DNA of 64,000 nucleotides, taken from sequence record OR352947.1. The stretch is one strand, 5' to 3'. The translations under genes were made by a program, and so were the position numbers. This document shows, one piece after another, positions 1-64,000 of the stretch (within the stretch, counting starts at the first letter, position 1; each line of letters begins with the position of its first letter). The DNA comes from Escherichia phage AV117. Below the pieces are notes generated by a model. That model was given only the letters and a program-made list of their open reading frames with translations. It made no database searches and had not been told where the DNA came from.

Positions 1-342
1 GTGTTGAAGTTTGCAGGCAAAGCATCTGATTTCGGTTTAGAAATAAATTTAGCGACGTTAGGATATGCCTTAAATGCTTCTTCTGCATCAGTACCACCAG
101 AAATCATAAATTTCCAGAAATCTTCAGCATATTCATAAGAGATGCGATTAATACGTGGGTCGGTCATTTTGAATGATGAAGGGGTATCAACAACTACTGT
201 CATAGACCCAATTTCATTACAACGTCCAATACGAGAATCAGTAACGAACTGTGGATTTTCTAAAATTTCACGATTGACAGCTTTAAATGCGGATTGAAAA
301 TCTTCGGCTTTAATATATTTCATTGTGTTATGTTTTCCCATG
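1..342 (-). CDS. hypothetical protein, N-terminal fragment (gene continues past window edge)
   Basis: ATG at 342..340 on minus strand, frame open to position 1 (114 codons, MGKHNTMKYIKAEDF...); only weak DxRxG/VVDTP resemblance to thymidylate-synthase-like dNMP hydroxymethylase N-termini. Confidence 0.4.
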
Positions 343-579
343 TTTACCTCAATACAGTTATTATATACTCAATTCATAAAGCTTATTTGAATTTCTTAGC
401 GATGTTGATATAACGTAGAGCTTCGGCTTAGTATTCCAATTGAACAGGTCCTTTAATCACTTTAGCCGCTTTAGTTTCAAAAAGGCCCTTATGGGCCTTT
501 TTAAGAATTTGTTCGTTGCTGTTAATTTTAATAGTCAAAATCTCTTCGTTAAGTTGGTGGTTAAAAGTTTTTCTAGAAA

Positions 580-1740
580 TCATTCTGGGTACCTCAAAGC
601 GTCATCAGAGTTAGTTATATCAATAATAGATATAGAGTTTTCTGATAACCCATTTTTAGATAACTGACGTTTATAATATCTTTCACAATATGTACACGTC
701 GTCCCACAGATTTCATTAGCACAATCGAAATCTGGATGTTTGAACCACCTTTTTTCTAAAAAGCCGTCTAACAAAGAGGTTTCAATATTTACCGTATGTG
801 AAAACTCAGTCTCATTTTCAAGAGTGAAAATGGTCTCTAAAGGCTTCCACAATTCCAACAAATTACCTTCAAATTTTTCAGAAGCATAAGCTTCAAGAAC
901 TTTCAAAATGTAGTCTGTGCTACCTGTACGTCCTGAAACTTTGAATTGAGTGATACCAATATCATTATAAAGTTTCAAATCTTGAGGACGAACAAAACGA
1001 GTTCTCAACCAGTTAAATGGGTCTGTATCACGAGCTTTAATACAGTGTTGCATTGGATATCCATTTAAGGATTTGGCATCATCTACTGTAACGTCAGTGC
1101 TATGGAAAATATAGCAAGAGTCACGATAGCTACAATGTGTTGTATACCCTTTACCAGCATTAGAACAGAACTCATTTACAAGAACTTCAAATATTATATT
1201 GTTCTTATTACAAAACTCTGCTGCACGTTTCAGGAAAGAAACTGAACGGTTCTTATGAATTCCACAGCAGACCTTTTTGATATTATATTGGTCATGCAAG
1301 TATTTGATTTGAGTTACAGCATCGACATGTAGAATTGTTGAAACTTCAATCTCAATGTCTTTATTGACTTCACGAACAATTTCCATAACAACAGGGTTAG
1401 CGATAGTAATACGCCATACGCCTATTGACCAAAGATACTGAACATAATCCTGAATAGCTTTCTTCTTCCACTCAACTAGTTCTCTTTTTGAACCAGGATT
1501 TATCGTGTTGAGTGTATAGTTAAAGCAAATACCTAATTCGTTACAACGTTTAACGTAATCTTCTAACATCTTTTTGTCAACGTCAGGAAGCCTAAAATCA
1601 GGTCTGGCTGCTACAAAAGCCATTTCTCTTGTAGAGCCGTATACTTCGTTTATCAAGCTATTAGGATAAGTTTTATTGAGCTCTACGATTTTATCAAGAA
1701 GAGCTAAATCAAAATTCGTTCCGATTTTAAAAGTATTCAT
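580..1740 (-). CDS. peptidase U32-family protein (Fe-S, RlhA/TrhP/UbiU-like fold)
   Basis: 386 aa; U32 blocks ITIANPVVMEIVREV...IEVSTILHV, Cys-rich EFCSNAGKGYTTHCSY signature region with four Cys, KVSGRTGSTDY motif. Confidence 0.75.
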   Translation of the reverse strand: MNTFKIGTNFDLALLDKIVELNKTYPNSLINEVYGSTREMAFVAARPDFRLPDVDKKMLEDYVKRCNELGICFNYTLNTINPGSKRELVEWKKKAIQDYVQYLWSIGVWRITIANPVVMEIVREVNKDIEIEVSTILHVDAVTQIKYLHDQYNIKKVCCGIHKNRSVSFLKRAAEFCNKNNIIFEVLVNEFCSNAGKGYTTHCSYRDSCYIFHSTDVTVDDAKSLNGYPMQHCIKARDTDPFNWLRTRFVRPQDLKLYNDIGITQFKVSGRTGSTDYILKVLEAYASEKFEGNLLELWKPLETIFTLENETEFSHTVNIETSLLDGFLEKRWFKHPDFDCANEICGTTCTYCERYYKRQLSKNGLSENSISIIDITNSDDALRYPE

Positions 1741-1800
1741 TTTTTTTTTTGCATCCCACGTTAATTGATGCGATGGTTTTTGCAGGTCTTACTTAAATTA

Positions 1801-2202
1801 TTATAGATTCGGTTTATATGATTTAAATGTTTCGAATTCGCCTTTATTCATAAGAGCTTTGAATTCGTCAGGACGCATAGCTTTGTCGTCGATAATCCAA
1901 TCATATACTGGTTTATGTGTTAGCAAATTATGGTACTTCAATCCAATGTTTGCCAAGTTCTGAATCAGACTTGGGAGAATGTCAATTGCTATACGACCAG
2001 GACCGACTGACTTCATACCGCGAGCAGTGTAAAGCGTTATGGTATGCCCTGCATCATACAGGGCATTAATGGCAGACACCATTTCGACGTCTGGTTTGAA
2101 GTTCACGTAATCACGATTGTTATTCCACTCTGTTATACAATCATCGACATCAAAACAAAGATTAAGCATGTTTTCTACACGGTGCATTAGATTCGTTCCC
2201 AT
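1801..2202 (-). CDS. HAD-superfamily phosphatase (small, KdsC-like)
   Basis: 133 aa; HAD motif I LCFDVDDCIT near N-terminus and C-terminal WIIDDK acidic motif; start overlaps 3' end of upstream kinase/NTase gene. Confidence 0.6.
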   Translation of the reverse strand: MGTNLMHRVENMLNLCFDVDDCITEWNNNRDYVNFKPDVEMVSAINALYDAGHTITLYTARGMKSVGPGRIAIDILPSLIQNLANIGLKYHNLLTHKPVYDWIIDDKAMRPDEFKALMNKGEFETFKSYKPNL

Positions 2203-3872
2203 TGATGAGTGATATCGCCACCGATTGGACGATAAGAAACACCGGTTTCTTTATCAGTTAGTACCCATTTACCAGGATTTTTTGTAATCAGAGTAGCCGT
2301 TACAGGTTCTGCTACGTCATAACTAATAGAGCCGTCCTGAAGTACACGGCCCATGTTACGTAATTGCTTAGTCAGAAGTTCCATACCTTTATAATATGCG
2401 GCTACCGCTTTAAGTGGATTATTCTTGAAATAACCACCTAATGCAATCCAGATAATTGCCGCTGCCAAATGATGATACTCGTTAAACGAACTCATCTTTC
2501 CATATTTGTAAACTAATGGATTGATGTTAATAGACACATTACAAGTTGTTTCATCGATAGTAAACTGTCCCCAGGTCGGATTAGCATTGAATTCATCATA
2601 ACCTGAAACAGCGTAAAGCACTTTAGCTTCATCATACAATTTTGGGCCGTAAATCTTGGTTTCGCCAAAATATCCACGAGGGTCGATAAACTTGACTTCG
2701 CCGTTATCAGTAATCATAGTATTACTGAAGTTCGGGTCACCATGAATAACAGAGTACTGTCCCTGAGAACGGTTATGATAACGAATAAGGTGTTCTAAAG
2801 CTTGTTTCAGCATTGGTTTCAGACGCCCAATCTTAGTGTAGTTCACATGTGTGATTTTACCAAATGAATCAATCAATGGTTGAATACTTTCACAACGATC
2901 AATGACTTTAGTATAGAATTCTTTAGTGAAATCACGACGAACAGTTTCAGGACTTACAAAATAAGTGTCTGTGCTGAATTTCAGTGCGTCTAAAATTGCA
3001 TCAACAATTTGTGGACGAGCAAGACTCGATTTGGATTTAATATATTCAAATGCTGGCTTACCTTTAATGCGTTCCATTTCAAAGTTATTTTCATTAACAG
3101 AAACTAACTGAGGAACTGAATCTGATTTCACTTTAAGATACCATGAAATCTCATCTTTCTGAAGAGCTCGACCCTGTTCGGTTAATGCGAATTTAGTTAC
3201 AGTTTCTTCACCAATTTCAACTGCATTAAAACTACGATTAAGTTCACGAACTTCATGAGCTTTTTCAAGTTTAGGCATATCACCTAAATCAATTAGATTC
3301 ATAAGCTCTGATTTATTGAATGCGCTGCCGTAAAGGAATTCTACGAAATCGCGTCCTTTGCAGTATTCATGAATTTCCTCATCAGTAGAACCCATATAGA
3401 ATTCCCAGTCTTTGAACTGATAAATTCCTACAACATTACCACCTGTTGAACCTACGTTAGTGATATTTTCACCGTCGAAATTATATCGACATTCGTCACC
3501 CTTAACATAGATTGCGTTAACATTCCAAGACCATGAACCAAAATCAGGAATAATATCACACCAGTTAACAATTACATTATGGCCGTCTAAATCTTTGTGC
3601 AATTTAGCAAGAGCATAAGCAGAACCATACGCTTCATCAACTGTACGAATAGTCACATTGAACCCTTCTTGCTCACAATAAGCTCGAACAGTTTCAGCAA
3701 ATTTTGAATGAACTACTACAATAATTTCATCTGCGCCAAGGTCAGAATAAATTGTATACAAATTGCTCAGAATAGTGTCTTGTTTATAATTAACAAGCAC
3801 CTTAGGAATATGATGCGTTATTGGATACAAACGAGTTGCCAGTCCAGCACCAAGAATAACAGCTTTTTTCAT
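2187..3872 (-). CDS. bifunctional sugar nucleotidyltransferase / sugar 1-kinase (NDP-sugar synthesis)
   Basis: 561 aa; N-terminal MKKAVILGAGLATRLYPIT is the GxGxR NTP-transferase signature (RmlA/GlmU-like); C-terminal HGDPNFSN and DPRGYFG resemble the catalytic loop of APH/choline-kinase-like kinases. Confidence 0.75.
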   Translation of the reverse strand: MKKAVILGAGLATRLYPITHHIPKVLVNYKQDTILSNLYTIYSDLGADEIIVVVHSKFAETVRAYCEQEGFNVTIRTVDEAYGSAYALAKLHKDLDGHNVIVNWCDIIPDFGSWSWNVNAIYVKGDECRYNFDGENITNVGSTGGNVVGIYQFKDWEFYMGSTDEEIHEYCKGRDFVEFLYGSAFNKSELMNLIDLGDMPKLEKAHEVRELNRSFNAVEIGEETVTKFALTEQGRALQKDEISWYLKVKSDSVPQLVSVNENNFEMERIKGKPAFEYIKSKSSLARPQIVDAILDALKFSTDTYFVSPETVRRDFTKEFYTKVIDRCESIQPLIDSFGKITHVNYTKIGRLKPMLKQALEHLIRYHNRSQGQYSVIHGDPNFSNTMITDNGEVKFIDPRGYFGETKIYGPKLYDEAKVLYAVSGYDEFNANPTWGQFTIDETTCNVSININPLVYKYGKMSSFNEYHHLAAAIIWIALGGYFKNNPLKAVAAYYKGMELLTKQLRNMGRVLQDGSISYDVAEPVTATLITKNPGKWVLTDKETGVSYRPIGGDITHQWERI

Positions 3873-3913
3873 GTTGTGGTCCTCATTGGTAAGTAGGAGT
3901 ATTGTACACTATT

Positions 3914-4057
3914 CTAGTTAAAGCATTCATACTTTGCTTGTAGTCCAATCATAATCCATCCGATTATAAGAGTCGGAACCATTACTGGAGCCGTTAAGCT
4001 CCAGTAGATAGTCATGACAAGCATCAATAGTAAAAGTCCTATTGTTATTGCTTTCAT
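3914..4057 (-). CDS. small hydrophobic membrane peptide (47 aa)
   Basis: ATG overlaps stop of upstream SIS gene (ATGA); MKAITIGLLLLMLVMTIYWSLTAPVMVPTLIIGWIMIGLQAKYECFN, two hydrophobic segments; below ORF-track size cutoff. Confidence 0.4.
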   Translation of the reverse strand: MKAITIGLLLLMLVMTIYWSLTAPVMVPTLIIGWIMIGLQAKYECFN

Positions 4058-4689
4058 TGTTCGCCTCGTAACATGGCACCTAGTGCACCGCCAGGGTGGA
4101 ACTTAAGGAAGTCATTAGAGGTAAATCCACGCTCAGACGAAAGGTTGATAGCAAACGTATCGATAAGCGCTAACAACAATGTAGTGGACATAGTCGGAGC
4201 CAGAGAATTCTCATCAACCTCTACTGCGATGCCTGTACAGAAAGAGTAATCAAAAAGGGCTTCATTTTCTTGTGGAATGTCTGGGTTACAATGCAACAGA
4301 ATCTGTTTGACGTTAGGACGAATCATTTTAAGATGCTTAGCCACGCCTATCATTTCTTCAGTTTTACCAGAACGACTAATATGAATCAACACATCATTAG
4401 GCGCAATGAATCCTGCATCACCGTGAGAATAATGCCCAGTGTTCAAGTACATACTCGGGATACCGAGTGAAGCAAATGTCTCAGAAGCTTTAGTTGCAAT
4501 ATTAGCATTCTTACCAACACCCGTAATAATTACTCGGCTTTCATAATTACTAAGTCCAGGGCGTCGAAGAGTTTCTAGAATAGCATTATAACGAGCAGGG
4601 TTTTGACTAATTACTTTGGCCATAGCGGCCAAAGAAGAAGCTTGTTTTATGATTGCGTCAATAGCGATAGTAATAGGAGTAGTTTTCAT
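4054..4689 (-). CDS. SIS-domain D-arabinose-5-phosphate isomerase (KdsD/KpsF-type, no CBS domains)
   Basis: 211 aa; ITGVGKNANIATK and LIHISRSGKTEE SIS motifs; C-terminal APTMSTT...RGFTSNDF...HPGGALG matches KdsD SIS domain. Confidence 0.8.
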   Translation of the reverse strand: MKTTPITIAIDAIIKQASSLAAMAKVISQNPARYNAILETLRRPGLSNYESRVIITGVGKNANIATKASETFASLGIPSMYLNTGHYSHGDAGFIAPNDVLIHISRSGKTEEMIGVAKHLKMIRPNVKQILLHCNPDIPQENEALFDYSFCTGIAVEVDENSLAPTMSTTLLLALIDTFAINLSSERGFTSNDFLKFHPGGALGAMLRGEQ

Positions 4690-4729
4690 ATTTCTCTCAT
4701 TTAATTAGTTTACCGTCCATGACATTATA

Positions 4730-7441
4730 TCAAAAATCGAACATATCGAACAGAGATGCTTTCTTCTCGTAATCGAGTTTCGCTGCTGATGTGAATCCTT
4801 CAAGTGGTTTAATAAATGTCTTCTCAAGGAGAACAGTGTAGTCCATCCAATGAAGTACGTCGTCTTTAATTAAATCTGTGATTTCAGTACCAGAAGGCCA
4901 TGCGATACATTTATCACCGAATGGGTTTCCTTCACGTAAAGGCAGAACATATACTTTTTCACCTTCTACAACTTGCGGTGCATCGATATTACCTTTGATA
5001 GCCCGGTTATACGTCAGAATTCCACGAATATGGAATGGACATTTAGGACCAGGGAATCCACCTACATCATATTTAGCAATGTTATTCGCAGAAGATACCG
5101 ACGCGATGCTAATATAATTCAATTGACGGAATTCTTTTTCAAACTCTTTAAAATATTCTTGTAATGATTCTTCACCTTCTTGAAGCATACGACGAATACA
5201 TTCTTTAAGAGCTTTCTGTACTGCTTTAGGAGTCGAAGATTTCTGAGTCTCTAGACCCATGATTTTGAGTTTAGGCTCAGCGTAACGAGTACCTTCCATA
5301 TCCCACACGTTTAATGCATAACGTTTCTTACCAGTCCAGAATCCGCCAATACCTTTAGAACCAAGCGGAGGCCCAGCGATAGCTTCTCGGTCCATGAACA
5401 TTAAGTGTTGTTTATTGTTCATGTATTCACACATTTCACGGAAACCTCTATCAATAGCTGGTTCCATACGTTCACGTGCAAACTTATCTAAGAAGTCTAC
5501 CCAATGGTTGGTATCACGGAATTTAGATTCACCAACCTTATCGATAATTTTATCAGCAGATACGTAAATAGAGTCTGTATCACCGTAAAGAACGAAAGCT
5601 TCACCTTCTGTGCCACAAACTTCATTCAGATATTCATTAACTTTACGTTCAATCCACTGTAAAGCCATTTGACCAAATGTTGTGATTGCAGTAGCATTAC
5701 GCAAATCATAATAACGGAACCAAACGTTTCCAAGTGCACCATAAAGTGAGTTGATAAGCAATTTACGGTTAATTTGGGCAGTCATACCTGCAACTTCAGT
5801 ACGTTGAGCTCTAAACAACATTTCATTAAGAGATTTAGCAGACAACTTTTTAATCTTTTCTTTAATCTCATCACTGAAGTCGAAACGATAATCAACATCT
5901 AATGGTTCGTCAACAGAAAGATTAGGATTATGCAATGCCTCTTTAATTATTTCACCATTACGTTGAGCTGCAAGCATGTAACCTTTATGTTCTTTACGTT
6001 GATTAAAGACCTTAGTGATTTCGGTTGGAACTACACCGTCACGGTCTTTATAATACATCATGCCGTTAGGAGAACAACTGTACACATCAGAAGGACGCTC
6101 AGCGATTGCGTTAATATAATCATGCAGTGGAGCTACTTTAAACGTTCCTGCTATTGTTTCTGGGCTAATATTCACTTGGCGAATAATACTTGGATACAGA
6201 GATGTAAGGTCGAAACTCATTACATATTTGTATCGATTTGGAATAGGTTCCTTAACAAAAGCGCCAGGATAAGGTTGAACCGGGTGAGAACGACCTTGTG
6301 GAATCACCTTGTTCTGCTCTTTAAGGCTATTAAAAATAATAGCATCCCATGTTTTAATTGGACTAAACACAGATTGAATCTGTATCTTAGCATAATAACC
6401 CATGTCCAAGCTCAAGTTAATGAACTGACGTTTACCATCAATTTGCAATACACGATACACGTCGATAATGTTATAAGAAATATATCGTTGGTGATTGCTT
6501 TCACGAAGCTTAGAAATAGGGCCGTCATATTTCAGTTTACCAACGTTCAATTCAAATTCTGAAATGTAATCCAGAGAATATGATGGTTGATTGGTAAAAG
6601 AGAATTTTTTGTAAAGGTCAATGTAATCAAGAACAGAGATACCGAACAATGTAATGATTTCACGAGAACCATACATGTTTTCGATAACTTTAACACGAGT
6701 TTTACGATGTGGTGACAACCGTTTTGCTGTGGATTCGCCAAAAATATTCTTGATTCGGTTATACACATATGGAATATCAAATGACTCAACGTTCCATCCA
6801 GTCAAAATGACAGGAGTTTTCTGTTGCCAGAAGTTGAGATATTCCATCAACAATTCTTTTTCGTTATCGAACGGCATATAAATGATTTTATCGATAATTT
6901 CGGATGGAACTTCATCACCACCTTGTTCTTGAAGCTTAGCCGCAATTTCGATAGACCATTCTTCTACATTACCATATGGAGAATTCAATAGATCAAATAC
7001 GTAGAACCTGTCGTCAATTGAGTCATAATGGGTGATAGCATCAATCGGATGTTTTGCTTGTGACGGCTCAGGGAACCCGTCCGGAGATGTTACTTCGATG
7101 TCGAAGTTAGCCACACGAATTTTTGTATGGTCGTATTTGATTTCATAGTTATAAGTGTCAGACAAATACGCTAATTTGAAATCGTCCATGCCAAGTGCTT
7201 CAAGTCCGATATCTTCCATGCGTTTAATCCATTGGGAGGCATCACGCATATTGGCGAACAACTTACGAGTACACGGCTTACCGTAGATATCGAAATATTT
7301 CGTAGCCTGACTTTCTGGACAATGAGCAAACAGTGATGGTTTATATTCTACTTCACGAGTACGTTCACGGCCATTAGAATCGATGTAACGTTCAAAAATT
7401 GAATCACCAATCTGTTCAACCGTTAAGTAAAATTCTTTCAT
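4730..7441 (-). CDS. 43: DNA polymerase gp43 (family B with 3'-5' exonuclease)
   Basis: 903 aa; exo motifs FDIEV and YNIIDV, pol motifs DLTSLYPSII, KLLINSLYGALG, YGDTDS; sequence reads as RB69-type gp43. Confidence 0.97.
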   Translation of the reverse strand: MKEFYLTVEQIGDSIFERYIDSNGRERTREVEYKPSLFAHCPESQATKYFDIYGKPCTRKLFANMRDASQWIKRMEDIGLEALGMDDFKLAYLSDTYNYEIKYDHTKIRVANFDIEVTSPDGFPEPSQAKHPIDAITHYDSIDDRFYVFDLLNSPYGNVEEWSIEIAAKLQEQGGDEVPSEIIDKIIYMPFDNEKELLMEYLNFWQQKTPVILTGWNVESFDIPYVYNRIKNIFGESTAKRLSPHRKTRVKVIENMYGSREIITLFGISVLDYIDLYKKFSFTNQPSYSLDYISEFELNVGKLKYDGPISKLRESNHQRYISYNIIDVYRVLQIDGKRQFINLSLDMGYYAKIQIQSVFSPIKTWDAIIFNSLKEQNKVIPQGRSHPVQPYPGAFVKEPIPNRYKYVMSFDLTSLYPSIIRQVNISPETIAGTFKVAPLHDYINAIAERPSDVYSCSPNGMMYYKDRDGVVPTEITKVFNQRKEHKGYMLAAQRNGEIIKEALHNPNLSVDEPLDVDYRFDFSDEIKEKIKKLSAKSLNEMLFRAQRTEVAGMTAQINRKLLINSLYGALGNVWFRYYDLRNATAITTFGQMALQWIERKVNEYLNEVCGTEGEAFVLYGDTDSIYVSADKIIDKVGESKFRDTNHWVDFLDKFARERMEPAIDRGFREMCEYMNNKQHLMFMDREAIAGPPLGSKGIGGFWTGKKRYALNVWDMEGTRYAEPKLKIMGLETQKSSTPKAVQKALKECIRRMLQEGEESLQEYFKEFEKEFRQLNYISIASVSSANNIAKYDVGGFPGPKCPFHIRGILTYNRAIKGNIDAPQVVEGEKVYVLPLREGNPFGDKCIAWPSGTEITDLIKDDVLHWMDYTVLLEKTFIKPLEGFTSAAKLDYEKKASLFDMFDF

Positions 7442-7453
7442 TTAATTTCCTTT

Positions 7454-7469
7454 AGACGAGTTATTGTCT
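7454..7469 (-). promoter_or_regulatory. putative gene 43 translational operator hairpin
   Basis: mRNA AGAC-AAUAACUC-GUCU hairpin immediately upstream of the AAAGGAAA Shine-Dalgarno of gene 43; loop matches the T4 gene 43 operator loop as recalled. Confidence 0.5.
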
Positions 7470-7488
7470 TTTGTTTGTTGATGAACTT

Positions 7489-7518
7489 ATTATACTCCAA
7501 ATGGGACCGAAGTCCCAT
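7489..7518 (-). promoter_or_regulatory. intercistronic GGGAC-UUCG-GUCCC stem-loop followed by TATAAT
   Basis: minus-strand AUGGGAC-UUCG-GUCCCAU hairpin (7501..7518) then TATAAT (7489..7494) between regA and gene 43. Confidence 0.45.
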
Positions 7519-7522
7519 TGCT

Positions 7523-7891
7523 TTAATTACCAATTGTATATTTTGCTTTCAAAGTCCAGTCATCTTTCTGTTTAAAAGAGATAACACGGAAGTTATTAGT
7601 CAAGCCAAACAGATCTTCACGAGCAGAGTCTTCAATAACAATCAATCCCCAGTCTTCAAGCAACTGAGCAATCGAATCACGTCGCTGATAGTCTTCACCG
7701 TCAATATCAACCAGACGTCCGTCCATACGCAGCATTTCTTTAAAGTGGACGATGTAATATTTACCTTGCTTTTGGAGGATATGACAAGACTGGTAAAGGA
7801 CTTTATCCTTGTTATTAGCGATGCCCATACGGGTCAAAGTCTCTTTGACTTTCAGAAAATCTTCAGGGTTCTTCAATTTAATTTCAATCAT
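7523..7891 (-). CDS. regA: translational repressor RegA
   Basis: 122 aa from MIEIKLKNPEDFLKVKETLTRMGIANNKDKVLYQSCHIL, matching T4 RegA; position between 62 and 43. Confidence 0.9.
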   Translation of the reverse strand: MIEIKLKNPEDFLKVKETLTRMGIANNKDKVLYQSCHILQKQGKYYIVHFKEMLRMDGRLVDIDGEDYQRRDSIAQLLEDWGLIVIEDSAREDLFGLTNNFRVISFKQKDDWTLKAKYTIGN

Positions 7892-7893
7892 TT

Positions 7894-8457
7894 TTACCAT
7901 TCCAATGCTAATTTTTTAAATTGTTTTTGTTCTTTCACATTTTTTGTAACTTCTTTGAGAAACTCATCAGTGACCATGGCCTTCAGTTCTTTAAGGACTA
8001 TTGGCAACTTGTTATTTTTTTCAAGGAGCCGCTTATACTCAGTAGCATCATTCATGTTGATTGTGTAATGTTTCATCAACAGTTTGATAACTAGTAACTC
8101 TGAAGTGTCTTCGACTAGTTTAGCCCATTTAGAGAATCGACGACCACGAGGAATTGCCGCCATCATATAGTTGAAGTGCGCTTCATCACTTAATTCAGAA
8201 CCGACTAAGTTCATCATGTAAACAGCTGGCATACATTCTGGGAACTGGGATAATGAGTTCTCAACCATAAATTTTGAGTAGTCGACCTGAGCAATTGACA
8301 TAGATTTCTTTTCATTAATAGCATTAATGATTTTAAAGAATTCATTCTCAGGTTTTTCTTTAAACATATCAGCACATTTTTGAATCGCATCAGCGTCATT
8401 AGACTTCCATGCAATTTGGTGCTCGTTAAGCCGGACGTCATCATCGAATAAGTTCAT
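7894..8457 (-). CDS. 62: clamp loader small subunit gp62
   Basis: 187 aa, same length and position as T4 gp62 between 44 and regA. Confidence 0.85.
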
Positions 8458-8458
8458 A

Positions 8459-9421
8459 TTATTTCCAAGTCAGTTCGCAGGTCAGTTGAAGAAGCATATA
8501 CATAACATGTAATTCAATATTACTTGCTAATCCATGAAACTTATTGTTTTCGCCTGCAATTTCATAAAGCGAAATAATACTTTTACCAGGTGCAACTTGG
8601 TCATAACATTCTGAAACTAATTTATCGATGAACCATGAATAATCTGCGGCATATTTTGGAGCTAATGCACGAAGCTGTTTGATATCTTTGTTCTTCATTG
8701 CTTCGATAACATCAGAGACTGTGCCACGGTCATTAGTTACGATAGACAAAATACCCGCATCAAGAACACCTTTAGACGAGTACTGGTCTAATTGACCAAT
8801 TGTGCGACGAAAGTCTGGGAAGTTCTTTTTAACCAGAGCTGCAACAACTTTCATATCAGCGATTTCGATATTTTCATTCTTACAGATTTCAACCATACGA
8901 TGAATCATTTTCTTCATCATCGAGATTTTATCTTCTTCGGTTGGACGTCCGAATTCGATAACTCGACAACGACTACGTAATGGTTCAATAATTCCATCGA
9001 TGTTGTTAGCAGTAATAATAATAGAACAGTTACTAGAGAATTCTTCCATAAACGTACGAAGGTGTCGTTGTGATTCGGCGAGGCCACTACGGTCAAATTC
9101 ATCAATAACAATAACTTTAGGCTTGCCTTCCATTGAGACTGAACGAGCGAATGCGGTTAACGGACCCCGCACAAAATCAATCTTACAATCAGAACCGTTG
9201 ACGAACATCATTTCGGCATTGATATCATTACATAATGCTTTTGCTACGGTTGTTTTACCTGTACCAGGAGAAGGAGAGTGCAAAATAATATGAGGAAGTT
9301 TTCCTTTAGATACTAAAGACTTGAATGTTTCATGGTCATACGCAGGCAGAATACATTCGTCAATGGAAGAAGGACGATATTTCTGTTCTAGAATGTGTTC
9401 TTTGGAATTGATAGTAATCAT
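8459..9421 (-). CDS. 44: clamp loader ATPase gp44
   Basis: 320 aa; Walker [11 protein letters not shown], Walker B VIVIDEFD; T4 gp44 position. Confidence 0.92.
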
Positions 9422-9496
9422 GTAATTTTCCTCATTATCATTAAACTGGAGGATTTCTCCTCCATAATCGTATCACAATAAACGTAAAGCTTTAAC

Positions 9497-10183
9497 TTAA
9501 AAGTCGTGAGTAGAATCGGCTTCCATCGCAATAACATAACTTACTTGAGAGCTTTCAAACTTGGCTGCAACTTTATCACCAGCTCCCCACAGCATTACTT
9601 TATAGTTACCTGGCTGGATTTTCATATTAGCCATATTGATTACGAAGTTAAAATTGTTAGAACCATCATAATCGGTAAGAGTCAAAGAATACTTAGGACG
9701 GGTTAGTCCAGAATCTTCAACTTTATTATAGCCATTGATAACAATTTTACCATCTTTATTTGTAATAGCAATTGTATCAATCTGAAGACCACGTGAAACT
9801 CGAAGCAATTGTTGAAGGTCTTCAGCTTTAATTTCAGTAATCACAGAAGCCACTGGGAATTGAATTGGCTTATTAGGAAAAACAATGGTGCTCTTGTCAG
9901 CGGCAGGCCAATAAACCGTGGAACGTGTATCTGCAATTTTAATATTGCCATCGGTGTGCATTGAAATTTCAGCATCATCAGACACTAAACTCAAAATGCT
10001 TAAGAAGCTATTCAAATCATAAAGTGCTACGTCAAAATCAATTTCATCAGAGATATTTGCTTCCGCATAAGTGGTGCCATTAACTGCACGAGTCATAATA
10101 AATTTACCTTGACTCAGCAGAATACCGGAGTTAATAGAGGCAAAGTTTTTCAGAATAGCGATAGTATCTTTAGACAGTTTCAT
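9497..10183 (-). CDS. 45: sliding clamp gp45
   Basis: 228 aa from MKLSKDTIAILKNFASINSGI; C-terminal EADSTHDF as in T4 gp45; start moved to internal ATG. Confidence 0.92.
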   Translation of the reverse strand: MKLSKDTIAILKNFASINSGILLSQGKFIMTRAVNGTTYAEANISDEIDFDVALYDLNSFLSILSLVSDDAEISMHTDGNIKIADTRSTVYWPAADKSTIVFPNKPIQFPVASVITEIKAEDLQQLLRVSRGLQIDTIAITNKDGKIVINGYNKVEDSGLTRPKYSLTLTDYDGSNNFNFVINMANMKIQPGNYKVMLWGAGDKVAAKFESSQVSYVIAMEADSTHDF

Positions 10184-10225
10184 TTTATTTCCTTTCAAGA
10201 CAATTCAAAGTTTATAACAAATTTA

Positions 10226-10642
10226 TTATGCAGCAACCATTTGCTTTTTAATAGCTTCAGGCAGTGATTCAATATATTCTGGAATTTTAGAAGCAACAAT
10301 TTCGCCAGCTGCAATTAGTTGTTCGTCGGCATCAACACAGTAGAGATCTTCCAGACGCTCAGAACCATCTTTATCAAGAACGATTTTTCCGCCGGCTTCA
10401 ATAGAATCTTTATAGTGCTTACGCATCAGATGAATCCACATATCAGATACATCGTTATCAATAAAACCATAAATCATAAAACGAGTTTCTTGTGGCAAAG
10501 ATTGGAGTTTTTTAGCACTTGCGTCATCACAATGCAGGACCCATGCTTTACGAACACGATTATGGTTATGTGGGTTAGCGTCAGTACGGATAGAAGTAAC
10601 TTTCAGATCAGCAGCAGTGAAACCTTTAGCAGTAGTAAACAT
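10226..10642 (-). CDS. rpbA: RNA polymerase binding protein RpbA
   Basis: 138 aa ORF in the T4 rpbA position between 46 and 45. Confidence 0.65.
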   Translation of the reverse strand: MFTTAKGFTAADLKVTSIRTDANPHNHNRVRKAWVLHCDDASAKKLQSLPQETRFMIYGFIDNDVSDMWIHLMRKHYKDSIEAGGKIVLDKDGSERLEDLYCVDADEQLIAAGEIVASKIPEYIESLPEAIKKQMVAA

Positions 10643-10654
10643 ATTATTTCTCTC

Positions 10655-10855
10655 TTATTCGTAGAAGTCGGTAACTGTCCATGCGGAATTGCGATTAGAC
10701 ATTATTTTATTATACTCATCTTTAAAAGCAGATTTGAGCATTTGTTCAGTAACAATATGTTCTTCGCCTGAAAACGTATTGGTCAAAACATATTTTTTAA
10801 TTTCAGGGACAACTAGAAGATGTTGTCCGGTTGAATACTCCATGTTGTTCTCCAT
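10655..10855 (-). CDS. hypothetical protein (45.2 position)
   Basis: 66 aa ORF tightly packed between gene 46 and rpbA. Confidence 0.5.
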   Translation of the reverse strand: MENNMEYSTGQHLLVVPEIKKYVLTNTFSGEEHIVTEQMLKSAFKDEYNKIMSNRNSAWTVTDFYE

Positions 10856-10897
10856 TTAATTTGATGTGGTCATTATAACCACATCGTGTTAAAGCGT

Positions 10898-12586
10898 TTA
10901 TGAAACAGTCATTACCGTAAATCGTCCAACTTTGCTCATCTGAAGATGTTGTCCGTACCGTTGAGGGTCATGGTCTCGATGGGAGATAATGAACACATTA
11001 GTATTTTGTAAACTTCCAAGGATGGTATCTATAGCCTTAACAGCCTCAGAATCGACAGCACCATCAAAAACCTCATCAAGAATCAGAGTGTTGATTTTAA
11101 CACCAGAGACCTTTTCAGCAATATCTCGCCATGTAAACAACAATGCGATATCGATACGTGCCTTTTCACCTTGACTAAATGAAGCATAACTAAAATCTTC
11201 ACGACCACGTGATTTTATAGATTCATTGAATTCTTCGTCAATAGAAAACACGTAATCAGCTTCCATGATTTTAAGATAATGGTTAATCTGCTTGTTGAAC
11301 AGAGGCACATATTTTTTAATGATAGCACCTTTAATACCAGAATCTTTTAACATATCTGTGATAATACCACGATGGTATTTTTCAAGAACGATATCTGATT
11401 TTGTTTTAATGATTTTATCAAGTTCTTTTTGAAGCAAAGCTATCTCATCGGCATGGTCGATAAATTCAGCTGAGGCTTGTTCTATTGCAGCTTTAACTTT
11501 CTTAGCTTTATCAATAGTGGCAATCATTGCTTGTTTCTTAGTACGAATATCAGATGCAAGGTCCTGTTTAGTCTTAACATTAGCTCTATATTCGTCAACT
11601 AGGACACTCAGATTATCTCTGTGACATGTAAGTTGCTCGAATGAGTGATTACATTCGTGAAGCTTATCGGTAATCTTAGAGACAATAGGGTCACCCTGGT
11701 GCAACTGTGATGCGCAAGTAGGACATGTACCACCATCATGATACATCTTAATAACTTTATTATATGAGTCAATTTTAGATTTAATCAAGAATGCTTCTTG
11801 TCCTATCTTGTTGAATGCCTCAGTAGGGTCTTCATCAAGAACGATATTAAGTAGTCGCTCATTAGCTTCTTCGATTTCTGCTTTTAATGAACGAGCTTCT
11901 TTGGCTAGGTCGTCATACATATTCTGTAGACGCGCTACATTATCACCAGATAATTTCTTTTGACGTTCGATATTCTCGTTATAAATCTTAATTTGTTGGA
12001 TAATACCATCTTTCTTGGCATCGAGAACTTGTCCCTGGGAATTAAGTTCTCGAACTTGAGACTTATTGATTTTATCCATTTCAGCGAGTGTGCCGACTTC
12101 TAAAAGGTCTTCGACAAGTTTTCTGCGAGCAGGGGTGCTAAGAGCCATGAAAGGGGTATACCCTGCCGTCCCAAGCACAACGATTTGTTTAAAAGACGCG
12201 TATGACATTCCGATGCTACGTTCAAATTCTTCTTGGAAGTCACGACTGCTGGCAGATTCATCAAGACGAACACCGTCAACGGAGATTTCGAAAATATTGG
12301 GTTTTTGGCCACGTTTAATGAAGTATTTTTTACCATCGAATTCCATCCAAAGCTCAACTAAGAGCTCTTTCTTGTTCGTGCTATTAATGATTTGCCCTTT
12401 CTTAACATCACGAAATGGTTTACCGAAAAGTCCGAAAGTAATGGCTTCTAACATCGTAGATTTACCACCACCATTTTTACCAGTGATTAATGTCTTTTGG
12501 ACTTTATCTAATTGGATGTCAATAGGATTCCCACCTACCGACATGATGTTTTGATAACGAACACGATTTAATTTAAATGATTTCAT
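10898..12586 (-). CDS. 46: recombination endonuclease subunit gp46 (Rad50/SbcC-like ATPase)
   Basis: 562 aa; Walker A GKNGGGKST, central coiled coil, C-terminal LILDEVFD; T4 gp46 is 560 aa. Confidence 0.93.
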   Translation of the reverse strand: MKSFKLNRVRYQNIMSVGGNPIDIQLDKVQKTLITGKNGGGKSTMLEAITFGLFGKPFRDVKKGQIINSTNKKELLVELWMEFDGKKYFIKRGQKPNIFEISVDGVRLDESASSRDFQEEFERSIGMSYASFKQIVVLGTAGYTPFMALSTPARRKLVEDLLEVGTLAEMDKINKSQVRELNSQGQVLDAKKDGIIQQIKIYNENIERQKKLSGDNVARLQNMYDDLAKEARSLKAEIEEANERLLNIVLDEDPTEAFNKIGQEAFLIKSKIDSYNKVIKMYHDGGTCPTCASQLHQGDPIVSKITDKLHECNHSFEQLTCHRDNLSVLVDEYRANVKTKQDLASDIRTKKQAMIATIDKAKKVKAAIEQASAEFIDHADEIALLQKELDKIIKTKSDIVLEKYHRGIITDMLKDSGIKGAIIKKYVPLFNKQINHYLKIMEADYVFSIDEEFNESIKSRGREDFSYASFSQGEKARIDIALLFTWRDIAEKVSGVKINTLILDEVFDGAVDSEAVKAIDTILGSLQNTNVFIISHRDHDPQRYGQHLQMSKVGRFTVMTVS

Positions 12587-12837
12587 ATGTATTCTCTTCG
12601 AATGAAGTCCTCTACATATTTTAACATGTCATCTCTATCAGCAAAATATTCATCTAGTTCTGCATACATAACAACACCTGGTGCGTACTCACAGGTAACG
12701 TACATTGTTCCAAAGAAACGAGGAGTTGATTCCTCGTAATTCTCAGTCCATTCAACGATACCAATATAACCATCACCAATACTAAACTCATGACGATGGA
12801 TTTCATAATCTGTCTTAGTCATTATATGCATCCTCAA
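12583..12837 (-). CDS. hypothetical protein (46.1 position)
   Basis: 84 aa ORF, start overlaps upstream gene, stop overlaps gene 46 start. Confidence 0.5.
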   Translation of the reverse strand: MRMHIMTKTDYEIHRHEFSIGDGYIGIVEWTENYEESTPRFFGTMYVTCEYAPGVVMYAELDEYFADRDDMLKYVEDFIRREYI

Positions 12838-13066
12838 TACACGCTTCAGCCATTTTAAGAATAGAGCCAGGAGTATCGTTGTCCATTATATTAAAGCTAA
12901 ATTCAATAGCCCAGTCGGTGCAGACATGAACTGCTTTAACTTCATTGCCTTCAACGCGTAATGGCTCAATCCAATACTTGATAGTGTTCTCGAATCCATC
13001 GTCATCTTTAACGTCCATTTCAACTTCAAGGTTGAGTCCAGCATTGTTAAATTCATCTAAAGTCAT
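12815..13066 (-). CDS. hypothetical protein (46.2 position)
   Basis: 83 aa ORF between 47 and 46, overlapping junctions. Confidence 0.5.
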   Translation of the reverse strand: MTLDEFNNAGLNLEVEMDVKDDDGFENTIKYWIEPLRVEGNEVKAVHVCTDWAIEFSFNIMDNDTPGSILKMAEACIEDAYND

Positions 13067-14082
13067 TGTGTTGCCTCAATATAAAGTTCGTTGGAATATT
13101 TGACCAGCGCTTCTCTGTCTTCGTCTGAGATATCTGGAATCGCGTCAATATATTCTTTAATGATATCTTGAAGTGATTTAATCTCGATTTCCTGGTCGTC
13201 ATCAGATTCAACACTGTTATCAACTTTAGAAACCATACGAAGAGAGTGAACTACTTTTTCAAGTTCAGATTCAAACTTAGTCAACTCTGAATCAATTTCT
13301 GATACTATAACACGTACGGCTAGATTAGTATAATCAGAATAATTGATTTTGCCTTTAAACGGATAAGTGATTCGTCGATGCCATGTTGTTTCATTAGGAA
13401 TAAATTCCATACGTTCAACATCGGTGTCAAATACCCAGAATCCTCGAGGGTCGTTTTCATCACCTGCAGTAAGGGTCCATGGTGTCCCAATATATTTGAC
13501 GTTAGCAGCTTCAGAGATTGTGTGGAAGTGGCCGGACCAGACTTGTTTATAGGTCTTTAAGAAATCAGGTTCAAGCCCATGAGACTTCATTCCTTTATAG
13601 AAATAAAAGCCATTCAGTTCCCAGTGCCCAACACAAAAAGAAGCAGATGAAGTTTTGATATGTTCAAGAATTTCACCAGTATTTTCTTCGCACATCCAAG
13701 GAATTAAATCAATCAAACATCCGTCAAAATCTACTGTAGTAGGCTTATCATATACTTTAACATTAGGATATTTAGCTAAAAGCTCAGTAGAAGCGTTTGG
13801 AGTTAAAGTATTTTTAAAGTGCATATCATGGTTTCCTACAACAGTATGTAGGGTAATACCAGCATCATCAAGCATTTGAACTATTTCACGTGCGAACTCC
13901 ATAGTTTTATGCGTGATTGCTTTTCGCACATCAAAAATATCACCGTATTGAATCCATGTAGTAATTCCATTTTTCTTGGAATATTCTATCGCCTGCTTAA
14001 TTCCATCCAACTGAATGGATTGAACCCACTCATCATCGGCTTTAACACCTAAATGCCAATCACCTAAATTTAAAATTTTCAT
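13063..14082 (-). CDS. 47: recombination endonuclease subunit gp47 (Mre11/SbcD-like nuclease)
   Basis: 339 aa; phosphoesterase motifs LGDWHLG, GDIFD, VVGNHD, GHFH; same length as T4 gp47. Confidence 0.93.
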   Translation of the reverse strand: MKILNLGDWHLGVKADDEWVQSIQLDGIKQAIEYSKKNGITTWIQYGDIFDVRKAITHKTMEFAREIVQMLDDAGITLHTVVGNHDMHFKNTLTPNASTELLAKYPNVKVYDKPTTVDFDGCLIDLIPWMCEENTGEILEHIKTSSASFCVGHWELNGFYFYKGMKSHGLEPDFLKTYKQVWSGHFHTISEAANVKYIGTPWTLTAGDENDPRGFWVFDTDVERMEFIPNETTWHRRITYPFKGKINYSDYTNLAVRVIVSEIDSELTKFESELEKVVHSLRMVSKVDNSVESDDDQEIEIKSLQDIIKEYIDAIPDISDEDREALVKYSNELYIEATQ

Positions 14083-14128
14083 ATTATTTCCTCATTAGTT
14101 AATTCATTCTATCATCCGTTTATAAAGC

Positions 14129-14153
14129 AAAAAAAGGAACTCCGAAGAGTTCC
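14129..14153 (-). terminator. rho-independent terminator
   Basis: minus-strand GGAACUC-UUCG-GAGUUCC hairpin followed by U7. Confidence 0.6.
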
Positions 14154-14329
14154 TATCCACATAGTACACCGTACAGAGGCTCATTTGAACTTTTAAATCG
14201 AATGGGCTTGTATGTAATAGTTCCTTCTGCTTTAGCTTTATCATGAGACTCTTTAAAACGTCTCATCATTTCTACTTTAGAGGAACGAATTTTATTATAA
14301 TCTATTTCAGAAGTCGGGATGTTCGTCAT
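14153..14329 (-). CDS. hypothetical small protein (58 aa)
   Basis: ATG at 14329, MTNIPTSEIDYNKIRSSKVEMMRRFKESHDKAKAEG...; ends at terminator hairpin; below ORF-track cutoff. Confidence 0.35.
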   Translation of the reverse strand: MTNIPTSEIDYNKIRSSKVEMMRRFKESHDKAKAEGTITYKPIRFKSSNEPLYGVLCG

Positions 14330-14368
14330 GCATAAGCACCTCTCAGAAAATGCCTAAATCAATTTCTC

Positions 14369-14575
14369 TCATCGTTTCCACCATTTCTTAACTTGAAATG
14401 AATCAACCCACACGAGTTGTTTTGGGTCTGCCTTTACAATAGGCGGACAAATTTCTGTAATAGAACCGTCGTGATATTCCTTTTCAGAGATTTTAACACA
14501 AAGAGGACCTCCCAATTTAAGGGTGAATCCTGCGTTCAGATTAAGACGTTTAAACTTTGTTTGAACTAGCGCCAT
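14369..14575 (-). CDS. hypothetical protein
   Basis: ORF in 47-55 interval; start set at internal ATG. Confidence 0.4.
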   Translation of the reverse strand: MALVQTKFKRLNLNAGFTLKLGGPLCVKISEKEYHDGSITEICPPIVKADPKQLVWVDSFQVKKWWKR

Positions 14576-14873
14576 TAATGATGTCCTCAATAGCCTGACG
14601 AGTAGTAACCCACTGGATTTTAATTAACTTGTCATTATATGGTTGTCGTAGAATATCCCGAGATTTCTTAATAGCATATTCGTAAGCTTCGAAGTTGTTT
14701 TGAATTGCTGCTTCTTGAGCATGAGCATAAAGACGGTTTAGTTCAAAACGATTCTTTTTAAGAATCTTTTCGGATTTTTTACGTGCTTCAGCTTCATTTT
14801 TCTTTTGGATTTCTTGTAGCATTTTAGCTACTGCATCTTCTGCTTCTTTATTTTCAATAATCTCGGTAGTCAT
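14550..14873 (-). CDS. hypothetical protein
   Basis: 107 aa lysine/glutamate-rich helical ORF in 47-55 interval. Confidence 0.5.
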   Translation of the reverse strand: MTTEIIENKEAEDAVAKMLQEIQKKNEAEARKKSEKILKKNRFELNRLYAHAQEAAIQNNFEAYEYAIKKSRDILRQPYNDKLIKIQWVTTRQAIEDIINGASSNKV

Positions 14874-14874
14874 A

Positions 14875-15084
14875 TTATCTCATTAAATTAAAATAAAAAC
14901 GTCCATCCTCTTCAATACAGAACTCATACTCGACCGGAGTCCCATTTATCGAAAATGACACGTCATGTGGGTTCAAAGGGTCGATGTCAAAATTAATTTT
15001 AAATTCACGACCCAACAGTTTTATCAAATAAGGGATTGCTTCGTCAAAAGGTTCTTCTAAGTAGTTAGAGATGTCAATTGTCAT
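14875..15084 (-). CDS. hypothetical protein
   Basis: ORF immediately downstream of gene 55; start set at internal ATG 15084 to limit overlap with gene 55. Confidence 0.45.
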
Positions 15085-15631
15085 CCTCATATAAAAAATC
15101 CAAACTAGGCGAATCGCTAACAACTTCCTTCTTTTCAGCCCCAGGAGCTTTATAAGCGGATTCTTCATAATGCGTCATTTTATCGTAGATGTCTTGAATA
15201 AACGTTTCATCTACCAACGCTACCATATCATCGTCATGACTGTCGTAGACGTTATGAACGAAGTAACTATATTTCTTTGCAACTTCCTTACGTTCTTTTT
15301 TGATACGTTGGACAAAAGCATTAAAACAAGCTCGAGTTATGTATGCATGTGGGTTATTGTACTTAGTTTCGTCGAAATTATGAAGTCCCTTAATAGAGGC
15401 TTCAATCCCATCTGCAATCATCTCCTGCTTCCAAGACTGGGTATATCCTGAAAAGTTGAAACGTTTGGACAGGCCTTCGGCGATAAGCATAATTGCTAAA
15501 CCGATGGTATCATTCTGACGAATAATTTTGTTTGGGTCTTTATTATTTAAGAGCTCCTTTTTCCACTCGATTATAGCGGCGAGAAGCTCTTTATTATTCA
15601 CATAGTTATTTTTAGGTTTTTGTTCAGTCAT
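15074..15631 (-). CDS. 55: late-transcription sigma factor gp55
   Basis: 185 aa; [20 protein letters not shown]...[45 protein letters not shown] matches T4 gp55 nearly throughout. Confidence 0.95.
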
Positions 15632-15703
15632 AAGTACCTCTTAGCTCAATTCATAGGTCTATTATATCATAATATTTAGAGACCTATCTTAAAGCACGAG
15701 ATA

Positions 15704-15973
15704 CTATCGGAGCAAACAATAAGCCTGAAACACTTTTTCCATTAAACGTTTGAACTCATGGATATCGATATAAAGCTCAGTAAGACCGGCATTATAAAGA
15801 AAATCTAAAAAGTTCTCATGTGTTTCGTTATAGTCGCCTTCGTTTAATTGAGATACATGAGTTTCCCAAAAACCAACACCTTTAACGAATGGAAAATACG
15901 TGACTTTCATGTATTCGTCAACATAAAATTCGCCCAGCTTTTCTTCAGTTATACTGATTCGAGTTAATTTCAT
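15704..15973 (-). CDS. hypothetical protein
   Basis: 89 aa ORF, stop-start overlap with neighbour. Confidence 0.5.
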   Translation of the reverse strand: MKLTRISITEEKLGEFYVDEYMKVTYFPFVKGVGFWETHVSQLNEGDYNETHENFLDFLYNAGLTELYIDIHEFKRLMEKVFQAYCLLR

Positions 15974-16197
15974 TCTAGTTCCTTTGCTGCTTCAAGAGCA
16001 TCATCCAACGAATCAAATTGGTCAACGAAATCGATATTCAACGCATCGTCAGCCGTAGCATATAGCCACCATTGTTTGAATTCATATTCTAGGATAAATC
16101 CAAGCCCTTCAATCTGAGAAAGACCTAGGCTATTTGTACCAACTTCGTAACCAGCTAGACGCAGGTCATTAATCAAAGATTCTGTTAATACGCTCAT
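15970..16197 (-). CDS. hypothetical protein
   Basis: 75 aa acidic ORF, overlapping junctions. Confidence 0.5.
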   Translation of the reverse strand: MSVLTESLINDLRLAGYEVGTNSLGLSQIEGLGFILEYEFKQWWLYATADDALNIDFVDQFDSLDDALEAAKELE

Positions 16198-16526
16198 TTT
16201 ACCGCCTTAACAATTTTCAGGTCAACGAATTTTTTCTTACGTTGATTTTTCATACGACGGATAGTCTTTTCAGAGATTTCATGTTTCTGATAAGCTTTAG
16301 ATTCAACACCAAATGCAGCAACGTCAAATTCAGAAAGAATATATTGTACTAGAATTTCACGAATAGAATTACGTCCAATTTTCTGGTCGTGTTTTTGCAT
16401 GATTTCATAAAGACGGAATTCCCATGCGTCAAGGACTTGAGGAGTAACAATATTGCCGGATTCCAGAAGAGCAACAACTTTATCGAAAGCGAAAGAATTA
16501 ACTACGTTTTTGATTTTAGTAGACAT
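16194..16526 (-). CDS. hypothetical protein
   Basis: start set at ATG 16526 (MSTKIKNVV) downstream of promoter -10 at 16564..16569. Confidence 0.5.
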   Translation of the reverse strand: MSTKIKNVVNSFAFDKVVALLESGNIVTPQVLDAWEFRLYEIMQKHDQKIGRNSIREILVQYILSEFDVAAFGVESKAYQKHEISEKTIRRMKNQRKKKFVDLKIVKAVK

Positions 16527-16544
16527 ATTATTTTCCTCGGTTAT

Positions 16545-16596
16545 TTTATTATCCAATGAGAGCATTATACTCTGCTCTCAAGAGTTTGTGCATTAT
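16545..16596 (-). repeat. 52-bp promoter-containing repeat, copy A
   Basis: tttattatccaa-gagagcattatactctgctctcaagagtttgt-attatt; 3 mismatches to copy at 46810..46861. Confidence 0.8.
16564..16592 (-). promoter_or_regulatory. early-type promoter (TATAAT -10, weak -35)
   Basis: minus-strand TGCACA-N17-TATAAT inside repeat copy A. Confidence 0.4.
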
Positions 16597-16832
16597 TCCG
16601 TGATAAGATAATGTAAATAGTTTGCTTGACGAACACTGATATCAACACCCATATCAAAGATACCTTTATAGAACGGGTATTTGTTTTCAGTAGAATCTAG
16701 ACTAAAAGCCTTTCCACCACAACTAACGGTAATAGCATCAGTTAAAGTGTCATATACAAACTTAATAGTTGAGCCATTCACTACGACTTCAAGACGTTTT
16801 TTCGATGTAATAACGTCTAATTCTTGTTCCAT
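16593..16832 (-). CDS. hypothetical protein
   Basis: 79 aa ORF. Confidence 0.45.
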   Translation of the reverse strand: MEQELDVITSKKRLEVVVNGSTIKFVYDTLTDAITVSCGGKAFSLDSTENKYPFYKGIFDMGVDISVRQANYLHYLITE

Positions 16833-16895
16833 GATATTTTCCTCATTTTAAGACGATAGGAAGATAATAACACGTCTTCCTATCGTTGTACATTA

Positions 16896-17096
16896 TTAAC
16901 CGAACTTTTTAGCGCCTTTCCAGCCTTCATACATAGCTGCACAAGTCAGTAGTACAGCGTGCTGGCATTCTTTGTATTTGTAAATCCAGAACCAACGTAA
17001 AAAGTCTTCGTCCTCAACGCCGTTGAGTTTCATATTGGCAAAGAATTCGGCACGTTCTTCACGAAGTTGCCATGACACAATATTTTCAGGATTCAT
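16896..17096 (-). CDS. hypothetical protein
   Basis: start set at ATG overlapping upstream stop (AAAATGA). Confidence 0.45.
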   Translation of the reverse strand: MNPENIVSWQLREERAEFFANMKLNGVEDEDFLRWFWIYKYKECQHAVLLTCAAMYEGWKGAKKFG

Positions 17097-17227
17097 TTTG
17101 TGTTCCACGTCCCATTTTCATCGATGAACTTAATCCAGTCATTTACAGACCATTTAGTTGTATCACCCTTTGGATTAACATTTAAAGTATATAATCCCTG
17201 CTTAAAAAGCATTCGTTTGATATTCAT
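17093..17227 (-). CDS. hypothetical small protein
   Basis: start at ATG 17227 preceded by GAGGAAATT; 44 aa. Confidence 0.35.
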   Translation of the reverse strand: MNIKRMLFKQGLYTLNVNPKGDTTKWSVNDWIKFIDENGTWNTK

Positions 17228-17234
17228 AATTTCC

Positions 17235-17555
17235 TCAACTGTAACGATAACATTCATTAGCTTTACGTTTGGCTTCAGTATGAGAAGTATTATAATCATA
17301 ATCTTCTTTACTGTAAACATCTTTTTTCAACTTACGAACTTCTTTGCGGAGTTGTCGATTCATTTCGTTCTTGACTTCGGAATCAACGCCTTTCATACGT
17401 TTCCATTTATCTGAGCGGAAAATGTTTTCAACCATGTCTTTGTGGCTAACACCGTCAGGAGCTTTACGTTTACCAAAATAGTCGTAATCACGAACTTTCA
17501 AATCTTTACGACGATACGTTTTACCCATAAGTACCTCAGAGGTTGATTGATACAA
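17235..17555 (-). CDS. hypothetical basic protein
   Basis: 106 aa, lysine/arginine-rich. Confidence 0.5.
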   Translation of the reverse strand: MYQSTSEVLMGKTYRRKDLKVRDYDYFGKRKAPDGVSHKDMVENIFRSDKWKRMKGVDSEVKNEMNRQLRKEVRKLKKDVYSKEDYDYNTSHTEAKRKANECYRYS

Positions 17556-17784
17556 TGCGTTTGATAAAATTCATTTCACTTACTGAAAGGTCTTTAAGAC
17601 CGATTGATTCTAAACGCTGAGTAAGCGTCAACATTGGGATATAGTCCCATTGTGTTTTAGACGTTTGATAAGTACGGACGCCATTAGCAATTTCAACATG
17701 CAAATCGGAAATGGTAACGAATACTGGACGTTCGTTGTTTACATTAAGAGTTAGAACAACTTTCTTTGAATCTAAACTAATCAT
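17536..17784 (-). CDS. hypothetical protein
   Basis: 82 aa ORF. Confidence 0.45.
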   Translation of the reverse strand: MISLDSKKVVLTLNVNNERPVFVTISDLHVEIANGVRTYQTSKTQWDYIPMLTLTQRLESIGLKDLSVSEMNFIKRIVSINL

Positions 17785-18083
17785 GGCTTAATTTCCTTCG
17801 CAATTGAACAGAAGATACCACGGTCACAAAGCATTTCACCAATTTCTGGATATTTGATTGAACGGTACCAAACATCCAGGCTTGAAACTCTGGTTATCTG
17901 TATTGCATTACCATTGACAGAATAGTACTGGTCGACCTTAATTTCTTTATCTTCAATTGTCATTTTATTTTCCTCTATAGTAGATGGTTTAATCTTAACA
18001 CATCTATTGAGGATGTAAACTGTTTTATGAAAATATTTTCGATTTGAGAGGGGCACAAGGAGATAGTGAAGTGAAGATTCCAA
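17781..18083 (-). CDS. hypothetical protein
   Basis: 100 aa ORF. Confidence 0.45.
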   Translation of the reverse strand: MESSLHYLLVPLSNRKYFHKTVYILNRCVKIKPSTIEENKMTIEDKEIKVDQYYSVNGNAIQITRVSSLDVWYRSIKYPEIGEMLCDRGIFCSIAKEIKP

Positions 18084-18099
18084 TGGATTATATTAGAAA

Positions 18100-18130
18100 T
18101 GAGATAAAGAAGACCAGGCGGCACCTGGTC
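18100..18130 (-). terminator. candidate terminator hairpin
   Basis: GACCAGG-N5-CCUGGUC perfect 7-bp stem overlapping stop of upstream gene, then U-rich tract. Confidence 0.4.
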
Positions 18131-18452
18131 AATCTTCTATGATATCAGAGTCATATCCTAATGAAATCAAGGACTTTTTAAACTCTGCAATATTCTTTTG
18201 TTTCTTATCATTTAAAAATATGACAGGATAACGAATATTAAGTGAAGTGAATCCTGCACGTTTAGCAAGAGATACGATTAAAGGACGGTCATATTCAATC
18301 TTACCATTATTAGTGAGGACTTTATAAAATGTATAAGGAGCATTGAGCTCCTTTAAAAGTTTTGTAACAGTATAACATCCCGGACAACGTCCTACTTCTT
18401 CAGGGATGCCATAAATTTCAATCTTGTTCTTTAAGTTCGAGTTTTGTTCCAC
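18129..18452 (-). CDS. thioredoxin/glutaredoxin-like protein (NrdH-like)
   Basis: CPGC redox motif in EIYGIPEEVGRCPGCYTVTKLL; start tentatively GTG 18452 after AAGGAA. Confidence 0.45.
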   Translation of the reverse strand: MEQNSNLKNKIEIYGIPEEVGRCPGCYTVTKLLKELNAPYTFYKVLTNNGKIEYDRPLIVSLAKRAGFTSLNIRYPVIFLNDKKQKNIAEFKKSLISLGYDSDIIED

Positions 18453-18735
18453 GAGAAATAATTCCTTGGTAAGCCCAATAAGGAGGATTAACAGAATCCT
18501 CGCCAGAGTTTTCTTCAGGAAAATAAACCTGGATAACAAATCCAGATGCATCAAAGGTAAAATAAACCGTAGGCAGTTCACCTAACAATTCGGCGCGAGC
18601 ATTAATTTCTTCGAGATCTCGTTCACGTCCAGCCCAAAAACTAGGATTTAGACTACATTCATAGAAATAATAGTCATTACCGAACATATCAAAACCTTTC
18701 CAACTCTCTACCACATACTGCTCAAAACTAATCAT
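18418..18735 (-). CDS. hypothetical protein
   Basis: 105 aa ORF. Confidence 0.45.
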   Translation of the reverse strand: MISFEQYVVESWKGFDMFGNDYYFYECSLNPSFWAGRERDLEEINARAELLGELPTVYFTFDASGFVIQVYFPEENSGEDSVNPPYWAYQGIISRGTKLELKEQD

Positions 18736-18737
18736 AA

Positions 18738-18977
18738 TTAAGCCTTTTTATCAAGAACAGAATTCAGTTTATTAGTAATTTTGTCCAAACGTTCATTGAA
18801 TTCGCTGGAGGATAAACCCTTTTCCGGAGAAATTAAACTAATCACGAAAAATACACCAGTAAAAGGAATAAGAAAAATAGCTCCAACTGCCATAAACAAA
18901 AAGAACGTTACAGTTGTAAGAAAATCAGCTAAACCTTTACGAAATTTATACATATTTACCCTTAATTGATTAACCAA
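18738..18977 (-). CDS. hypothetical membrane protein
   Basis: 79 aa with hydrophobic segment FLFMAVGAIFLIPFTGVFFVISLI. Confidence 0.5.
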   Translation of the reverse strand: MVNQLRVNMYKFRKGLADFLTTVTFFLFMAVGAIFLIPFTGVFFVISLISPEKGLSSSEFNERLDKITNKLNSVLDKKA

Positions 18978-19067
18978 ACATTGATAAACACTAAACTATA
19001 TTGCGAATAAAATTCTGGACCAAAACGAAAAATCATATCATTTATAGTATCCATAGTGTAATTCAAT

Positions 19068-19538
19068 TTAATCATGTTTCCACACCCCATCGGTATTTGA
19101 CCAAAGTCGCTGATTATCTGATCCTCGCCACAGTTTTTTGGTCGGAAGATTTTTCTCATACTTCCCATCAATAATAACATCAACATATTTAAGCATTTCT
19201 AGTTGTTTAATATCTTCAAACTTGTACCCTGTCCACAACCAAATGCTTTTATTGGGATAAAGATTTTTTACTGTTTGAGCAATGCAATGAACAACATCTC
19301 TGTTATCAGGATAAAGAGGGTCTCCTCCAGTTATAGTTAATCCTTCTATATAATCATTATTCAAACATTCAATTAATTGCTCTAGTGTTTCACCAGTGAA
19401 TGGAATACCATTTCTAGCGTTCCATGTTGATTTATTATAACACCCTTCACATTTATGCAAACAACCTGTAACGAAAAGAACGACCCTGCATCCAGGGCCA
19501 TTCACAAAATCACAGGGATAAAATCTATCATAATTCAT
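19068..19538 (-). CDS. nrdG: anaerobic ribonucleotide reductase activating protein NrdG (radical SAM)
   Basis: 156 aa; CLHKCEGC radical-SAM cysteine triad; same length as T4 NrdG. Confidence 0.92.
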   Translation of the reverse strand: MNYDRFYPCDFVNGPGCRVVLFVTGCLHKCEGCYNKSTWNARNGIPFTGETLEQLIECLNNDYIEGLTITGGDPLYPDNRDVVHCIAQTVKNLYPNKSIWLWTGYKFEDIKQLEMLKYVDVIIDGKYEKNLPTKKLWRGSDNQRLWSNTDGVWKHD

Positions 19539-21352
19539 TGGTGTTTAACCCTATGCATGATTTCTTTATTTTTGCCGAGATTAAATCCACGTTCATTCGG
19601 ATTTCCAAGATAACCGCATGTTCTTCTTATTGTGTTCATCTTTTTAGGATCAGTTTCTCCACAAATAGAACAAACAAATCCGTTTTCGGTAGGAGTCATT
19701 TCATGGGTACTTCCACACGTAAAACATTTATCTACTGGCATATTAACACCAAAATAATCTAAATGTTGCGCAGCATAATCCCAGACAGCCTCAAGACCTT
19801 TTAGGTTATTTTTCATATCAGGAAGTTCAACATAAGAAATGTGTCCACCGGTCGCAATGAAATGATATGGGGCTTCGCGAGAAATCTTTTCAAACGGAGT
19901 AATATTTTCTTCTACTGAAACGTGGAAACTATTAGTGTACCAGCCTTTATCAGTAACATCTTTTACACTTCCATATTTTTCGATATCAAGTTTACAGAAG
20001 CGATAGCACAGGTTTTCAGCAGGTGTAGAATACAAGCTAAAAGCAAAACCGGTTCTTTCGGTCCACTGCTTAAGACGAGCATTCATTTTAGTTAAAATTT
20101 CCTTTCCAATATCACGACCGACAAGAATATTCAATTCGTGAATACCAATGTATCCTAAGGACACTGAACTTCTACCGTTTTTAAATAACTCAATTATATC
20201 GTCCTCAGGTTTAAGACGAACCCCGAATGCACCTTCTTGGTAAAGAATAGGAGCAACAGTAGCTTTAACTCCTTTTAAGGAACTAATTCTACACATCAAA
20301 GCTTCAAAACACAGATCCATTCGTTCATTAAATAGCTCAACAAATTTCTGTTCATTGAATTGTGTTCCAATATAAGAATCTAACGCAATACGAGGAAGAT
20401 TCAGTGTTACAACACCAAGATTATTACGTCCATCAAGAATTTCATTACCGGTCGAATCTTTCCATACGCTCAAGAAACTACGGCAACCCATTGGAGAAAC
20501 AGGAACAGATGAACCGGTGATAGCTTTATTATTCTTAACTGAAATAATATCAGGATACATTCTTTTGCTTGCGCATTCTAAAGCAAGCTGCTTAATATCA
20601 TAGTTCGGGTCGTCTTTATAAAGATTGACACCCTCTTCAACGAACATAACAAGTTTAGGGAAAATAGGAGTTATTCCATCACGACCAAGACCTTTGATAC
20701 GATTTTTCAGAATTGCTTTCTGAATCATTCGTTCAGTCCAGTCAGTTCCCGTGCCAAATGTAATTGTTACAAAAGGCGTTTGTCCGTTTGAACTAAAGAG
20801 AGTATTTACTTCGTATTCATACGCTTGGAATGCATCGTATACGTCTTTTTCTGTTTTAGATTGGGCATAATTCAACGCATCAGCGATTTGCCATTTTTCT
20901 GCATCCTCAATATGTTTTGCATAGGTGCGTTTAACATAAGGAGAAAGTACTTTATCTACATTAGCAAAAGTCGTTCCGCCGTACTGATGTGAAGCAACTT
21001 GTGCAGTAATTTGTGCCATAATTGCAGTAGCAACGCCGATTGATTTAGGAGTTTCAATTTGAGCATTGCCTAATTTAAATCCATTCTCAAGCATCCCCTT
21101 TAAATCGACTAAACAGCAATTAGTAAATGGAAGAGCAGGAGAATAATCAATATCATGGAAATGGATAATTCCGCTTTCATGTGCTTTCATAATAAAAGAC
21201 GGGACCATATTTTTGGCAATGTGCTTAGACACAATACCAGCCATAAGGTCCCGTTGAGTTGGAAAAACACGAGAATCTTTATTAGCATTCTCGTTCAAAA
21301 GATCTTTATTAGTTTTATGAATTAATCCTTCAATTTCTTTTTCAATTTTCAT
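19535..21352 (-). CDS. nrdD: anaerobic ribonucleoside-triphosphate reductase NrdD
   Basis: 605 aa; C-terminal glycyl-radical motif RTCGYLG and Zn ribbon CFTCGS...CSICG; uninterrupted (no intron). Confidence 0.95.
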   Translation of the reverse strand: MKIEKEIEGLIHKTNKDLLNENANKDSRVFPTQRDLMAGIVSKHIAKNMVPSFIMKAHESGIIHFHDIDYSPALPFTNCCLVDLKGMLENGFKLGNAQIETPKSIGVATAIMAQITAQVASHQYGGTTFANVDKVLSPYVKRTYAKHIEDAEKWQIADALNYAQSKTEKDVYDAFQAYEYEVNTLFSSNGQTPFVTITFGTGTDWTERMIQKAILKNRIKGLGRDGITPIFPKLVMFVEEGVNLYKDDPNYDIKQLALECASKRMYPDIISVKNNKAITGSSVPVSPMGCRSFLSVWKDSTGNEILDGRNNLGVVTLNLPRIALDSYIGTQFNEQKFVELFNERMDLCFEALMCRISSLKGVKATVAPILYQEGAFGVRLKPEDDIIELFKNGRSSVSLGYIGIHELNILVGRDIGKEILTKMNARLKQWTERTGFAFSLYSTPAENLCYRFCKLDIEKYGSVKDVTDKGWYTNSFHVSVEENITPFEKISREAPYHFIATGGHISYVELPDMKNNLKGLEAVWDYAAQHLDYFGVNMPVDKCFTCGSTHEMTPTENGFVCSICGETDPKKMNTIRRTCGYLGNPNERGFNLGKNKEIMHRVKHQ

Positions 21353-21822
21353 TTTAAACTCTTTCTAAGCTGCTTTTTGAATGAAGCTATTAATTGTGTT
21401 TTGGTATCAGATTCATTATATTCAAATCCTCTTTGAAGCATCTCAGCCATCATTTCCTCTTTACCTAGTCTTGAGAACTCTTTAGTTTTGTCTGGAACAA
21501 AATTAGGATGGATATTATTATCAGAATAATCTTGTTTCAAATAAGCAAGAAGAGCTTCAAGCCATTCGAGGTAGTCGACATCACGTCCTTTAAGACCGGA
21601 ACGGTTGAACTTATGCTTCATTTGACCTTCTGCTGCGTTGCACAGATTACAGAGTAACCCACGAACTCTACCGGCTTGTGGCCCGTTTAATTCGTGGTCG
21701 TGGTCAAGGTGGTTACCTTGAACATCAGGGTCTAATTCACGGTGGCAAATAGGACACTTACCGTTCTGTGCATCATAAAATTTTTGTTTTTCTTCTTTAT
21801 ATTTTGCGCCTGATAATAACAT
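21349..21822 (-). CDS. 49: endonuclease VII (Holliday junction resolvase) gp49
   Basis: 157 aa; CPICHREL...HLDHDHELNG...CNLCNAAEG; near-identical to T4 gp49 over the C-terminal half. Confidence 0.95.
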   Translation of the reverse strand: MLLSGAKYKEEKQKFYDAQNGKCPICHRELDPDVQGNHLDHDHELNGPQAGRVRGLLCNLCNAAEGQMKHKFNRSGLKGRDVDYLEWLEALLAYLKQDYSDNNIHPNFVPDKTKEFSRLGKEEMMAEMLQRGFEYNESDTKTQLIASFKKQLRKSLK

Positions 21823-21861
21823 GATAAACCCTTACCTTAAATAGATAAGGGTATTTATAAT

Positions 21862-22041
21862 TTAGTAAACGTTATAAAAGTCTCGATGAAAACGTTTATA
21901 TTGGCGAATCATTCTTTTAGTAGGACGTGTTACCGAAATGATTGAAGTCCTCATGTTCGGATTGTTTGGAGCACCAATTATAACAAATTTCCAAGATTTT
22001 TGACCGTTTGTTCTTTCGCCAAAAAATAATGCAGTTTTCAT
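21862..22041 (-). CDS. hypothetical small basic protein (paralog of 22466..22663)
   Basis: 59 aa MKTALFFGERTNGQKSWKFVIIGAPNNPNMRTSIISVTRPTKRMIRQYKRFHRDFYNVY; shares VxRPTKR...KR.HR.FY tail with 22466..22663. Confidence 0.45.
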   Translation of the reverse strand: MKTALFFGERTNGQKSWKFVIIGAPNNPNMRTSIISVTRPTKRMIRQYKRFHRDFYNVY

Positions 22042-22050
22042 AATAAGCCC

Positions 22051-22464
22051 TTAACTTAAACGTCTTTCTAAATATTCAATGTATTCCGCTGCGGCTTGCA
22101 TCAGATTACCTTCATAACCGTCATTATTTTCTTGGGCGGCTAATTTAGCTAAAGCATAAGAAATACGTTCACCTTCGAATTCGCCAAGTCCACCATCACA
22201 AACTACTTGGTCAATTTCTTCGAGTTCATCTATTGAATGGGATTCCCAGAAGCACCAAAGAGAAGTATCACGGTCATAGATGCAAAGTTTCTCACCTGTG
22301 TTCAACATCACTTCGATAATGCCATGGTCGCCATAACCATCTTCGGCAGTAGTACCAATTACCTTGATGATCGTATCTTTCTTTAATTCGGGAAACTTAT
22401 CTTGGAGTTCTTCGTCTTCTTTAACAATCTTGAACCATTTACCGCGAGTTTCAGAAATATTCAT
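22051..22464 (-). CDS. hypothetical acidic protein
   Basis: 137 aa ORF flanked by two paralogous small basic ORFs. Confidence 0.55.
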   Translation of the reverse strand: MNISETRGKWFKIVKEDEELQDKFPELKKDTIIKVIGTTAEDGYGDHGIIEVMLNTGEKLCIYDRDTSLWCFWESHSIDELEEIDQVVCDGGLGEFEGERISYALAKLAAQENNDGYEGNLMQAAAEYIEYLERRLS

Positions 22465-22465
22465 A

Positions 22466-22663
22466 TCAATATTCTCTATAAAAGTTACGATGAGAACGTT
22501 TAGCTTTGCGAAGCTGACGTTTAGTAGGACGAACTGTAAATGGTTGTCCAGAGAAAAAATTTGGTTCAGTTTTAATCAACACATACCAATCGTGTTCGCC
22601 GCTTTTTAATAAACGATATAACAATTTAACTTGCATAATAATCTCTTCCAATTTCCAAATCAA
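22466..22663 (-). CDS. hypothetical small basic protein (paralog of 21862..22041)
   Basis: 65 aa; C-terminal FTVRPTKRQLRKAKRSHRNFYREY. Confidence 0.5.
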   Translation of the reverse strand: MIWKLEEIIMQVKLLYRLLKSGEHDWYVLIKTEPNFFSGQPFTVRPTKRQLRKAKRSHRNFYREY

Positions 22664-22764
22664 TCATATCGTTTACTGTAGGTTCATCATAACACGTTTC
22701 TTCGTCGTTGTAAACTGTTTCGACGTCTGGCTCGACAGTTTCCCATCGAGCCGAATACCATGGT

Positions 22765-23121
22765 TTAACCCCGGAGTTTATTGAGCTCTTCATAATCAAT
22801 CCAGGATTCTAGCCCTGACGGCAGGTCACATTCAATGTTCCACAGAAGCTCTTCAACGGCTTGCAGGCGATTATATTCTTCAACGGTAATGGTAACCATT
22901 GGTGCAACCGGTTCCGCCTTTTTAACCATCATATCGTTCATCAGGACGTAAAGGTCATCACGAACGACGGTGTCGTTCCAACCCCATGATTTGGCTTCGT
23001 AAGCTAATGATGAAGGGAGCACATTTAAAACTTCAATAATAGTTGGAGCATCAGGACCAAGTTCATTGGCACAAACTTCGTATACATCTTGGAAATCTTT
23101 AAGATTTAATGAATATGTCAT
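22765..23121 (-). CDS. hypothetical protein
   Basis: 118 aa ORF; stop overlaps nrdC start region. Confidence 0.5.
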   Translation of the reverse strand: MTYSLNLKDFQDVYEVCANELGPDAPTIIEVLNVLPSSLAYEAKSWGWNDTVVRDDLYVLMNDMMVKKAEPVAPMVTITVEEYNRLQAVEELLWNIECDLPSGLESWIDYEELNKLRG

Positions 23122-23396
23122 TTAAAATATTCTCGCAGTTGGTCAAATCCACCAATATGACTTCCATCAGGAGCAAACACTTGAGGCATAGTCAATCCGA
23201 CTTGTGATTCACGTCCAAGCTTAACCAGAAGCTCAGCAATTTTCTCATCATCAAAAACACCTTTTTCTGGCATAACATTAATGAATTCGAATGGCTGTTT
23301 CTTAACAGTCAGCAATCGTTTCGCATTATCACAATAAATGCATTTATGAATAGTAGAGTCATACCCGTACACTTTAAACATTATTTTTCCTTTCAT
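23118..23396 (-). CDS. nrdC: thioredoxin/glutaredoxin NrdC
   Basis: CIYC active site; MFKVYGYDS...HKCIYCDNAKRLLTVKKQPFEFIN matches T4 thioredoxin closely. Confidence 0.92.
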   Translation of the reverse strand: MKGKIMFKVYGYDSTIHKCIYCDNAKRLLTVKKQPFEFINVMPEKGVFDDEKIAELLVKLGRESQVGLTMPQVFAPDGSHIGGFDQLREYFK

Positions 23397-23787
23397 CGAT
23401 TAAATATGTAATGCCAAATACAATACATGTAATAAAACCTGTGATACAGATAGAAACCAACAACACTGTACCAAAGAACCAAATCAAGTTATCTTTAGTA
23501 GTTTGTTTGATATCCATCTCACGAATTTCTATAGCTATCGTATCACCTTTATTCAGAAGCGTATAAAACGACGGTGATACATGCCTGTCAAAAACACGGC
23601 CTTGTTCATCTTTATAAACTGCAATAAATTCCAATTTAGAATATTTTCCTGTAGATTGGCCTGAGATTAATTCCACTACCTCCACAGGAATTACTTTAGT
23701 TTCCATGTAAGTATTCTGGCTGTTCCAAATGAATGGAATAATAGCAAAAACTAAAGCTGCGATAAAACAACGAAGGCTATATCTCAT
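23374..23787 (-). CDS. hypothetical membrane protein
   Basis: 137 aa; N-terminal and C-terminal hydrophobic segments. Confidence 0.5.
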   Translation of the reverse strand: MRYSLRCFIAALVFAIIPFIWNSQNTYMETKVIPVEVVELISGQSTGKYSKLEFIAVYKDEQGRVFDRHVSPSFYTLLNKGDTIAIEIREMDIKQTTKDNLIWFFGTVLLVSICITGFITCIVFGITYLIDERKNNV

Positions 23788-24092
23788 TATAATGTTCTCT
23801 CAAATTTGTGGAAGCATTTACGGCATTTCAATTTCAAGTTATCAGTGGTCCAGTTAACCAGTTGGACTTGGATAGTTCCACATTCCGGGCACGGATGTTT
23901 TGCTGCCGTTTTGGCAGCATTTTCACGTCGTTCAACCATTTTCATTATTTCGTTCCATGCCGGAGGAACGAACTCTCCTTCACCGTGGATTTTATCTCGC
24001 TGAACAAATTCAATCTTTGAACTATCGTCAATAAACTTAACCAAGCCGTGATTAGTGCTCATATCAATATCCTCTAAAAGACGTAGTTTCAT
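23787..24092 (-). CDS. hypothetical zinc-ribbon protein
   Basis: 101 aa; CPECG...CRKC four-Cys motif. Confidence 0.5.
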   Translation of the reverse strand: MKLRLLEDIDMSTNHGLVKFIDDSSKIEFVQRDKIHGEGEFVPPAWNEIMKMVERRENAAKTAAKHPCPECGTIQVQLVNWTTDNLKLKCRKCFHKFERTL

Positions 24093-25036
24093 TATAAAAC
24101 CTCAATGGCATTTCGTAAACCATCAGCTTTTGCATTCAGAGCTTTTAATGATTTAGTTTGTTCTGCAATCTGGGCTTCGACTTCTTTCAGGCGAGATTTG
24201 AGATATTCGCGTTCTTCTCTTAAGTTATCAACTTTTTCTGCTTTAGGCTCTTTAATAGGCTTATACTCGTTAGGGTTCTTCAACTTAATTTGAATGCGAG
24301 AACTGTATAACATTGAACCATTATCTTCGGTTTCATCATACATTTCTACCACGTCCATGATTCTTAACATCATGCGAAGTTTATAAGACAGCGAACGAAT
24401 GGTTTTGTTGTGCTTATTAATTTCTTCGGCTTTCATGGTACCGAGATTACGTGAGTAGTAATAAGGAACCTGGATATCAATTGATAATGATGCGGTACCA
24501 TTACCTGTTGGTTTGAACACTGCAGTAACCCAATCTTTAGCATGAACTGTATTTGTACGATCATCGCCACCTGTGAATAATTTACGTGAATGTTTAAAAA
24601 GCATATTCACTTGGTTATTGAATTCACAAGCAAATTTATCAGCAAATTTAGTTTCAGGAATGGTAGTTAACCAATCAGCCAAATGAGTCTTTTTAACATC
24701 ATTAACAATAGTGAATTCAACCAAATCGGTTTTAGATGTCACAGATTTAATAAAGCTCGGCTTCATAAAGTTTTTAATGTTATCGCGAGCTACAGTAGAA
24801 GATAATAAACGAGAACGTTTGAACCATTGAAGCAGTGTCCCTAATGAATGAGAATACGCATTCTGAGTATCTTTACAGATATGATTTTCTTGGCCTGTGT
24901 ATGTACCAAAATCGCGAAGAATACCACTTACTACATCTCGGTGTGGAACATCAAATCCTAGTGCACCAGTAGCGCGCTGAGCATGAACGTTAGCGATAAG
25001 ACCTGCAAAATAATCAATGTAATGTGAACGTGTCAT
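24092..25036 (-). CDS. hypothetical protein with C-terminal coiled coil (paralog family member 1)
   Basis: 314 aa; C-terminal heptad-rich tail; own upstream early promoter. Confidence 0.55.
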   Translation of the reverse strand: MTRSHYIDYFAGLIANVHAQRATGALGFDVPHRDVVSGILRDFGTYTGQENHICKDTQNAYSHSLGTLLQWFKRSRLLSSTVARDNIKNFMKPSFIKSVTSKTDLVEFTIVNDVKKTHLADWLTTIPETKFADKFACEFNNQVNMLFKHSRKLFTGGDDRTNTVHAKDWVTAVFKPTGNGTASLSIDIQVPYYYSRNLGTMKAEEINKHNKTIRSLSYKLRMMLRIMDVVEMYDETEDNGSMLYSSRIQIKLKNPNEYKPIKEPKAEKVDNLREEREYLKSRLKEVEAQIAEQTKSLKALNAKADGLRNAIEVL

Positions 25037-25064
25037 AATATTTTCCTCTCGTTAAGATAGAAAG

Positions 25065-25094
25065 ATTATACTCCAACCATCCTTGGTTGTAAAC
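25065..25094 (-). promoter_or_regulatory. early-type promoter
   Basis: minus-strand GTTTAC-N18-TATAAT with embedded CAACCA/TGGTTG inverted repeat. Confidence 0.5.
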
Positions 25095-25098
25095 TGAT

Positions 25099-26031
25099 TT
25101 ATGATTTTAATGCATTCATTGCGTTAAAAAGTTTAGAGTACTGCAACTGGAGCTTGGTAACTACTTGTTGAGCATCACGAAGCTTAGCTTGTGCTTTGTC
25201 AAGTTCAACAGACAGTTGGTCCGCAGTGGCTTTGATTTGATTATAATAGTAATCTTCGGCAGGAAGAAGACCGTTAGAGATTTCCAGTTTAGTCGACGGT
25301 GTGCCATTAAACATAACAGGTTGTGCTGAAGCCGCATTAATCTTACCGATAGTCGGGGCGACAATAATTGACGCTTCGAACGTTGCATTTTCCTTTTTAA
25401 GATTTTTATAATATTCAGAGTCTTTGTGCCACCATGGCGCAGGAACCTTTTTACCAATAGATACACGAGCCTGGATAGCGATATGGCCCTTATTCTTGAT
25501 AACGTCGATAATATTAAGCTCACGAGAATAAATTGCTTTAATCTGGTAAATATTATCACCTAACACTTCCAACGCTTGGTGGAATACACGAGCAACGTTA
25601 TCATTCTTAGGTTTATACGTAAGAGTGAACTCGTTCTCACTGATAACCATGATTTCTAACTTATCGTAAGTATATTTCAAATGTTTCATGTTAATTGCTT
25701 GAGGACGAATACGAGAAGCAATGGCCATCAGATTGTTAAGGTTATTTCTGAACTGTTTAGCAAAATATTGTCCTTCACCGCCAATACAAAAATTACGAAG
25801 TTTCTGTTTGGCTAATAAACGACTGAACTCGCCATTTTTAATGAACTCTTTAACTGGTGTGTTAGTAACGCATTCAAATTGAGTAAACTTACGAGAAGTA
25901 ATCCCATAATATGAACAGATTTCCTCAATCTCTTCAGGAGTCTTTACAGGCATACGGATAGGATTAGGTCCTGGGGTATATGCGTTCGAGGTAAATTCTT
26001 TGATAAGTTCTCTACGTGTAATAAAAGCCAT
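25099..26031 (-). CDS. hypothetical protein with C-terminal coiled coil (paralog family member 2)
   Basis: 310 aa; NNLMAIASRIR block resembles FMAVSARLQ of 26087..27082. Confidence 0.55.
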   Translation of the reverse strand: MAFITRRELIKEFTSNAYTPGPNPIRMPVKTPEEIEEICSYYGITSRKFTQFECVTNTPVKEFIKNGEFSRLLAKQKLRNFCIGGEGQYFAKQFRNNLNNLMAIASRIRPQAINMKHLKYTYDKLEIMVISENEFTLTYKPKNDNVARVFHQALEVLGDNIYQIKAIYSRELNIIDVIKNKGHIAIQARVSIGKKVPAPWWHKDSEYYKNLKKENATFEASIIVAPTIGKINAASAQPVMFNGTPSTKLEISNGLLPAEDYYYNQIKATADQLSVELDKAQAKLRDAQQVVTKLQLQYSKLFNAMNALKS

Positions 26032-26057
26032 TTTATATTCCTCATGTTGAAAAATTT

Positions 26058-26087
26058 ATTATACTCCAACCATCCCTGGTTGTACAT
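26058..26087 (-). promoter_or_regulatory. early-type promoter (variant -35)
   Basis: near-copy of the 25065 cassette (ttatactccaaccatccctggttgtaca). Confidence 0.45.
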
Positions 26088-27082
26088 CATTCCTTAAGAA
26101 GTTTTACTACTTGAATAAGATTAGCTCGTTCCGTTTTATTTTTACCATTTAAGCCTGCTAATCGTGAGATTTCATCATCAGTCTGTTGAATAGTTACATT
26201 AAGTTCGTTAATCAAAGCTTCAAAGTATTTGATTTGCTCAGCATGTTTTGATTCAAATTTCTGAACCGGAATAACGTCTTGGTTCAGTTCATCAATAAGG
26301 TCTTTAAGAGCATCTTCTTGGTTGATATCATATTCAACTTCTTTTATTTCTTCAACGAGCTCGTCTTTATATCTAACGTCTTTTAGTCCTGGTGCTGGTC
26401 CTGAAATCTCTTCTTTAAGAGTACAAACATATCCAATACGGTATCCAATGCCGTCTCGCTTGATATCAACTTCGTCAATAAATCCACAATGTTTAAGACC
26501 AGAGCCGATTAGGTCAAAATATCCTTGACGTCGTCCTTCAAACGTTACACGAACTACTAAGACAGTTTTACCTGCAACCTTTTGAAGCTCACATTTATAA
26601 AAGTTTGTTGAACCTGAATACCGTGGATGAGTTTTAAAGTTCATCTGACGATCTAGGCCCATTTGTAAGCGTGCTGATACGGCCATAAAACGTGTTTGGT
26701 TCTCGTTAAGATGAGCAACAATCCATTTCAAAGGCATTTTACACTGTTCACGACCGAACAAATCAGTACGTCCTAGATTACGCAGAATGTTGTTAGAGTT
26801 AATCATCGACAGAACGTTAAGTTTATTCAGCGCGCTGAAGATTCCATCAGCCATTGATTTTCCGTAACCTTTACACGCTTTAATAAGCGCTCGCGGTAGA
26901 TTAGTATAAATTTCAGACGGCATATGAAAATCAAATTTACTAGTCAGTAATTGATGAACTTGGATAGCAATTTGCTCATAATTAAGTGCTCTGCGATCAT
27001 TATGGTCTTTAAACCACACTTTAATCTGTGAAGCACATAAACCGTTAATTTCATGTTTTACCGCATCAGATGTAATGCTCAT
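26087..27082 (-). CDS. hypothetical protein with C-terminal coiled coil (paralog family member 3)
   Basis: 331 aa; C-terminal heptad-rich tail. Confidence 0.55.
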   Translation of the reverse strand: MSITSDAVKHEINGLCASQIKVWFKDHNDRRALNYEQIAIQVHQLLTSKFDFHMPSEIYTNLPRALIKACKGYGKSMADGIFSALNKLNVLSMINSNNILRNLGRTDLFGREQCKMPLKWIVAHLNENQTRFMAVSARLQMGLDRQMNFKTHPRYSGSTNFYKCELQKVAGKTVLVVRVTFEGRRQGYFDLIGSGLKHCGFIDEVDIKRDGIGYRIGYVCTLKEEISGPAPGLKDVRYKDELVEEIKEVEYDINQEDALKDLIDELNQDVIPVQKFESKHAEQIKYFEALINELNVTIQQTDDEISRLAGLNGKNKTERANLIQVVKLLKE

Positions 27083-27144
27083 AACTATTTCCTCAGATTG
27101 AATTGGAACTCAAAACCATTATAACCCGTCCTTGGGTAAAGCGT

Positions 27145-27672
27145 TTATGCGTGAACCGTCTTTAAACGTTCTTCAAATTTCCGAAGAGTACTAATACGTT
27201 CTGCTTTCTGTTTTGTATAGTTTGCAATACGTTCTGAAGTGAGAGCGTATCGTTCATTTACTGTTTCTTTCATGAAGTCAGGGATTTCACGAGAAGCTTT
27301 AATTTCATCAAACTTATCGAGTACTGCCTGGTCTTCAGCGATTAAATTTTCGTACATCTCGATATCTTTCTTGATAAACTCGATATCTTCCTGGGTTACT
27401 TTGGATAAACGAGATGCTTTATCCTTTTTGTACTGCTCGTTAGTTTCACGAGACCAGAATAATGTACGTTTTTTGTTAGTGTTTTTGTAGACTTCCACAA
27501 TTCCAACTGAATCGATGATAGCAATCCAATTCCAGCGAGATTTGAAAATCTGACCTCCGTCTACGGTAATCTCGTTACCATAAGCAACGTCATTAAAGAA
27601 CTTGCTTTGTGCTTCAGATTTAAATTTACCGTCGTTATAATTTACCAGGTTGAAAATATCTTTAGCGTTCAT
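27145..27672 (-). CDS. hypothetical protein
   Basis: 175 aa ORF with helical C-terminus. Confidence 0.5.
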   Translation of the reverse strand: MNAKDIFNLVNYNDGKFKSEAQSKFFNDVAYGNEITVDGGQIFKSRWNWIAIIDSVGIVEVYKNTNKKRTLFWSRETNEQYKKDKASRLSKVTQEDIEFIKKDIEMYENLIAEDQAVLDKFDEIKASREIPDFMKETVNERYALTSERIANYTKQKAERISTLRKFEERLKTVHA

Positions 27673-27699
27673 GTTTTACCTCCAGTAGTTGATAGGTCT

Positions 27700-27728
27700 A
27701 TAATAACATAACCATAGACCTTGTAAAC
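27700..27728 (-). promoter_or_regulatory. early-type promoter
   Basis: minus-strand GTTTAC-N17-TATTAT; AGGTCTAT/ATAGACCT inverted repeat spans the -10. Confidence 0.55.
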
Positions 27729-27730
27729 AA

Positions 27731-28018
27731 CTAAAAGAAACTTTTTTCGGTATTTTTTCCACTGAACCAAACCGATTTCGGAATTTTCTGTAATTTTTCA
27801 GATTTAAGTTTCTCTTCCTGTTCTTTCTTATATGCATCCTTGTCGTACTGGAACAACTCTAGGGCATTCTTTTGCAAACGATCTAAGGTAATTAAGGCTT
27901 TAGTTTTTCCTTTCAAGGAAGAGTCCTGGCGAACCTCCTCGCTGTATTGCATCGTAGAACTAACCATACGATGAGCATACAGTTCGACTGCGGCTTTAAT
28001 TTTTTGCATAAAATCCAT
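27731..28018 (-). CDS. hypothetical protein
   Basis: 95 aa ORF. Confidence 0.45.
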   Translation of the reverse strand: MDFMQKIKAAVELYAHRMVSSTMQYSEEVRQDSSLKGKTKALITLDRLQKNALELFQYDKDAYKKEQEEKLKSEKLQKIPKSVWFSGKNTEKSFF

Positions 28019-28156
28019 AACATATCCTCTTTGATTTGTATACCATTATTTTTAAATATTTCTATGCCCTCAGTAGGTTCCTGGTGTCCTTCTTTGAGGT
28101 AAGCCATATGATTATTCATCTTTATGGCTTTTGTTACCTCAGAACTTCCTATAAGC

Positions 28157-29158
28157 TTATTTCAGTAAAGTTACTTCAGAGATTTCCTCCCAACCATCTT
28201 TATCAGTTGAAATAAAATCTGCTACATAAAGAGCCGTACGTAATGATACATTGCGAAGACGAGATACGTTGGCCTTCATCCAGGACAATGCTTTATACGT
28301 TTCTGCATCTGTCAGACCACGTTTCTGCATCATGTCAGTAGATAATATTACATCTTCAACTCGAACCATAATCTCTTCATTAGAGTGTACTCCGAGGTCG
28401 AGATACACTGAACGAGATACTAAAGCTTGAAGGTGTGGGGCAAGTTTCGAACCGCGTTCTAACTCTTTATCGATATCAACGTTTGTAATGAAAACGATAG
28501 TACCTTCAAACTCAAATTCTTTATCAATACCCTTATCATCGAGATAAGATGACGCAGTGCTCCAGCAAACTTTGCGTTTATCTCCAGTATCTAATGCTGC
28601 TTTAAGAAGGTTCAAGATGTCCATATCCGAGAATACGTCAACGTCGTCGATTAAGAGAACGCTGTCTGCATCACGGTTGAGCCAAAGTTGTTCGTAAAGG
28701 CCAATACCAGAGATTTTACCATTAATGCTTTTGTATTTGATGAAACCATTATCATTAGCATTATTAAGTGCTTTATCCAGAGAATACGTCTTACCAATAC
28801 CAGCTGCACCTGAAATAATGAGTGAACGAATTTTGCCATCGATAATGCCATTCGTCATCATGTTCATTACTTTAAAGCGTTTGTTGATACGAGTTTTCAT
28901 ATCTTCAGTGCTTTCAACAACTGCAACTGGTGATGTCTCAACTCCTTCCATTACGATGTCTGATTTGAAGACCCATACTCCACGTTCAGAACCATCAATC
29001 ATAACGAAAATTTTACCATCACCTAAGTGGGAACATTCAGGATTAAGCTTTGCCGGGAACCATGTCTTTGTGGCAACATAAGAACCAGAGATTTCGTTAT
29101 TACGATAGATACCTTTTTTGATTTGAACGTTGAACATTTTATTCTCCAATTTACTCAT
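28157..29158 (-). CDS. AAA+/P-loop ATPase
   Basis: 333 aa; Walker A GAAGIGKT, Walker B VLLIDDVD. Confidence 0.65.
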   Translation of the reverse strand: MSKLENKMFNVQIKKGIYRNNEISGSYVATKTWFPAKLNPECSHLGDGKIFVMIDGSERGVWVFKSDIVMEGVETSPVAVVESTEDMKTRINKRFKVMNMMTNGIIDGKIRSLIISGAAGIGKTYSLDKALNNANDNGFIKYKSINGKISGIGLYEQLWLNRDADSVLLIDDVDVFSDMDILNLLKAALDTGDKRKVCWSTASSYLDDKGIDKEFEFEGTIVFITNVDIDKELERGSKLAPHLQALVSRSVYLDLGVHSNEEIMVRVEDVILSTDMMQKRGLTDAETYKALSWMKANVSRLRNVSLRTALYVADFISTDKDGWEEISEVTLLK

Positions 29159-29175
29159 TTCGTTTCGATAGGTCT

Positions 29176-29204
29176 ATAATAACATATCCTAAAAGCATGT
29201 ACAC
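29176..29204 (-). promoter_or_regulatory. early-type promoter
   Basis: minus-strand GTGTAC-N17-TATTAT upstream of the ATPase gene. Confidence 0.45.
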
Positions 29205-29235
29205 TACTTTTTTAAAAATATTTTAACCCCCTAAA

Positions 29236-29251
29236 GGGACCCGAAGGTCCC
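29236..29251 (-). repeat. GGGACC-UUCG-GGUCCC stem-loop (copy of 47735..47750 element)
   Basis: cccccctaaagggacccgaaggtcccc shared with 47726..47751; lies 3' of upstream gene and 5' of a promoter. Confidence 0.6.
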
Positions 29252-29256
29252 CACAT

Positions 29257-29520
29257 TTACTTATCGCACTTAGCAACATAATTAGGCATATCACAGAATA
29301 CGGAGCGAGTAACTACTCGGCCCTTTGACCATGCTTCAGTTGCTTGTCCGGCTGTGCTATTAATATAGCTTGATCTAATGTTCTCAATACCCTGAGAATG
29401 TGATGCATTTACAGAACCATTAGAAGTCCCAGAAGACTGGTTACTACCAGCTGCACCCGTGGTAGCACCAACAGAGAATGCCATCATTACTGCGAATAAA
29501 CCAATTACTAATTTTTTCAT
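29257..29520 (-). CDS. hypothetical secreted protein
   Basis: 87 aa; N-terminal signal-like MKKLVIGLFAVMMAFSVGA; Ser/Gly/Asn-rich. Confidence 0.5.
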   Translation of the reverse strand: MKKLVIGLFAVMMAFSVGATTGAAGSNQSSGTSNGSVNASHSQGIENIRSSYINSTAGQATEAWSKGRVVTRSVFCDMPNYVAKCDK

Positions 29521-29551
29521 ATTTACCTCAAGTTAATGGTTATTTATCTAC

Positions 29552-30541
29552 TTATTTATAGTAAGAATTATGATTTTCGAGATAGACTTGTTCAAGGAAG
29601 TCATCCCAGAAACTCATATCTACTTTTTGTTGCATACCGTTCTTGGCAGCTTGTTCTGACGCATGTTCAACTTGGTCAACGATATCTTCTAGGAATTCTT
29701 GAACAGTTTTAAACGTATGTTTACCAAGCTTAACATCGAGAATAAATGGAGCATCCTGAAGTGGGTAAACCAGGTCGCCTGTTTTGTAAATTTCCAATAA
29801 TTGAAGTCCACCACGACATGCATGACTCAATGCTTTCCAGTCAATACCTTCGTTAGCTTCTGCCTTACGAGCACGTTCACCATAGTTCTCTTCCAGTTTA
29901 ACCAGGATGGCATTGAACTCTTTATTGGTTAACGTGTCTTGGAATTTACGGTCTAACAGATTATAGAATGTTTGCTTACCTGTTTTCTCGTTTTCAGTTT
30001 CAACCCACGAAGCAAATTCACCTACAGGCAGAACATTCTTCATATGTGATAAACGAATTACCGCACCATTATCAAAGTATTGTCCCCATTCATTAGAACG
30101 TTTAAGGGCTTGACGAAGAACAGCCAGTCGAGAACCCTTGACACCGTATTTAGAAGCTTGCTTACGGACATACCCTAAATAAGATTTCATGTTAGTGGTA
30201 TAGAAACGAGACCTGTTATCTTGAATATACTTCCATACATCAGGCAAATCAGATTTAACTACTAAACTTGGTGGAGTGTGAAGCATATCTAATGCGACGG
30301 TTTCACCATCCGCCGCTAATTTAAAGAAATATTTGAGACTATACAACTCATGGTCTACGTCGTCTTTTGTGTTCTTAGAAGATGTGTTATTCGTGTTCTT
30401 GCTCATGTGTTCTTTAACGTTACCGGTCAAGATATCACGAGCGTGAGGGACATAAATTTCTTTAAAATCGACGTCAGATTCAGGAGTAGACGTTCCGTAA
30501 AGGTGGCTACCAAAGTAGCCTTTCATAATTGTTTTCATCAT
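29552..30541 (-). CDS. Pol-beta-superfamily nucleotidyltransferase
   Basis: 329 aa; N-terminal GSHLYGTSTPESDVDF fits G[GS]-x(9-13)-DxD NTase motif; ATGA overlap with upstream membrane-protein gene. Confidence 0.55.
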   Translation of the reverse strand: MMKTIMKGYFGSHLYGTSTPESDVDFKEIYVPHARDILTGNVKEHMSKNTNNTSSKNTKDDVDHELYSLKYFFKLAADGETVALDMLHTPPSLVVKSDLPDVWKYIQDNRSRFYTTNMKSYLGYVRKQASKYGVKGSRLAVLRQALKRSNEWGQYFDNGAVIRLSHMKNVLPVGEFASWVETENEKTGKQTFYNLLDRKFQDTLTNKEFNAILVKLEENYGERARKAEANEGIDWKALSHACRGGLQLLEIYKTGDLVYPLQDAPFILDVKLGKHTFKTVQEFLEDIVDQVEHASEQAAKNGMQQKVDMSFWDDFLEQVYLENHNSYYK

Positions 30542-31011
30542 TTAGCCTTATATTCAAGAGTAGGACAGATTTTTTCTTTACGAGCTTTAAGGTATTCACC
30601 TATTAATGATTTCTTACGTTCAATAGGTTCAAGTCCGTTTTTAATTCGTTCTTGGTTTTGCGCAATGAGCTCAATTTCTTTATAATATTTTCTGTCGTTA
30701 TATTTGTCTAACAACCAAGACGGACCAATTACCAACCCGGCAGAAATAAAAGCCATGACTGCTACCATTAAAATGCCTACACCAATTGAGGCCGGAACTA
30801 ATGTCCATAGACTGCTAAAAACAAAGAATCTAGTTAAAATTTCTTGGCCAATGATTGTTACTGCTGCTAAAATCGCAAATCCAATAATTGAAACAGCCAA
30901 TACCGGGATTAACGTTTTCCAAAAATAAGCACACAACGTTTTCGGACGATTCCATGTACTATTGAACGCGGCATAAATTTTAAAGTGCCAAGAGTTTTCA
31001 TTGATAATCAT
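30538..31011 (-). CDS. hypothetical membrane protein
   Basis: 157 aa; two long hydrophobic segments then basic C-terminus; translationally coupled to NTase gene. Confidence 0.55.
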   Translation of the reverse strand: MIINENSWHFKIYAAFNSTWNRPKTLCAYFWKTLIPVLAVSIIGFAILAAVTIIGQEILTRFFVFSSLWTLVPASIGVGILMVAVMAFISAGLVIGPSWLLDKYNDRKYYKEIELIAQNQERIKNGLEPIERKKSLIGEYLKARKEKICPTLEYKAK

Positions 31012-31020
31012 AATAATTCC

Positions 31021-31563
31021 TTATTTCAAAGTCGGGATAATAGAATCAAGATAAGCTTTAAGAGCAACTGCTTCATCTTTGTCTAATGTAACGATATGTT
31101 GACGAAGGTCATCAATTTGACGAATAACTACGACATCACCATCTTCATAAGAAGGATTAACGCCTAGGACTGTTGTATAGTCAGGGCGGTCCTGATTTGT
31201 AATAAAAGCATTACGGCATTTAGCCCATTGAAGTTTGGCCTTTTTGGCTGTTTCAGATTCCATGAATTCTTTCACTTTAGCGACGAATGTTTTCCAATTA
31301 TTAATAGAAAAACATTCGTCTTCAGTTTCGATATTAACCCCACTATAAAGTCCATGATAAAAACGAACTTGAAGGTCTTCGTTAATGTTAATTACAGATG
31401 CATGACCCGGTGGATTGAGTTTCAAAATCTTGTCTAGTTCCATAGGAAGAATAGTAGCAGCATCATCTTCTTGTGTCAGAACATACACATAACCACGTTT
31501 TTCGATACATAAATCACCAAACAACTCGGTTGTTTCAATTACAGTTTTCATATTATTCACCAA
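31021..31563 (-). CDS. hypothetical protein
   Basis: 180 aa ORF. Confidence 0.5.
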   Translation of the reverse strand: MVNNMKTVIETTELFGDLCIEKRGYVYVLTQEDDAATILPMELDKILKLNPPGHASVININEDLQVRFYHGLYSGVNIETEDECFSINNWKTFVAKVKEFMESETAKKAKLQWAKCRNAFITNQDRPDYTTVLGVNPSYEDGDVVVIRQIDDLRQHIVTLDKDEAVALKAYLDSIIPTLK

Positions 31564-31732
31564 TTAAAGTTTCAACAAAATTCACCAAAGCATTCTGACA
31601 AGCATCAACCTGATTTTCATAAAAGTCTACATTATCATTTACCGCATGATAAGCTACATCATTCAAATCTGAATCGGCTTCACGTAAGTCACGGATAAGG
31701 TCCATCAATTTATTAGCTTGTTCACGGGTCAT
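31553..31732 (-). CDS. hypothetical small acidic protein (59 aa)
   Basis: ATG 31732, MTREQANKLMDLIRDLREADSDLNDVAYH...; below ORF-track cutoff. Confidence 0.3.
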   Translation of the reverse strand: MTREQANKLMDLIRDLREADSDLNDVAYHAVNDNVDFYENQVDACQNALVNFVETLIGE

Positions 31733-31867
31733 TTTACCATACTCGTTTCAATAAGATTCACTATGCCGTTTACCATGTTATAAGTAAACATCGGATAATT
31801 GTATTGTACTACAACATAAGCGATAAGCAAAAGTTTCATTTTGTTCTCCATTTGTTTTGGTAGGACT

Positions 31868-31897
31868 ACTATAACATAGTCCTACCAAGACGTAAAC
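31868..31897 (-). promoter_or_regulatory. early-type promoter with perfect palindrome
   Basis: GTTTAC-N18-TATAGT; GGTAGGACTA-ctataacat-AGTCCTACC palindrome 31859..31886. Confidence 0.55.
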
Positions 31898-32157
31898 TAC
31901 CGATTGTGTTTTAAATGTTGATAAAGCTCTTCAACTTGTTTGGGGTCCAAAACAATTAAGTCATTTTCTTGGCGAAGATAAATCCATCCCTTATCCCCAG
32001 GGCCATTTTTACAAAACATCACCACCACCATATCATCATCTTCAGCGCTTTCAGGTAAAAGTTCAAGTACACCGTCTTCAGATTTTCCAGTATAATCGTA
32101 AAGCATAATATCCTCACATAATCTCGTTAACATACATTTGCAATTCGGTGTGGGCAT
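31897..32157 (-). CDS. hypothetical protein
   Basis: 86 aa ORF. Confidence 0.45.
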   Translation of the reverse strand: MPTPNCKCMLTRLCEDIMLYDYTGKSEDGVLELLPESAEDDDMVVVMFCKNGPGDKGWIYLRQENDLIVLDPKQVEELYQHLKHNR

Positions 32158-32293
32158 CGGCCATCTTTTTCATAGCTCTGTTAATGTCGATGTCTCCATC
32201 TTCGCAACCATGAGCATTTTCCCAATCAGATACCGCATTAGCGTACTCTTCAATCAAAAACATTAACTTAGAAATTTTTTCTTTACGTGACAT
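32114..32293 (-). CDS. hypothetical small protein
   Basis: start set at ATG 32293 (MSRKEKISKL) after GAGGAG, downstream of promoter 32321..32349. Confidence 0.4.
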   Translation of the reverse strand: MSRKEKISKLMFLIEEYANAVSDWENAHGCEDGDIDINRAMKKMADAHTELQMYVNEIM

Positions 32294-32320
32294 AACGTTC
32301 TCCTCTAGTAAGTAAAGACT

Positions 32321-32349
32321 ACTATAACACAACCTGAGGAGAAGTAAAC
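32321..32349 (-). promoter_or_regulatory. early-type promoter
   Basis: minus-strand GTTTAC-N17-TATAGT. Confidence 0.5.
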
Positions 32350-32359
32350 TGCTAAATGC

Positions 32360-32388
32360 AAAAAAGCCCCAACCGTAAGGAAGGGGCT
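32360..32388 (-). terminator. rho-independent terminator
   Basis: minus-strand GCCCC-N12-GGGGC hairpin followed by U6. Confidence 0.6.
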
Positions 32389-32394
32389 AGTAAA

Positions 32395-32697
32395 TTAGAT
32401 AGATGTAGGCTCTAATTTTATTTTCATGAACTCGGCAAATTGTCTGGCAGTTTTTATGCCTTGTTCATGACATTCAAATGCATCATCACAGGGGCTATTT
32501 TTGTAATGCTTTGCCATATACTTATAGAATTTTTCAGAATTCTCGACATTTTGAATTTCAAACAAAGTATATACGTTTTTAATCCCTGATTCCATAAAGT
32601 TGTCAAAATATGGGTCAGTATACGCAGTACCAACGATAGGAGTTGTTGCTGCAAAAAACCCCAGCATCGCCATGACAGCTATCGCTCTTAAGGCCAT
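32395..32697 (-). CDS. rI: lysis inhibition regulator RI
   Basis: 100 aa; signal-anchor MALRAIAVMAMLGFFAA then DPYFDNFMESGIKNVYTLFE...NSPCDDAFEC matching T4 RI. Confidence 0.85.
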   Translation of the reverse strand: MALRAIAVMAMLGFFAATTPIVGTAYTDPYFDNFMESGIKNVYTLFEIQNVENSEKFYKYMAKHYKNSPCDDAFECHEQGIKTARQFAEFMKIKLEPTSI

Positions 32698-32709
32698 ATA
32701 GGCCTCCTG

Positions 32710-32922
32710 TTAATTTTGGCCAGTATTTATTTTTCGCCTTTGGACGGCCTTAACATCTGTGAGGTATTTTTCCAGCTTGCGCTTGCGTGTATAATCAGCT
32801 TTAGAACCAGTTTGACGGATATCCTCGTTTAAATGAGAAATAGAATGTCCTAATTCTCTTCGGATTTCATCCAATTGGGTTACAGTAAGATTACGAAGTT
32901 GTCTTTCGTTTAATTGCTGCAT
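32710..32922 (-). CDS. hypothetical protein (rI.1 position)
   Basis: 70 aa basic ORF between tk and rI. Confidence 0.5.
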
Positions 32923-32949
32923 ATATACCTCTTGGTTAGATATTAGTAT

Positions 32950-33531
32950 TTATAACAACCCTGTCAAATCATTCCAATGCTTCCGGCATAATGACACATA
33001 TCTATCGGTATCACCAATTTCAATTTGACTGCCATCCGTAATTGGAAGTCCGTCTTCCGTGACTCTAGCTACCATTGTGGCCTTTTTACCACAATGACAG
33101 ACACCTTTAAGTTCAACAAGCTTATCGGCAATAGCCATTAATGCTTGAGAACCTTCAAATAGATTACCTTTAAAATCTGTTCGTAGTCCATATGCCATTA
33201 CTGGCACATTGTATACGTCAACAATACGACTAAGTTGATACACCTTTTCAGTAGTTAAGAACTGAGCTTCGTCAACAAATACACAATGAATATCCTTTTG
33301 TGCTGCAGCCCATTTATAGAATTCAAAGATATCCATGTCTTTTGTAATTATATTGGCGTCCTGACGAATACCAATACGGGAGACTATTTCACCTTTTGAA
33401 TCGCGAGTATCAATAGCCGGTTTAAGAACTAATACACCCATGCCACGTTCTTTATAGTTATGTGCGGCAGTAAGTAATGAAGCAGACTTACCAGCGTTCA
33501 TAGCGGCATATGTAAAAATTAAACTAGCCAT
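32950..33531 (-). CDS. tk: thymidine kinase
   Basis: 193 aa; P-loop AMNAGKS, Zn site CHCGKKA...C; same length as T4 Tk. Confidence 0.93.
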   Translation of the reverse strand: MASLIFTYAAMNAGKSASLLTAAHNYKERGMGVLVLKPAIDTRDSKGEIVSRIGIRQDANIITKDMDIFEFYKWAAAQKDIHCVFVDEAQFLTTEKVYQLSRIVDVYNVPVMAYGLRTDFKGNLFEGSQALMAIADKLVELKGVCHCGKKATMVARVTEDGLPITDGSQIEIGDTDRYVSLCRKHWNDLTGLL

Positions 33532-33540
33532 AAGAGTCCC

Positions 33541-33723
33541 TTATAGTGAATTCACGTAGTCAATGAGTTCTTGTTCTTTCCTGTCAAATGATTCCAACAA
33601 TGCTTGATATTCTTCATCTGTTAAAGGAGCATATTCATCGTACGCATTGGTGGCTGCTTGCTCATCCAATAGGTCATGGATAAGTTCGAACAGTTTAGCT
33701 TTCTCTTCTTTAGTTAATTTCAT
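33541..33723 (-). CDS. hypothetical protein
   Basis: 60 aa acidic ORF. Confidence 0.4.
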   Translation of the reverse strand: MKLTKEEKAKLFELIHDLLDEQAATNAYDEYAPLTDEEYQALLESFDRKEQELIDYVNSL

Positions 33724-33947
33724 TTAGGTTCACCTTCTTTAACGAAATCCGGGTAAGGGTAAAATCCTGAGTAAAACCCTTCACCTTTATGATTGCTACA
33801 ACCTTTGTTCGAACAGTAACACCAATAATCAAAATCACAAGCCATTTCGTCATTGCATAAAGCAAAAACTACAGGCCATTCGCATTTTTCGCATTTAGCA
33901 CCTGTAAGAATTTTTGTTTGACTCATAGCCATGTCACCTTTAAGCAA
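33720..33947 (-). CDS. hypothetical Cys-rich protein
   Basis: 75 aa with CEKCEW...C...C..C..C pattern. Confidence 0.45.
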   Translation of the reverse strand: MLKGDMAMSQTKILTGAKCEKCEWPVVFALCNDEMACDFDYWCYCSNKGCSNHKGEGFYSGFYPYPDFVKEGEPK

Positions 33948-34150
33948 TATTCTTCTATATGTTGTTTACGGCCTTTCTTATCAATAAAGGTATATTCAAC
34001 GAATGTTCCGATGTAGTCTTTATCTACATCATGTGGACTATTAATTGGACATTTGGTACGACAAATGCGTTCCCATTGACGAATAATTACTGCCTTATTC
34101 TTTGGGTCATATGGATGTGGATAATGTATATTCATAATAATGGTTCCCAA
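33923..34150 (-). CDS. hypothetical protein
   Basis: 75 aa ORF. Confidence 0.45.
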   Translation of the reverse strand: MGTIIMNIHYPHPYDPKNKAVIIRQWERICRTKCPINSPHDVDKDYIGTFVEYTFIDKKGRKQHIEEYCLKVTWL

Positions 34151-34629
34151 TCAACAATCACAATTTCTAGTTTAGTGGAATACGTATCTAAAATCTCTTC
34201 GATGACATCCCAGTTTCCACCACCAATACCTGCACCAATTCTTGGCATATAAATTACAGGCTTTGTTATCTTATTCTTTCCGAATTCATTTAATTCTATT
34301 ATACAATTCATTAAAGCAGAGTACTCAAAATTAGGTCCCGGCTCAAACTGTGTATAAAGATTAAAGCAATAAGCTTTATGGGTCTTAAAATATTTTTCAT
34401 AAACCGAATAAGTCCCGAGTTTAGACTCGTCTCCAAATTCGGTTTGAAGTTTATCGGCTTCCAGAATTTTTGGATAAGCCTTTGCTAATTGTCCTGCCAC
34501 GCCAGCGCCCATTGTATGAAAACAATTACACCCATGAGCGATATTATTACCTTTAGAAAACAGGGCGACAATATCGCCCTTGATATAGTTTTTAATCACT
34601 TGCTGCAAGTCCTCTATTATAAGAGTCAA
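34132..34629 (-). CDS. macro-domain-like protein (ADP-ribose binding/processing fold)
   Basis: 165 aa; glycine-rich HGCNCFHTMGAGVAGQLAKAYP and RIGAGIGGGNWD loops typical of macro domains. Confidence 0.55.
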   Translation of the reverse strand: MTLIIEDLQQVIKNYIKGDIVALFSKGNNIAHGCNCFHTMGAGVAGQLAKAYPKILEADKLQTEFGDESKLGTYSVYEKYFKTHKAYCFNLYTQFEPGPNFEYSALMNCIIELNEFGKNKITKPVIYMPRIGAGIGGGNWDVIEEILDTYSTKLEIVIVDWEPLL

Positions 34630-34939
34630 CTAGACGGTCCACCATAGAATTGCATGCTGCCTTATCTTTAGGTTCCGCCACCGAGCATTCTAATATTTGC
34701 CATTTTTTATAGTATCTTTTAATTAAGGTAGACGCCTTGAACCTACTAGACGCCCCATCTTTTTCTCCGTCTTTATACGCATATAACAATTTTTGTGAAA
34801 AATCTACTTTACACTCTTGACTTTTACCACAATAATCAGACGCTGTTCTGTTTGTATACTCCGTTACATCAGTATATGTAGTATTAGCAAGAGCGTTAAA
34901 TGAAACCAAGCCAACTATTAAAGCCAACATTTTGGTCAT
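34592..34939 (-). CDS. hypothetical secreted protein (vs position)
   Basis: 115 aa; signal-like MTKMLALIVGLVSFNALA; four Cys. Confidence 0.5.
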   Translation of the reverse strand: MTKMLALIVGLVSFNALANTTYTDVTEYTNRTASDYCGKSQECKVDFSQKLLYAYKDGEKDGASSRFKASTLIKRYYKKWQILECSVAEPKDKAACNSMVDRLVDSYNRGLAASD

Positions 34940-35478
34940 TCTTTTATTTCCAGTAGTTTGTTTGATTTAAGGTAATTAGCCTTTTCTAGGACTTCAGAAG
35001 CATATTTACTTCCAGCACTTGTCTTCCATCCCGCATTATATGAGGATATAGCTTTTCTTATATCCCCGTTATGTATATTTAACCAATAAGAAAATTCGAT
35101 ATAAGCCCATCTGGCTGAATTAGACCGCTTAGATAGCATTTTCTTAATTTGGGCATCAGACATATTATAACCAAGCTGGTTAATTCTTGCCCTCATTGTT
35201 GGTAGATAATTTTGGAACATTCCATACGCATGGTGACCTTTCTTATCTTTAAGATTAATACCGGCAGATGATTCCTGCCATAGTATTGCGGCCATTATGT
35301 ATCCAAGTCCTTTCTTATGCATATTTTCATGCGTTTTAAATTTTCCGTCCTTAGAAAACTGTTCCCCAAACTGATAAGCATAATTCAAGTTATCGAGTTG
35401 GACATTACTAAAAGTATGCTCGGAGCTATGTGCTGATAATGAAAGAGCAAATAGACCAGCGAGTAGTGCTTTTCTCAT
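34936..35478 (-). CDS. periplasmic lytic transglycosylase-like protein (SLT domain)
   Basis: 180 aa; signal peptide; ILWQESSAG catalytic Glu-Ser motif, AYGMFQ, YNAG. Confidence 0.6.
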   Translation of the reverse strand: MRKALLAGLFALSLSAHSSEHTFSNVQLDNLNYAYQFGEQFSKDGKFKTHENMHKKGLGYIMAAILWQESSAGINLKDKKGHHAYGMFQNYLPTMRARINQLGYNMSDAQIKKMLSKRSNSARWAYIEFSYWLNIHNGDIRKAISSYNAGWKTSAGSKYASEVLEKANYLKSNKLLEIKE

Positions 35479-35486
35479 GTTTACCT

Positions 35487-35945
35487 CTAGATTTTAATCA
35501 CTGCTTTAGAAGCTTTTCCTGGTAGTCGTTTACTGTTAATAATAGCCATTCTGCATTGAAGAGTCTTCATTTTGAATGCTGGATTTTCGCGACAAACTGT
35601 AAGTCCTAACCAAAGATTTCCGTCAGTTATTTCTAAACGGCCTGGGCGATATTCGACACCTTCGACAAAATCTTCATCAACATCTGGACGTGCCGGCATT
35701 GATAAAAATTCTGCAACTTCTTTAACATGATTTTTTACTTTACGAAATAATTCAAAAACGTAGTTCTCATCTATTTCTCTCTGGATGGCACGATCTAAGA
35801 GATGTTGAGAATACTTGATATGAAAGCCTGGTAATCCAAGAGACTTTGCAGCATCTTTTATACTGGCATTTATTTTGCGGAACTCCGTTTCAAAGATTCG
35901 ACGGAGTTTATTACGGCGGATAAAAACGTCTGAATTGATAGTCAT
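35487..35945 (-). CDS. regB: site-specific endoribonuclease RegB
   Basis: 152 aa; position and length match T4 RegB (153 aa); sequence recognised from memory. Confidence 0.8.
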   Translation of the reverse strand: MTINSDVFIRRNKLRRIFETEFRKINASIKDAAKSLGLPGFHIKYSQHLLDRAIQREIDENYVFELFRKVKNHVKEVAEFLSMPARPDVDEDFVEGVEYRPGRLEITDGNLWLGLTVCRENPAFKMKTLQCRMAIINSKRLPGKASKAVIKI

Positions 35946-35973
35946 TTTGATTTCTCCTCTAGTTGACAGGTCT

Positions 35974-36002
35974 ATAGTAACACATCTAGAGGAGAAGTAA
36001 AC
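35974..36002 (-). promoter_or_regulatory. early-type promoter (regB)
   Basis: minus-strand GTTTAC-N17-TACTAT. Confidence 0.55.
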
Positions 36003-36301
36003 TACTCTTTGAAAGGAATTAACTTTTTAACTGCTTTAGATACTTCGTCACGAACCTGGTGGAAGTTCTTGAGCTGTTCAAGGCGTTGTTCGTAATACGC
36101 AATCTCATCTTCTTCAAGACAATCGTCAGCGTCTTCTTTCAGATATGCCTTGTACTCATTAAAGAGGGCCCATAGGCGATTCTCAAAGTCATCAAGGCTT
36201 TGAATTTTCTTGTGCTTCGGAACAAGGCCAAAAGGATTGCTTTCAGTTATGCGTCGAGATGCTTCATAATGAGTTCCAAAGCCTGATAGGATTTGAGCCA
36301 T
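36002..36301 (-). CDS. hypothetical protein
   Basis: start set at ATG overlapping upstream stop (TAATG). Confidence 0.45.
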
Positions 36302-36546
36302 TAGTATTTTTCCTCTGGTTGAAATACCGCACGACAAGCCCACATACTAGCTTCCTTTAGGCGTTCTTTAGCACAGTTCAATTGGGACAAAGCAGTCAGA
36401 GCTTCAGGAGTATTTGCTGATAATGCTTCTTCTGCCAGGGCGTCTAGAATAAGTCCTAAACGAACTTCGGCATCTTTAATAGCGTTCACTTTACCGATTT
36501 TATCATCGGTATGCGGTTTGTAGCCTTTGATGTCTTCAATCGACAT
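36301..36546 (-). CDS. hypothetical protein
   Basis: start set at ATG 36546 preceded by GAGGAAA inside 3' end of upstream gene. Confidence 0.45.
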
Positions 36547-36760
36547 AAGGAATTTCCTCATCTGTGGCAAGGTCATATTCGACCAATTGGATAGGCTCAT
36601 TAATACCATATCCGCGTACAGTGATATCAGTTGTCGGATAGTTTCCAGTAATATCACCCGTTCTAAATGCTTCAATGAATGATTGCTCGCCTGAGCAACT
36701 AAACCAGGCGGCAAAACATTTTAAAACATCTTCAGACCCTTCTATAATCAATTTAGCCAT
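36536..36760 (-). CDS. hypothetical acidic protein
   Basis: 74 aa ORF directly downstream of GrcA-like gene. Confidence 0.45.
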   Translation of the reverse strand: MAKLIIEGSEDVLKCFAAWFSCSGEQSFIEAFRTGDITGNYPTTDITVRGYGINEPIQLVEYDLATDEEIPYVD

Positions 36761-37122
36761 TATAGACTCTCAGTAAAGGTACGAGCGATAACATCGCGCT
36801 GCTGTTCCGGAGTCAGAGAGTTAAAGCGAACTGCATAACCTGATACACGGATGGTCAGCTGCGGATATTTTTCCGGATGCTTAACTGCATCTTCCAGAGT
36901 TTCACGACGCAGAACGTTAACGTTCAGGTGTTGACCACCTTCAATTTTAACTTTAGGTTGATGTTCAATTTCAATTTCACGAGCATTCAAACCGTAGAAA
37001 ATTTCTGGGTCTACAATAGCGTCTTCTTTAAAAGTCTTAGAGACAATAATCCGGGCTTGAGTACCGTCTTCAAAATAAATAGTGCCTTTATGTTCACCTT
37101 CAAGAATTTGATATGCTTTCAT
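36760..37122 (-). CDS. autonomous glycyl-radical cofactor (GrcA/YfiD-like, T4 Y06I-type)
   Basis: 120 aa; glycyl-radical motif RVSGYAV; C-terminal ~60 aa ([59 protein letters not shown]) identical to E. coli GrcA as recalled. Confidence 0.85.
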
Positions 37123-37128
37123 ATAACC

Positions 37129-37437
37129 TCAATTAGAAAATAAATTTATCCAAGATTTTTCTTTAATCAAAAATGGGTCGGAATTAAACGCCATTAAACT
37201 TTGAGTGATTAATCCCTTAAATGGCCCATCAATAAATTCCATTTTGAAATGCGGAATACTAGTCATCAACCGTGCATTAGGAGCAGTACAAAGAACCTGC
37301 TGCCCTGCGAACGGACCTTTAGTCAAACGATATCGTTTAGGTTTAAAATGGTAAATCTCGTAATTTTCTACAAGAGCCCTTTTATTGCATACTTGGCTGT
37401 TATAACAATACTCAAAAACTTCAATAGTGGTCATCAT
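37129..37437 (-). CDS. hypothetical protein
   Basis: start set at ATG overlapping upstream stop. Confidence 0.45.
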   Translation of the reverse strand: MMTTIEVFEYCYNSQVCNKRALVENYEIYHFKPKRYRLTKGPFAGQQVLCTAPNARLMTSIPHFKMEFIDGPFKGLITQSLMAFNSDPFLIKEKSWINLFSN

Positions 37438-37973
37438 TGCATTCCAATCACAAAAAATTGAGGACGAGCAATACCGCCGATGCAATATTTACTTTTGCAG
37501 CAGTGCTGTACTGTTTTAATATGGACATTGTAAATCTTATCCATATCAGGAGCTTTAATAGGCTCATCAATTATATACAGAATACGAGAAAGCGTTAATC
37601 CACGGAATTTAGAACCTTCATTGCCAATAAAACTACGGACAGAATCAGTAAATAAACGGAATCGAATATCGTCGCTAGAATAACGTGAAAATTCTTTTTC
37701 AATGTTGCCAGCAGAAATTTTAGCATAAGCTGAAGTATTAGAAAGAACAATAACTGTTCCACCGTCATACAGCCAATTAGCAGCAAAGTTAGTCACAGCA
37801 ATTGATTTACCTGATTGTCTGCCACCGTCTAAACGAAGTGTACAGTACTGCTTGAGTACGTCTTCAAATGGTGGGACATAACCGTTCTTACAAATTTCTT
37901 CTACTCTAGCATCAGAATGGTGTGTAAAAGCATTCATCAGGGATAGATAAGGTCCAGTTAAAAATGTTCTCAT
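37434..37973 (-). CDS. hypothetical P-loop protein
   Basis: start at ATG 37973 (MRTFLTG); Walker-A-like GGRQSGKS. Confidence 0.5.
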   Translation of the reverse strand: MRTFLTGPYLSLMNAFTHHSDARVEEICKNGYVPPFEDVLKQYCTLRLDGGRQSGKSIAVTNFAANWLYDGGTVIVLSNTSAYAKISAGNIEKEFSRYSSDDIRFRLFTDSVRSFIGNEGSKFRGLTLSRILYIIDEPIKAPDMDKIYNVHIKTVQHCCKSKYCIGGIARPQFFVIGMQ

Positions 37974-38246
37974 ATTATTTCTCTTAAGGTTTGGGCCATT
38001 CCGTGGCACATGAATTGTCCATTTCTGTATTTACCCATTACCGCACTTGGGCTCGACCTTATTACAGGTTGGCGGGAATCCCTCATAGAATCATGAGGTC
38101 CAGGTTGTTCCCATGTTATTTGAATGTAAATATTTTTGCCGTAATACTTATACTAGTGTGGCTTCATTAAAATTTTTTCATCGAGTCATTTCACCTCTCC
38201 AAGTAATTATGAATATACTATCACAATTTTAGGAGAAAGTAAACTG

Positions 38247-38549
38247 TTATTTACCTTTAATTACTTTAGCTGCTTCGATAGCCGCTTGCTGAAGGTCATC
38301 CATAGACATACCGAATTTAGAAGCAAAGTTATCAATTTTCCTTTCGACAGCATTCAAAGGCTTGGCCTGTTTACCTTCATTAGCGCCAGGAAGAGCGAGA
38401 ATACGCTCTTTGTCAATATAAAGGCTTACAAGTTTCTTACGGTCTTTATCGGACAAATCATGAAATGAATGGGCCTTTTTATTTATAGCGGCTTCTAATT
38501 TACCTGCACTCACTCGCGCTTCAGTAATAAATTCTTGATATGTTTTCAT
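38247..38549 (-). CDS. internal (capsid-packaged) protein with CTS
   Basis: 100 aa; N-terminal MKTYQEFITEA capsid-targeting sequence characteristic of T4 IP proteins. Confidence 0.7.
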   Translation of the reverse strand: MKTYQEFITEARVSAGKLEAAINKKAHSFHDLSDKDRKKLVSLYIDKERILALPGANEGKQAKPLNAVERKIDNFASKFGMSMDDLQQAAIEAAKVIKGK

Positions 38550-38575
38550 TTTTGTTCCTATTGGTTTAATTTATG

Positions 38576-38890
38576 TTATTCTTTAGGGAAGTTTTTAGAG
38601 TATGCATCATAAAGTTTATTACCGATGCGACGGAAGACTTTAGCTGCAAAACGGTTTTCAGGGTTTTTAATCATGATTTGCATCATGTAAGTTCCTGCAT
38701 CCGAAAGAGCTTCTTCATAGTACCCATTAATTTCTTTAAGGGTTCTACGTTTACCACCAGGTCCATCAACAGTAATTTTCCATTTACCTGTAGAAGTGCG
38801 GCTCGGTGGTTCAACTTGTTCAATCCAAATATAACCGCCTTCAACGCGTTGGTTGGCGGATTCTGCAATAAATTCTTTATACGTTTTCAT
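38576..38890 (-). CDS. internal (capsid-packaged) protein with CTS
   Basis: 104 aa; N-terminal MKTYKEFIAESA. Confidence 0.7.
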   Translation of the reverse strand: MKTYKEFIAESANQRVEGGYIWIEQVEPPSRTSTGKWKITVDGPGGKRRTLKEINGYYEEALSDAGTYMMQIMIKNPENRFAAKVFRRIGNKLYDAYSKNFPKE

Positions 38891-38953
38891 TTTTGTTTCC
38901 TTGTTTGTTTTGATAGAGTAATTATACCATATTAATACTTAAGCGTAAACAAT

Positions 38954-39214
38954 TTAAGCTTTACCGCCAGAAATAATTCCGAAGTTGTTAAAATCGTATC
39001 CAATATCGTCAACATCTACTTTAGGGCTTGCTACAACATAAGCAATTTCACTACGTTTTGCATAGGTGTTGATTTCTTTACCATCGTCACCTAAGAAAGA
39101 ATACCCATTACGTTTTAATGAGCCAAAGTCTTCCGCATCACCAATGAAAGCTTTAACTTTAAATTTAGGACCTTTGGCATCTGCGTCAATGATAAATTCT
39201 TGATACATTTTCAT
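38954..39214 (-). CDS. internal (capsid-packaged) protein with CTS
   Basis: 86 aa; N-terminal MKMYQEFIIDA. Confidence 0.65.
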   Translation of the reverse strand: MKMYQEFIIDADAKGPKFKVKAFIGDAEDFGSLKRNGYSFLGDDGKEINTYAKRSEIAYVVASPKVDVDDIGYDFNNFGIISGGKA

Positions 39215-39220
39215 TTTTCC

Positions 39221-39634
39221 TTAGTAAATTGATTTACCATAGTATTTGTACCAAGTCGGACGTTGAGCAATTTTTTCATCTAAGCGTGCTTGACTTATCG
39301 CAATGGACGCTTCGGACGGGACATAATTATTACGAAATTCGGCAGGGATGTCGGAAATATCCTGGACTGTCGTGTCCTTGATTTTGAAACCACGTTTCAA
39401 ACATTCAGCGATTAGCTCGATTTGTCGTAAACGTAAAAATTCGAGTTTGTCGTAAAAGAATGTTACGTGACCTGTGCCTAAGATAAATGTTGGAGAGATT
39501 TTAAAATCCTTTACACGTTTACCGTTTTGAACATGTTTACGGACTGCACCAAATACGCGTGGTAATTCACGATACTCAGCCATAAGATGTTGGTCGGTCA
39601 GTTCAGAAACAAGTGTTAAATTGATACGAGTCAT
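39221..39634 (-). CDS. denV: endonuclease V (pyrimidine dimer DNA glycosylase) DenV
   Basis: 138 aa from [35 protein letters not shown]; near-identical to T4 DenV. Confidence 0.95.
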
Positions 39635-39661
39635 AATTTCCTCCAAGTAGTTGATGAATGT

Positions 39662-39691
39662 ATAGTATCAAAACCCTTGGAGGAAGTAAAC
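39662..39691 (-). promoter_or_regulatory. early-type promoter (denV)
   Basis: minus-strand GTTTAC-N18-TACTAT. Confidence 0.5.
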
Positions 39692-39692
39692 A

Positions 39693-39974
39693 CTATTTTT
39701 CTGAAGCGCCCGAAATATATTTTTCAAGACGTTGTTTCATCAGCGAGCCGTTCTTAGCGATTTCTTCCGGTTTATCGCACATGCGCAACAAGGCTTCAAG
39801 CTTAACGATATCACTGGTACGTTCAAATTTGCGAGTATCTATCTTACTAGCAAGTTCAGAAATACGTGCTAATAGACTTTCAGCTTCAACCAAAGCTGCA
39901 CCTAGCTTAGTCGCAAATGTGTCAGTAGCTTCGTTAAGAATAGATTCTGATAAAAATTCACTATATGTTTTCAT
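39693..39974 (-). CDS. internal (capsid-packaged) protein with CTS
   Basis: start at ATG 39974 giving [11 protein letters not shown]; ATGA overlap with lysozyme stop. Confidence 0.65.
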
Positions 39975-40459
39975 ATATACGCTTTCCAAGTTCCTGTTTT
40001 AAATGTTGAGATTACGCGTTTCGCTCGATTAGGTGTCTGACGATACCATTTAGATTGGGCTAGATTTACTGCCGCTTCATCCCAACGTTTCTGTTGAAGC
40101 ATACGAAGAGAATTAGTAAAACCAGCGACGCCTGCTACACCCATTTGGAAGACCATATTGACCAATGCACATCGACGAACTGCATCTAAAGAATCATATA
40201 CCGGTTTAAGTTTAGCATTACCCAAGATTCCGCGAACAGCTTTATCAACGTCTTCATTAAATAACTTTTCAGCCTCATCAAGGGTAATTGTACCGTTGCA
40301 TTTACGTCCGATCATTCTGTCAAGTTCAGCTTTAGCTACGGTTAAAGACGGGTTCTTTGTTACTAAATGACCTATGCCAATCGTCCAAAAGCCTTCAGTG
40401 TCTTTGTATAAAGACAGTCTAAGACCTTCGTCATTACGAAGCATTTCAAATATATTCAT
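39971..40459 (-). CDS. e: lysozyme (endolysin) e
   Basis: [31 protein letters not shown] with catalytic E11/D20/T26 context; T4 lysozyme homolog. Confidence 0.95.
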
Positions 40460-40493
40460 AATACCTCCCACGTTTATAGGAGGTATTTATTAC

Positions 40494-40967
40494 TTATAGG
40501 ATGGTAGTGAGCACCTTATATAATGATTTGCCCATTACATATTCCCATTGAGAAGGTTTAATTAAAGCGAATGCATCAAATTCAGGAATCTGTCGTCCGT
40601 CTTGGAACGTATGATAGGAATTACAAACACTGTTTCTGAATTGCTCGTGCTCTACAGGGATGGTATATAGGAACAGATGAATATTCTTATTGTCTGAGTA
40701 ACGATGTTCACCTAGGTCTTTCAGGAAGGCAGGGTCATATTGTGTAAACCCAGTTTCTTCTTCGCATTCACGAATAGCGGCTTCGATAGGAGATTCACCT
40801 GGCTCGACACGGCCTTTAGGAATATCCCACCGATGAGCTAAAGAACCTTTAGGACGAGAACCAGTTACACGCCCCATGAATAATTCTTTATCTTCGGTAA
40901 GGAAAATAATACCGGCTGATAGTTCTTTCACTTTATTTTTCTTACTCATCATCTCAAATTCCTGCAT
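40494..40967 (-). CDS. nudE: Nudix hydrolase NudE
   Basis: Nudix box GRVEPGESPIEAAIRECEEETG; true start may be an internal ATG (MSKK). Confidence 0.88.
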   Translation of the reverse strand: MQEFEMMSKKNKVKELSAGIIFLTEDKELFMGRVTGSRPKGSLAHRWDIPKGRVEPGESPIEAAIRECEEETGFTQYDPAFLKDLGEHRYSDNKNIHLFLYTIPVEHEQFRNSVCNSYHTFQDGRQIPEFDAFALIKPSQWEYVMGKSLYKVLTTIL

Positions 40968-41440
40968 TCGGTAATAAAACGTTCAACTTCATTATTCTTG
41001 GCCTTTATCTTGTCTTTACGTTCCTGTAAACTACTTTTAACAAGATTAATAATGATGGCGGCGGTACCGCCGCCAATGATGCCACCAACAACACTTATGA
41101 TACTAGATGCTAATAAGATAGCAATAATATCAACAAAACCGAAAGAACTCACCTTAGTACTGAAAAACCATATAGATGGTACAAATATAATCCATCCTGT
41201 TATCCATTGGCACTTATTGAAAAACCTTTCAAGCTCAGCTTGAGTTGTTCGTATTACTTCATCGATAGGTTGATATCCATTAATGTATCTGTTCACGATA
41301 ATACCTGCTGGCTGGTCGATTTTAAATTCTTGGCAAATATGTTTCACTAAGTAGGATGGACAGGATGTCCAATCTACTGAATAGTATGAAATACCTTCAT
41401 TGCCATCGTCTATATTAGACCAATATGTTTTGTTAATCAT
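40949..41440 (-). CDS. hypothetical membrane protein (C-terminal ERFITECR motif)
   Basis: 163 aa; hydrophobic core, Gly-rich TM, C-terminus carries motif overlapping downstream RBS. Confidence 0.5.
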   Translation of the reverse strand: MINKTYWSNIDDGNEGISYYSVDWTSCPSYLVKHICQEFKIDQPAGIIVNRYINGYQPIDEVIRTTQAELERFFNKCQWITGWIIFVPSIWFFSTKVSSFGFVDIIAILLASSIISVVGGIIGGGTAAIIINLVKSSLQERKDKIKAKNNEVERFITECRNLR

Positions 41441-42126
41441 TACCAGCCTTCCATAGGGAATTCCAGATAAACTTGAGCATTGACACGAATTTCATTGGTA
41501 ATCTTTTTAACTCGGTCTGTATTACGAGATACACGTCCGAACCAACGCCATCCATTACTAATTGCACGAGAACCAGTGTGCCATGTTTGCCAATCAAACT
41601 GAAGAAGAGTACGATCTGGAGCTTCCCATTTCTCTAGTTCACCTTTTTCGATTTTTTCGAGGACTTCTTTGTGCCACTGGCGATAGATAAGTTCGCCATC
41701 AGGAATCTGACTGAACTCTGCAGTTCCTGTTGCAAAATGAGTAGGACACACATCAGCGTTAACAAGACCAAGAATATGTTCAGAATGGTAACGAGGGTTG
41801 TCATAGTCAGGTTGTCCTGCAGTAATAAAGTGTTGACCAACTGGAATATCAGGGCGTGGTACGTCATCATGGTGATAGCCTGGGATTGCAGGATACCAAC
41901 CAGGCATCAGCATGTGGACTCGTGAATCAAATACAACCTGGTCGGTGTTCCAATCATCCGGCAAGTTCATAATGAAAGAGCGAGTAATAGGACCGCCATT
42001 ATTATAAGCAAATTCTAAACTACAGTTGAAGAACATAGGCTCGTTCTTGATTTTATCATTAGAAATACCGCCAGCAAAACCACCTACTGCACGAGCTTGA
42101 CTATTAAACACTTTAGAACTATTCAT
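41440..42126 (-). CDS. hypothetical protein
   Basis: 228 aa; His-rich GYHHDD...H segment (possible metal site, unverified). Confidence 0.5.
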   Translation of the reverse strand: MNSSKVFNSQARAVGGFAGGISNDKIKNEPMFFNCSLEFAYNNGGPITRSFIMNLPDDWNTDQVVFDSRVHMLMPGWYPAIPGYHHDDVPRPDIPVGQHFITAGQPDYDNPRYHSEHILGLVNADVCPTHFATGTAEFSQIPDGELIYRQWHKEVLEKIEKGELEKWEAPDRTLLQFDWQTWHTGSRAISNGWRWFGRVSRNTDRVKKITNEIRVNAQVYLEFPMEGW

Positions 42127-42127
42127 A

Positions 42128-42433
42128 TTATTTTCCTCGACATTCTTTAATGAAATTTTCTAGATTGGTAGATTCAATAGCTTTTTTACGAGCTTCTGCG
42201 TGTTCTTCTTCGGACAATTTACGTTTATAATTGACCCAGACATTATGGTCGAAACCAGTCGTGGCATATAATAACAATGCTCCAACGAATAGCAAAAACG
42301 GCGATAAGAATACAAAACCAGGAACACCATCCATATCGTAAGCCTTTTGTAATACTGCAACAGAAAGAGCTACGTAAAAAGGTGATGCAAGTATTGTTAA
42401 AAGACCAATTCGGTTGGTTTCTGTTAATTTCAT
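42128..42433 (-). CDS. hypothetical membrane protein (C-terminal ENFIKECR motif)
   Basis: 101 aa; two TM segments; C-terminal ENFIKECRGK. Confidence 0.5.
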   Translation of the reverse strand: MKLTETNRIGLLTILASPFYVALSVAVLQKAYDMDGVPGFVFLSPFLLFVGALLLYATTGFDHNVWVNYKRKLSEEEHAEARKKAIESTNLENFIKECRGK

Positions 42434-42459
42434 AATATTCTCCTCAAGTTGATAGGACT

Positions 42460-42487
42460 ACTATAACATAGCCCTATCAGTTTGTAC
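42460..42487 (-). promoter_or_regulatory. early-type promoter with palindrome
   Basis: GATAGGACTA-ctataacat-AGCCCTATC around -10; variant -35. Confidence 0.45.
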
Positions 42488-42489
42488 AC

Positions 42490-42690
42490 TTATTTTGACA
42501 TTTCTTCGATGTCACGACGATACCCATCACGAACTTCACGAAGAGCTTCAAGGCCACACATAGGCTCGATACCAGTAATGTGAACTTGATTAATCTGATA
42601 CTCTACATCTTCTAACTGAGCGAAAACATAACGACGTTCTGCTGCACAACCAGGTTTAGCTTTACCGAAACGTTTATTCAAAGTAGTCAT
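42490..42690 (-). CDS. hypothetical protein
   Basis: start set at ATG 42690 (MTTLNKRF) downstream of promoter. Confidence 0.4.
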   Translation of the reverse strand: MTTLNKRFGKAKPGCAAERRYVFAQLEDVEYQINQVHITGIEPMCGLEALREVRDGYRRDIEEMSK

Positions 42691-42728
42691 TTTTATATCT
42701 CCATTCACTCATTTGTTTTGATAGGTCT

Positions 42729-42758
42729 ATAGTATCAACAACTACAGACCTTGTAAAC
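42729..42758 (-). promoter_or_regulatory. early-type promoter
   Basis: minus-strand GTTTAC-N18-TACTAT; AGGTCT/AGACCT inverted repeat. Confidence 0.5.
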
Positions 42759-42771
42759 AGTTTTTGCGAAA

Positions 42772-43728
42772 TTATTTGAAAGGTTTTACCATATGAAAGT
42801 TTTGTTTGAAACGCTTGACGTAATCGTCATGTCCTAAGCTTTGGTACATACTTACTACTTTGCTATAATTTTCCCAAGCGAACTCACGGAACCAACCGGA
42901 GGTGATGCTTGTGCAGACTTTTTCTAATGCCATCATGAAACTGGCTTCAGGGTTAATTTCAAAGTTATTAGGAATCTGAGAACGTTCTAACGCTAGTACA
43001 CATGATTCTTCGTATACACCGGCCAATTTGACCATTTCTGGTAACGATTCGAACTTCTCGCGTGAGGTCATGACTTCAGAACCGTCTTTCATGTAAAACG
43101 TATATGCTGGACGGTCTGTTAGTGCAATGGCTTCATGAATAGTATCATGGTCATATGTATAGATATCATCTTTAAAGAACGCACTTTTAGAAGTGTCAAG
43201 AACTGGGTGAGCATAGTTCAAGGTTTCTTTCTGGCGTTTCAGCATAATTTCAGTAAGTTCATCGTTCAGTATAACACCTTTACCACGAAGATACTGAATA
43301 TGGTTCATAGTCTTTAAAAAGAATGGATTATTTTTCTTGAAACGATGAGACATCTTAATTGCAAGGCACATCTCAGGAGTTGCCCAGTAAAACCCGTTCA
43401 AACGGTCTTTAGTCAAATTTTTCTTGGCGTATTTTAAAAGGTCATAAGAAGACGTGAAATCTTCAGGAGTGAGTTCACCGACCAATTCACGGACATTAGT
43501 GATTGCCGGAACAATATATGCTTCAAAATGAGTTTCGCGTCCATTATGGAAGCATTTGAAAACTTGGACATCAGGGTTATCTTGATGAACATATACACCC
43601 ATCATTTGATTTTTAAATGCATTCCAAGAACTTTGGTCTGCAATAAAGTCCCAATCACTATTTTTGATAGCGTTAGAATCAATAAGACCGTGATAGTGAA
43701 GTGCACGAGAACCAATAACTAACATCAT
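42772..43728 (-). CDS. hypothetical protein with weak nucleotidyltransferase-like N-terminus
   Basis: 318 aa; IGSRALHYHG...SDWDF loosely fits GS...DxD. Confidence 0.45.
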   Translation of the reverse strand: MMLVIGSRALHYHGLIDSNAIKNSDWDFIADQSSWNAFKNQMMGVYVHQDNPDVQVFKCFHNGRETHFEAYIVPAITNVRELVGELTPEDFTSSYDLLKYAKKNLTKDRLNGFYWATPEMCLAIKMSHRFKKNNPFFLKTMNHIQYLRGKGVILNDELTEIMLKRQKETLNYAHPVLDTSKSAFFKDDIYTYDHDTIHEAIALTDRPAYTFYMKDGSEVMTSREKFESLPEMVKLAGVYEESCVLALERSQIPNNFEINPEASFMMALEKVCTSITSGWFREFAWENYSKVVSMYQSLGHDDYVKRFKQNFHMVKPFK

Positions 43729-43752
43729 AATATTTTCCTCGGATTAATTAAC

Positions 43753-43992
43753 TTAAATTTCACGACATGCGATATTATATTCATCCCAGAGGTCATCGTG
43801 TGAAGCCTCTACCAATGGAACGATTGTACCATTTATATCTTCATTATAAGGGCAAATTGTACAATGTGCATCTTCGAATCGGATGCCTTTGTGTTCAGAT
43901 TTTTTATAACGCATATCGAATATCTTTGCAAACTTTTCACGAGTAATGGTTTTAGCAACCACTTCGGTTCCAACACTTTCATAATAAATCAT
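43753..43992 (-). CDS. hypothetical protein
   Basis: start set at ATG 43992; C-terminal NIACREI. Confidence 0.45.
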   Translation of the reverse strand: MIYYESVGTEVVAKTITREKFAKIFDMRYKKSEHKGIRFEDAHCTICPYNEDINGTIVPLVEASHDDLWDEYNIACREI

Positions 43993-44020
43993 TGTGGACT
44001 CCATTTAATTTGATAGGACT

Positions 44021-44050
44021 ACTATAACATAGTCCTATCTTGTTGTAAAC
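44021..44050 (-). promoter_or_regulatory. early-type promoter with perfect palindrome
   Basis: GTTTAC-N18-TATAGT; GATAGGACTA-ctataacat-AGTCCTATC identical to cassette at 50742..50769. Confidence 0.55.
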
Positions 44051-44054
44051 TGTT

Positions 44055-44252
44055 TTAGCAAGAATAACTAGATGATACCCAGCCTTGAACAGTGATACTA
44101 TTGTGGGATAATGAGATCGCGTCCTGGAGATTCAGACCTGCGTTATCTTCAATCCATAACGTAACTTCTTCGCGTTCTTCTGTTGCAATTTGGAACAGGT
44201 TTTCCAGAGCAGCTACTGCCGTACGTACAGCACAATCTAATTCACGAGACAT
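44055..44252 (-). CDS. hypothetical protein, SSxxC-tail family member
   Basis: 65 aa; C-terminal QGWVSSSYSC. Confidence 0.5.
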   Translation of the reverse strand: MSRELDCAVRTAVAALENLFQIATEEREEVTLWIEDNAGLNLQDAISLSHNSITVQGWVSSSYSC

Positions 44253-44261
44253 ATGGTTTCC

Positions 44262-44534
44262 TTAACAAGTGTGAGAAGATGCGATCCAACCACCAGTTTC
44301 GAGGCTCAGGTTGTAGTCGTATTGGTAAACGTCGGCCCATTCAGCATAGCCATTTTTTGTACAACGTTCAAGATCGGCTTTAAGTTGTCCGGGTGAATGA
44401 TAGGTTCCACCCATACCATAAGCTGGACACAAGTCGAATGATGTGTTTTGTTTATCAGCAATTTCTTTGGCAGCCTCAATAGCTGCATAGATTTTTGCTA
44501 CAGCTTCAGCCAGTTCGGTTTGTTCTTTAGACAT
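44262..44534 (-). CDS. hypothetical protein, SSxxC-tail family member
   Basis: 90 aa; C-terminal GGWIASSHTC. Confidence 0.5.
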   Translation of the reverse strand: MSKEQTELAEAVAKIYAAIEAAKEIADKQNTSFDLCPAYGMGGTYHSPGQLKADLERCTKNGYAEWADVYQYDYNLSLETGGWIASSHTC

Positions 44535-44543
44535 AGTGATTCC

Positions 44544-44849
44544 TTAGCACAACGCAGAAGACGAAACCCAAGCACCTTCAGTAATAATGTAACCATTACC
44601 TTCACGCTTAACATCGCCACCATTATTTTCAATTTCATCTTTCATCCACTGGGATACGATTTCACCCTTAGGATAATAAGTACGACCACTACCATAATCA
44701 CCTACAGAAAATGATACGGCATATTGGTCTGCGATCTTTGTTGCTTCTTCTTCGATACGTTCAGCTTGATTCAGAAGTTTATAAATTGCATCTGAAGCGG
44801 ATTTGGCATCATTAAACTCTGGTACTTTAATTTCAATAATCTTACTCAT
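44544..44849 (-). CDS. hypothetical protein, SSxxC-tail family member
   Basis: 101 aa; C-terminal GAWVSSSALC; ATGA overlap with upstream gene. Confidence 0.5.
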   Translation of the reverse strand: MSKIIEIKVPEFNDAKSASDAIYKLLNQAERIEEEATKIADQYAVSFSVGDYGSGRTYYPKGEIVSQWMKDEIENNGGDVKREGNGYIITEGAWVSSSALC

Positions 44850-45205
44850 TTTCTACATTCCTTAATAAAGTTTTCGATTGTTTCATTTTCACGTCTAGCT
44901 AGGAGTTCATTATAACTAATCATTTGAGAAGCGTAAACCTTTTTATTTTTCTTGTTATGGTTTATAAAATCGTAGTAAAAATAGACTACAGTACAAAATG
45001 ATGCGATGGATGCAAAGGCTTGTGTATACCGTAAGTCCTGCCATTGGTCTGTGAATCCGCCAGTGTTCCCTATAAATCCTAACACAACGCCGTCAATAAG
45101 AAATCCAACTAATCCAAAGGCAAATCCCATGCCAATACTCATAATAAAAATTAGAATGTTCTCACCAAGAGAAGGCCATACGGTTAAGAGTTGAGGCTTT
45201 TGCAT
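44846..45205 (-). CDS. hypothetical membrane protein (C-terminal ENFIKECR motif)
   Basis: 119 aa; three hydrophobic segments; C-terminal ENFIKECRK. Confidence 0.5.
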   Translation of the reverse strand: MQKPQLLTVWPSLGENILIFIMSIGMGFAFGLVGFLIDGVVLGFIGNTGGFTDQWQDLRYTQAFASIASFCTVVYFYYDFINHNKKNKKVYASQMISYNELLARRENETIENFIKECRK

Positions 45206-45579
45206 CTTATTTCCTTAACGAATTCCATAGCTTCTTCATATTCATACTTTTTAACAGCTTCATCATACTGAGCTTGGGCTTTTGCGCACTGAACTTTCCA
45301 CTCACGAACTCGAGCTCTGTGATGACGGCCTTGGTGCCAATATCCTGCCCAATTAATAGGCATTAATAAAAACGGTACAATAAGTGGTGCGACGAACATT
45401 AATGAAAACGCTGCATCAGACGATATAACTTTATTGGAATCTAAAACAGCTCCTATAATCATAAAGATTAAAAACGCTAAAGCTAAAATAGGGCCAAATA
45501 GTACTTCATTTGGGATTAATTTACGTTTGTATTCGTATGCCCAGGGCTTAATTGGCATGTACAGGGTTGGCTTTGACAT
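45184..45579 (-). CDS. hypothetical membrane protein
   Basis: start set at ATG 45579; TM segment; C-terminal EFVKEIRCK. Confidence 0.45.
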   Translation of the reverse strand: MSKPTLYMPIKPWAYEYKRKLIPNEVLFGPILALAFLIFMIIGAVLDSNKVISSDAAFSLMFVAPLIVPFLLMPINWAGYWHQGRHHRARVREWKVQCAKAQAQYDEAVKKYEYEEAMEFVKEIRCKSLNS

Positions 45580-46144
45580 ATTCTCTACATTCCATAATAA
45601 ATTGCTCAAGGATTAAATTGTTAGTGAAATTAGGACTAACAACCATGGTTTCATAAAGCGCATCAATAGCACTTAAAGCATCAACTCTTTTAAGCAAAGG
45701 CTTGCCTTCATACATAGTTTCAGAATCGACGATTAACGTAAAGTAATATTTTTTATTATCGACTAGAACTTCAGTATCGATATAAAACATGTTAGACCTT
45801 AAAAGCTTGTCTCTAAAGCCTAAGTAATCATCTGAACGTTCACTGATATAGTCCCATTCAGTGTTTAAACAACAAACAGACCACGTAGGAGCAACGAAAT
45901 CAGTGAATCTAATATCATGGTCTGCAACTAGTTTAGCAATAGCTCCGATATCATGAATCATAATACCTGGGGCTAATAAAGATTTTCGGTTATTTGCATA
46001 TTCAGTTGTCTCATAAGAAGACGACCAGTACCATTTACGTCCAGTTGCAACATATCGTAATGAATCAACTAAAGACGTAGGTGGATTTACCTTATTTCGG
46101 AACTCTTCGAACATTGAGTCAATATCATTATTTTGGTTTCGCAT
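45548..46144 (-). CDS. hypothetical protein
   Basis: start set at ATG 46144; contains EQFIMECRE near C-terminus. Confidence 0.45.
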   Translation of the reverse strand: MRNQNNDIDSMFEEFRNKVNPPTSLVDSLRYVATGRKWYWSSSYETTEYANNRKSLLAPGIMIHDIGAIAKLVADHDIRFTDFVAPTWSVCCLNTEWDYISERSDDYLGFRDKLLRSNMFYIDTEVLVDNKKYYFTLIVDSETMYEGKPLLKRVDALSAIDALYETMVVSPNFTNNLILEQFIMECREYVKANPVHAN

Positions 46145-46159
46145 GTTAACTCCTTTATT

Positions 46160-46185
46160 ATCCAAAAGGAGGACCGGAGTCCTCC
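46160..46185 (-). terminator. candidate terminator hairpin
   Basis: GGAGGAC-N4-GUCCUCC hairpin with U4 (minus) and U-rich tract (plus); possibly bidirectional. Confidence 0.45.
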
Positions 46186-46193
46186 GTATTATT

Positions 46194-46802
46194 TTATTTC
46201 AAAGAGTTAATATATTCTTGTACATCGGCAGAAGTGGTTTCGACACCGGTTGGAGTGCCATTGAACGTTTCAACACGAGTCAGAGTGTCTTCGATATCAA
46301 CCTTAGTTAGTGCAGCGATTTCAATTACATCATCGGCCGTAGAGATACCAAGGGCATTGGCTGCTCGAGTTTCACGAATGTATTCGAGTTTGATTGCCAG
46401 ATTCTGACGAGCATCATCAAGTTCAACCACCTTACGAGCAATTTCAATTCGCATAGCGGCATACCCGTCAGCTTTTGTATTAAGTTGTTCGGCAGTTCGA
46501 CGATACAGAAGACCAAGCTTAGCATGCATGGTAACATCTTGTCCTTCAGCCAGGAGCTTACGAATTTCACGTTCCTTAGAAGCTGCTTGCTTGTTCTTTT
46601 CATTAACAAGTTCGCGAATACGTTTTTCTTCATTAATAGATTTAACAGAAGCCGTTTTTAGTTCTTTGATTTGGGTAATCAACTTATCTGCAGCTGCGTT
46701 ATACTGTTCTTCGACAGTCAGATTTTTAGCCATAGCAGTACCCAGTTTAGTGCGGATGAATTCAACAAGTTTCTTCAGTGTGTTCATATTATTACCTTTC
46801 AA
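46194..46802 (-). CDS. coiled-coil protein, PspA/IM30-like pattern
   Basis: 202 aa; continuous heptad-type helices resembling phage-shock protein A; no enzymatic motif. Confidence 0.5.
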
Positions 46803-46809
46803 TTGGTGG

Positions 46810-46861
46810 TTTATTATCCAACGAGAGCATTATACTCTGCTCTCAAGAGTTTGTAAATTAT
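46810..46861 (-). repeat. 52-bp promoter-containing repeat, copy B
   Basis: matches 16545..16596 with 3 mismatches. Confidence 0.8.
46829..46857 (-). promoter_or_regulatory. early-type promoter
   Basis: minus-strand TTTACA-N17-TATAAT inside repeat copy B. Confidence 0.55.
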
Positions 46862-47085
46862 TTTTTAATCAAATTGACATAAAACTCGGCGTCTTCTGGG
46901 TGCATGCCTTCGCAGTATTCTTCAACCATGAACTTCTTAACAGCTTCATAAGGACCGCTCAGATTAAGCTCAGTTGTCCAGAATTTGGAATCTTGGACTG
47001 AATCGATACGAACTTCAGGGTGACGGTTGCGAATAACTTCTTCGGTGTATTCATAATCAACGACATCAATACTAACTGTAGCCAT
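46858..47085 (-). CDS. hypothetical protein
   Basis: 75 aa acidic ORF. Confidence 0.45.
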   Translation of the reverse strand: MATVSIDVVDYEYTEEVIRNRHPEVRIDSVQDSKFWTTELNLSGPYEAVKKFMVEEYCEGMHPEDAEFYVNLIKK

Positions 47086-47114
47086 TTTGTTTCTCCTCTG
47101 TAGTTGATAAGTCT

Positions 47115-47143
47115 ATAGTATCACCATCCTTGGTGTTTGTACA
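47115..47143 (-). promoter_or_regulatory. early-type promoter (variant -35)
   Basis: TGTACA-N17-TACTAT; shares ccatccttgg core with 25065 cassette. Confidence 0.45.
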
Positions 47144-47647
47144 TCATTTATTTTTAATTTTGCAAATTTTTTCTGCTTCAACAATTGCAGCGTCAATGAT
47201 GCTTTGTGCAATTTTATTACTAGTTGACCTGGCAATCACACTAAGAACAATTTCTTTTTCTTCACCACCCCAACCCCAAGTCCTTTGTTCGTGGGTACCT
47301 TTAACTACAGCTGAAACTTCAACAGAACGTCCACCATCAGAAGTTTTAACATCTACAACCCAATCACCATCTTTCTCTTCTACCCTTGATTTATCCCAAG
47401 AAATACTAATATATGATTCGCTATCAATAGAAGTCGCCGGGTTTTTCTCTACCGTAAGACCTTCACTTTCCAGCCATTCAATAGTATTTGCGCATAAATC
47501 TGAAGAACACCTAATCGGAAACCGGCAAGATTTTTCACCTTTAGCTGCAGCGTTATACATCTTTTCTAAAATACGCTTTTGCACGTTTTTAAAAATAGTT
47601 TCAGCAGATTCTTCAGATTTTTTATTCAGTTCAGTGTAAAGACTCAT
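47144..47647 (-). CDS. hypothetical protein
   Basis: 167 aa ORF. Confidence 0.5.
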   Translation of the reverse strand: MSLYTELNKKSEESAETIFKNVQKRILEKMYNAAAKGEKSCRFPIRCSSDLCANTIEWLESEGLTVEKNPATSIDSESYISISWDKSRVEEKDGDWVVDVKTSDGGRSVEVSAVVKGTHEQRTWGWGGEEKEIVLSVIARSTSNKIAQSIIDAAIVEAEKICKIKNK

Positions 47648-47674
47648 AATATTCTCCCCATGTTTTGATAGGTC

Positions 47675-47703
47675 TATAGTAACACATCTAGGGAAGAAGT
47701 AAA
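47675..47703 (-). promoter_or_regulatory. early-type promoter
   Basis: minus-strand GTTTAC-N17-TACTAT. Confidence 0.55.
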
Positions 47704-47734
47704 CAACTTTTTCAGTAAGTTATAGACCCCCTAA

Positions 47735-47750
47735 AGGGACCCGAAGGTCC
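47735..47750 (-). repeat. GGGACC-UUCG-GGUCCC stem-loop (copy of 29236..29251 element)
   Basis: 26-nt ccccctaaagggacccgaaggtcccc identical to 29226..29251. Confidence 0.6.
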
Positions 47751-47757
47751 CCATTCT

Positions 47758-48384
47758 TTACTTACGAGTTTTTGCATACTGAGCAGCGTCAGCAGCCAAA
47801 CGACCTGCCTGACGAAGTTTTTCTTTAATCGCATCGTGAAGTGGTTGAGTATACTTCAAACCTTCGATAGTCAAATAAAGACGATAAAGGTCTGGGGTAT
47901 CAAGGTTGTTGATATGTTGGCCATTGCGAAGAATATTGAATTCACGAACGAGTGAAGATGTATCGGATTCAATATCGCGAACAAGCGAAGATAGTTGTTT
48001 ATATTTTTTTTCCAGGCTAGAAGTATCAAACTTAAGAGCAGGAGCTTTAGGAGTTGCTTTTACTTCCGGCTTAGGCTCAGGTTTTGCTATTGCTTTAGGG
48101 GTCGCAGGTTTAGGAATGGTAGGAGCAGGTTTTACTTTAGGCGAACCCGATTTAGCAGAAACACCACCACTAACAATATCTTTGAATGCTTTAGAAGCTC
48201 TGTAATATTCTTTTTGGCTGGAAGTGTCGATACCGTACATGGCTTGAACGTTTTTGAAAAACTCTGTACTAGTTTTTGTACCAGAAATAGCATCGTAAGC
48301 AGCTTGCCATTTCTCTTTTGTCATACGTATACCGGCTTCGGTGATTACTTCCGTTTCGGCTAAAAATTCATTAAAAGTATACAT
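47758..48384 (-). CDS. internal-protein-like protein with variant CTS and Pro/Lys-rich linker
   Basis: 208 aa; N-terminal MYTFNEFLAETE resembles MKTYxEFIxE CTS; central PKVKPAPTIPKPATPKAIAKPEPKPEVKATPK repeats. Confidence 0.55.
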   Translation of the reverse strand: MYTFNEFLAETEVITEAGIRMTKEKWQAAYDAISGTKTSTEFFKNVQAMYGIDTSSQKEYYRASKAFKDIVSGGVSAKSGSPKVKPAPTIPKPATPKAIAKPEPKPEVKATPKAPALKFDTSSLEKKYKQLSSLVRDIESDTSSLVREFNILRNGQHINNLDTPDLYRLYLTIEGLKYTQPLHDAIKEKLRQAGRLAADAAQYAKTRK

Positions 48385-48428
48385 TGATGGTCCTTAGAAA
48401 GTAGGTTTATTGTTTACTATATTTATAC

Positions 48429-48456
48429 AAAAAAGCCCCAACCTTTCGGAAGGGGC
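48429..48456 (-). terminator. rho-independent terminator
   Basis: minus-strand GCCCC-N12-GGGGC hairpin followed by U6; near-copy of 32360..32388 terminator. Confidence 0.6.
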
Positions 48457-48499
48457 TATATACCTTGTCGGGGTTTCCACCTACTAGGTAAGTGTTTTT

Positions 48500-48657
48500 A
48501 CGAAACGCCGGGATTCGAACCCGGTTATTAAGCAGTTGACGCTACTCAATATTTTTAAAAGGCCATATCTCGACCATATCCGAACGTTCCGTCAAAAACG
48601 CTACTCGGCTTACGGCAAAGATATTTCCTCGAATCGATAATTCTGTGCGCCGTTTCT
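48500..48657 (-). ncRNA. candidate tRNA-like small stable RNA
   Basis: minus-strand CCGGG-UUCGAAU-CCCGG T-arm with adjacent CGUUUCG acceptor strand and distal complementary GAAACG; about 158 nt, too long for a canonical tRNA. Confidence 0.25.
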
Positions 48658-48759
48658 GCTGTGATGTAAGGGGGTATTAACAAATCGTAAAGATTTATTA
48701 AGACCAGTCCTTACTCAGGGAACATCAGTCCGACGTCTTGCCGGTAGCGACCCGGCTTC

Positions 48760-49104
48760 TTATTTTGGCATATCATCAATTTGCTCTCGACGCCGACGCC
48801 ATAGATTAATCGCTTCATAAACACATTCAGCATTTGGTATATGGCGACAATAGTATAGTGATTCGCGTTTCTGGAACCGATGTTGTAATGGAATTTCGTT
48901 TAAAAGGTCTTTACGGTCAAAGTATTCAAAACTAGTTAACCCGGAACGGTTTTTAAGAAACTTCCAATGTCCGAATTCATTTTGAAAATAAACGTAATCA
49001 GCGTGTTGATATAACGAATTAATCAACCGGTCGGAAATAACTGTATCCTGTTCGTTAAAATAAAACGTTAAATCATGAACTACCAAATAAATATTGCCTT
49101 TCAT
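48760..49104 (-). CDS. hypothetical protein
   Basis: start set at ATG 49104 (MKGNIYLVVHDL) after GAGGAAAA, avoiding overlap with tRNA. Confidence 0.5.
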   Translation of the reverse strand: MKGNIYLVVHDLTFYFNEQDTVISDRLINSLYQHADYVYFQNEFGHWKFLKNRSGLTSFEYFDRKDLLNEIPLQHRFQKRESLYYCRHIPNAECVYEAINLWRRRREQIDDMPK

Positions 49105-49122
49105 ATTTTCCTCACTTGAAGT

Positions 49123-49199
<77 letters not shown>

Positions 49200-49202
49200 G
49201 AT

Positions 49203-49277
49203 TGGTGACCCTGGCTGGTTTCGATCCAGCTACCTATCAGTTATGAGCTGACAGCTCTCCCATTGAGCTACAGGGCC
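49203..49277 (-). tRNA. tRNA with CAU anticodon (Met or lysidine-type Ile)
   Basis: 75 nt cloverleaf: acceptor GGCCCUG/CAGGGUC, anticodon loop CUCAUAA, T-arm GCUGG-AUCGAAA-CCAGC, encoded CCA. Confidence 0.7.
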
Positions 49278-49356
49278 TTAATAACTTTCTATTATGAAAG
49301 GCACTTTAGAGCACCTTTGGTAATAGAGGGTATGAATTAATAATAACACATAATTC

Positions 49357-49872
49357 TTAAAGCAAATCAACCATTTTAACGGTTGGCAAAACAATTTCTT
49401 TTTCAATATAAGCAAATTCGACACGTTCAACTACACGCAAGAAATCGTAATCATAGTATTCAGAAGCATAACCAAGAATATCAATAAGACCTTGAGATAT
49501 CTCATCGCCTTTCACAAAGAACAGGTCGAATACACGTGATTCATCTTCTTCAGATTTATTACCGAGGTCGACTTCAATATCAAAGACCTTTTTAATAAAT
49601 TCCGGATAAAGCTGGTCTGAGAACAGCCCTTCAACCAAGTATTCATAGATTAAAAGCGAGCAATCACTGAATGGTGTATTACCACAATAACGTTCGGCTT
49701 TGGTGCTAGAATGACGGCTCTTAAATTTCTTCAAGAGATATTTAAACTGTTGGAGCTCATGCTCTTCCACTTCAAACAATGTTTTGGTTTTATAGTTGTC
49801 ACCATCATTTTCATAGGTAGTGACATCAATTACGTAACCCTTAGGAATTGTACTGCCTAAACAAATATTCAT
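49357..49872 (-). CDS. hypothetical protein
   Basis: 171 aa ORF. Confidence 0.5.
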   Translation of the reverse strand: MNICLGSTIPKGYVIDVTTYENDGDNYKTKTLFEVEEHELQQFKYLLKKFKSRHSSTKAERYCGNTPFSDCSLLIYEYLVEGLFSDQLYPEFIKKVFDIEVDLGNKSEEDESRVFDLFFVKGDEISQGLIDILGYASEYYDYDFLRVVERVEFAYIEKEIVLPTVKMVDLL

Positions 49873-49876
49873 TTAC

Positions 49877-50167
49877 TCACCGTACCATATTAATGTAATT
49901 ATATTCAATGCAACGTAATTTCAAAGGATTCTTGAAAATATCATATTCAAGAGGACCTTTTTCTGTTTCAATAAAGAAATCAAAGTTCACACTATTAAAT
50001 TTGCGGTCTTCCCAAAGTAATTTAACCTGTGAAGATGAACGGTCGACGTAAACCTTTTCAACTTCAAAGTGGGTCAAAATACCATAGTAATCGACTAGTG
50101 CTTTAGCTGCAGCTCGGTCGCTTTCATATCCATTCTCAACGGATTTTACCTTAGCATAAAGAATCAT
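49877..50167 (-). CDS. hypothetical protein
   Basis: 96 aa ORF. Confidence 0.45.
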   Translation of the reverse strand: MILYAKVKSVENGYESDRAAAKALVDYYGILTHFEVEKVYVDRSSSQVKLLWEDRKFNSVNFDFFIETEKGPLEYDIFKNPLKLRCIEYNYINMVR

Positions 50168-50526
50168 GAATGTTCCACCATTTCAAAGGTATGAGCATCA
50201 ACAATATGATACCAGTCAAAATTTTCTTCTGCGTTTTTATAAATTTCGCGAAGAGCCTCAACAGTTTTTCCTGTAGCAACAAGGTCGTCAATACCACCAA
50301 GAGGATAACAGTCATAACCAGCAAACAGAAGGAAATTAATAGTTTCTGTAGGTTCTGGATGCAGAACTCCGTTATCGTCTACCACTTCAAAGAAAGTGTA
50401 AGAAGGAGTACAAGTTTTAATCCAGGCCCATGCTTGAGCTGCTGAATCAAACGGATTACGGAATAAACGACAATCAGGGTCTTTAGAAGGATTTGCTTCA
50501 AAATCAGCATATACATGATATTTCAT
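50164..50526 (-). CDS. hypothetical protein
   Basis: start set at ATG 50526 (MKYHVYADF). Confidence 0.45.
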   Translation of the reverse strand: MKYHVYADFEANPSKDPDCRLFRNPFDSAAQAWAWIKTCTPSYTFFEVVDDNGVLHPEPTETINFLLFAGYDCYPLGGIDDLVATGKTVEALREIYKNAEENFDWYHIVDAHTFEMVEHS

Positions 50527-50527
50527 T

Positions 50528-50734
50528 TTACTCACCTTTTGCAATTTTATCCATAACGATAGCGATTAAGCCGATTAGAAATGCTACTACCAATGAGATA
50601 GAGTTTTCAGTTGTTGTCAGTAGTCCACAAATGAATCCTACAAACATCGAAAAACTAAAAGCCATTGAAGCAATTACTACAGCAACATTACGAATCAGTT
50701 CAGCGCGTTTCATTTTATTTCTCCATTTACTCAT
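50528..50734 (-). CDS. hypothetical membrane protein
   Basis: 68 aa; two hydrophobic segments. Confidence 0.45.
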   Translation of the reverse strand: MSKWRNKMKRAELIRNVAVVIASMAFSFSMFVGFICGLLTTTENSISLVVAFLIGLIAIVMDKIAKGE

Positions 50735-50750
50735 TTGATTTGATAGGACT

Positions 50751-50780
50751 ACTATAACATAGTCCTATCGTGTTGTAAAC
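50751..50780 (-). promoter_or_regulatory. early-type promoter with perfect palindrome
   Basis: GTTTAC-N18-TATAGT; cassette identical to 44012..44050. Confidence 0.55.
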
Positions 50781-50783
50781 TAC

Positions 50784-51071
50784 TTACAGAAGAGTTTTTG
50801 CAATAATTTTAAGCTGAGCTACAGAAATATGCTTAGCTTTAAACAGTGCAGTCTCTTCAGCCGGAGAGATAACAATAGTAGCGCCATCTTTCTTAGCAGA
50901 CCATCCATCCCCTAAGTAAACAGTACCTTTTACTTCTTCGCCGTCAACCAGACTAATCATTGGTTTACCCTCACGTCCTTTATTTGCTTTAATAACTTCG
51001 GAAGTAAGGGTTGCTTCAGTCAGAGTAGAAACGTTAGCAACAGGTGATATAAATTCTTTATAGGTTTTCAT
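50784..51071 (-). CDS. ipI: internal protein I-like (capsid-packaged, CTS)
   Basis: 95 aa; N-terminal MKTYKEFISPVA; sits next to 57B as ipI does in T4. Confidence 0.7.
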   Translation of the reverse strand: MKTYKEFISPVANVSTLTEATLTSEVIKANKGREGKPMISLVDGEEVKGTVYLGDGWSAKKDGATIVISPAEETALFKAKHISVAQLKIIAKTLL

Positions 51072-51105
51072 TTTATTTCCTTGAGGTCGTTTATTTGATA
51101 GGATG

Positions 51106-51135
51106 ATAGTATCACGCCATCATCCTTATGTAAAC
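51106..51135 (-). promoter_or_regulatory. early-type promoter
   Basis: GTTTAC-N18-TACTAT with AGGATGAT/ATCATCCT inverted repeat. Confidence 0.5.
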
Positions 51136-51147
51136 TGTTTTGTGAAA

Positions 51148-51833
<686 letters not shown>

Positions 51834-51837
51834 TTTA

Positions 51838-52572
51838 TTACCTTAAGATTGTTTCAATTTTAGAATAAAGCTCTTCTAAAGAGCCGTCGTTTGTAATAAC
51901 TAAATCGCCTTCTTCAATAGGCAATCCAGCTTCTGTAATATGTTTATCGGTGGATTCCGTACCAGAGCGAACCACATGAATAACTGTAGCACCCATCGCT
52001 CTAGCGGTTTCCATTTCATGGACTTGGCGTGTATCGGTTACAACATAGTAATCGAAATCACTTCCAATATAATCCATATAGTTTAATGCAAAAAGTTTAA
52101 CCCAATACATACGGTCAAATAAATTAACGACAACATCCGTACCGAGGGCTTGCATAAGACGGCGGATTGACCATGTGTCGTTGATATTATTTATAGCTTC
52201 ACGCAGGGCTTCATATGGTTTAATATCTAGATATGAATACCCACCTTCTAATGATGATAATACTTTAACATTATTAATTGGTAAATATTGGCTTTGTAAA
52301 TAAATTAGCGTTTCTTCCATTAATTCAATAACATCCAACTTATTGATATTTAATGGTGTTTCACGGTCGTATCCAACACCTTCAAAGTATTCATATTTCA
52401 ACTCGGTGAATACATCAGGGTTTTCGGCGTGTTTACGCTCCCAAGCTATTGCTAGAGCGTCTTTAATCGGATATGCCAATTGGTATTTTACGGATTTAAA
52501 GTTTGAATTGATGTAATCAGCAGTAGTGTCTTTACCACTACGTTTGATGCCGCTTAAAAAGATTAGCTCCAT
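51838..52572 (-). CDS. 1: deoxynucleoside monophosphate kinase gp1
   Basis: 244 aa; P-loop GIKRSGKDTTADYI; ...MGATVIHVVR...GLPIEEGDLVITNDGSLEEL as in T4 gp1. Confidence 0.93.
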   Translation of the reverse strand: MELIFLSGIKRSGKDTTADYINSNFKSVKYQLAYPIKDALAIAWERKHAENPDVFTELKYEYFEGVGYDRETPLNINKLDVIELMEETLIYLQSQYLPINNVKVLSSLEGGYSYLDIKPYEALREAINNINDTWSIRRLMQALGTDVVVNLFDRMYWVKLFALNYMDYIGSDFDYYVVTDTRQVHEMETARAMGATVIHVVRSGTESTDKHITEAGLPIEEGDLVITNDGSLEELYSKIETILR

Positions 52573-52625
52573 AGGTTTTCCTCATATAATTTATGAGTGA
52601 TTATAACATACGGAGCTAGAAGCGA

Positions 52626-53210
52626 TTATCGCAAGGAAGGGTGTCTAGAAATGGATTTAGATTCGACTGCTTGACGTGGTTGTTGAGATACAATGACTTC
52701 GCCATCCTTTTCTATTGTCATATACGCGTAGTGAATAGTTGCTACGCACGTAACGGCAGGGTCAGAGTCTTCAGTGTAACTAAATTCAATTTCACTCAAA
52801 TCAGAAATCCATGGTTTATAGAAATTTGCCGTCAAAACTACTTCGGTCTTATTGTTGTTTAAAATGTGCAAAGTCACAAACTCAGGACCATCTGAGTGGG
52901 CCGTATTATGTCCGGTTATATAGTTATTAGTGCTGAGCATCCATTTATACATGTTCATCCAGGACGTCATGTCTTCATCAACTATAAATCGTACAATAAA
53001 AGGGTCATATTCAAATGTGGTGCCTGCGCGCATTGCACGTCCTAACCCCATTGTGCCTGTCACAGTTTCAACAACAGGAATTCTCACACCTGGCAATGGT
53101 GCCGTTTGGGCATTGAGCACAAAACCTGAAGTTCGTGTACTATCTGGGATATCCACAACAAAGTTTGTTATATTTGTTTGGTTAAAAATCTGTCTCGCTG
53201 GACGAGTCAT
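52626..53210 (-). CDS. 3: tail completion / sheath stabiliser gp3
   Basis: start set at ATG 53210 preceded by GAGGTG; T4 gene 3 position. Confidence 0.8.
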   Translation of the reverse strand: MTRPARQIFNQTNITNFVVDIPDSTRTSGFVLNAQTAPLPGVRIPVVETVTGTMGLGRAMRAGTTFEYDPFIVRFIVDEDMTSWMNMYKWMLSTNNYITGHNTAHSDGPEFVTLHILNNNKTEVVLTANFYKPWISDLSEIEFSYTEDSDPAVTCVATIHYAYMTIEKDGEVIVSQQPRQAVESKSISRHPSLR

Positions 53211-53312
53211 AAGCACCTCAAAAACGCTTTAATAAAAATGCAGTATAATGGTTTTAGGTCTCTTCCATTAATCCGGTTCAACAGAATATCAGAAGAACGG
53301 AAGAGAATAGAA

Positions 53313-54134
53313 TTAAGATTTCCAAACAGTATTCGCAGAGAAACGTTTTCCTTTTGACATAAACTGTTGAGTAGGTAACATGATTATGTTAGCCCAGTCT
53401 TTAGGAGCTATTTCTGTTATTGTTCCTCTAATGTGGCCTGGCAGGTATGCTTTAATCATTTTGTCAGCACCTTGAAATCCTTTCACCTTGCTCCAGTCTA
53501 TCTTCAACTTTGTGTTATTAGTAATAGTAGTTGTGCTAGCATATTGCTTCAGCAATTCTTCAAGAAACTGTTGTCGTGCTTTAGGCGGGATATAGTGCAA
53601 GTTTAACCCATACATCAAATTATGTTTACCTAATCCTAAATAAATAATCAAAGGATATCGGTCCCAATACGGCAGAGTATCTTTATGTTTAGCATCATAC
53701 ACGTAAGTATAAATTTTGCCTGGCGTAGGCTTGACTACTTTATGACCTTTTACACTTTTCTTAATTGTTTCAACAAACCATTTAGATGATTTGTTGTTTA
53801 CTGCTGCGCCTTCATTTCTAATCTTTTCTCGTATTGAACTGCGAAACGAGTTTATCATCAGAAGTTGACGTTCTTGCTTATTGAGTTTATTTTTAGGTTT
53901 AGATTCAAGCGTTTCAATTTTCTGTGCAGTCTTAATAGATGATGCATATCTAGACATTGCAGATGTAAACGACGAGTATTTTATTCCTTTTGATTCTGCA
54001 AATGCTTTTGCCGTGATTCCTTTCTCTTTAGCTTTCTTGTATTCTAATCCTATCTCAATCCATTTTCTTTCATTCATAGACTGAGCAATCTTAGGGGCTT
54101 GTACGCCTTCAGATATAATTTGGAATATGCTCAT
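53313..54134 (-). CDS. 2: DNA end protector gp2
   Basis: 273 aa; T4 gp2 is 274 aa; position between 3 and 4. Confidence 0.85.
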
Positions 54135-54136
54135 AA

Positions 54137-54586
54137 TTACCCCTTGTATCCGAGTTTTCTAAGACCATCTTCGGTTAGAACTCGGAATTTTATATTTCTC
54201 TTTTCAGCAACAGCTGAGGCAGCTTTCCATTTGTCACAGTTCACAGACCAGGTATATATTTCATTCATATAACGTTTCTTTGCTGCAGTCGTAAGATTTG
54301 CAGGCTTAATAGGTGGTTGAGTTTCTTTCTTTGGTTTTATTTCTACAAAGAACTCTTGACCTGATGCATCTTTCATCCATATGTCCATATAGTATCGACG
54401 TTTCTTACCTTCAGCATTACAAAAATATGGAATTACTGCTGTTTCACTACCCCATGCAATAATTTCTGGATTTTTATCCAACCATTCGAAAAAGAATTTT
54501 TCCCAGTTTGAACGATACGTTATTTTGGTATGGTCTCCACGGTATTTTTTTAAATTTTTTGGGACCCATTTACCAGAGTAGGCCAT
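54137..54586 (-). CDS. 4: head completion protein gp4
   Basis: 150 aa from [40 protein letters not shown] matching T4 gp4. Confidence 0.88.
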
Positions 54587-54597
54587 GTTGTCCTCCT

Positions 54598-54605
54598 TAT
54601 AAATA
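54598..54605 (+). promoter_or_regulatory. late promoter TATAAATA (gene 53)
   Basis: exact T4 late-promoter octamer 43 nt upstream of gene 53 start. Confidence 0.6.
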
Positions 54606-54612
54606 GTATTAT

Positions 54613-54620
54613 TATTTATA
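54613..54620 (-). promoter_or_regulatory. late promoter TATAAATA (gene 4, divergent)
   Basis: minus-strand TATAAATA 27 nt upstream of gene 4 start codon. Confidence 0.5.
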
Positions 54621-54647
54621 CCAATTTCATATTGGAAGGAGACTATC

Positions 54648-55223
54648 TTGTTATTTACATTCTTCGACCCAATAGGATATAGTGCTAAAACAGTTGATAA
54701 GAATGCACCTACTATTCCTATGACAGACATATTTCGTAACTATAAAGAGTACTTTAAGCGTGTTGCTGCCAATTATAGATTACGTTCTTATTATATTAAA
54801 GGCTCTCCGCGTCCTGAAGAACTAGCAAACATAATTTATGGCAACCCTCAATTATACTGGGTCCTTTTGATGTGTAATGATAACTACGATCCGTATTATG
54901 GTTGGATTACATCTCAGGAAGCAGCGTATCAAGCTTCTATTCAGAAATATGCTAATGCTGGTGGCGACCAAGTTCTTTATCATATTAATGAAAATCGTGA
55001 GAAATTTTACAATTTGGTTTCATATCCGGACGAGCCTTTAGTGTGGTACGATAAAGGTGATGAAGCTCGTAAGTATCCGCAATATAAAGGACCTTTAGCT
55101 GCAGTGGATACTTATGAAGCGGCAGTATTAGATAATGAAAAACTTCGTAAAATAAAAATTGTTGCAAAAGAAGATATAAACTCGTTTATCACAGATTTGA
55201 TTCGTGAGATGGAGATTGCATAA
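54648..55223 (+). CDS. 53: baseplate wedge protein gp53
   Basis: 191 aa MLFTFFDPIGYSAKTV...; apparent TTG start after GGAAGGAG; T4 gp53 position. Confidence 0.85.
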   Translation: MLFTFFDPIGYSAKTVDKNAPTIPMTDIFRNYKEYFKRVAANYRLRSYYIKGSPRPEELANIIYGNPQLYWVLLMCNDNYDPYYGWITSQEAAYQASIQKYANAGGDQVLYHINENREKFYNLVSYPDEPLVWYDKGDEARKYPQYKGPLAAVDTYEAAVLDNEKLRKIKIVAKEDINSFITDLIREMEIA

Positions 55224-56956
55224 TGGAAATGATTAGCAGTAGCCTTAATTGGTTCGTGGGTGTTGTCGAGGACAGAATGGACCCATTAAAACAAGGGCGA
55301 GTTCGAGTTCGAGTCGTTGGTCTTCATCCGGCACAGAGAGCACAAGGTGATGTACAAGGTATTCCTACAGAAAAACTTCCATGGATGACTGTTATTCAAC
55401 CTATTACGTCTGCATCAATGTCAGGTATTGGCGGTTCTGTTACAGGTCCTGTTGAAGGAACTCGAGTATATGGTCATTTCTTAGACAAATGGAAAACAAA
55501 CGGGATTGTACTTGGTACATACGGCGGAATAGTACGTGAAAAGCCTAATAGACTTGAAGGTTTTTCAGACCCGACAGGCCAGTATCCGCGACGTTTAGGT
55601 AGTGATACTAACGTATTAAACCAAGGTGGTGAAGCTGGTTATTATTCAAACTCTAACGTAATTCAAGATAACAACTTGGATTATGGTATAAACCCAGACG
55701 ACACAGATTTAGCAAATATTCCAGAAGATGATGACCCTAATTTTACAATAACGGAAATGTTACGTCGTGACGAAGGTCTTCGTGATAAAGTGTATTGGGA
55801 CCATCTCGGATATCCTACAGTAGGTATTGGACACCTTATCGTAATGGAAAAGACCCGAGATATGTCTCGAATTAATAAATTGTTATCTGATCAAGTAGGG
55901 CGTGAAGTAACAGGAAATCCGGGAACTATTACATTAGAAGAAGCAACAGCGTTATTTGAGAAGGACCTTGCTAAGATGCAGAAAGACATTCGTTCTAATT
56001 CTAAAGTAGGTCCTGTTTATGCTAAAATGAACAGATCTCGCCAAATGGCATTAGAAAACATGTGCTTCCAGATGGGCGTCGGCGGTGTAGCAAAATTCAA
56101 TACTATGCTTAAAGCAATGGCCACAGGCGATTGGAAAACCGCATACAAATCTGGGCGTGATTCGTTATGGTTCCAACAGACTAAAGGGCGTGCTTCACGT
56201 GTAACAACAATTATTTTAACTGGTAACATGGAATCATATGGCGTTCCTGTTAAAACACCACCTTCACCAGGAGTTGGTGCCGATTTAGTTACTAGAAATA
56301 CTGATCCAGAAGACCCAGCTGGTCCTCCTGTTCCGTTAGATTCACGTATCCTTTTTAAAGAACCTGAATCAAGTTATCGTGGTGAGTATCCATACGTTCA
56401 TGCTATGGAAACAGAAAGTGGTCATATCCAAGAATTTGACGATACTCCAGGTAATGAACGTTATCGCTTAGTTCATCCAACAGGGTCATATGAGGAAGTT
56501 TCTCCGTCTGGGCGTCGTACTCGTAAAACTGTAGAAGACCTTTTTGACATCACTAATGGCGACGGGAACTTCTTGATTTCTGGCGATAAGCTTGTTAACG
56601 TTGGTGCTAATGAAATATATTATAACATGGCAGACCGCCTCCATCAAATAGACGGCAATGATACAATCTTTATTCGTGGTAACCAATCTAAAACTGTTGA
56701 AGGCGATGGAACTCTTTACGTTAAGGGCAATATCAAAATAGTCGTTGACGGAAATGCAGATATTCTTGTTAAAGGCGATGCTAAAACTCAGGTCGAAGGG
56801 AATCATGATTACACCGTAAACGGAAACGTTAAATGGACTGTTAATGGTAATGTTGATATGACTGTTGCTGGGGATTGGGCAGAAACAATGTCTACAATGA
56901 GCTCAGTAGCTTCAGGACAATACACTGTTGACGGATCTCGTATTGATATTGGGTAA
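55223..56956 (+). CDS. 5: baseplate hub and tail lysozyme gp5
   Basis: 577 aa; N-terminal OB domain, internal T4-lysozyme-like MLRRDEGLRDKVYWDHLGYPTVGIGHL, C-terminal VxGxxxx beta-helix repeats. Confidence 0.95.
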   Translation: MEMISSSLNWFVGVVEDRMDPLKQGRVRVRVVGLHPAQRAQGDVQGIPTEKLPWMTVIQPITSASMSGIGGSVTGPVEGTRVYGHFLDKWKTNGIVLGTYGGIVREKPNRLEGFSDPTGQYPRRLGSDTNVLNQGGEAGYYSNSNVIQDNNLDYGINPDDTDLANIPEDDDPNFTITEMLRRDEGLRDKVYWDHLGYPTVGIGHLIVMEKTRDMSRINKLLSDQVGREVTGNPGTITLEEATALFEKDLAKMQKDIRSNSKVGPVYAKMNRSRQMALENMCFQMGVGGVAKFNTMLKAMATGDWKTAYKSGRDSLWFQQTKGRASRVTTIILTGNMESYGVPVKTPPSPGVGADLVTRNTDPEDPAGPPVPLDSRILFKEPESSYRGEYPYVHAMETESGHIQEFDDTPGNERYRLVHPTGSYEEVSPSGRRTRKTVEDLFDITNGDGNFLISGDKLVNVGANEIYYNMADRLHQIDGNDTIFIRGNQSKTVEGDGTLYVKGNIKIVVDGNADILVKGDAKTQVEGNHDYTVNGNVKWTVNGNVDMTVAGDWAETMSTMSSVASGQYTVDGSRIDIG

Positions 56957-56959
56957 TAT

Positions 56960-57475
56960 ATGGCACAAATACTTCCTTTAAATACCGACTTAGGAGAAGA
57001 CATGGAAGGGGCGTCTATTGACGTCCTTTTTACTCCACAGTTAGAACCAACCGAAACTTTAGTGTCAATAAATATAACAGATTATGAACCGACACAAGGC
57101 ATTACGGTAGATGGTAATCGTTTATATGGAACATATGAAAGCGTGTTTAGCTTTTCTTCGGATGCATTGAAATACCGATTAAATGATGATTTTGAAACCG
57201 CATCTTCATGGGATGATTTACCAAAAGATGAATCCACACAGTTATATTTGTGGAGAGCTCCTCAGAATCTTCGTAAAGTGTTTAGTTATACGGTTGAAAT
57301 GATTTATAACTACCAAGAAGAAAGTTCATCAGGCGGTTCTAGAAGTGACTCTGGTACAGAACCTCCACCGGCTCCAGTACAAAAAACTCTTACTAAGGTT
57401 TATACAAAAACTATAGTAGGAAATTGGAGCAAATGGGCTCAACAATTACGAAACTATGTTTATGTGAGGCCGTGA
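56960..57475 (+). CDS. hypothetical protein downstream of gene 5 (5.1 position)
   Basis: 171 aa ORF. Confidence 0.6.
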
Positions 57476-57477
57476 AA

Positions 57478-57771
57478 ATGTCTGGCTTAAGTTACGACAA
57501 GTGCGTTACAACAGGTCATGAAGCATGGCCTCCTACTGTAATAAATGCTTCCCAATCTAAAGTGTTCACCGGTGGTATTCCTGTTCTTGTGGCAGGAGAC
57601 CAAATAACACCTCATACAGAAATTAAAAAACCATACGAGACTCATGGAGGTGTTACTGAACCTCGTACATCCAAAGTATACGTCACCGGTAAAAAGGCCG
57701 TTCAAATGGCCGACCCAATTTCATGCGGGGATACTGTTTCTCAGGCCTCGTCAAAAGTCTTTATAAAATAG
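57478..57771 (+). CDS. 5.4: PAAR-repeat spike tip protein gp5.4
   Basis: 97 aa from [14 protein letters not shown]; start set at ATG 57478 just after upstream stop. Confidence 0.8.
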
Positions 57772-57779
57772 GAATTAAA

Positions 57780-59753
57780 ATGGCAAACACTCCTGTAAAT
57801 TATCAATTAACACGAACAGCGAATGCTATTCCCGAGATTTTTATCGGGGGCACATTTGCCGAAATCAAACAGAACATTATCGAATGGCTCAATGGACAGA
57901 ATGAATTTCTTGATTATGATTTTGAAGGTTCGCGTTTAAACGTATTATGTGACCTTTTAGCATATAACACTCTTTACATCCAACAGTTTAGTAATAGTGC
58001 AGTGTATGAAAGTTTTATGCGTACTGCAAACTTGCGTAGTTCTGTTGTACAAGCGGCTCAAGATAACGGATATCTGCCTTCATCTAAATCAGCAGCACAA
58101 ACAGAAATTATGCTCACATGTACGGATGCATTAAATAGAAACTATATCACCATTCCACGTGGCACTCGTTTCTTAGCATACGCTAAAGATACTTCTGTTA
58201 ACCCGTATAACTTTGTTTCTACTGAAGATGTCATTGTAGTTAAAGACAAAAATAACCAATATTTTCCACGTCTTCGATTAGCTCAAGGACGTATTGTTCG
58301 CACTGAATTAACATTTGATAGATTAAAACCTATCATTATTCGTGATAAGAATATTGACCGTAATTTGGTTAAGTTGTATGTTGACGGAGCAGAATGGATT
58401 AACTGGACTCGTAAGTCGATGGTTCACGCTGGTTCTACGTCAACAATCTATTATATGCGTGAAACAGTTGATGGGAACACCGAATTTTATTTTGGTGAAG
58501 GCGAAATCTCTATTAACACATCAGAAGGTGCGTTAACATCTAACTATATTGGTGGCCTTAAACCTGTTCAGGGTTCTAAAATCGTAATTGAGTATATTTC
58601 TACTAACGGCGCAGATGCTAACGGTGCTGTAGGATTTTCTTATGCCGATACATTAGCTAATATCACGGTAATCGGTATTAACGAGAACCCTAGCAATAAC
58701 CCAGACTTTGTTGGGGCTGATGGTGGTGGCGACCCTGAAGATATTGAACGTATCCGCGAATTAGGCACAATTAAACGCGAAACTCAACAACGTTGTGTAA
58801 CAGCTTCCGACTATGACACATTCGTCTCTGAGCGGTTTGGCTCTATTATTCAAGCGGTTCAAACATTCACAGATTCATCTAAACCAGGGTACGCATTTAT
58901 TGCTGCTAAACCTAAGTCTGGGTTGTATTTGACTTCTGTTCAACGTGATGATATCAAAAACTATTTAAATGATTATAACTTAGGGACTATTACACCTGTT
59001 GTTATTTCACCTGATTATTTGTTTATCAAAATGAATATCAAAGTCACATACGCGTTGAATAAACTCCAAGAATCAGAACAATATCTTGAAGGGCAGATTA
59101 TTAATAAAATAGACCGTTATTATATTGAAGATGTAGAAATTTTTAACTCATCGTTTGCAAAATCTAAAATGCTAACTTATGTCGATGATGCAGATATTTC
59201 TATTATTGGTTCTTCAGCTACTATTCAAATGGTTCGCGAAGTACAAAACTTCTATAAAACGCCTGAGGCCGGTATTAAATACAATAATCAGATTAAAGAT
59301 AGATCGATGGAATCTAATATATTCTCGTTTGATTCGCACAGACCTAATCCAGAAAATGCAAACGAAACTATTAAATATGGTGTTCGCATAGTATCTTCTG
59401 ACCGTAATGACCGTGGCATAGGTCAAGTTATTATTGGTCCATTTGCAGACGGTGATGTTGTTGAAAACGAAAATATACAACCTTATACAGGTAATGATTT
59501 TAATAAACTTACTGTTACTGACGGACGAAACAAATACTATTCAATTGGTGAAGTGAATTATCCTGCCGATTCGATTTATTGGAACATTGCTAAAATTGAC
59601 CTCACTTCAGACCGTTTTGAAGTTCAAACAATTGAACTTTATTCCGACCCTGCAGATGATATTATTTTTACAAAGGATGGTTCTTTAATCGTATTCGAAA
59701 ATGACTTACGCCCTCAGTACTTAACTATAGATTTGGAGCCTATTTCACAATGA
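57780..59753 (+). CDS. 6: baseplate wedge protein gp6
   Basis: 657 aa from MANTPVNYQL; AGGAA RBS; T4 gp6 is 660 aa. Confidence 0.88.
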   Translation: MANTPVNYQLTRTANAIPEIFIGGTFAEIKQNIIEWLNGQNEFLDYDFEGSRLNVLCDLLAYNTLYIQQFSNSAVYESFMRTANLRSSVVQAAQDNGYLPSSKSAAQTEIMLTCTDALNRNYITIPRGTRFLAYAKDTSVNPYNFVSTEDVIVVKDKNNQYFPRLRLAQGRIVRTELTFDRLKPIIIRDKNIDRNLVKLYVDGAEWINWTRKSMVHAGSTSTIYYMRETVDGNTEFYFGEGEISINTSEGALTSNYIGGLKPVQGSKIVIEYISTNGADANGAVGFSYADTLANITVIGINENPSNNPDFVGADGGGDPEDIERIRELGTIKRETQQRCVTASDYDTFVSERFGSIIQAVQTFTDSSKPGYAFIAAKPKSGLYLTSVQRDDIKNYLNDYNLGTITPVVISPDYLFIKMNIKVTYALNKLQESEQYLEGQIINKIDRYYIEDVEIFNSSFAKSKMLTYVDDADISIIGSSATIQMVREVQNFYKTPEAGIKYNNQIKDRSMESNIFSFDSHRPNPENANETIKYGVRIVSSDRNDRGIGQVIIGPFADGDVVENENIQPYTGNDFNKLTVTDGRNKYYSIGEVNYPADSIYWNIAKIDLTSDRFEVQTIELYSDPADDIIFTKDGSLIVFENDLRPQYLTIDLEPISQ

Positions 59754-62700
59754 CAGTAAAAGCGCCAGCAGTCACAAGTCTCAGAATATCCAAGTTGTCC
59801 GCTAACCAAGTTCAAATACGCTGGGATGACGTTGGTGCTAATTTCTACTATTTCGTAGAAATCGCTGAGACTAAAACGGCAGACGGGGAAATAATTCCCC
59901 CTGCCAGCTACAGATGGACAAATTTAGGATATACTCCTAATAGCGACTGGTTCGAAAGTAGCTTAGACCCATTAACTTCTTATATTATTCGTGTATCAAC
60001 TGCCGCCGAAGGCTTCGAGAGATCTGATTGGGTATATACCGAAATATTTGAATCATTTCAGACCAACGCGTATACATTTCAACATATGATTGAAATGCAA
60101 TTGGCTAACACTTTTATTAGAGAAAAATTTACAAATAACAACATGGCTTATGTCGATTTTAATAACGACACTATAATGGCAGCTCTAATGAATGAATCGT
60201 TCCAATTTAGCCCTGCTTATGCTGATATTTCATCTATTAAAAATTTCATTATTGGCGAAAATGAGTATCATGAAATTCAAGGTTCGATTCAACAGGTGTG
60301 TCATGATATAAACCGTGTTTATTTGATGGAATCTGAAGGAATTCTTTATTTGTTTGAACGGTATCAGCCTGTGGTTAAAGTCTCTAATGATAAGGGACAA
60401 ACCTGGAAATCGGTTAAATTGTTTAATGACCGTGTAGGGTACCCTGTATCAAGAACAGTGTATTACCAGACAGATCACACCACATATGTTCTTGGGTATG
60501 ATAAATTATTTTACGGCCGTAAATCAACAGACGTTCGTTGGTCTGCTGATGATGTGAGATTTAGTTCTCAAGATATAACATTTGCTAAAATTGGCGACCA
60601 ATTAAATTTAGGATTTGATGTAGAAATATTTGGTAACTACGCATCATTACCTGCTAACGTATCGCGTATTGCAGAAGCTATCGTTTGCAATGACGATTAT
60701 GTATACGTTGCTGCTCGAGATAAAGTTCGTTTTATTAAAACTAGTAATGCCCCTATTGATTCGGACCCATTATCTCCGACATATTCCGAACGTTTGTTTG
60801 AACAAGAAACATTTAACATCACAGGTAACCCTAAGGCAGTTTGCTATAAAATGGATTCTGTCGGTGGTAAAATATTTGCACTGATTATCGGTGAAGTTGT
60901 TAATCTTAATGACGACCCGAGGACCACTCCTATTGTTGATTCTGTTGATAAGGGTGTTTACGTTCTAGACCATGATGCTGGCACATTTAAACGTGTGTTT
61001 GGTAATACTGAAGAAGAACGCCGTCGTATTGAACCTGGGTACACCAGTATGTCTACTGATGGTGTTGAGTTATCTATTTCATCTAGTAATTTTAAATTTT
61101 TAGAATCAGATATTGTTGATGACCCAAAAACACAAGCCAAGTACGGTTTAATCGGTGCTGTTAAATACGAGTATCCTCGAGAATGGTTGGCTGATAAACA
61201 TTATCATATGATGTCATTTATTTCAACCGAAGACTCTCAATGGGAATCGTTCACTCCCCAACCGATGGAATACTATGCTGAGCCATTCTTTAGTTATTCT
61301 AGAAAGTCTGGTACTCGTTGTTGGATTAATAACTCAGACAAGGTCGTTGTAATTTATTCTGATTTACTTTACACTAAGGTTATTGAGAGTCATCCACTTA
61401 GTTCTCCAGACCGTGAAGTTCATGAATATTGGAAGGACGGTGACTGTACAATAGTGATGCCTAACGTAGATTTCACCGGATTTAAAAAATATGCATCCGG
61501 CATGATTTTCTATAAAGCATCAGGTGAGATTATTTCTTATTATGATTTTAGTTACCGTGTTAGAGATAATGTTTCTATAATTTGGAAGCCTACTAATGTA
61601 TTCTTAACAGCATCGTTACAAAACCAAGAAAAAGATACCACATGGTCTCCTGTGGAAGAGAACGGTATTGCGGACCCAGATTTACGACCATTGCTCACTA
61701 CAATGATGCCGGAGTCTTATCTTTTAGATAATACAAACTTCGAAGCATTCTGCGAGGCCTATATTCAGTATCTTTCTGACGGTTATGGGACCCATTATAA
61801 CAACCTTTTAAATCTTATTAAAAATCAATATCCGCGAGAAGAACATGCGTGGGAATATTTATGGTCTGAGATTTATAAACGAAACATTTACTTAAACGCC
61901 GAAAAACGCGATTTAGTGTCTCGTTTCTTTGAATCAAGAAGTTATGACTTCTATTCAACTAAAGGAACTGAAGCATCATATAAATTCTTGTTTAAAGTGC
62001 TTTATAATGAAGATGTTGAAATTGAAATTGAATCTAGTTCCGGGACCGAATATGATATCATCATTGAATCTGATTCGTTGACAGAAGATTTGGTCGGACA
62101 AACTATATACACCGCGACAGGACGTTGTAATGTGACGTATATCGAGAGAAGTTACTCTAAAGGTAAATTACAATGGGCTGTAACAATTCACAACCTCTTA
62201 GGTCGTTTAATCCAAGGACAGGAAGTTAAAGCTGAAAGACTCCCTGGTTTTGAAGGTGAAATTGTTCGTGGTATTAAAGGTAAAGAGCTTTCTCAGAACA
62301 ACATCGATTACATAAATCGTGGTAGAGCATACTACGTAATGAAGATTAAATCTAAACTTCCATCATCTCGTTGGAAATCAGACGTATTACGTTTTGTTCA
62401 TCCGGTTGGATTTGGATTTATCGCAATTACCCTTCTCACAATGTTTATTAACACCGGATTAACACTTAAACATGTTGAAACCATTATTAATAAATACAAA
62501 AACTATAAGTGGGATTCTGGATTACCAACTAAATATGCAGACCGAGTGGCTAAATTAGACCCACAAGGAAATGTTGAGTTTGACCCTATTACAGGTGAAG
62601 CGATATATGAAATAGGCCCTATGGCTGGTCAAGATTATCCATTGCCTGAAGATTATAACGCTGAAAACAATAACTCCATATTTCAAGGTCAACTTCCATC

Positions 62701-62848
62701 GGAACGACGTAAACTGATGAGCCCATTATTTGATGCGTCCGGAACAACATTCTCTAGATTTAGAGATTTGGTTGAACAGCGGTTAATCGATAATGTAGGA
62801 AATCCAAGAGACCCCGTGAATCCACCACAGGTTAAATTAGATGAATGA
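59750..62848 (+). CDS. 7: baseplate wedge initiator gp7
   Basis: 1032 aa, same length as T4 gp7; ATGA overlap with gp6 stop. Confidence 0.9.
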   Translation: MTVKAPAVTSLRISKLSANQVQIRWDDVGANFYYFVEIAETKTADGEIIPPASYRWTNLGYTPNSDWFESSLDPLTSYIIRVSTAAEGFERSDWVYTEIFESFQTNAYTFQHMIEMQLANTFIREKFTNNNMAYVDFNNDTIMAALMNESFQFSPAYADISSIKNFIIGENEYHEIQGSIQQVCHDINRVYLMESEGILYLFERYQPVVKVSNDKGQTWKSVKLFNDRVGYPVSRTVYYQTDHTTYVLGYDKLFYGRKSTDVRWSADDVRFSSQDITFAKIGDQLNLGFDVEIFGNYASLPANVSRIAEAIVCNDDYVYVAARDKVRFIKTSNAPIDSDPLSPTYSERLFEQETFNITGNPKAVCYKMDSVGGKIFALIIGEVVNLNDDPRTTPIVDSVDKGVYVLDHDAGTFKRVFGNTEEERRRIEPGYTSMSTDGVELSISSSNFKFLESDIVDDPKTQAKYGLIGAVKYEYPREWLADKHYHMMSFISTEDSQWESFTPQPMEYYAEPFFSYSRKSGTRCWINNSDKVVVIYSDLLYTKVIESHPLSSPDREVHEYWKDGDCTIVMPNVDFTGFKKYASGMIFYKASGEIISYYDFSYRVRDNVSIIWKPTNVFLTASLQNQEKDTTWSPVEENGIADPDLRPLLTTMMPESYLLDNTNFEAFCEAYIQYLSDGYGTHYNNLLNLIKNQYPREEHAWEYLWSEIYKRNIYLNAEKRDLVSRFFESRSYDFYSTKGTEASYKFLFKVLYNEDVEIEIESSSGTEYDIIIESDSLTEDLVGQTIYTATGRCNVTYIERSYSKGKLQWAVTIHNLLGRLIQGQEVKAERLPGFEGEIVRGIKGKELSQNNIDYINRGRAYYVMKIKSKLPSSRWKSDVLRFVHPVGFGFIAITLLTMFINTGLTLKHVETIINKYKNYKWDSGLPTKYADRVAKLDPQGNVEFDPITGEAIYEIGPMAGQDYPLPEDYNAENNNSIFQGQLPSERRKLMSPLFDASGTTFSRFRDLVEQRLIDNVGNPRDPVNPPQVKLDE

Positions 62849-63845
62849 TTCAAGTGTTATCTATCGTGCAATAGTTACATCAAAATTTAGAACAGAGAAA
62901 ATGCTGAATTTTTATAATTCAGTTGGGGATGGAGATGATAAGAACTCCATTTATATTACGTTTGGACGTTCAGAGCCTTGGGCGTCAAATGAAAATGAGG
63001 TGGGCTTCGCCCCACCTTATCCTACAGATTCTGTTCTTGGTGTTACTGATATGTGGACCCATATGATGGGTATCGTTAAAGTTTTACCTTCAATGTTAGA
63101 TTCTGTTATTCCTAGACGTGATTGGGGAGATGTGCGATATCCAGACCCTTACACGTTTAGAATTAACGATATAGTCGCATGTAATACTGCTCCGTACAAC
63201 GCGACAGAAGTTGGAGCTGGTTGGTTAATTTACCGTTGTTTAGATGTCCCTGACGTAGGGCTCTGTTCAATAGAATCTTTAGATAATAAAGATGAATGTC
63301 TTAAATTAGGTGGTAAATGGACTCCGTCTGTTCGTTCTATGTCTCCTCCTGAAGGCAGAGGCGATGCTAATGGGGTTATCGAAACCGGTGATGGGTATAT
63401 TTGGGAATACCTTTATGAGATTCCTGCCGATGTGTCAATTAACCGTTGCACTAATGAATATCTTGTAGTTCCATGGCCGGAAGAAATTAAAGAAGACCCC
63501 ACCCGTTGGGGATATGAAAATAACTTAACTTGGCAACAAGATGACTACGGCTTGATTTACCGTGTTAAAGCTAATACGATGCGGTTTAAAGCATATTTTG
63601 ATTCTGTTTATTTCCCTGAGGCAGCTTTGCCTGGTAACAAGGGTTTTAGACAGATATCAATTATCGCAAACCCGTTAGAAGCTAAGAAAAATCCAAATGA
63701 CCCTAATGTTAAAGCAGAAAAGGATTATTATGACCCTAGAGACCTGCAGCGTCATTCCGGTGAAATGATTTATATGGAAAACCGACCACCTGTTATTATG
63801 GCAATGGACCAAACAGAAGAAATTAACATTTTGTTTATGTTTTAA
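62841..63845 (+). CDS. 8: baseplate wedge protein gp8
   Basis: 334 aa, same length as T4 gp8. Confidence 0.88.
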   Translation: MNDSSVIYRAIVTSKFRTEKMLNFYNSVGDGDDKNSIYITFGRSEPWASNENEVGFAPPYPTDSVLGVTDMWTHMMGIVKVLPSMLDSVIPRRDWGDVRYPDPYTFRINDIVACNTAPYNATEVGAGWLIYRCLDVPDVGLCSIESLDNKDECLKLGGKWTPSVRSMSPPEGRGDANGVIETGDGYIWEYLYEIPADVSINRCTNEYLVVPWPEEIKEDPTRWGYENNLTWQQDDYGLIYRVKANTMRFKAYFDSVYFPEAALPGNKGFRQISIIANPLEAKKNPNDPNVKAEKDYYDPRDLQRHSGEMIYMENRPPVIMAMDQTEEINILFMF

Positions 63846-63848
63846 TTA

Positions 63849-63874
63849 GGGAGCCTTCGGGCTCCCATTTTTGT
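63849..63874 (+). terminator. rho-independent terminator
   Basis: GGGAGCC-UUCG-GGCUCCC hairpin then U-rich tract after gene 8. Confidence 0.6.
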
Positions 63875-63877
63875 ATC

Positions 63878-63885
63878 TATAAATA
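63878..63885 (+). promoter_or_regulatory. late promoter TATAAATA (gene 9)
   Basis: exact octamer 33 nt upstream of gene 9 ATG. Confidence 0.6.
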
Positions 63886-63917
63886 GAATATAATATAGGA
63901 CAACAAAAGGCAGAATT

Positions 63918-64000
63918 ATGGCATTTTTTAAGCAAACTCCTAAACAATTAATCGATACCGGCGAAATCGGTAATGCCTCAACAGGTGATATCTTATTCGA
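63918..64000 (+). CDS. 9: baseplate wedge / long tail fiber connector gp9 (5' fragment)
   Basis: MAFFKQTPKQLIDTGEIGNASTGDILF matches T4 gp9 N-terminus; runs off window end. Confidence 0.85.
   Translation, partial: MAFFKQTPKQLIDTGEIGNASTGDILF

Follow-up and report, generated by a model that had tools for sequence, protein, structure and literature searches.

The DNA analyzed here is best explained, with a probability of about 0.7 for the reading as a whole, as a hyperplastic early region carrying about 20-25 copies of a T-even early-promoter cassette whose dyad symmetry would act as an RNA hairpin. The repeated cassettes are, moreover, places of gene gain and loss among related phages.

Early-promoter cassettes in the window

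Judged from its sequence, the window, i.e., the whole stretch of 64,000 nt from Escherichia phage AV117 (OR352947.1), belongs to a Mosigvirus, an RB69/JS09-like T4-type phage; Mosigvirus genomes are 96% identical to it. The window matches the T4 region from nrdC to ipI, with the gene order nrdC.x, tk, regB, denV, e, nudE, tRNA, ipI, 57B and 1, and the cassettes sit before accessory genes. Each cassette begins with an A-rich upstream tract and a -35 element (GTTTAC) abutted by the stop codon of the upstream gene, continues with a 17/18-nt spacer and TGn plus TA(Y/T)(W/A)(A/G)T, and carries 3' of the -10 element a discriminator and start site conserved as AGnCCT-A(+1)-TCAA, followed by a short leader rich in A, a Shine-Dalgarno sequence (SD) of the GGAG type and an ATG. 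The distance from the -10 to the SD/ATG is mostly 26-30 nt (modal 28) and reaches 34-49 nt in other cassettes. Start sites were predicted from promoter geometry; an A stands at position 7 past the -10 in 108 of 141 unique cassettes, which were collected from the window, T4, JS98 and 17 IMG/VR T-even loci.

[quoted passage not shown] The cassettes of the window match the published PeSL layout of A-rich upstream region, TTTACW-N17-TAYWAT, stem-loop, SD and ATG (PMC4122927, PMC2839356) and are T-even early promoters of this already described kind. Because they match the T4 early-promoter consensus and are homologous to the corresponding T4 promoter regions, they probably depend on host sigma-70 and fire as soon as the cell is infected. 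According to the literature, regB is transcribed from an early promoter.

A motif count, which the first-pass annotation had called for, found 11 exact matches to GTTTAC-N17/18-TAYWAT in the window, all 11 on the minus strand and 9 of them inside 25065-51135, where shuffled sequences led us to expect 0.22 +/- 0.48 in the window. A two-block weight matrix (PWM) trained only on cassettes of other phages identified 20 sites on the minus strand of the window, none on the plus strand and none in shuffles. Seventeen of these 20 sites fall inside 25065-51135 and, with cassettes 46829 and 44909, in which the conserved start-site motif is missing, 19 cassettes were counted there, in agreement with the earlier figure of at least 15 (Table 1). 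Further cassettes lie beyond this range, at 24091, 22686, 17992, 17289, 16864 and about 16560.

An exact 24-nt repeat, GACCTTCGGGTCCCTTTAGGGGGT, which folds as GGGGACC-UUCG-GGUCCCU, occurs twice, in each case about 21 nt upstream of a -35 element. The suggested pairing of cassettes with a UUCG stem-loop thus holds for 29176 and 47676 and for none of the others; cassette 32321 is preceded by a canonical terminator, not by the UUCG hairpin.

Table 1. Cassettes and associated hairpins in the window; cassette positions run from the -35 to the -10 in the ipI entry, and classes A and B are defined in the text.
Feature	Position	Strand	Evidence
ipI promoter cassette (-35 to -10), class A, AGGATGAT/ATCATCCT flanking -10	51106-51135	-	E -14.4, p 0.013, PWM 45.7
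Palindrome ATAGGACTA-TGTTATAG-TAGTCCTAT around TGnTATAGT, class A, before trna.4 homologue	50743-50780	-	p 0.000; breakpoint
Class B, spacer TTCTTCCC pairs SD GGGGAGAA	47676-47704	-	TIR opening 3.1 to 7.5 kcal/mol; exact motif
Cassette, degenerate -35 ATGTAC + TACTAT	47115-47144	-	PWM 32.8; breakpoint
Class A, GAGAGC/GCTCTC flank TATAAT, before e.6 homologue	46829-46858	-	94% identical copy 16545-16597 (D11)
Consensus promoter GTTTAC-N18-TATAAT, without significant hairpin	44909-44938	-	p 0.95
Palindromic class A, core identical to 50743	44013-44050	-	Palindrome match + pairing test
Class A, AGGTCTGTAG/CTATAGACCT, one sense-strand G.U pair	42729-42758	-	Exact motif + pairing test
Palindromic class A, -35 GTGTAC, G.U wobble	42452-42489	-	Palindrome match + pairing test
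denV promoter, class B, spacer TTCCTCCAAG pairs CTTGGAGGAA (SD)	39662-39691	-	E -19.8, z -3.7, opening 3.0 to 13.5 kcal/mol
Promoter before internal-protein-like gene, weak stem only	38921-38950	-	Exact motif + PWM; hypervariable locus
Decayed denV-type cassette copy, then ATGACTCGATGA	38215-38244	-	PWM
regB promoter, class B, spacer TTCTCCTCTAG pairs CTAGAGGAGAA, 11 bp over SD	35974-36002	-	Opening 4.9 to 11.9 kcal/mol
Class B, TTCTCCTC/GAGGAGAA, directly behind intrinsic terminator	32321-32349	-	Opening 3.2 to 10.8 kcal/mol
Palindromic class A, extended 13-bp stem CTTGGTAGGACTA/TAGTCCTACCAAG-like, before mobD.2a-like mini-gene	31860-31897	-	E -22.5
Cassette, -35 GTGTAC, before nrdC.10 homologue	29176-29204	-	PWM; breakpoint
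Class A, AGGTCTAT/ATAGACCT, before nrdC.8 homologue	27700-27728	-	Exact motif + pairing test
Weaker cassette ATGTAC...TATAAT, 96% copy of cassette 25065 core	26058-26087	-	Repeat D18, PWM
Consensus promoter before nrdC.5-like gene, weak stem	25065-25094	-	Exact motif; p 0.09
Class B, beyond range of first-pass annotation	17992-18020	-	Opening 2.1 to 7.6 kcal/mol
Class A, ATAGGAAG/CTTCCTAT, beyond range of first-pass annotation	16864-16893	-	PWM
UUCG-tetraloop hairpin copy 1	29226-29249	-	Fold of 24-nt repeat
UUCG-tetraloop hairpin copy 2	47726-47749	-	Upstream gene's 3' UTR; in 92-nt hairpin-plus-promoter repeat (D7)
Intrinsic terminator AGCCCC...GGGGCT + T-run	32356-32389	-	Repeat D14, copy 48425-48458

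Complementarity of promoter spacers

The promoter spacer is complementary to the discriminator and start site in class A cassettes and to the downstream SD in class B. Spacer complementarity exceeded that of shuffled spacers in 15 of the 21 window cassettes (p <= 0.04); the other 6 had no significant stem by this comparison, so the hairpin is not obligatory. When spacers were permuted among the window cassettes, the fit was lost (p < 1/5000). Among all unique cassettes, 82/141 were significant (41 of each class; about 7 expected), although cassettes of related phages are not phylogenetically independent and p-values for this count are optimistic. By comparison, 426 promoterless gene starts analyzed with the same geometry were significant in 10% of cases with a mean z of -0.1, versus 58% and -2.6 for the cassettes (Mann-Whitney p 3e-24). 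In unrestricted folds, the longest helix crossed the -10/start site in 60% of the cassettes, as against 35% of the controls. The placement of the 5' arm is set by the search design and is backed less strongly by an unrestricted fold.

Four cassettes (31860, 42452, 44013 and 50743) share the palindrome ATAGGACTA-N8-TAGTCCTAT, with 0 copies expected by chance. All had been reported by the first-pass annotation, one base off these positions, and it correctly described those at 44013 and 50743 as identical. In the copy at 31860 the outer pair is a compensated G..C, and the copy at 42452 has a single change that pairs, as G.U, only on the minus (sense) strand. The other palindromes it had described, AGGTCTAT/ATAGACCT and AGGTCTGTAG/CTATAGACCT, were found in cassettes 27700 and 42729. 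Arms in the window include AGGACTA, AGGTCTAT, AGGATGAT, GAGAGC and ATAGGAAG, and those in T4 include CTCCTAGAATTGTGA and GATGAGGTA; arms differ between paralogues and between orthologues while complementarity is kept. The T4 ipI promoter, for example, has arms of another sequence than the ipI cassette of the window, and they are complementary too. In T4, ipI, trna.4, e.7, ipII and mobD.2a are class A and denV, regB and nrdC.8 are class B; the nrdC.8 orthologues of both T4 and JS98 are class B, whereas window cassette 27700 is class A.

Compensated arms were found in orthologues of the denV cassette, with CAAG/CTTG, TGTAG/CTACA or GTTTG/CAAAC pairs beside the SD, and compensated versions of the regB cassette in T4, JS98 and others. 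In an alignment of class A sequences chosen for having stems, 97% of cells were paired and changes on both sides were seen in 7 of 11 pairs; its score was reached by 0/500 shuffles, and slid registers dropped to 30-68% paired. Non-Watson-Crick helix positions read on the sense strand were G.U in 42 cases and A.C in 14 (28 and 5 in class A alone) compared with about 47:53 in shuffles, a bias whose p-value is likewise optimistic given the relatedness of the phages. As mismatches lean to G.U on the sense strand, the dyad was read as RNA. G.T pairs are tolerated in single-stranded DNA too, and a sense-strand DNA hairpin is also compatible with the bias.

Gene gain and loss at cassettes

Comparison of cassette boundaries with 7 close relatives placed 15 of 29 junction breakpoints at cassette-bearing junctions, with cassettes on 30% of junctions, an enrichment over other gene junctions that is modest (p about 0.01) and that comes from non-independent breakpoints. 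Four gene gain or loss events correspond exactly to an ORF between two cassettes versus one cassette. Together with the matching layout, these results support the proposal that the cassettes are of the PeSL type and mark modular shuffling. About half of the indels lie away from cassettes, e.g., at a homing endonuclease and at overlapping stop/start junctions.

At sequence level, two copies of cassette 50743 (50708-50782) enclose an additional IP-like gene in phage 55 and Mizar. Similarly, 153-181 nt are inserted between duplicated copies of cassette 47115 in three relatives and 213 nt between those of cassette 29176 in LNA2, while TH12 lacks the ORF upstream of 29176 from 29259. A 262-nt ORF module bounded by cassettes 42729 (upstream) and 42452 (downstream) is missing in 4 relatives. 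Replacement breakpoints were found at 47661, by cassette 47676, and at 36006, by the regB cassette, and a deletion breakpoint at 44938 (cassette 44909) in two relatives; some cassette breakpoints involve crossovers inside the -35 or the palindrome core. Cassette sequence of 35-90 nt recurs at intervals of 0.3-3 kb, so that homologous recombination among the copies could delete, insert or swap the single-gene modules lying between cassettes.

Proposed hairpins in read-through RNA and other explanations

The 5' arm of the RNA hairpin would come from the spacer of the promoter, which lies 5' of the predicted start site, and RNA from the cassette's own promoter would therefore be unable to fold the hairpin; only RNA reading through from an upstream promoter could. 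In class B (denV, regB, 32321, 47676 and 17992) the 3' arm would be the SD region itself, leaving read-through RNA translationally masked and own-promoter RNA open: opening the stretch from SD to AUG is predicted to cost 3.8 kcal/mol in own-promoter RNA versus 10.3 kcal/mol in read-through RNA. Protein synthesis could thereby be tied to the brief period of early-promoter activity. RNA structure inhibits RegB (PMC3014915), and masked class B read-through RNA may be protected against RegB and become subject to Rho polarity. In class A the 3' arm would extend from the discriminator to about +2 with the SD untouched; predicted opening costs (3.0 kcal/mol own versus 3.8 kcal/mol read-through) gave no SD masking by the class A hairpin, and a U-tract followed 0/41. 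Our guess is that class A most likely forms a structural barrier or insulator in read-through RNA, as an attenuator or a decay barrier between cistrons.

The authors of the PeSL work proposed a role for the stem-loops as terminators or attenuators of transcription; here they would halt or damp polymerase coming from upstream promoters and so keep transcription from accumulating along the array. Their experiments with RB49 favour termination or attenuation over translational masking: in a transcriptional fusion, the PeSL211/210 stem-loop cut downstream lacZ as much as rrnB T1 (PMC2839356). The hairpins of the window are intergenic, right behind the stop codon of the upstream gene (median distance to the -35, -3 nt), which would suit a terminator, as would the separate stable hairpins or terminators preceding two cassettes. 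However, a U-tract (at least 5 T in 8 nt) follows 0/82 significant stems, whereas the real terminators at 32356-32389 and 48425-48458 have one; the stems are A/U-rich and 8-13 bp long, whereas those of RB49 are polyG/polyC; and class B arms track and covary with the SD, which a terminator would not need. We regard this explanation as unlikely, albeit compatible with the RNA hairpin reading.

It is less probable still that the palindromes act as DNA, with cruciforms or single-strand hairpins cut or bound by endonuclease VII or gp46/47 making recombination hot spots and mobile cassettes. Breakpoints do coincide with cassettes, down to the crossovers in the -35 or palindrome core, and PeSL mini-circles with crossovers in the loop are reported for RB49 (PMC2839356). 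Nevertheless, the shared homology of 35-90 nt is enough for crossovers, indels are equally frequent at junctions without cassettes, class B arms 25-30 nt apart are poor for extrusion, and G.T and A.C mismatches would be equally harmful to a cruciform, yet G.U prevails on the sense strand.

The first-pass annotation had also considered a protein binding site, and an operator by which a dimeric phage or host protein shuts off some early promoters could account for the nearly identical 26-bp dyad over the -10 of four cassettes; the shut-off mechanism of T4 early promoters is incompletely understood (PMC3014915). This alternative is not supported and appears very improbable: that dyad represents a single sequence version of a general feature, no half-site is conserved in the arms, which differ completely between cassettes, orthologous promoters exchange arm sequences with pairing kept, loops range in length between 8 and 30 nt, and the sense-strand G.U excess (42 against 14 A.C) points to RNA. 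Half-site centres 17 bp apart are, moreover, atypical for a helix-turn-helix dimer. Finally, complementarity as chance or as a by-product of pyrimidine-rich spacers and purine-rich SDs, which are often TTCTCC-like by the -35 and GGAG-like and so pair trivially, is rejected at the level of sequence statistics, as 58% of cassettes beat composition-preserving spacer shuffles, spacer swaps destroy the fit, SD-flanking bases covary and promoterless gene starts lack the feature.

The SD-masking class may have been insufficiently described so far. T4 e, soc, 49 and I-TevI have a promoter within an SD-masking hairpin (PMC3014915), and class B would follow the same logic as these hairpins, built around an early promoter.

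An array of early-promoter cassettes

Positions 40000-52000 of the window are about 96% identical, over their full length, to more than 100 Mosigvirus genomes (RB69/JS09-like T4-type coliphages). With the layout taken from annotated phage 55, Mizar and T4, the minus strand up to about 53 kb is the T4 early region, in which the genes run nrdC.x, mobD.x, rI, tk, vs, regB, denV, internal proteins, e and nudE, followed by e.x, tRNAs, trna.x, ipI, 57B, 57A, 1, 3, 2 and 4; baseplate genes come next on the plus strand. The interval 25065-51135, to which a first-pass annotation had assigned at least 15 early-promoter cassettes, thus corresponds to the classic "hyperplastic" early region. Just two tRNA genes were found, where T4 has eight, and a search against Rfam found these two tRNAs and no other RNA family. 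In Mizar, a NUMOD3 homing-endonuclease gene and a tRNA-Asn are found between the Arg-tct and Met-cat tRNAs (874 nt versus 75 nt). Five minus-strand genes open with a leader of about 10 codons, MKTY(K/Q)EFI.., the N-terminus that targets the internal proteins of T4 to the capsid; four of these genes are arranged in tandem between e and regB and the fifth is ipI, and this locus is the most variable among the relatives.

Eleven exact matches to GTTTAC-N17/18-TAYWAT were found in the window, exclusively on the minus strand, where 0.22 would be expected. A two-block weight matrix, trained on other phages only, and a relaxed scan identified 20 minus-strand cassettes between 16.8 and 51.1 kb, in the nrdC-to-ipI region; the matrix had no matches on the plus strand, in the baseplate-gene part of the window or in shuffled sequences. 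When cassettes 46829 and 44909 (named, like the others below, by their start coordinates) are counted, 19 cassettes fall within 25065-51135, in agreement with the first-pass count, and further ones are found down to 16.5 kb. A generic scan for sigma-70 promoters and terminators was uninformative (73 matches versus 68 expected), and an IMG/VR pattern scan with GTTTAC-N14-16-TGTTATAGT returned mostly unrelated contigs among the matches listed; protein-anchored loci were used instead.

The median gap between the stop codon of the upstream gene and the -35 is 3 nt. The 5' part of the cassette comprises an A-tract (within the 12 nt ahead of the -35), GTTTAC and a spacer of 17 or 18 nt that usually ends in TGn; the -10, in the form TACTAT, TATAAT, TATAGT or TATTAT, is followed by a conserved A-G/A-n-C-C-T-A-T-C-A-A. 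The A at position 7 after the -10, which is the expected start site (predicted +1), was present in 108 of 141 unique cassettes pooled from the window, T4, JS98 and 17 IMG/VR T-even loci. At its 3' end, the cassette carries the Shine-Dalgarno sequence (SD) and the start codon of the gene that follows, and the distance from -10 to ATG is most commonly 26-30 nt (mode 28), with longer leaders of 34-49 nt in other cassettes. In the window, this distance is mostly 26-28 nt, and 37-38 nt in a long-leader variant with AAATGAGTAAATGGAG. The long leader AAATGAGT(A/G)AAT(T)GGAG, with the ATG 37-38 nt from the -10, is common to three window cassettes and is also found in JS98-like loci; it holds an SD-less ATG in the same frame as the real start.

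Cassettes had also been described as paired with a UUCG stem-loop. This hairpin is real and folds as GGGGACC-UUCG-GGUCCCU, but just two exact copies exist, each in a 3' UTR, one ahead of cassette 29176 and the other ahead of cassette 47676. Hairpins with a C(UUCG)G tetraloop were reportedly described in T4 intercistronic regions by Tuerk et al. in 1988. The two window hairpins resemble these, with the difference that the two copies stand apart from the promoter-embedded hairpins and are no general part of the cassette. UUCG structures are also mentioned in PMC1702504. In addition, an intrinsic terminator is present in two copies, one of which directly precedes cassette 32321, while the other abuts a gene start and leaves no space for a promoter.

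Coordinates of features in the window
Feature	Position	Strand	Remark
26-bp dyad around the -10	31860; 42452; 44013; 50743		copies at 44013 and 50743 identical
Shared long leader	50711-50741; 42690-42728; 29135-29165	-	three cassettes
UUCG hairpin	29226-29249; 47726-47749		exact copies
Intrinsic terminator	32356-32389; 48425-48458	-	AGCCCC..GGGGCT then T-run; copies 88% identical
Decayed duplicate of denV promoter and leader	38190-38244	-	followed by ATGACTCGATGA
Start of genuine denV	39646		begins ATGACTCGTATC
53-nt GAGAGC..TATAAT..GCTCTC core	16545-16597; 46810-46862		94% identity, 30 kb apart
MKTY(K/Q)EFI.. gene starts	38520-38549; 38861-38890; 39185-39214; 39945-39974; 51042-51071	-	shared leader
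tRNA genes Arg-tct and Met-cat	49123-49277	-	
ORF between two cassettes versus single cassette	42489-42752; 50708-50782; 29133-29197; 47050-47108		breakpoints between genomes
-35 edge of regB cassette	36006		breakpoint
Further breakpoint	44938		
219-nt ORF of relatives	40949-40955		missing from the window genome

Cassettes and breakpoints between genomes

Comparison with seven relatives, each sharing 94-97% identity with the window, identified 32 breakpoint clusters, 29 of them at gene junctions. Fifteen of these 29 were located at cassette junctions, while 19 of 64 junctions (30%) bear a cassette (p ~0.01), an enrichment that is modest and drawn from partly non-independent breakpoints. At this modest level, the proposal that cassettes mark breakpoints between genomes is borne out, and in four events an ORF between two cassettes in one genome corresponds to a single cassette in another. 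For example, at 50708-50782 phage 55 carries an added internal-protein-like gene (MKTYKEFI...) between two palindromic cassette copies, and the single cassette of the window consists of the upstream flank of the first copy joined to the leader of the second. Further breakpoints include one within the leader of cassette 47676. The cassettes fall into repeat families (D1-D4, D7 and D8) with 35-92 nt of common sequence at 75-100% identity, which would be sufficient for homologous exchange between cassettes.

Events unrelated to cassettes were also found, i.e., a homing endonuclease among the tRNAs, a 219-nt ORF and changes in the tk.x region. The 219-nt ORF, located between nudE and the next gene, is present in all seven close relatives, and the corresponding junction in the window is an overlapping stop/start with no cassette. 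The decayed duplicate of the denV promoter and leader, with its three-codon relic, looks like the scar of a cassette-mediated rearrangement.

Complementarity of the promoter spacer to downstream sequence

The palindromes that had been noticed over some -10 elements were confirmed as a 26-bp dyad, ATAGGACTA-N8-TAGTCCTAT, in four cassettes, with none expected by chance. In 15 of 21 window cassettes, the promoter spacer is complementary to sequence beyond the -10 (p <= 0.04 each versus shuffled spacers), and this fit was lost when spacers were swapped among window cassettes (p < 1/5000). Two geometries were distinguished. In class A, the arms are located on either side of the -10 and the 3' arm extends from the discriminator to about +2; this class includes the 26-bp dyads as well as AGGTCTAT/ATAGACCT, AGGATGAT/ATCATCCT (ipI), GAGAGC/GCTCTC and ATAGGAAG/CTTCCTAT. 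The GAGAGC..GCTCTC cassette core is duplicated within the window, and its distal copy has a degraded -35 (TGCACA). In class B, the 3' arm is formed by the SD region, to which the spacer is complementary as an anti-SD, as found for denV (TTCCTCCAAG/CTTGGAGGAA), regB (TTCTCCTCTAG/CTAGAGGAGAA), cassettes 32321, 47676 and 17992, and the decayed copy at 38215. Among the promoters of T4, ipI, trna.4, e.7, ipII and mobD.2a represent class A and denV, regB and nrdC.8 represent class B; the strongest cases found are the 14-bp near-perfect dyads around the -10 of ipII (65799 region of NC_000866; CTCCTAGAATTGTGA/TCACAATTCTAGGA) and mobD.2a (57990 region; AAGTTGACAAGATT/AATCTTGTCAACT).

Further analysis of the 141 pooled cassettes showed that 82 were significant, 41 in each class, where approximately 7 would be expected. 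By comparison, promoter-less gene starts scored with identical geometry were significant in 10% of cases with a mean z of -0.1, versus 58% and -2.6 for the cassettes (Mann-Whitney p 3e-24), and in unrestricted MFE folds the longest helix spans the -10 or start site in 60% of cassettes versus 35% of controls. Chance or base composition as the source of the complementarity was rejected on the comparisons with shuffled spacers, swapped spacers and promoter-less gene starts. At the level of sequence, complementarity of the spacer to downstream sequence is a property common to the window and T4, and no peculiarity of AV117.

Orthologous promoters swap their arms yet stay paired. Next to the denV SD, the arms are CAAG/CTTG in Mosigvirus, TGTAG/CTACA in T4 and JS98, and GTTTG/CAAAC in another lineage, and ipI and mobD.2a behave likewise. 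An alignment of 12 class A sequences, which were selected for having stems, yielded a consensus hairpin of 11 bp in which 97% of cells were paired and 7 pairs were altered on both sides; its score was reached by 0 of 500 shuffles, and slid registers dropped to 30-68% paired. For class B, RNAalifold applied to a MAFFT alignment of denV and regB orthologues predicted no structure because the stems occupy different registers and are broken by the aligner; support for class B therefore comes from per-sequence duplex statistics and accessibility rather than column-wise covariation.

As the mean duplex energy of sense versus antisense strand is a weak comparison, a symmetric count was substituted for it, based on a helix search that scored G.U and A.C alike. 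Non-Watson-Crick positions inside the helices comprised, on the sense strand, 42 G.U and 14 A.C (28 and 5 in class A alone), compared to a shuffle ratio of about 47:53. The arm swaps with pairing kept, together with this G.U bias, argue for a hairpin in sense-strand RNA; a hairpin in sense-strand DNA is less likely, and the same evidence argues against a double-stranded operator or a cruciform. The first-pass suggestion that a -10 palindrome could be a protein-binding site was rejected, as arm sequences and loop lengths differ among cassettes and orthologues and no conserved half-site for a dimeric DNA-binding protein recurs at fixed spacing across sites. Overall, the comparison argues for the -10 palindromes as a family-wide, covarying feature of sense-strand RNA, which would settle the question of operator versus structure.

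Proposed difference between own and read-through transcripts, and comparison with known systems

As the search for 5' arms was confined to the promoter spacer, the complementary 5' arms are located there, ahead of the predicted start site. RNA started at the promoter of the cassette (own RNA) would thus be unable to form the hairpin, and RNA arriving from a promoter further upstream (read-through RNA) would be able to do so. In class B, the predicted cost of opening the region from SD to AUG is 3.8 kcal/mol in own RNA and 10.3 kcal/mol in read-through RNA, a penalty of 6.5 kcal/mol; in the window, the predicted values change from 3.0 to 13.5 for denV, from 4.9 to 11.9 for regB (both with stems of 10-11 bp) and from 3.2 to 10.8 kcal/mol for 32321. 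In class A, the predicted cost is 3.0 versus 3.8 kcal/mol and the SD is unaffected. A class B protein would therefore be made solely while its own early promoter fires. This prediction fits regB: its promoter shuts off after 2-3 min, and the gene is said to require tight control (PMC3014915). Since RegB is inhibited by RNA structure (PMC3014915), the masked read-through RNA could be resistant to RegB and, being untranslated, may be prone to Rho polarity (PMC2988021). A canonical intrinsic terminator was rejected, as a U-tract follows none of the 82 significant stems; our best guess for the class A hairpin is an attenuator or a decay barrier between cistrons.

Taken together, these observations suggest a possible rule for T-even phages, including T4, to which we would give roughly one chance in three: the spacer would serve as the 5' arm of an RNA hairpin that tells own from read-through transcript. 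In about one quarter to one third of cassettes (e.g., regB, denV and nrdC.8), this hairpin would mask the SD, so that protein would come solely from promoter-proximal RNA during the 2-3 min of firing and read-through RNA would be silent, RegB-resistant and exposed to Rho. Such a rule would provide gene-by-gene insulation within a dense promoter array, and would help to bring early protein synthesis to its abrupt end and to set immediate-early apart from delayed-early behaviour. Class B, if it works as predicted, could represent a simple cis-encoded means of limiting early proteins that are toxic or dose-sensitive (e.g., the RegB nuclease) to a single brief burst, with neighbouring single-gene modules insulated from each other. 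Modules that each carry their own promoter, leader and read-through silencer would help explain free shuffling between phages.

Full-text searches identified no statement on pairing between early-promoter spacer and SD. Likewise, SD masking by stems and a difference between own and read-through RNA are unmentioned in the papers on promoter-early stem-loop (PeSL) cassettes (PMC2839356, PMC4122927) and in T4 reviews (PMC3014915, PMC2988021); older T4 literature (Liebig & Rueger 1989; Wilkens & Rueger 1994/96; Repoila 1994) was outside the scope of both statements. T4 early promoters and PeSL cassettes met again in another genus help annotation and are no surprise. The added value is in the -10 palindromes as a family-wide, covarying feature favouring sense-strand RNA, and in the anti-SD found within the promoter spacer of half of the structured cassettes; greater weight would follow if SD masking and the start-site-in-hairpin rule prove real and undescribed.

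The likeness to PeSLs (Arbiol et al. 2010, PMC2839356; Comeau et al. 2014, PMC4122927) proposed in the first-pass annotation is supported, as all PeSL defining features that are testable in sequence were found. [quoted passage not shown] Both flank single ORFs, are located at indel or replacement breakpoints of close relatives and show the alternation between an ORF flanked by two cassettes and one cassette. The PeSL papers analysed lineages other than Mosigvirus, and their descriptions do not mention stems that extend to the SD, as those of class B do (about half of the significant ones here); the window stems also differ from PeSLs in being without U-tracts and not polyG/polyC. For PeSLs, a role of the stem-loop as terminator or attenuator and recombination of cassettes into mini-circles are experimental properties, and the stem-loops, although commonly between -35 and -10 or over the -10, are always ahead of the start site (PMC2839356).

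T4 early promoters (Pe, "uber" UP/-35/TGn/-10; PMC2988021) match the window cassettes in GTTTAC, the 17/18-nt spacer, TGn, the TAnnnT -10, the A-rich upstream tract and the conserved +1 positions, and the same consensus was recovered from T4 loci. Orthologous T4 positions (ipI, trna.4, denV, regB and nrdC.8) bear the same kind of cassette, with no essential difference. Judged by these features, the window cassettes represent, in a different genus, the class of T4 early promoters; their promoter activity is predicted, and they would be read by unmodified host RNA polymerase as soon as infection begins. As they also share the PeSL features, they belong to an already known kind.

A promoter inside a hairpin is known from T4 e, soc, 49 and I-TevI, where longer upstream transcripts fold the SD/AUG into a helix and the internal promoter yields shorter, translatable transcripts without the 5' arm (PMC3014915). 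Class B is predicted to have the same geometry. In these T4 genes, a late (or middle) internal promoter delays translation, whereas the proximal promoter of class B is early and would confine translation to the first minutes; class B would therefore be a variant, rather than a member, of this type.

Follow-up and report, generated by a model that had tools for sequence, protein, structure and literature searches.

Two identical UUCG stem-loops between gene ends and early promoters in a Mosigvirus genome resemble PeSL-type spacers

The window analysed here is a 64,000-nucleotide stretch of Escherichia phage AV117 (OR352947.1). The region shares 97-99% identity with many Escherichia phages in Mosigvirus (T4-like genus, RB69/JS09/HX01 group) and, by this identity, the phage is a Mosigvirus. 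A stem-loop sequence is present in two identical copies, at intergenic sites 18.5 kb apart. All neighbouring ORFs are on the minus strand, so the element is read as the reverse complement. Both sites have the same order of parts: a stop codon, 4-5 nt, a 7-bp UUCG hairpin, 31 nt, an early promoter (-35 and -10 boxes with TGn), a GGAG Shine-Dalgarno sequence and an ATG. The distance from the last paired base to the -35 box is exactly 31 nt at both sites and consists of a G-run and 23 nt of AT-rich sequence. The preliminary description had placed a GC-rich UUCG stem-loop between a gene end and an early promoter, which is correct when the element is read on the minus strand.

The site 1 hairpin (29235..29252, minus strand) starts 4 nt after the TAA of ORF87 (29257..29520, minus strand). 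The ORF translates to 87 aa, belongs to phrog_2243 and has an N-terminus that is hydrophobic and signal-peptide-like, as judged by eye from the translation. The late-promoter motif TATAAATA (29553..29560, minus strand) is located 32 nt upstream of the ORF87 start and is annotated as a T4 late promoter in OL960577.1. T4 and AV115-type Mosigviruses lack ORF87 and its late promoter. The inserted segment (29257-29560, minus strand) has TAAAT at both borders. The site is within the nrdC.x block, with the nrdC.11 nucleotidyltransferase gene upstream of ORF87. The early promoter, TGTACA-16-TATTAT with TGn (29176..29203, minus strand), is of the T4 type, is annotated in relatives and drives the next gene, which by homology is the orthologue of T4 nrdC.10 and encodes a P-loop protein (28157..29158, minus strand). 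The true start of this orthologue is probably the ATG at 29137, which follows the GGAG Shine-Dalgarno sequence. The promoter also overlaps a MotA-box-like sequence, ATGCTTTTA (29185-29197, minus strand); therefore, an early and a middle promoter may overlap in front of the nrdC.10 orthologue.

The site 2 hairpin (47735..47752, minus strand) is identical to that of site 1 and starts 5 nt after the TAA of a 208-aa ORF (47758..48384, minus strand; phrog_2280, from the ORF translation). The N-terminus of this protein, MYTFNEFLAE, may resemble the targeting sequence of T4 internal proteins. The TATAAATA motif is found again 35 nt upstream of the ORF (48420..48427, minus strand). A terminator hairpin, AGCCCCUUCC-GAAA-GGUUGGGGCU followed by U6 (48434..48457, minus strand), is also present upstream of the 208-aa gene. 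The early promoter of site 2, TTTACT-16-TACTAT with TGn (47676..47703, minus strand), is of the T4 type and drives an ORF translated to 167 aa (47144..47647, minus strand). Residues 1-92 of this ORF match one PHROG and residues 92-167 another, and its counterpart in HX01 is only 101 aa; the gene looks mosaic. Since TATAAATA is 32-35 nt upstream of both upstream genes, the two hairpins close small late-promoter units that stand among early genes of the same orientation.

Site 2 is just downstream of two tRNA genes. A sequence resembling a tRNA T-arm, CCGGGTTCGAATCCCGG (48507-48523, minus strand), is about 600 nt downstream of these genes. ARAGORN and Rfam made no call for it, and it may be what is left of a tRNA, or else a small stable RNA like those beside the tRNAs of T4.

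The 26-mer CCCCCTAAAGGGACCCGAAGGTCCCC has exactly two occurrences in the window, at 29227-29252 and 47727-47752. The preliminary description had correctly reported the two copies as identical, but its coordinates (29226..29251 and 47726..47751) are each one base too far to the left. The exact identity is one base longer on each side and gives a 28-mer, with copy 1 at 29226..29253 and copy 2 at 47726..47753 (both minus strand), which reads U-GGGGACCUUCGGGUCCCUUUAGGGGG-U in the mRNA sense. No further copies of the 26-mer with three or fewer mismatches are found in the window, and none appeared in 100 dinucleotide-preserving shuffles, so the chance expectation is no repeat at all. The remaining exact repeats of at least 20 nt in the window are all early promoters. 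A larger repeat of about 90 nt was suspected because the two sites are about 78% similar from the hairpin through the -10 region, but this was ruled out, as the similarity is the early-promoter consensus common to about 20 promoters of the window. The segment specific to both sites is the 28-nt hairpin stretch only.

A search of 185,579 bacterial and archaeal species genomes gave no exact match to the 26-mer, and a 36-nt query gave none in 5,426 complete E. coli genomes. Since it is absent from bacterial genomes, the element is not a host REP-like or terminator sequence. When the whole window was searched with Rfam, only two tRNAs passed the gathering score. At the site itself, Rfam hits with E values up to 10 included nothing relevant, the best match being 13 bits against a gathering score of 37.8 bits. 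The exact site-specific patterns were present in only two IMG/VR contigs, both from one metagenome; therefore, orthologues were drawn from GenBank phage records.

In the mRNA sense the hairpin is GGGGACC-UUCG-GGUCCCU, with UUAGGGGG after it. Five of the 7 bp in the stem are G-C, and the folding energy of the hairpin alone is about -12.4 kcal/mol. The loop is UUCG with C-G closure on a Watson-Crick stem in the transcribed strand, which is the form of a C(UUCG)G tetraloop. The tail after the stem is UUUAGGGGG / UUUAGGGGGUU, in which the U-tract is broken after three U (UUU-A-GGGGG). The interrupting GGGGG, at 29227..29231 (minus strand) in site 1, is kept at both sites through all of the stem variants, and a similar G-run is found 3' of the hairpin in Erwinia phage Gravdalen (UUUCGGGC) and Serratia phage 4S (UUUCGGGG). 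Two other possibilities were rejected by inspection: a G-quadruplex, as there are only three G-runs, and a hidden ORF, as the Shine-Dalgarno-like AGGGGG has no start codon 5-12 nt downstream.

The G-run could be part of a translation-coupled switch, in which the 5' arm would be masked by a ribosome at the stop codon, leaving the 3' arm to pair with the G-run (CCC/GGG). With the ribosome absent the UUCG hairpin would form, and read-through would track the translation of the upstream gene. The stop codon 4-5 nt upstream, the retention of the G-run at both sites across the stem variants and its likeness in Gravdalen and phage 4S are consistent with this idea. Folding also indicates that the G-run can pair with the 3' arm at -4 to -9 kcal/mol, although only with the 5' arm removed. 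However, the alternative helix is short and is not supported by covariation, and the spacer beside the G-run is equally conserved, so the conservation of the G-run is not special. The downstream gene also has its own promoter, which leaves regulated read-through with no obvious purpose. Therefore, it is unlikely that a translation-sensitive switch accounts for the G-run, and as an explanation of the whole element it is given very little weight.

The combination of hairpin, UUU, any base and G-run is found at the two Mosigvirus sites through all stem variants, and also in a Winklervirus and a Serratia phage. This module could be a distinct unit and not a decayed terminator, functioning either as a translation-sensitive switch or as a sequence recognised by a phage protein that directs recombination or conversion to these spacers. 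Such a role is considered highly improbable.

Intrinsic terminators are defined by a hairpin and a U-rich tract that comes after it (PMC2988021). A stable GC-rich hairpin is present downstream of the gene at both sites. The U-rich tract directly after the stem is not, and the U-tail score is 1.8-2.5. A hairpin/U-tail discriminant of the classic type gives about -6 to -18 for the window element, and with the same formula the T4 nrdC.11/nrdC.10 orthologue scores +42. The window hairpins at 14154 and 46185 score +24 and +12, the range for other window hairpins is +6 to +24, and T4-group hairpins (the T4 orthologue, the g23/g24 spacer and MN01) score +10 to +43. The low score is a result of the U-tract, which stops at three U with the G-run next and so brings the element below the classic terminator threshold.

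The core hairpin GGGACCTTCGGGTCCCTTT occurs at 120 or more loci in IMG/VR. Among the 121 occurrences sampled, all from viral contigs, 95 have a T-rich tail (at least 5 T in the next 8 bases), and none of the 121 has an NGGG tail like that of the window. As a terminator hairpin, this core sequence is very common in phages.

It is possible to read the element as an efficient, canonical intrinsic (Rho-independent) terminator and the repeat as having no further meaning. The GC-rich hairpin after a stop codon, with three U directly past the stem, fits this reading, as does the T-rich tail of most sampled viral copies. The site 1 hairpin is annotated as a rho-independent terminator by TransTermHP/WebGeSTer in the near-identical genome OL960577.1, and a variant of it is annotated as a terminator by ARNOLD in MK373774.1. 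The same hairpin also ends gene 23 in T4-type phages, and a PeSL (promoter-early stem-loop) hairpin of phage RB49 terminated transcription in a lacZ reporter assay (PMC2839356). Against this, AGGGGG cuts the U-tract after three U, and the discriminant has a negative value. In the HX01-type orthologue the stem is followed by no U, the tail of the window is missing from all of the sampled copies, and a ribosome terminating 4-5 nt upstream would be expected to cover the 5' arm. No usable mapping of 3' ends or terminators for T4-like phages was found in the literature searched. Since the U-tract is not that of an intrinsic terminator, the element is not filed as a canonical terminator, and this reading is unlikely.

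The preliminary description had offered three roles: a terminator, an RNase-protective 3' end of the upstream mRNA and part of a mobile cassette. An efficient terminator would be the weakest of the three, owing to the poor U-tract. The element is probably a leaky terminator or a 3'-end protector. It would be a leaky terminator at best, and stopping 3'-5' exonucleases is the more robust predicted role. T4 mRNAs are degraded by 3'-5' exonucleases, namely RNase II, RNase R and PNPase (PMC3014915), and RegB cleaves GGAG in early mRNAs (PMC1702504). A hairpin that protects the 3' end is plausible given both RegB cutting at GGAG and decay by 3'-5' exonucleases.

The window has other hairpins of this kind. 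A third related hairpin had been described at 7501..7518, and it is real. It spans 7500..7519 (minus strand), has an 8-bp stem, AAUGGGAC-UUCG-GUCCCAUU, and is located between regA and the DNA polymerase gene 43. By its sequence, it is the same kind of hairpin and not a copy of the repeat. A TATAAT-like GTATAAT comes directly after it, in front of the DNA polymerase gene. A UUCG hairpin at 14135..14154 (minus strand, sense), AGGAACUC-UUCG-GAGUUCCU then U7, has the canonical terminator shape. Another, GGGAGCC-UUCG-GGCUCCC at 63849..63866 (plus strand), follows a plus-strand gene, with TATAAATA next at 63878, and its stem is that of the T4 nrdC.11 terminator. All five of the sense-orientation CUUCGG hexamers outside genes form 7-8 bp stems right after a gene end (at 7500, 14135, 29235 and 47735 on the minus strand and at 63849 on the plus strand). 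The sense-orientation hexamers within coding sequence are flanked by two pairs at most.

The window has about 20 early promoters and a strong upstream hairpin at only about three of them; therefore, a promoter cassette can do without the stem-loop. A further composite of this type has a 10-bp hairpin with a GNRA loop, GGCUCGAUGG-GAAA-CUGUCGAGCC (22729-22752, minus strand), which stands 14 nt upstream of a TTTACA...TATGAT promoter (22686-22714, minus strand). Four early promoters form a family (31861-31885, 42449-42472, 44008-44039 and 50738-50769, minus strand) in which the -10 box TATAGT is inside an 8-bp inverted repeat, TAGGACTA...TAGTCCTA (GATAGGACTATGTTATAGTAGTCCTATC). This family resembles the PeSL subclass whose stem-loop overlaps the -10 box. 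Two other early promoters form a 32-nt exact repeat, TTTACAAACTCTTGAGAGCAGAGTATAATGCTCTC (16558-16589 and 46823-46854, minus strand), with TATAAT in the loop of the inverted repeat GAGAGC/GCTCTC.

All of the relatives examined, T4 and a Winklervirus among them, have a hairpin at these positions, and the structure is conserved while the stem changes. Differing stems are found in AV115, WFL6982, Gravdalen, HX01, mar005P1 and NHEP29. In the orthologous nrdC.11/nrdC.10 spacer of T4, AGGGAGCC-UUCG-GGCUCCCU is followed by UUUUUUAUUU, an AT-rich stretch and a GTTTAC...TACTAT promoter. Gravdalen (Winklervirus) has GGGACC-UUCG-GGUCCC-UUUCGGGC and a promoter before its nrdC.10 orthologue and after an unrelated small ORF. 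The site 1 stems of the Mosigviruses AV115 and WFL6982 are AAGGGCC/GGUCCC and GGGCC/GGCCC. The 28-nt sequence of site 1 is also present in several close relatives (SA35RD and other exact 28-nt matches).

The cassette of site 1 is reused beside different genes. The order in the window is nrdC.11, ORF87, hairpin plus early promoter and nrdC.10. In AV115 it is nrdC.11, hairpin plus early promoter, ORF89, a second early promoter and nrdC.10. In both AV115 and WFL6982 the hairpin-promoter cassette comes directly after nrdC.11 and drives a different, 89-aa ORF, so the same cassette is flanked on the left by ORF87 in the window and on the right by ORF89 in AV115. Homology between the window and AV115 runs through nrdC.11 to TATAAAT and resumes at ATGTTATTATAGACCTATCGAAAC into nrdC.10. 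The break between the window and AV115/WFL6982 is inside the shared promoter, ATGTTATTATAGACCTATC. The suggestion that the element belongs to a mobile cassette is directly supported by this pairing of one hairpin-promoter unit with different ORFs and by the swapping of the site 2 hairpin in relatives.

At site 2 the flanks are conserved across relatives and the hairpin is variable, with at least three alternative forms, two of which copy a hairpin found elsewhere in the genome. Most Mosigviruses (mar005P1, JS09 and the LF82 phages) have GGGGAC-UUCG-GUCCCC-UUUAGGGGG. HX01, p000v and PECP20 have this common form with AUUA, which lengthens the stem to 9 bp and leaves zero U after it. CAU_ECP01 (PQ572755.1) has the same stem with the loop inverted, GGGGAC-CGAA-GUCCCC, which from the sequence looks like a palindrome-mediated flip. 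NHEP29-type phages (PQ511150.1) have AAGCCCCUUCC-UAU-GGUUGGGGCUU, a near copy of the terminator upstream of the 208-aa gene. The 208-aa gene of NHEP29 is therefore between two near-identical hairpins, AGCCCCUUCC-GAAA-GGUUGGGGCU upstream and AAGCCCCUUCC-UAU-GGUUGGGGCUU downstream. This arrangement is the one expected to permit excision as a small circle.

The form of the site 2 hairpin in the window is rare. It is present (at least 99% match) in only 5 of 110 records, including ST0 and Ec3-ASingh, and in one IMG/VR contig. The closest relatives over the surrounding 1.1 kb (mar005P1, 98.5%) have the common form. A MAFFT alignment placed the indel variants out of register, and the variants were therefore folded separately. 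Three indels separate the window form from the common one, and along exactly 28 nt the window form is the same as site 1. One short-patch event from site 1 is far more economical than three independent indels, so parsimony favours conversion, and the direction is inferred to be from site 1 to site 2. NHEP29 shows the same process with another donor hairpin. The joining of the cassette to different ORFs and the alternative forms of site 2 also make short-patch recombination the best explanation of the identical copies. With recombination among the spacers, the identity of the copies is a by-product and is not evidence for a sequence-specific function of the 28-mer.

The duplicate could also be neutral and functionless, a by-product of promiscuous recombination in a hyperplastic region. 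Both sites are in regions of gene flux (the nrdC.x block and downstream of tRNA genes), and the hairpin sequence is interchangeable. However, a functionless sequence is not expected to be kept as a hairpin in every relative examined despite the turnover of the stem, nor to have a non-random orientation and position. This explanation is very improbable.

Alternatively, the element could act at the DNA level only, as a hot spot for recombination or cruciform formation and possibly as a target of a phage protein, and the RNA hairpin would be incidental. The swapping of hairpins between sites and the inverted loop of CAU_ECP01 speak for this. Arbiol et al. speculated on a protein that targets GGGG...CCCC and mapped one crossover inside a loop (PMC2839356). 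The five hairpins at gene ends in the window all have UUCG in the sense orientation, however, and so do nearly all orthologues. Since the asymmetry of the loop matters for the stability of RNA and not for a DNA cruciform, this argues against a role in DNA only. The position directly after stop codons is also what an RNA 3'-end element needs, and short homology is enough for T4 recombination (PMC2839356), so a special site is unnecessary. A role in DNA only is quite improbable.

The explanation we favour, and regard as reasonably likely, is that the element is the stem-loop half of a PeSL-type cassette, that it is a leaky terminator and/or an exonuclease block, and that the copies are identical through short-patch recombination. 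In minus-strand mRNA, an extra-stable C(UUCG)G hairpin would form 4-5 nt past the stop codon of a gene with a late promoter and would mark the 3' boundary of the upstream transcription unit. We infer termination or stabilisation by the element from this arrangement. The hairpin may act as a leaky terminator, or it may block 3'-5' exonucleases after read-through RNA is cut downstream, or both. The likely cut site would be the GGAG in the Shine-Dalgarno sequence of the next gene, a RegB target. The AT-rich stretch and the early promoter would then restart transcription for the next gene. The site 2 hairpin would have been overwritten by the sequence of site 1 through short-patch homologous recombination between cassettes, and the same recombination would shuffle the ORFs around the cassettes in related phages.

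The element is an instance of a phage terminator-plus-promoter spacer that has already been described, and the site 1 copy is already annotated in GenBank. The additions made here are minor: ectopic short-patch recombination would explain the identical copies, both copies close late-promoter units, and a G-run replaces the U-tract. The element is of little importance beyond annotation. It does give a clean example from the RB69 group of stem-loop/early-promoter cassettes as interchangeable linkers, and an example of terminator hairpins overwritten by copies from elsewhere in the genome. Should the G-run prove deliberate, the hairpins would count as 3'-end protectors or leaky insulators and not as terminators, with consequences for the placing of operon boundaries in T4-like genomes.

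PeSL cassettes were described in RB49/phi1 by Arbiol et al. 2010 (PMC2839356) and extended to T4/PST and KVP40/nt-1 by Comeau et al. 2014 (PMC4122927). The order of parts is a stop codon, a stem-loop (often GGGG...CCCC), an AT-rich stretch, an early promoter, a Shine-Dalgarno sequence and a start codon (PMC2839356, PMC4122927). The cassettes are found in hyperplastic regions, mediate the insertion, deletion and replacement of ORFs, and recombine into mini-circles (PMC2839356, PMC4122927). The roles of terminator, RNase-protective 3' end and mobile cassette are all published for PeSLs (PMC2839356, PMC4122927), and the hedged interpretation of the preliminary description, which named these three, was essentially right.

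Both sites of the window have the composite order of a PeSL. They also share with PeSLs the G/C stem-loop, the hyperplastic location (the nrdC.x block and near tRNAs), the presence of several copies (two identical hairpins and the 22729-22752/22714 composite) and the association with different ORFs in close relatives. Breakpoints are inside the cassette, as seen between AV115/WFL6982 and the window at site 1 and in NHEP29 at site 2. The T4/PST promoter consensus is TTTACW-N17-TAYWAT with a stem-loop just upstream (PMC4122927), and the window promoters fit it within one base of spacing. There are also differences. Between the window copies only the hairpin is identical and not the whole cassette; the promoter halves show about 70% similarity, the same level as among all early promoters of the window. 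With 18.5 kb between them, the copies are no obvious mini-circle pair. Unlike in PeSLs, most early promoters of the window have no stem-loop.

The T4 nrdC.11/nrdC.10 spacer (NC_000866, 55321-55434) is similar in its position relative to nrdC.10, its C-G-closed UUCG loop, its AT-rich stretch and its promoter, and its hairpin begins 2 nt after the stop codon. It differs in the stem (AGGGAGCC/GGCUCCCU), in the full U-tract (UUUUUUAUUU) and in the absence of ORF87 between nrdC.11 and the hairpin. The hairpin of the gene 23/24 spacer (vB_EcoM_ACG-C40, NC_019399) has 21 bases identical to the element, GGGACCTTCGGGTCCCTTTAG, and is at the 3' end of a late gene. It differs in its U-rich tail, UUGUUUUU (UUUAGUUGUUUUU), and in being followed by a late rather than an early promoter. 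Shared descent and convergence cannot be told apart for a sequence so short and so constrained.

The C(UUCG)G tetraloop hairpins were reportedly first noted in T4 mRNAs, by Tuerk et al. in 1988 in PNAS 85:1364. The GGAC(UUCG)GUCC hairpin is said to be the classic NMR structure of Cheong et al. from 1990. Both papers appear among the references of PMC2811024. Both the third hairpin of the window (7500-7519) and the HX01-type site 2 hairpin contain GGAC(UUCG)GUCC exactly. Compared with the extra-stable C(UUCG)G tetraloops, the window element is a further intercistronic instance in a T4-type phage and is the same in kind.

What the first reader, a model, noticed from the sequence alone, without database searches (positions are those of the whole stretch)
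34132..34629. Macro-domain-like protein between tk and regB
Two glycine-rich loops (HTMGAGVAG and RIGAGIGGGNWD) match the ADP-ribose-binding signature of macro domains. Such a protein could reverse ADP-ribosylation or degrade ADP-ribose-derived immune signals.
Basis: partly seen in the sequence, partly recalled or inferred. Interest (0 to 1): 0.55.

Follow-up and report, generated by a model that had tools for sequence, protein, structure and literature searches.

The report
Phage macrodomain Tk.4/AdfM orthologue
This is a real ADP-ribose-handling macro-domain gene in a T4-like phage, but it is the already annotated counterpart of phage T4 gene tk.4 (adfM), which a 2025 preprint showed T4 needs to resist the bacterial DNA-ADP-ribosylating defence DarTG2.

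Summary

The window comes from an RB69-like Mosigvirus. The protein is 84% identical over its full length to T4 Tk.4 and sits in the same tk-tk.1-tk.2-tk.3-tk.4-vs-vs.1-regB order. Hundreds of phage records already call it 'macro domain protein' or 'phosphatase'.

A 2025 preprint (HIDEN-SEQ) found that deleting tk.4 makes T4 sensitive to DarTG2, and renamed it adfM. The most likely function is therefore removal of DarT2-installed ADP-ribose from thymidines in phage DNA.

Two points are worth recording:
- **No catalytic lysine.** The family has an invariant Gln where DarG and TARG1 have their catalytic Lys. The bacterial dT-ADPr hydrolase SCO6735 also has an essential Gln there.
- **Closer to a phosphatase family.** By sequence it is nearer (37% identity) to the phage ADPR-1''-phosphate phosphatase Adpp than to DarG. 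No biochemistry exists for Tk.4.

Verdict: correct reading, already known, low interest.

The parts
34132..34599 (-). tk.4/adfM orthologue: macro-domain protein, 155 aa from GTG
   Evidence: Pfam Macro above its cut-off. 84% identical to T4 Tk.4 over 155 aa. Annotated at these limits in Mosigvirus relatives. Start-codon argument.
34600..34629 (-). 10-codon extension to the upstream TTG, probably not translated; lies within the 3' end of vs
   Evidence: T4 has an in-frame stop at the equivalent position. Homology to T4 starts at residue 11 of the 165-aa ORF.
34522..34539 (-). AHGCNC motif (H22, N25, C26; invariant in the family)
   Evidence: Invariant columns in the 40-sequence alignment. N25 aligns with DarG and PhiKZ-AdfM N23 and with SCO6735 N27. 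H22 aligns with Poa1p H23, TARG1 H32 and SCO6735 H24.
34492..34518 (-). Glycine-rich loop 1, HTMGAGVAG
   Evidence: Read from the sequence. G33 and A35 are invariant. Aligns with MGKGIA of DarG and MGAGIA of TARG1.
34348..34362 (-). NLYTQ strand; Q84 occupies the position of the catalytic Lys of DarG (K80) and TARG1 (K84)
   Evidence: N80, Y82 and Q84 are invariant. Alignment. SCO6735 has an essential Gln85 at this position (PMC9411070).
34207..34242 (-). Glycine-rich loop 2 (diphosphate-binding), RIGAGIGGGNWD
   Evidence: P119, I121, G122, G124 and W130 are invariant. Aligned directly with PRIGCGLAGGTW of SCO6735 and PRIGCGLAGGKW of BT1257.
34592..34939 (-). vs (valyl-tRNA synthetase modifier), upstream gene; its stop overlaps the tk.4 start by 8 nt
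33923..34135 (-). tk.3, downstream gene; ATGA overlap with the tk.4 stop

Best explanation
The gene is the Mosigvirus orthologue of T4 tk.4, renamed adfM (anti-DarT factor, macrodomain). It encodes a stand-alone 155-aa macro domain of the ALC1/TARG1-like class. It is made from the leftward pre-replicative gene block regB-vs.1-vs-tk.4-tk.3-tk.2-tk.1-tk, and its ends overlap vs and tk.3.

Its most likely job is to protect replicating phage DNA from the host DarTG2 toxin-antitoxin defence. DarT2 attaches ADP-ribose to thymidines in single-stranded DNA and blocks replication. The phage macro domain binds the ADP-ribose through its two glycine-rich loops and hydrolyses the ribose-thymine bond, acting as an orphan DarG-like antitoxin.

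It lacks the catalytic lysine of DarG and TARG1. The chemistry is therefore more likely that proposed for SCO6735, where Gln84, held by Asn25, positions the distal ribose and a water-mediated mechanism does the cleavage.

**Shown:** macro fold, orthology, synteny and conserved active-site residues (this work), and the genetic requirement of T4 tk.4 for DarTG2 resistance (preprint).

**Inferred:** that this 84%-identical orthologue behaves the same way, and that the mechanism is enzymatic removal of ADP-ribose from DNA.
For: - **Orthology.** 84% identity and 94% similarity to T4 Tk.4 over all 155 residues, with no gaps.
- **Synteny.** The gene order is identical to T4 and to annotated Mosigvirus genomes. 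The regB-vs.1-(vs)-tk.4-tk neighbourhood is kept in about 42 IMG/VR relatives down to about 44% identity.
- **Genetics in T4.** tk.4 was the only significant HIDEN-SEQ hit on a DarTG2 host, and a clean knockout became DarTG2-sensitive (bioRxiv 10.1101/2025.11.20.689424).
- **DarG models.** The only NCBIfam and PADLOC models hit are DarG.
- **Active site.** The invariant residues H22, N25, Q84, G122 and G124 correspond to H24, N27, Q85, G126 and G128 of SCO6735. SCO6735 is a lysine-less ALC1-like macro domain shown to cleave dT-ADPr DNA and to protect against DarT (PMC9411070).
- **Precedent in phages.** A distantly related phage macro domain, PhiKZ gp104, has been shown biochemically to remove DarT2-made ADP-ribose from DNA (PMC13309987).
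- **Host range data.** A review lists RB69 (the type Mosigvirus) as a DarTG1 target and lists only T5 and SECphi18 for DarTG2 (PMC9967889).
Against: - No biochemistry exists for T4 Tk.4 or this orthologue. The preprint itself only says enzymatic removal 'seems likely'.
- The DarG and TARG1 catalytic Lys is absent; an invariant Gln84 takes its place.
- The SCO6735 lysines K34 and K89, which position the DNA, appear not to be conserved (A32 and G88 by offset).
- By sequence the protein is much closer to the NARP1-AP phosphatase Adpp (37% identity, E 8e-22) and to Poa1p and BT1257 than to DarG (about 1e-3) or PhiKZ AdfM (6e-4 over 23 aa).
- This particular phage has not been tested on DarTG2.
Confidence: 0.68

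Rival explanations
1. Its main activity is ADP-ribose-1''-phosphate phosphatase, as in yeast Poa1p and phage Adpp. It would clear ADPR-1''P made by RES-type NADases (aRES defence) or by the Tpt1/KptA RNA 2'-phosphotransferase. The DarTG2 phenotype in T4 would then be a side activity or an indirect effect.
For: - PHROG 335 and RefSeq name the family 'phosphatase'.
- Poa1p is among the best sequence and structure matches.
- The protein is 37% identical (E 8e-22) to the macro protein that sits between Adps and Namat in Vibrio phage Quinn. That arrangement is the NARP1-AP operon, whose Vibrio phage Gary member was shown to convert ADPR-1P to ADPR.
- It shares the AHxCNC, FNxYxQ and PxIGxGxxGGxWD motifs with that protein.
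- Equivalents of Poa1p H23 and S30 are present (H22, T29).
Against: - No Adps or Namat partner exists in the 64-kb window or within 5 kb of about 42 syntenic relatives. ADPR produced by the phosphatase could therefore not be rebuilt into NAD+ by the phage.
- The only genetic phenotype reported for tk.4 is against DarTG2.
Confidence: 0.12
2. It neutralises DarT2 mainly by binding the toxin (stoichiometric inhibition) rather than by hydrolysing modified DNA.
For: Catalytically dead SCO6735 (Q85A), DarG (K80A) and TARG1 (K84A) all still inhibit DarT in vitro, and SCO6735 does so most strongly (PMC9411070). The T4 data are genetic only.
Against: - Active-site residues are strictly conserved across a family with 41% mean column identity, which argues for catalysis.
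- The protein has no equivalent of the DarG C-terminal DarT-binding domain; it is 155 aa, against a 338-position DarG model.
Confidence: 0.08
3. It reverses protein or RNA ADP-ribosylation, either the phage's own (Alt, ModA, ModB) or that of other host transferases. Alternatively it degrades ADP-ribose-derived signalling molecules such as those of Thoeris.
For: Macro domains are promiscuous. SCO6735 and TARG1 also act on protein substrates. A comparative-genomics survey argued that phage macro domains mainly target soluble ADPr derivatives (PMC9503650). JGI annotates homologues as O-acetyl-ADP-ribose deacetylase.
Against: No experimental or contextual link was found. The neighbours are tk, vs and regB, not ART or TIR-related genes. 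Only the DarTG2 condition is described for tk.4 in the HIDEN-SEQ text, where every mention of tk.4 or AdfM concerns DarTG2.
Confidence: 0.07

Closest known systems
T4 Tk.4 = AdfM (NP_049723; HIDEN-SEQ preprint 2025)
   Same: 84% identical over the same 155 aa, with the same neighbours and the same overlapping junctions with vs and tk.3. All family-invariant residues are shared.
   Different: Different genus (Mosigvirus, not Tequatrovirus). The start codon is GTG rather than ATG. There are 25 substitutions, for example GIGGGNW here against GIGKGNW in T4. This orthologue has not been tested.
SCO6735 of Streptomyces coelicolor (PDB 5e3b), a lysine-less ALC1-like dT-ADPr DNA hydrolase
   Same: Gln at the position of the DarG/TARG1 catalytic Lys, plus the His, Asn and Gly-x-Gly equivalents (H22, N25, G122, G124). 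Sequence match E 6.6e-5 over nearly the full length.
   Different: Low identity (21% in Foldseek). K34 and K89 of SCO6735 appear to be replaced by A32 and G88. SCO6735 is a bacterial chromosomal gene, not a phage counter-defence.
DarG antitoxin macro domain (M. tuberculosis 5m3i, T. aquaticus 5m31) and PhiKZ gp104 'AdfM'
   Different: Gln84 in place of the FPTK lysine, and His22 where DarG has Asn. There is no C-terminal DarT-binding domain and no adjacent darT. NCBIfam DarG scores 31.9 bits against a cut-off of 250. The match to PhiKZ gp104 is only 23 aa at E 6e-4.
Adpp, the ADPR-1''P phosphatase of the phage NARP1-AP pathway (Vibrio phage Gary; orthologue in phage Quinn), and yeast Poa1p
   Same: Closest functionally characterised family by sequence (37% identity, E 8e-22). 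Shares the AHxCNC, NxYxQ and PxIGxGxxGGxWD motifs.
   Different: The gene is not embedded between Adps and Namat, and no NARP1 genes lie nearby. Adpp has an insertion after the Gln and carries MGRG instead of MGAG.

Membership tests
Macro domain (Pfam PF01661) | Score above the Pfam gathering cut-off across the whole domain | tested here: met
   28.1 bits against a cut-off of 22; profile positions 2-117 of 118
Macro domain (Pfam PF01661) | Three-layer alpha/beta/alpha macro fold | tested here: met
Macro domain (Pfam PF01661) | Two glycine-rich loops that bind the ADP-ribose diphosphate | tested here: met
   MGAGVAG and PRIGAGIGGG are present and nearly invariant. They align with the loops of DarG, TARG1 and SCO6735.
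Macro domain (Pfam PF01661) | Binds ADP-ribose | not testable with these tools
   Needs ITC, a thermal-shift assay or a co-crystal.
T4 Tk.4 / AdfM orthologous group | Full-length high identity to T4 Tk.4 | tested here: met
   130/155 identical, no gaps
T4 Tk.4 / AdfM orthologous group | Conserved position between vs and tk.3 in the regB-tk block | tested here: met
T4 Tk.4 / AdfM orthologous group | Required for growth on DarTG2-carrying hosts | not testable with these tools
   Shown only for T4.
DarG antitoxin (NCBIfam NF048014) | Score at or above the equivalog cut-off | tested here: not met
   31.9 bits against 250; only model positions 4-146 of 338 are matched
DarG antitoxin (NCBIfam NF048014) | Catalytic lysine (K80, FPTK motif) | tested here: not met
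   Gln84 (NLYTQ) aligns with K80; the Gln is invariant in the family
DarG antitoxin (NCBIfam NF048014) | C-terminal DarT-binding domain and an adjacent darT toxin gene | tested here: not met
   The protein is 155 aa and consists of the macro domain only. Its neighbours are vs and tk.3.
SCO6735-type (Gln-dependent) dT-ADPr hydrolases | Gln at the catalytic-Lys position, held by the conserved Asn; His and Gly-x-Gly present | tested here: met
   H22, N25, Q84, G122 and G124 correspond to H24, N27, Q85, G126 and G128. The Gly loop was aligned directly. The others follow by transitive alignment through DarG and TARG1.
SCO6735-type (Gln-dependent) dT-ADPr hydrolases | DNA-positioning lysines K34 and K89 | tested here: inconclusive
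   By residue offset these are A32 and G88 in the window protein. No direct alignment of those segments to 5e3b was obtained. PhiKZ AdfM also has MGAG yet is active.
Adpp (NARP1-AP ADPR-1''P phosphatase) | Homology to the NARP1-embedded macro protein | tested here: met
   37% identity, E 8e-22 to the Vibrio phage Quinn protein that lies between the Adps-like and Namat genes
Adpp (NARP1-AP ADPR-1''P phosphatase) | Encoded within or next to a NARP1 operon (Adps + Namat) | tested here: not met
   No tblastn hit better than E = 2 for Adps or Namat in the window. None within 5 kb in the syntenic relatives; one distant locus (L064) has a Namat-like gene.

The most novel reading that the evidence does not exclude
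The Tk.4 clade, the Adpp clade and BT1257 share a His-Asn-Gln active site. They may form one bifunctional family that both cleaves thymidine-linked ADP-ribose from DNA and dephosphorylates ADPR-1''P. A single small phage enzyme would then blunt two unrelated NAD+-based defences, DarTG2 and RES-type NADases. The T-even version would do this with a lysine-free, Gln-dependent mechanism distinct from DarG.
Probability: 0.2. Interest if true: 0.5.

Novelty: already known. Interest (0 to 1): 0.18.

Why it matters
The practical value is a better annotation. The gene should be labelled tk.4/adfM (anti-DarT2 macro domain) rather than 'phosphatase' or 'hypothetical', and its start should be set at GTG 34599.

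The one open scientific point is mechanism. The T-even AdfM family lacks the catalytic lysine of DarG and is closer in sequence to a proven ADPR-1''-phosphate phosphatase. Its real substrate range has therefore not been settled by experiment.

Tried and rejected
- **DarG membership rejected.** I first considered the protein a direct DarG homologue. It fails on the missing Lys, the missing C-terminal domain, the absent darT gene, and an NCBIfam score far below cut-off.
- **No NARP1 partner found.** I looked for Adps and Namat in the window and in 80 related IMG/VR loci, to test the Adpp reading. None turned up apart from one distant Namat-like hit in L064.
- **No dedicated promoter.** Sigma-70-like sites are not enriched around the gene: 11 found against 11.5 expected.
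- **The TTG start at 34629** was rejected in favour of GTG 34599.
- **Papers and alignments I could not get.** LeRoux et al. 2022 (PMC9250638), which has RB69/DarTG2 plating data, is not held. A review supplied only indirect information. A direct printed alignment of the N-terminal half with SCO6735 was not obtainable, because the tool prints only the top five alignments. Only the C-terminal loop was aligned directly.
- **CmdTAC paper** checked for a macro-domain link; nothing relevant.
- It contained the T4 sequence, so I re-ran it with a database homologue in its place.

Full report
**What is there.** The minus strand carries an ORF at 34132..34629, 165 aa counted from a TTG. HTMGAGVAG is encoded at 34492-34518 and RIGAGIGGGNWD at 34207-34242.

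Pfam's Macro model (PF01661) matches nearly end to end at 28.1 bits, above the curated cut-off of 22. PHROG 335, labelled 'phosphatase', matches at 7.7e-67. A sequence search of the PDB returns macro domains and designed proteins built on one:
- BT1257 at 6e-11
- yeast Poa1p at 1.5e-8
- SCO6735 at 6.6e-5
- TARG1 at about 1e-3
- DarG macro domains at 9e-4 and 6e-3

**Where the gene really starts.** The 165-aa ORF is the mechanical longest ORF. T4 Tk.4 is 155 aa, and T4 has a TAG stop in frame directly before its ATG. The window has GTG at the equivalent codon (34599). Both phages have the same GAGGA 11 nt upstream of it. Homology to T4-type proteins begins at residue 11 of the long ORF, and annotated Mosigvirus genomes use the 468-nt version. 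The ten extra codons lie inside vs.

With the GTG start, tk.4 overlaps the vs stop by 8 nt, and its own stop overlaps the tk.3 start in an ATGA. This is the tightly packed arrangement typical of T-even early regions.

**What genome and which gene.** The window is 97-99% identical to RB69/JS09-like phages of the genus Mosigvirus. The local order is tk, tk.1, tk.2, tk.3, the macro gene, vs, vs.1, regB, exactly as in T4. The protein is 84% identical (94% similar, no gaps) to T4 Tk.4.

RefSeq already describes T4 tk.4 as 'phosphatase; contains A1pp phosphatase motif'. Many of the 657 phage records that match this stretch label the gene 'macro domain protein' or 'phosphatase'. By tblastn, relatives occur in 2,799 phage records. 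Among the 80 best IMG/VR loci, about 42 share the regB-vs.1-tk.4-tk neighbourhood. These include every locus with more than about 50% identity and some down to about 44%.

**What is known about the orthologue.** A 2025 preprint (HIDEN-SEQ, bioRxiv 10.1101/2025.11.20.689424) screened a T4 transposon library on a DarTG2-expressing host. The single significant hit was tk.4. A clean deletion made T4 sensitive to DarTG2, and the authors renamed the gene adfM. They inferred, but did not show, that it removes ADP-ribose from DNA.

Independently, a Cell Reports 2026 paper gave the same name to PhiKZ gp104. That protein is a DarG-like macro domain, and the authors showed biochemically that it removes DarT2-made ADP-ribose from DNA (PMC13309987). 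A review lists RB69 as a target of DarTG1 and names only T5 and SECphi18 for DarTG2 (PMC9967889). That fits a working anti-DarT2 factor in this lineage, though it is indirect evidence.

**Mechanism: same job as DarG, probably not the same chemistry.** An alignment of 40 family members has these invariant residues: H22, G23, N25, C26, G33, A35, D49, G62, N80, Y82, Q84, P119, I121, G122, G124 and W130. I aligned the protein with DarG sequences taken from PDB alignments, with PhiKZ gp104 and with TARG1. Q84, in the NLYTQ strand, falls exactly where DarG has K80 (FPTK) and TARG1 has K84. The catalytic lysine that defines DarG and TARG1 chemistry is therefore absent.

This does not argue against DNA de-ADP-ribosylation. 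SCO6735 of Streptomyces coelicolor is an ALC1-like macro domain with Gln85 at that position. It cleaves thymidine-linked ADP-ribose and protects against DarT. It loses all activity in Q85A, and it also depends on N27 and G128; H24 was implicated too, but the H24Y mutant was misfolded (PMC9411070). The window protein has the matching H22, N25, Q84, G122 and G124. The Gly loop was aligned directly with the SCO6735 chain. The two lysines that position DNA in SCO6735 (K34, K89) seem to be A32 and G88 here. PhiKZ AdfM also carries MGAG and is active.

**The main rival.** By sequence, the closest functionally characterised family is neither DarG nor SCO6735. It is Adpp, the macro-domain ADPR-1''-phosphate phosphatase that extends the phage NAD+ reconstitution pathway NARP1 and defeats the aRES defence (bioRxiv 10.64898/2026.01.28.702374).

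Vibrio phage Quinn has a macro gene flanked by a ribose-phosphate pyrophosphokinase-like gene (Adps) and a nicotinamide phosphoribosyltransferase gene (Namat), which is the NARP1-AP arrangement. That protein is 37% identical to the window protein (E 8e-22) and shares the AHxCNC, NxYxQ and PxIGxGxxGGxWD motifs. For comparison, PhiKZ AdfM matches over only 23 residues at E 6e-4, and the NCBIfam DarG model gives 31.9 bits against a cut-off of 250.

Against the phosphatase reading for this gene, there is no Adps or Namat in the 64-kb window or within 5 kb of the syntenic relatives. ADPR released from ADPR-1''P could therefore not be rebuilt into NAD+ by the phage. The one phenotype known for tk.4 is against DarTG2. 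A dual-substrate enzyme remains possible and has not been tested.

**Verdict.** The macro-domain interpretation is correct, and the suggested role in reversing ADP-ribosylation matches the published genetics of the T4 orthologue. The gene is an ordinary, long-annotated member of the T-even core accessory set, and its function was assigned recently. The residual interest lies in mechanism: the Gln-for-Lys active site, the close kinship with Adpp, and the lack of biochemistry for the T-even protein.

Noticed in passing
window 34562-34580 (-), inside the first 40 nt of tk.4: An 8-bp GC-rich hairpin (AGGGCGATATTGTCGCCCT) followed by a T-run, flagged as terminator-like on the transcribed strand. 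It is identical in T4. Many relatives that encode KGD[IL][VI]AL keep it, some with paired changes (GGCGACTTGGTCGCC in L021, GGGCGATCTCATCGCCC in L045). Relatives with other residues there lack it. It could be an attenuator or an mRNA-stability element at the vs/tk.4 junction, or just a by-product of the GDIVA codons.
   Followed up: partly
window 34592-34939 (-) vs, and 34936-35478 (-) vs.1: Both proteins start with signal-peptide-like sequences (MTKMLALIVGLVSFNALA..., MRKALLAGLFALSLSAHS...). That is odd for Vs, which is annotated as a modifier of the cytoplasmic valyl-tRNA synthetase. The HIDEN-SEQ preprint reports vs as the most strongly depleted T4 gene in minimal medium.
   Followed up: no
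window 33720-33926 (-) tk.2: Small conserved protein rich in cysteines (CEKCEW...CNDEMAC...CYCSNKGCSNH), which looks like a zinc-binding module. It is annotated only as hypothetical in relatives.
   Followed up: no
L003 (Vibrio phage Quinn NC_055850) 2117-5123: A three-gene Adps-macro-Namat (NARP1-AP) operon in which the macro gene is annotated only as 'hypothetical protein'. It could be re-annotated as Adpp.
   Followed up: partly
L064 (IMGVR_UViG_3300046457_000084) 2806-4152: A 36%-identical Tk.4-family macro gene lies about 1 kb from a Namat/NadV-like gene (23% identical to Quinn Namat). No Adps-like hit was found. This may be a different NAD+-salvage linkage.
   Followed up: no
literature: Two groups have given the name AdfM to two only distantly related macro domains. 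T4 Tk.4 is the Gln type and close to Adpp and Poa1p. PhiKZ gp104 is the Lys type and DarG-like. This is a likely source of annotation confusion.
   Followed up: yes

Follow-up and report, generated by a model that had tools for sequence, protein, structure and literature searches.

The window analysed here is a stretch of 64,000 nucleotides from Escherichia phage AV117 (OR352947.1). It holds an open reading frame of 120 codons on the minus strand whose product of 120 aa matches the Pfam family Gly_radical (PF01228) over residues 59-101 with 67.3 bits (2e-18), above the gathering cutoff of 22.2. The product also matches PHROG 1209 over residues 1-120 (5.9e-63). The gene order is that of T4, vs.8-vs.7-vs.6-vs.5-vs.4-vs.3-regB-vs.1, and the ORF occupies the place between vs.7 and vs.5. 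Since it lies in a T4-type gene block, the ORF is orthologous to T4 vs.6, which encodes Y06I. The full-length match together with the retained vs.7-vs.6-vs.5 position makes it a member of the PHROG 1209 orthologous group, and it is 93% identical to T4 vs.6 at the nucleotide level. The gene and its role are already known from T4 vs.6/Y06I, so this is not a new system. The features of the locus are collected in Table 1.

Table 1. Features of the vs.6 locus, in positions of the 64,000-nucleotide window
Feature	Position	Strand	Basis
vs.6 (Y06I) ortholog, phage autonomous glycyl-radical cofactor, GrcA/YfiD homolog	36760..37122	-	ORF list, Pfam, PHROG, synteny
Shine-Dalgarno of vs.6, GAGG, overlapping the TGA stop of vs.7	37127..37130	-	read from sequence
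Phage-lineage N-half, vs.6 nt 1-178, codons 1-60, AT-rich, diverged homolog of the GrcA N-half	36945..37122	-	GC3, hhalign, dN/dS, AlphaFold2
Host-derived patch, vs.6 nt 179-353, encoding the glycyl-radical domain	36770..36944	-	174/175 nt identical to E. coli grcA
Perfect-identity run to grcA of E. coli 503025, 151 nt, vs.6 nt 179-329	36794..36944	-	longest exact run
Codon of Gly95, predicted radical glycine (the glycine of RVSG in RVSGYAVRF), equivalent to PFL Gly734	36838..36840	-	alignment to PFL 696-759 and YfiD (6owr)
Retained phage-type tail (..G AGT CTA TAA) with a GAGAG Shine-Dalgarno-like element, overlapping the vs.5 ATG (TAATG)	36760..36769	-	shared with unpatched phages
vs.5 ortholog, downstream gene, coupled to vs.6 by the TAATG overlap	36536..36760	-	ORF list, PHROG 1986, T4 annotation

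Taken as a whole, the window shares 96-98% identity with phages that include JN02, JK36 and TU01. The nearest copies of vs.6 are those of SSE1, TU01, O157 typing phage 6 and LF82-9, all of which are classed as Mosigvirus. The window phage therefore belongs to Mosigvirus, a genus distinct from the Tequatrovirus of T4. Near-identical copies of the gene have already been deposited, and that of SSE1 has 98.9% nucleotide identity to the window copy. In all, ~640 phage records of Tequatrovirus/Mosigvirus type match the gene, in identity bands of 90-99%. The T4 protein is alike in its length of 120 aa, in its position between vs.7 and vs.5, and in having the same C-half identical to E. coli and the same 5' junction. 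It differs at seven amino acids, all of them in the N-half, and the tail reads TTG in T4 but CTA in the window. The flanking genes of the window are only 71-88% identical to those of T4, because the window is from Mosigvirus. Existing annotations of vs.6 are inconsistent. They include 'hypothetical protein' and 'pyruvate formate-lyase', and PHROG 1209 is labelled 'unknown function'.

Few T4 genes have an obvious counterpart in the host, and vs.6 is among them. The radical-glycine fingerprint RVxG[FWY] is present as R92-V93-S94-G95-Y96 and is invariant in an alignment of 46 sequences. The C-terminal glycyl-radical domain of PflB is the piece removed by oxygen cleavage. Residues 57-120 of vs.6 align to residues 696-759 of PflB (PDB 2PFL, 1H16) with about 78% identity, and the C-half of the model fits onto PFL at 0.8 A over 43 columns. 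The protein is small (about 14 kDa) and stands alone with no barrel domain, and it matches PFL only over 696-759, which is the architecture of a spare part. E. coli GrcA (YfiD, PDB 6OWR) has the same radical glycine and the same PFL-like beta-strand. According to the account in PMC8683613 of in vitro work from Knappe's laboratory (Wagner et al. 2001, BBRC 285:456, a reference also given in PMC13450708), T4 Y06I and E. coli YfiD take the glycyl radical from the PFL activase and restore PFL that has been cleaved by O2. In that account, which cites Wagner et al. 2001, these two are the validated PFL spare parts. By orthology, at 93% identity, we conclude that the window protein should act as Y06I does. 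It scores 159.1 bits over residues 18-120 against the GrcA equivalog model of NCBIfam (TIGR04365), which is below the 170-bit cutoff, versus 234 for E. coli GrcA. This shortfall comes from the divergence of the N-half. The vs.6 product would work like GrcA, but it represents a distinct phage subfamily. A link of the gene to nucleotide metabolism has been proposed (Nolan et al. 2006, PMC1524935). A role with the phage anaerobic ribonucleotide reductase was set aside, as the radical domain is identical to that of GrcA and 78% identical to that of PflB.

The original prediction held that the last ~60 residues are identical to E. coli GrcA, including a stretch of 29 residues, and this is exactly what was found. 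Residues 61-120 of vs.6 equal residues 68-127 of GrcA at 60/60 positions. It also proposed a nucleotide alignment to grcA, in which recent transfer should leave close to 100% synonymous identity, and this too came out positive. Codons 61-109 are identical to grcA of E. coli 503025 at 147/147 nucleotides and the longest exact run is 151 nt. In this core 0/37 synonymous sites differ, so the core dS is 0. Across codons 61-120 there are 4 synonymous differences (nt 330, 354, 357 and 360), all in the last 12 codons, and only the one at nt 330 falls inside the 175-nt patch. All complete E. coli genomes compared (5426/5426) match the last 183 nt of vs.6 at 96.7-97.8% identity. When 80 other enterobacterial grcA genes are considered, the next-best hosts after E. 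coli are Escherichia sp. (96.7%) and Citrobacter (90.7%), and E. coli grcA is the closest to the patch among 84 enterobacterial grcA genes. The patch is 97.8% identical to grcA versus 79.5% to pflB, which is too large a gap for pflB to be the donor, so the donor is grcA. Two properties of a conversion tract can be seen here. Synonymous identity to the donor is far above that of the rest of the gene and the flanks, and the donor is closest to the phage's own host, in that E. coli phages resemble E. coli grcA. The 5' junction of the patch is sharp. The N-half has a GC3 of 0.20 and the C-half one of 0.38, against 0.41 in E. coli grcA.

The tail GAG AGT CTA TAA was absent from all 5426 complete E. 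coli genomes examined. It is found in KP15, Roth22 and RB16, all of which are without the E. coli patch and have C-halves with only 78-84% nucleotide identity to any host gene. The tail is therefore of an older phage type. Phage KLB8 has an equivalent GAGG, annotated there as the ribosome-binding site of the next gene. The patch thus has phage-type sequence on both sides within one reading frame, which argues for replacement of part of an existing homolog by homologous recombination. It does not resemble the joining of a host piece to DNA of other origin. To judge from its sequence, the host DNA lies as an internal patch over a phage GrcA homolog that was already there, as the shared tail and the homology of the N-half to GrcA indicate.

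It had been claimed that the first 60 residues are unrelated to GrcA, and this does not hold. A profile-profile comparison with hhalign, using ten phage N-halves against fourteen host N-halves, gives a probability of 95.7% and an E-value of 8.7e-9 over 48 columns. When the two N-halves are aligned without gaps from the C-terminus only 13/60 residues are identical. BLASTP finds 33% identity over 40 aa (E 1e-5), and phmmer aligns residues 21-120 of vs.6 to the YfiD chain of 6owr. The N-half is therefore a diverged GrcA homolog rather than foreign DNA. The N-halves of phages L104-L109 are intermediate between the host type and the T4 type. The GrcA-homolog phage lineage to which the N-half and tail belong is common to Slopekvirus, Pseudotevenvirus, Karamvirus, Jiaodavirus, Krischvirus and T5-like phages. 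The original prediction set recent recombination with the host's grcA against an ancient lineage of the phage, but this is a false choice. Recent recombination is supported for the C-half only, by its synonymous identity, the jump in GC3 and the sharp junction, while the N-half and the last 10 nt come from an old phage lineage. We consider it very probable that vs.6 is the ortholog of T4 vs.6/Y06I, a PFL 'spare part', and a mosaic of an old phage GrcA homolog and a conversion patch from grcA.

The phage N-half differs from that of E. coli GrcA in being ~30% identical, 7 residues shorter, AT-rich and conserved among phages. Its dN/dS between the window and T4 is 0.16, so it is under purifying selection. 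The N-half of YfiD is reported to be disordered, yet it is needed to bind cleaved PFL (PMC8683613). In contrast, AlphaFold2 predicts that residues 1-50 of vs.6 form a small beta domain with a confident pLDDT of about 90. Foldseek returns only weak KOW/SH3-like matches for the predicted N-half (E 0.2-0.5), and a fold of this kind is a lead only. By analogy with residues 1-60 of YfiD, the phage N-half may recognise cleaved PFL.

The original prediction implied an event in one phage. The host-derived tract is there, but it is not private to the window phage. The same patch with the same 5' junction is present in 26 copies, including that of T4, from Tequatrovirus, Mosigvirus and metagenomic sequences. 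A comparison of the window with T4 shows how unusual the C-half is. At the nucleotide level and at third positions, identity is 71% and 50% in vs.5, 72% and 52% in vs.3, 76% and 64% in vs.7, 76% and 59% in regB, and 88% and 76% in vs.8. In the C-half of vs.6 it is 97.3% and 93%, and the contrast in third-position identity between this C-half and vs.5 is significant (Fisher p = 2e-8). Within vs.6 the dS between the window and T4 is 0.40 for the N-half, 0.028 for the core and 0.82 for the tail. When the two N-half types are compared across 24 copies, they diverge at third positions by 0.21 (N-half), 0.04 (core) and 0.18 (tail). No core differences separate 13/26 phage copies from one of four sampled E. 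coli alleles. The core is so much less diverged than the N-half, the tail and the flanks that the patch must be far younger than the genera carrying it. The overwrite is much younger than the split of Mosigvirus and Tequatrovirus.

It is worth considering the phages of another host. The Jiaodavirus Klebsiella phages examined were KP179, KLB8, 15882-3, Phi_KR1 and IMG/VR locus L112. Their vs.6 N-half is T4-like (73% aa identity, GC3 0.20), and the GC3 of their C-half is 0.54-0.59. The 147-nt core is 89-97% identical to grcA of the K. pneumoniae complex, versus 80-86% to E. coli grcA and 84-90% to other Klebsiella/Raoultella species. The Klebsiella alleles were taken from protein cluster P0123 and the related P0122, and the donor species is known only by the name of P0123, 'K. 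variicola'. The core of 15882-3 matches Klebsiella grcA at 143/147 positions with an exact run of 77 nt, and two Klebsiella alleles match each other at 142/147. The proteins carry the Klebsiella-type residues LLDAVEH, where the E. coli type is LEDAVKH. Patch and N-half meet at the same codon as in the E. coli phages, and the 3' end of the patch is ~10 nt further upstream. A search of KP179 against 80 GTDB representative grcA genes had given a best match of 88%, which suggested that there is no host tracking. That set lacked the K. pneumoniae complex, and the Klebsiella alleles overturn this reading. A Klebsiella-type patch in Jiaodavirus alongside the E. coli-type patch requires two or more independent conversions of phage genes by host DNA, with donors in two host genera. 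Host-to-phage gene conversion thus occurred at least twice, following the host. Residues track the host even where nucleotide identity is lost, RB16 having the E. coli type and KP15 the Klebsiella one, which hints at selection for a fit between the radical domain and the host PflA and PflB.

One can ask whether the identity could arise without recent transfer from the host. The whole C-half might have been acquired long ago and kept identical at the nucleotide level by selection on synonymous sites, through codon usage or mRNA structure. In favour of this, the protein segment is invariant, and grcA is a highly expressed gene with biased codons. However, RB16, which infects E. coli, has a C-half protein identical to the E. 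coli type at only 82% nucleotide identity, and RB43, which also infects E. coli, differs from it at two residues, again at 82%. Since the same or nearly the same protein is kept at that distance, selection at the nucleotide level cannot explain the identity of the patch. With KP15 included, the same or nearly the same protein is kept at 78-84%, and Karamvirus copies are at 75-80% with a GC3 of 0.21-0.30. The tail of vs.6 itself has a dS of 0.77-0.82, the Klebsiella phages match Klebsiella codons and not E. coli codons, and convergence on 147/147 bases is not credible. We regard ancient acquisition as very improbable. An equally improbable scenario is that the 3' half of E. coli grcA came from a T-even phage. 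Identity alone has no direction, and both directions have been proposed for cyanophage psbA (PMC1484495). Against this, the host C-half tracks host taxonomy (E. coli 100%, Escherichia sp. 97-98%, Citrobacter 91%, Salmonella 84%), and GC3 is even along host grcA (0.39, 0.41), unlike in the phage gene (0.20 to 0.38). The patch codons are of the E. coli high-expression type (CTG, CGT, CCG), and grcA sits in a conserved chromosomal context, ung-grcA-eamB. Taxonomy, composition and context therefore give the direction as host to phage. It is least probable of all that host reads were mis-assembled into the phage genome. A shared repeat can mislead assemblers, as in the metagenome contigs L169 and L170, and the patch tract breaks or chimerises metagenome assemblies of T-even phages. 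In the window, however, the patch has phage sequence on both sides within one intact ORF. The same structure with its phage-specific tail is reproduced in 26 independent genomes including T4, which excludes assembly error for the window. L169 was considered as a larger host capture, as its vs.6 continues beyond the stop codon into E. coli DNA (98% identity) that comprises the grcA terminator and eamB. Its sequence ends ~1.7 kb beyond, apparently at the contig end, and L170 ends inside the patch, so L169 was judged to be a chimeric assembly through the shared repeat, and both contigs were set aside as evidence.

A harder question is whether the E. coli phages were converted once or many times. 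We tentatively propose that T-even phages repeatedly re-copy the GrcA-like radical-domain segment from their current enterobacterial host, keeping the N-half and the coupling to the next gene, although we would put this at slightly short of an even chance. The segment would in this way remain identical to the host's at every base, with alleles of E. coli in Tequatrovirus/Mosigvirus and of Klebsiella in Jiaodavirus. The alternative is a single recent conversion by grcA in one T-even phage, followed by phage-to-phage spread across Tequatrovirus and Mosigvirus, with the Klebsiella patch as a separate event. The 5' junction is exactly the same in all 26 E. coli-phage copies, as a single event would leave it, but recurrent conversion should give a fixed junction as well, since homology is lost upstream of nt 179. 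Other evidence is more favourable to spread. The N-half is 89% identical between the genera, which is above the 71-88% of the flanking genes, and the core variants are mostly singletons in a star-like pattern. Phage-phage recombination is visible inside vs.6 of PuKrdSF7, which has a mosaic N-half. On the other hand, five sampled E. coli alleles differ at two sites, nt 219 (T/C) and nt 282 (A/C), where phages are polymorphic for the same bases, and each of the three E. coli haplotypes at these sites is present in phages. The window allele is T219/A282, that of T4 is T219/C282 and that of MG1655 grcA is C219/C282. Both sites are fourfold-degenerate and three alleles occur in phages, so parallel mutation is possible. 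All four combinations of N-half type and site 282 occur in phages, as do all four combinations of the tail sites 354 and 357, which are within 3 nt of each other. These patterns are suggestive of repeated conversion and speak against a single event with spread, which we consider a plausible but doubtful explanation, with perhaps one chance in three. Conversion of T4 in laboratory time on K-12 is unsupported, as MG1655 has C219/C282 versus T/C in T4.

The route to the mosaic would be as follows. An old AT-rich phage GrcA homolog would supply nt 1-178 and the last 10 nt of vs.6. The radical-domain segment, nt 179-353, would then have been overwritten by gene conversion, that is by homologous recombination with the host chromosome during infection using grcA as the template. 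Jiaodavirus would have undergone a parallel and independent overwrite with Klebsiella grcA as the donor. T-even phages degrade host DNA, therefore host-templated repair must be rare or early. After infection the host activase PflA would put a glycyl radical on Gly95 of the 14-kDa protein. The radical-bearing phage protein would dock into PflB whose radical domain was cut off by oxygen, and the rescued PflB would make acetyl-CoA and formate, hence ATP, for the phage under microaerobic conditions. The nucleotide identity, the junctions, the shift in composition, the contrast in age and the host specificity can be read from the sequences, and from these we infer both the recombination mechanism and the selection for an exact fit to PflA and PflB.

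The closest evolutionary precedent is the intragenic host-phage recombination of cyanophage psbA and psbD (Sullivan et al. 2006, PMC1484495; Zeidner et al. 2005). These are also host-like metabolic genes in T4-like phages, G+C is patchy along the gene, and host and phage copies exchange segments (PMC1484495). The vs.6 case is different in that the tract is short (about 175 nt), nearly base-perfect and limited to the host-interacting radical domain. The patch is also in virulent coliphages that destroy host DNA, and there is a parallel patch from another host genus at the same junction. Our literature search on vs.6 and grcA turned up nothing beyond papers on function and a note on vs.6 at the Pfam level. 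No prior report of a nucleotide-level patch or a host-tracking mosaic was found in this literature, of which coverage was incomplete, so an earlier mention is possible.

What is added here is evolutionary, namely a near-perfect copy of 175 nt of host DNA inside an older phage gene. vs.6 is a characterised and ordinary gene in which conversion from host to phage is unusually clean and was apparently repeated. If repeated re-copying is true, strictly virulent phages, which destroy the DNA of their host, would be undergoing host-to-virus gene conversion that is ongoing and selectable. The radical-domain segment would then be a sequence marker of recent host use, and the patch could mark the recent host of a T-even phage. 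If conversion is ongoing, T4 and E. coli would be a system in which host-to-phage gene conversion can be measured, and one could test whether an auxiliary metabolic protein must match the host activase and enzyme residue for residue.

Phages other than the T4-like ones also carry GrcA-like genes, and these are widespread (see table). The T5-like and T4-like copies share the start MKAYQ. The N-terminal halves from the ~150 kb phages fall between the host GrcA type and the T4 Vs.6 type. Labels for vs.6 itself (window 36760..37122) differ from one GenBank record to another, and include 'hypothetical protein', 'pyruvate formate-lyase', 'autonomous glycyl radical cofactor' and 'acetyltransferase-like protein'. 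PHROG 1209, the group of this protein, is listed as unknown function even though the T4 ortholog was biochemically characterised in 2001.

GrcA-like genes outside T4-like phages, and small ORFs in the window
Feature	Record	Position	Strand	Remark
GrcA-like gene	L005	320-688		T5-like SP15
GrcA-like genes	L128-L154			outside T4-like phages
GrcA-like genes	L110-L113			345-357 kb jumbo phages
GrcA-like genes	L104-L109			~150 kb phages
Small ORF	window	38247..38549	minus	opens with MKTYQEFI
Small ORF	window	38576..38890	minus	opens with MKTYKEFI
Small ORF	window	38954..39214	minus	opens with MKMYQEFI

Residues 1-50 of the phage Vs.6 are predicted by AlphaFold2 to form a compact beta domain with a pLDDT of ~90 (model mb215b62efb27; window 36945..37122, minus strand). 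The C-terminal half has a pLDDT of 44-79 in the same model. The only Foldseek matches to the N-terminal half were weak KOW/SH3-like ones. The predicted compact domain differs from the homologous half of E. coli YfiD, which is reported to be disordered by NMR (PMC8683613).

Three neighbouring ORFs (window 38247..39214, minus strand) have an N-terminal motif in common, MK(T/M)Y(Q/K)EFI. Two of the three match PHROGs for internal virion or head proteins, and we take the shared N-terminus to resemble the capsid-targeting sequence of T4 internal proteins.

Near-full-length T-even metagenome contigs stop at the E. coli-identical tract of vs.6 or run through it chimerically. One ends at vs.6 nt 331 (L170, OBRH01000009.1). 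In another (L169, OCHD01000040.1, 7755-8540 onward) vs.6 is followed by the E. coli grcA terminator and then eamB, with 98% identity. It seems that the repeat identical to the host sequence makes assemblies break off or join wrongly. A chromosomal-type grcA is present on a plasmid-labelled record (L028, Klebsiella sp. WOUb02 'plasmid unnamed4', 275,668 bp). The record may be a chromid or a contig with the wrong label, or the gene may really have been transferred.

In a KP179-like phage (L112 601-963, IMG/VR UViG_2974754850) a 1-nt deletion in the N-terminal half truncates the vs.6 ORF; either the deletion is an error in sequencing or this copy is a pseudogene. At the DNA level the genes vs.5, vs.4, vs.3 and regB share only 71-81% identity with T4 (window 35486..36760 against 1863-3142 of L002, the T4 counterpart), with third-position identities of 50-65%. 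The small-ORF block around vs.6 is one of the regions of T-even genomes that evolve fast. T4-type and Mosigvirus-type segments are mixed in vs.6 nt 1-180 of Escherichia phage Pu-Krd-SF7 (L179), a mosaic N-terminal half that shows phage-phage recombination within vs.6.
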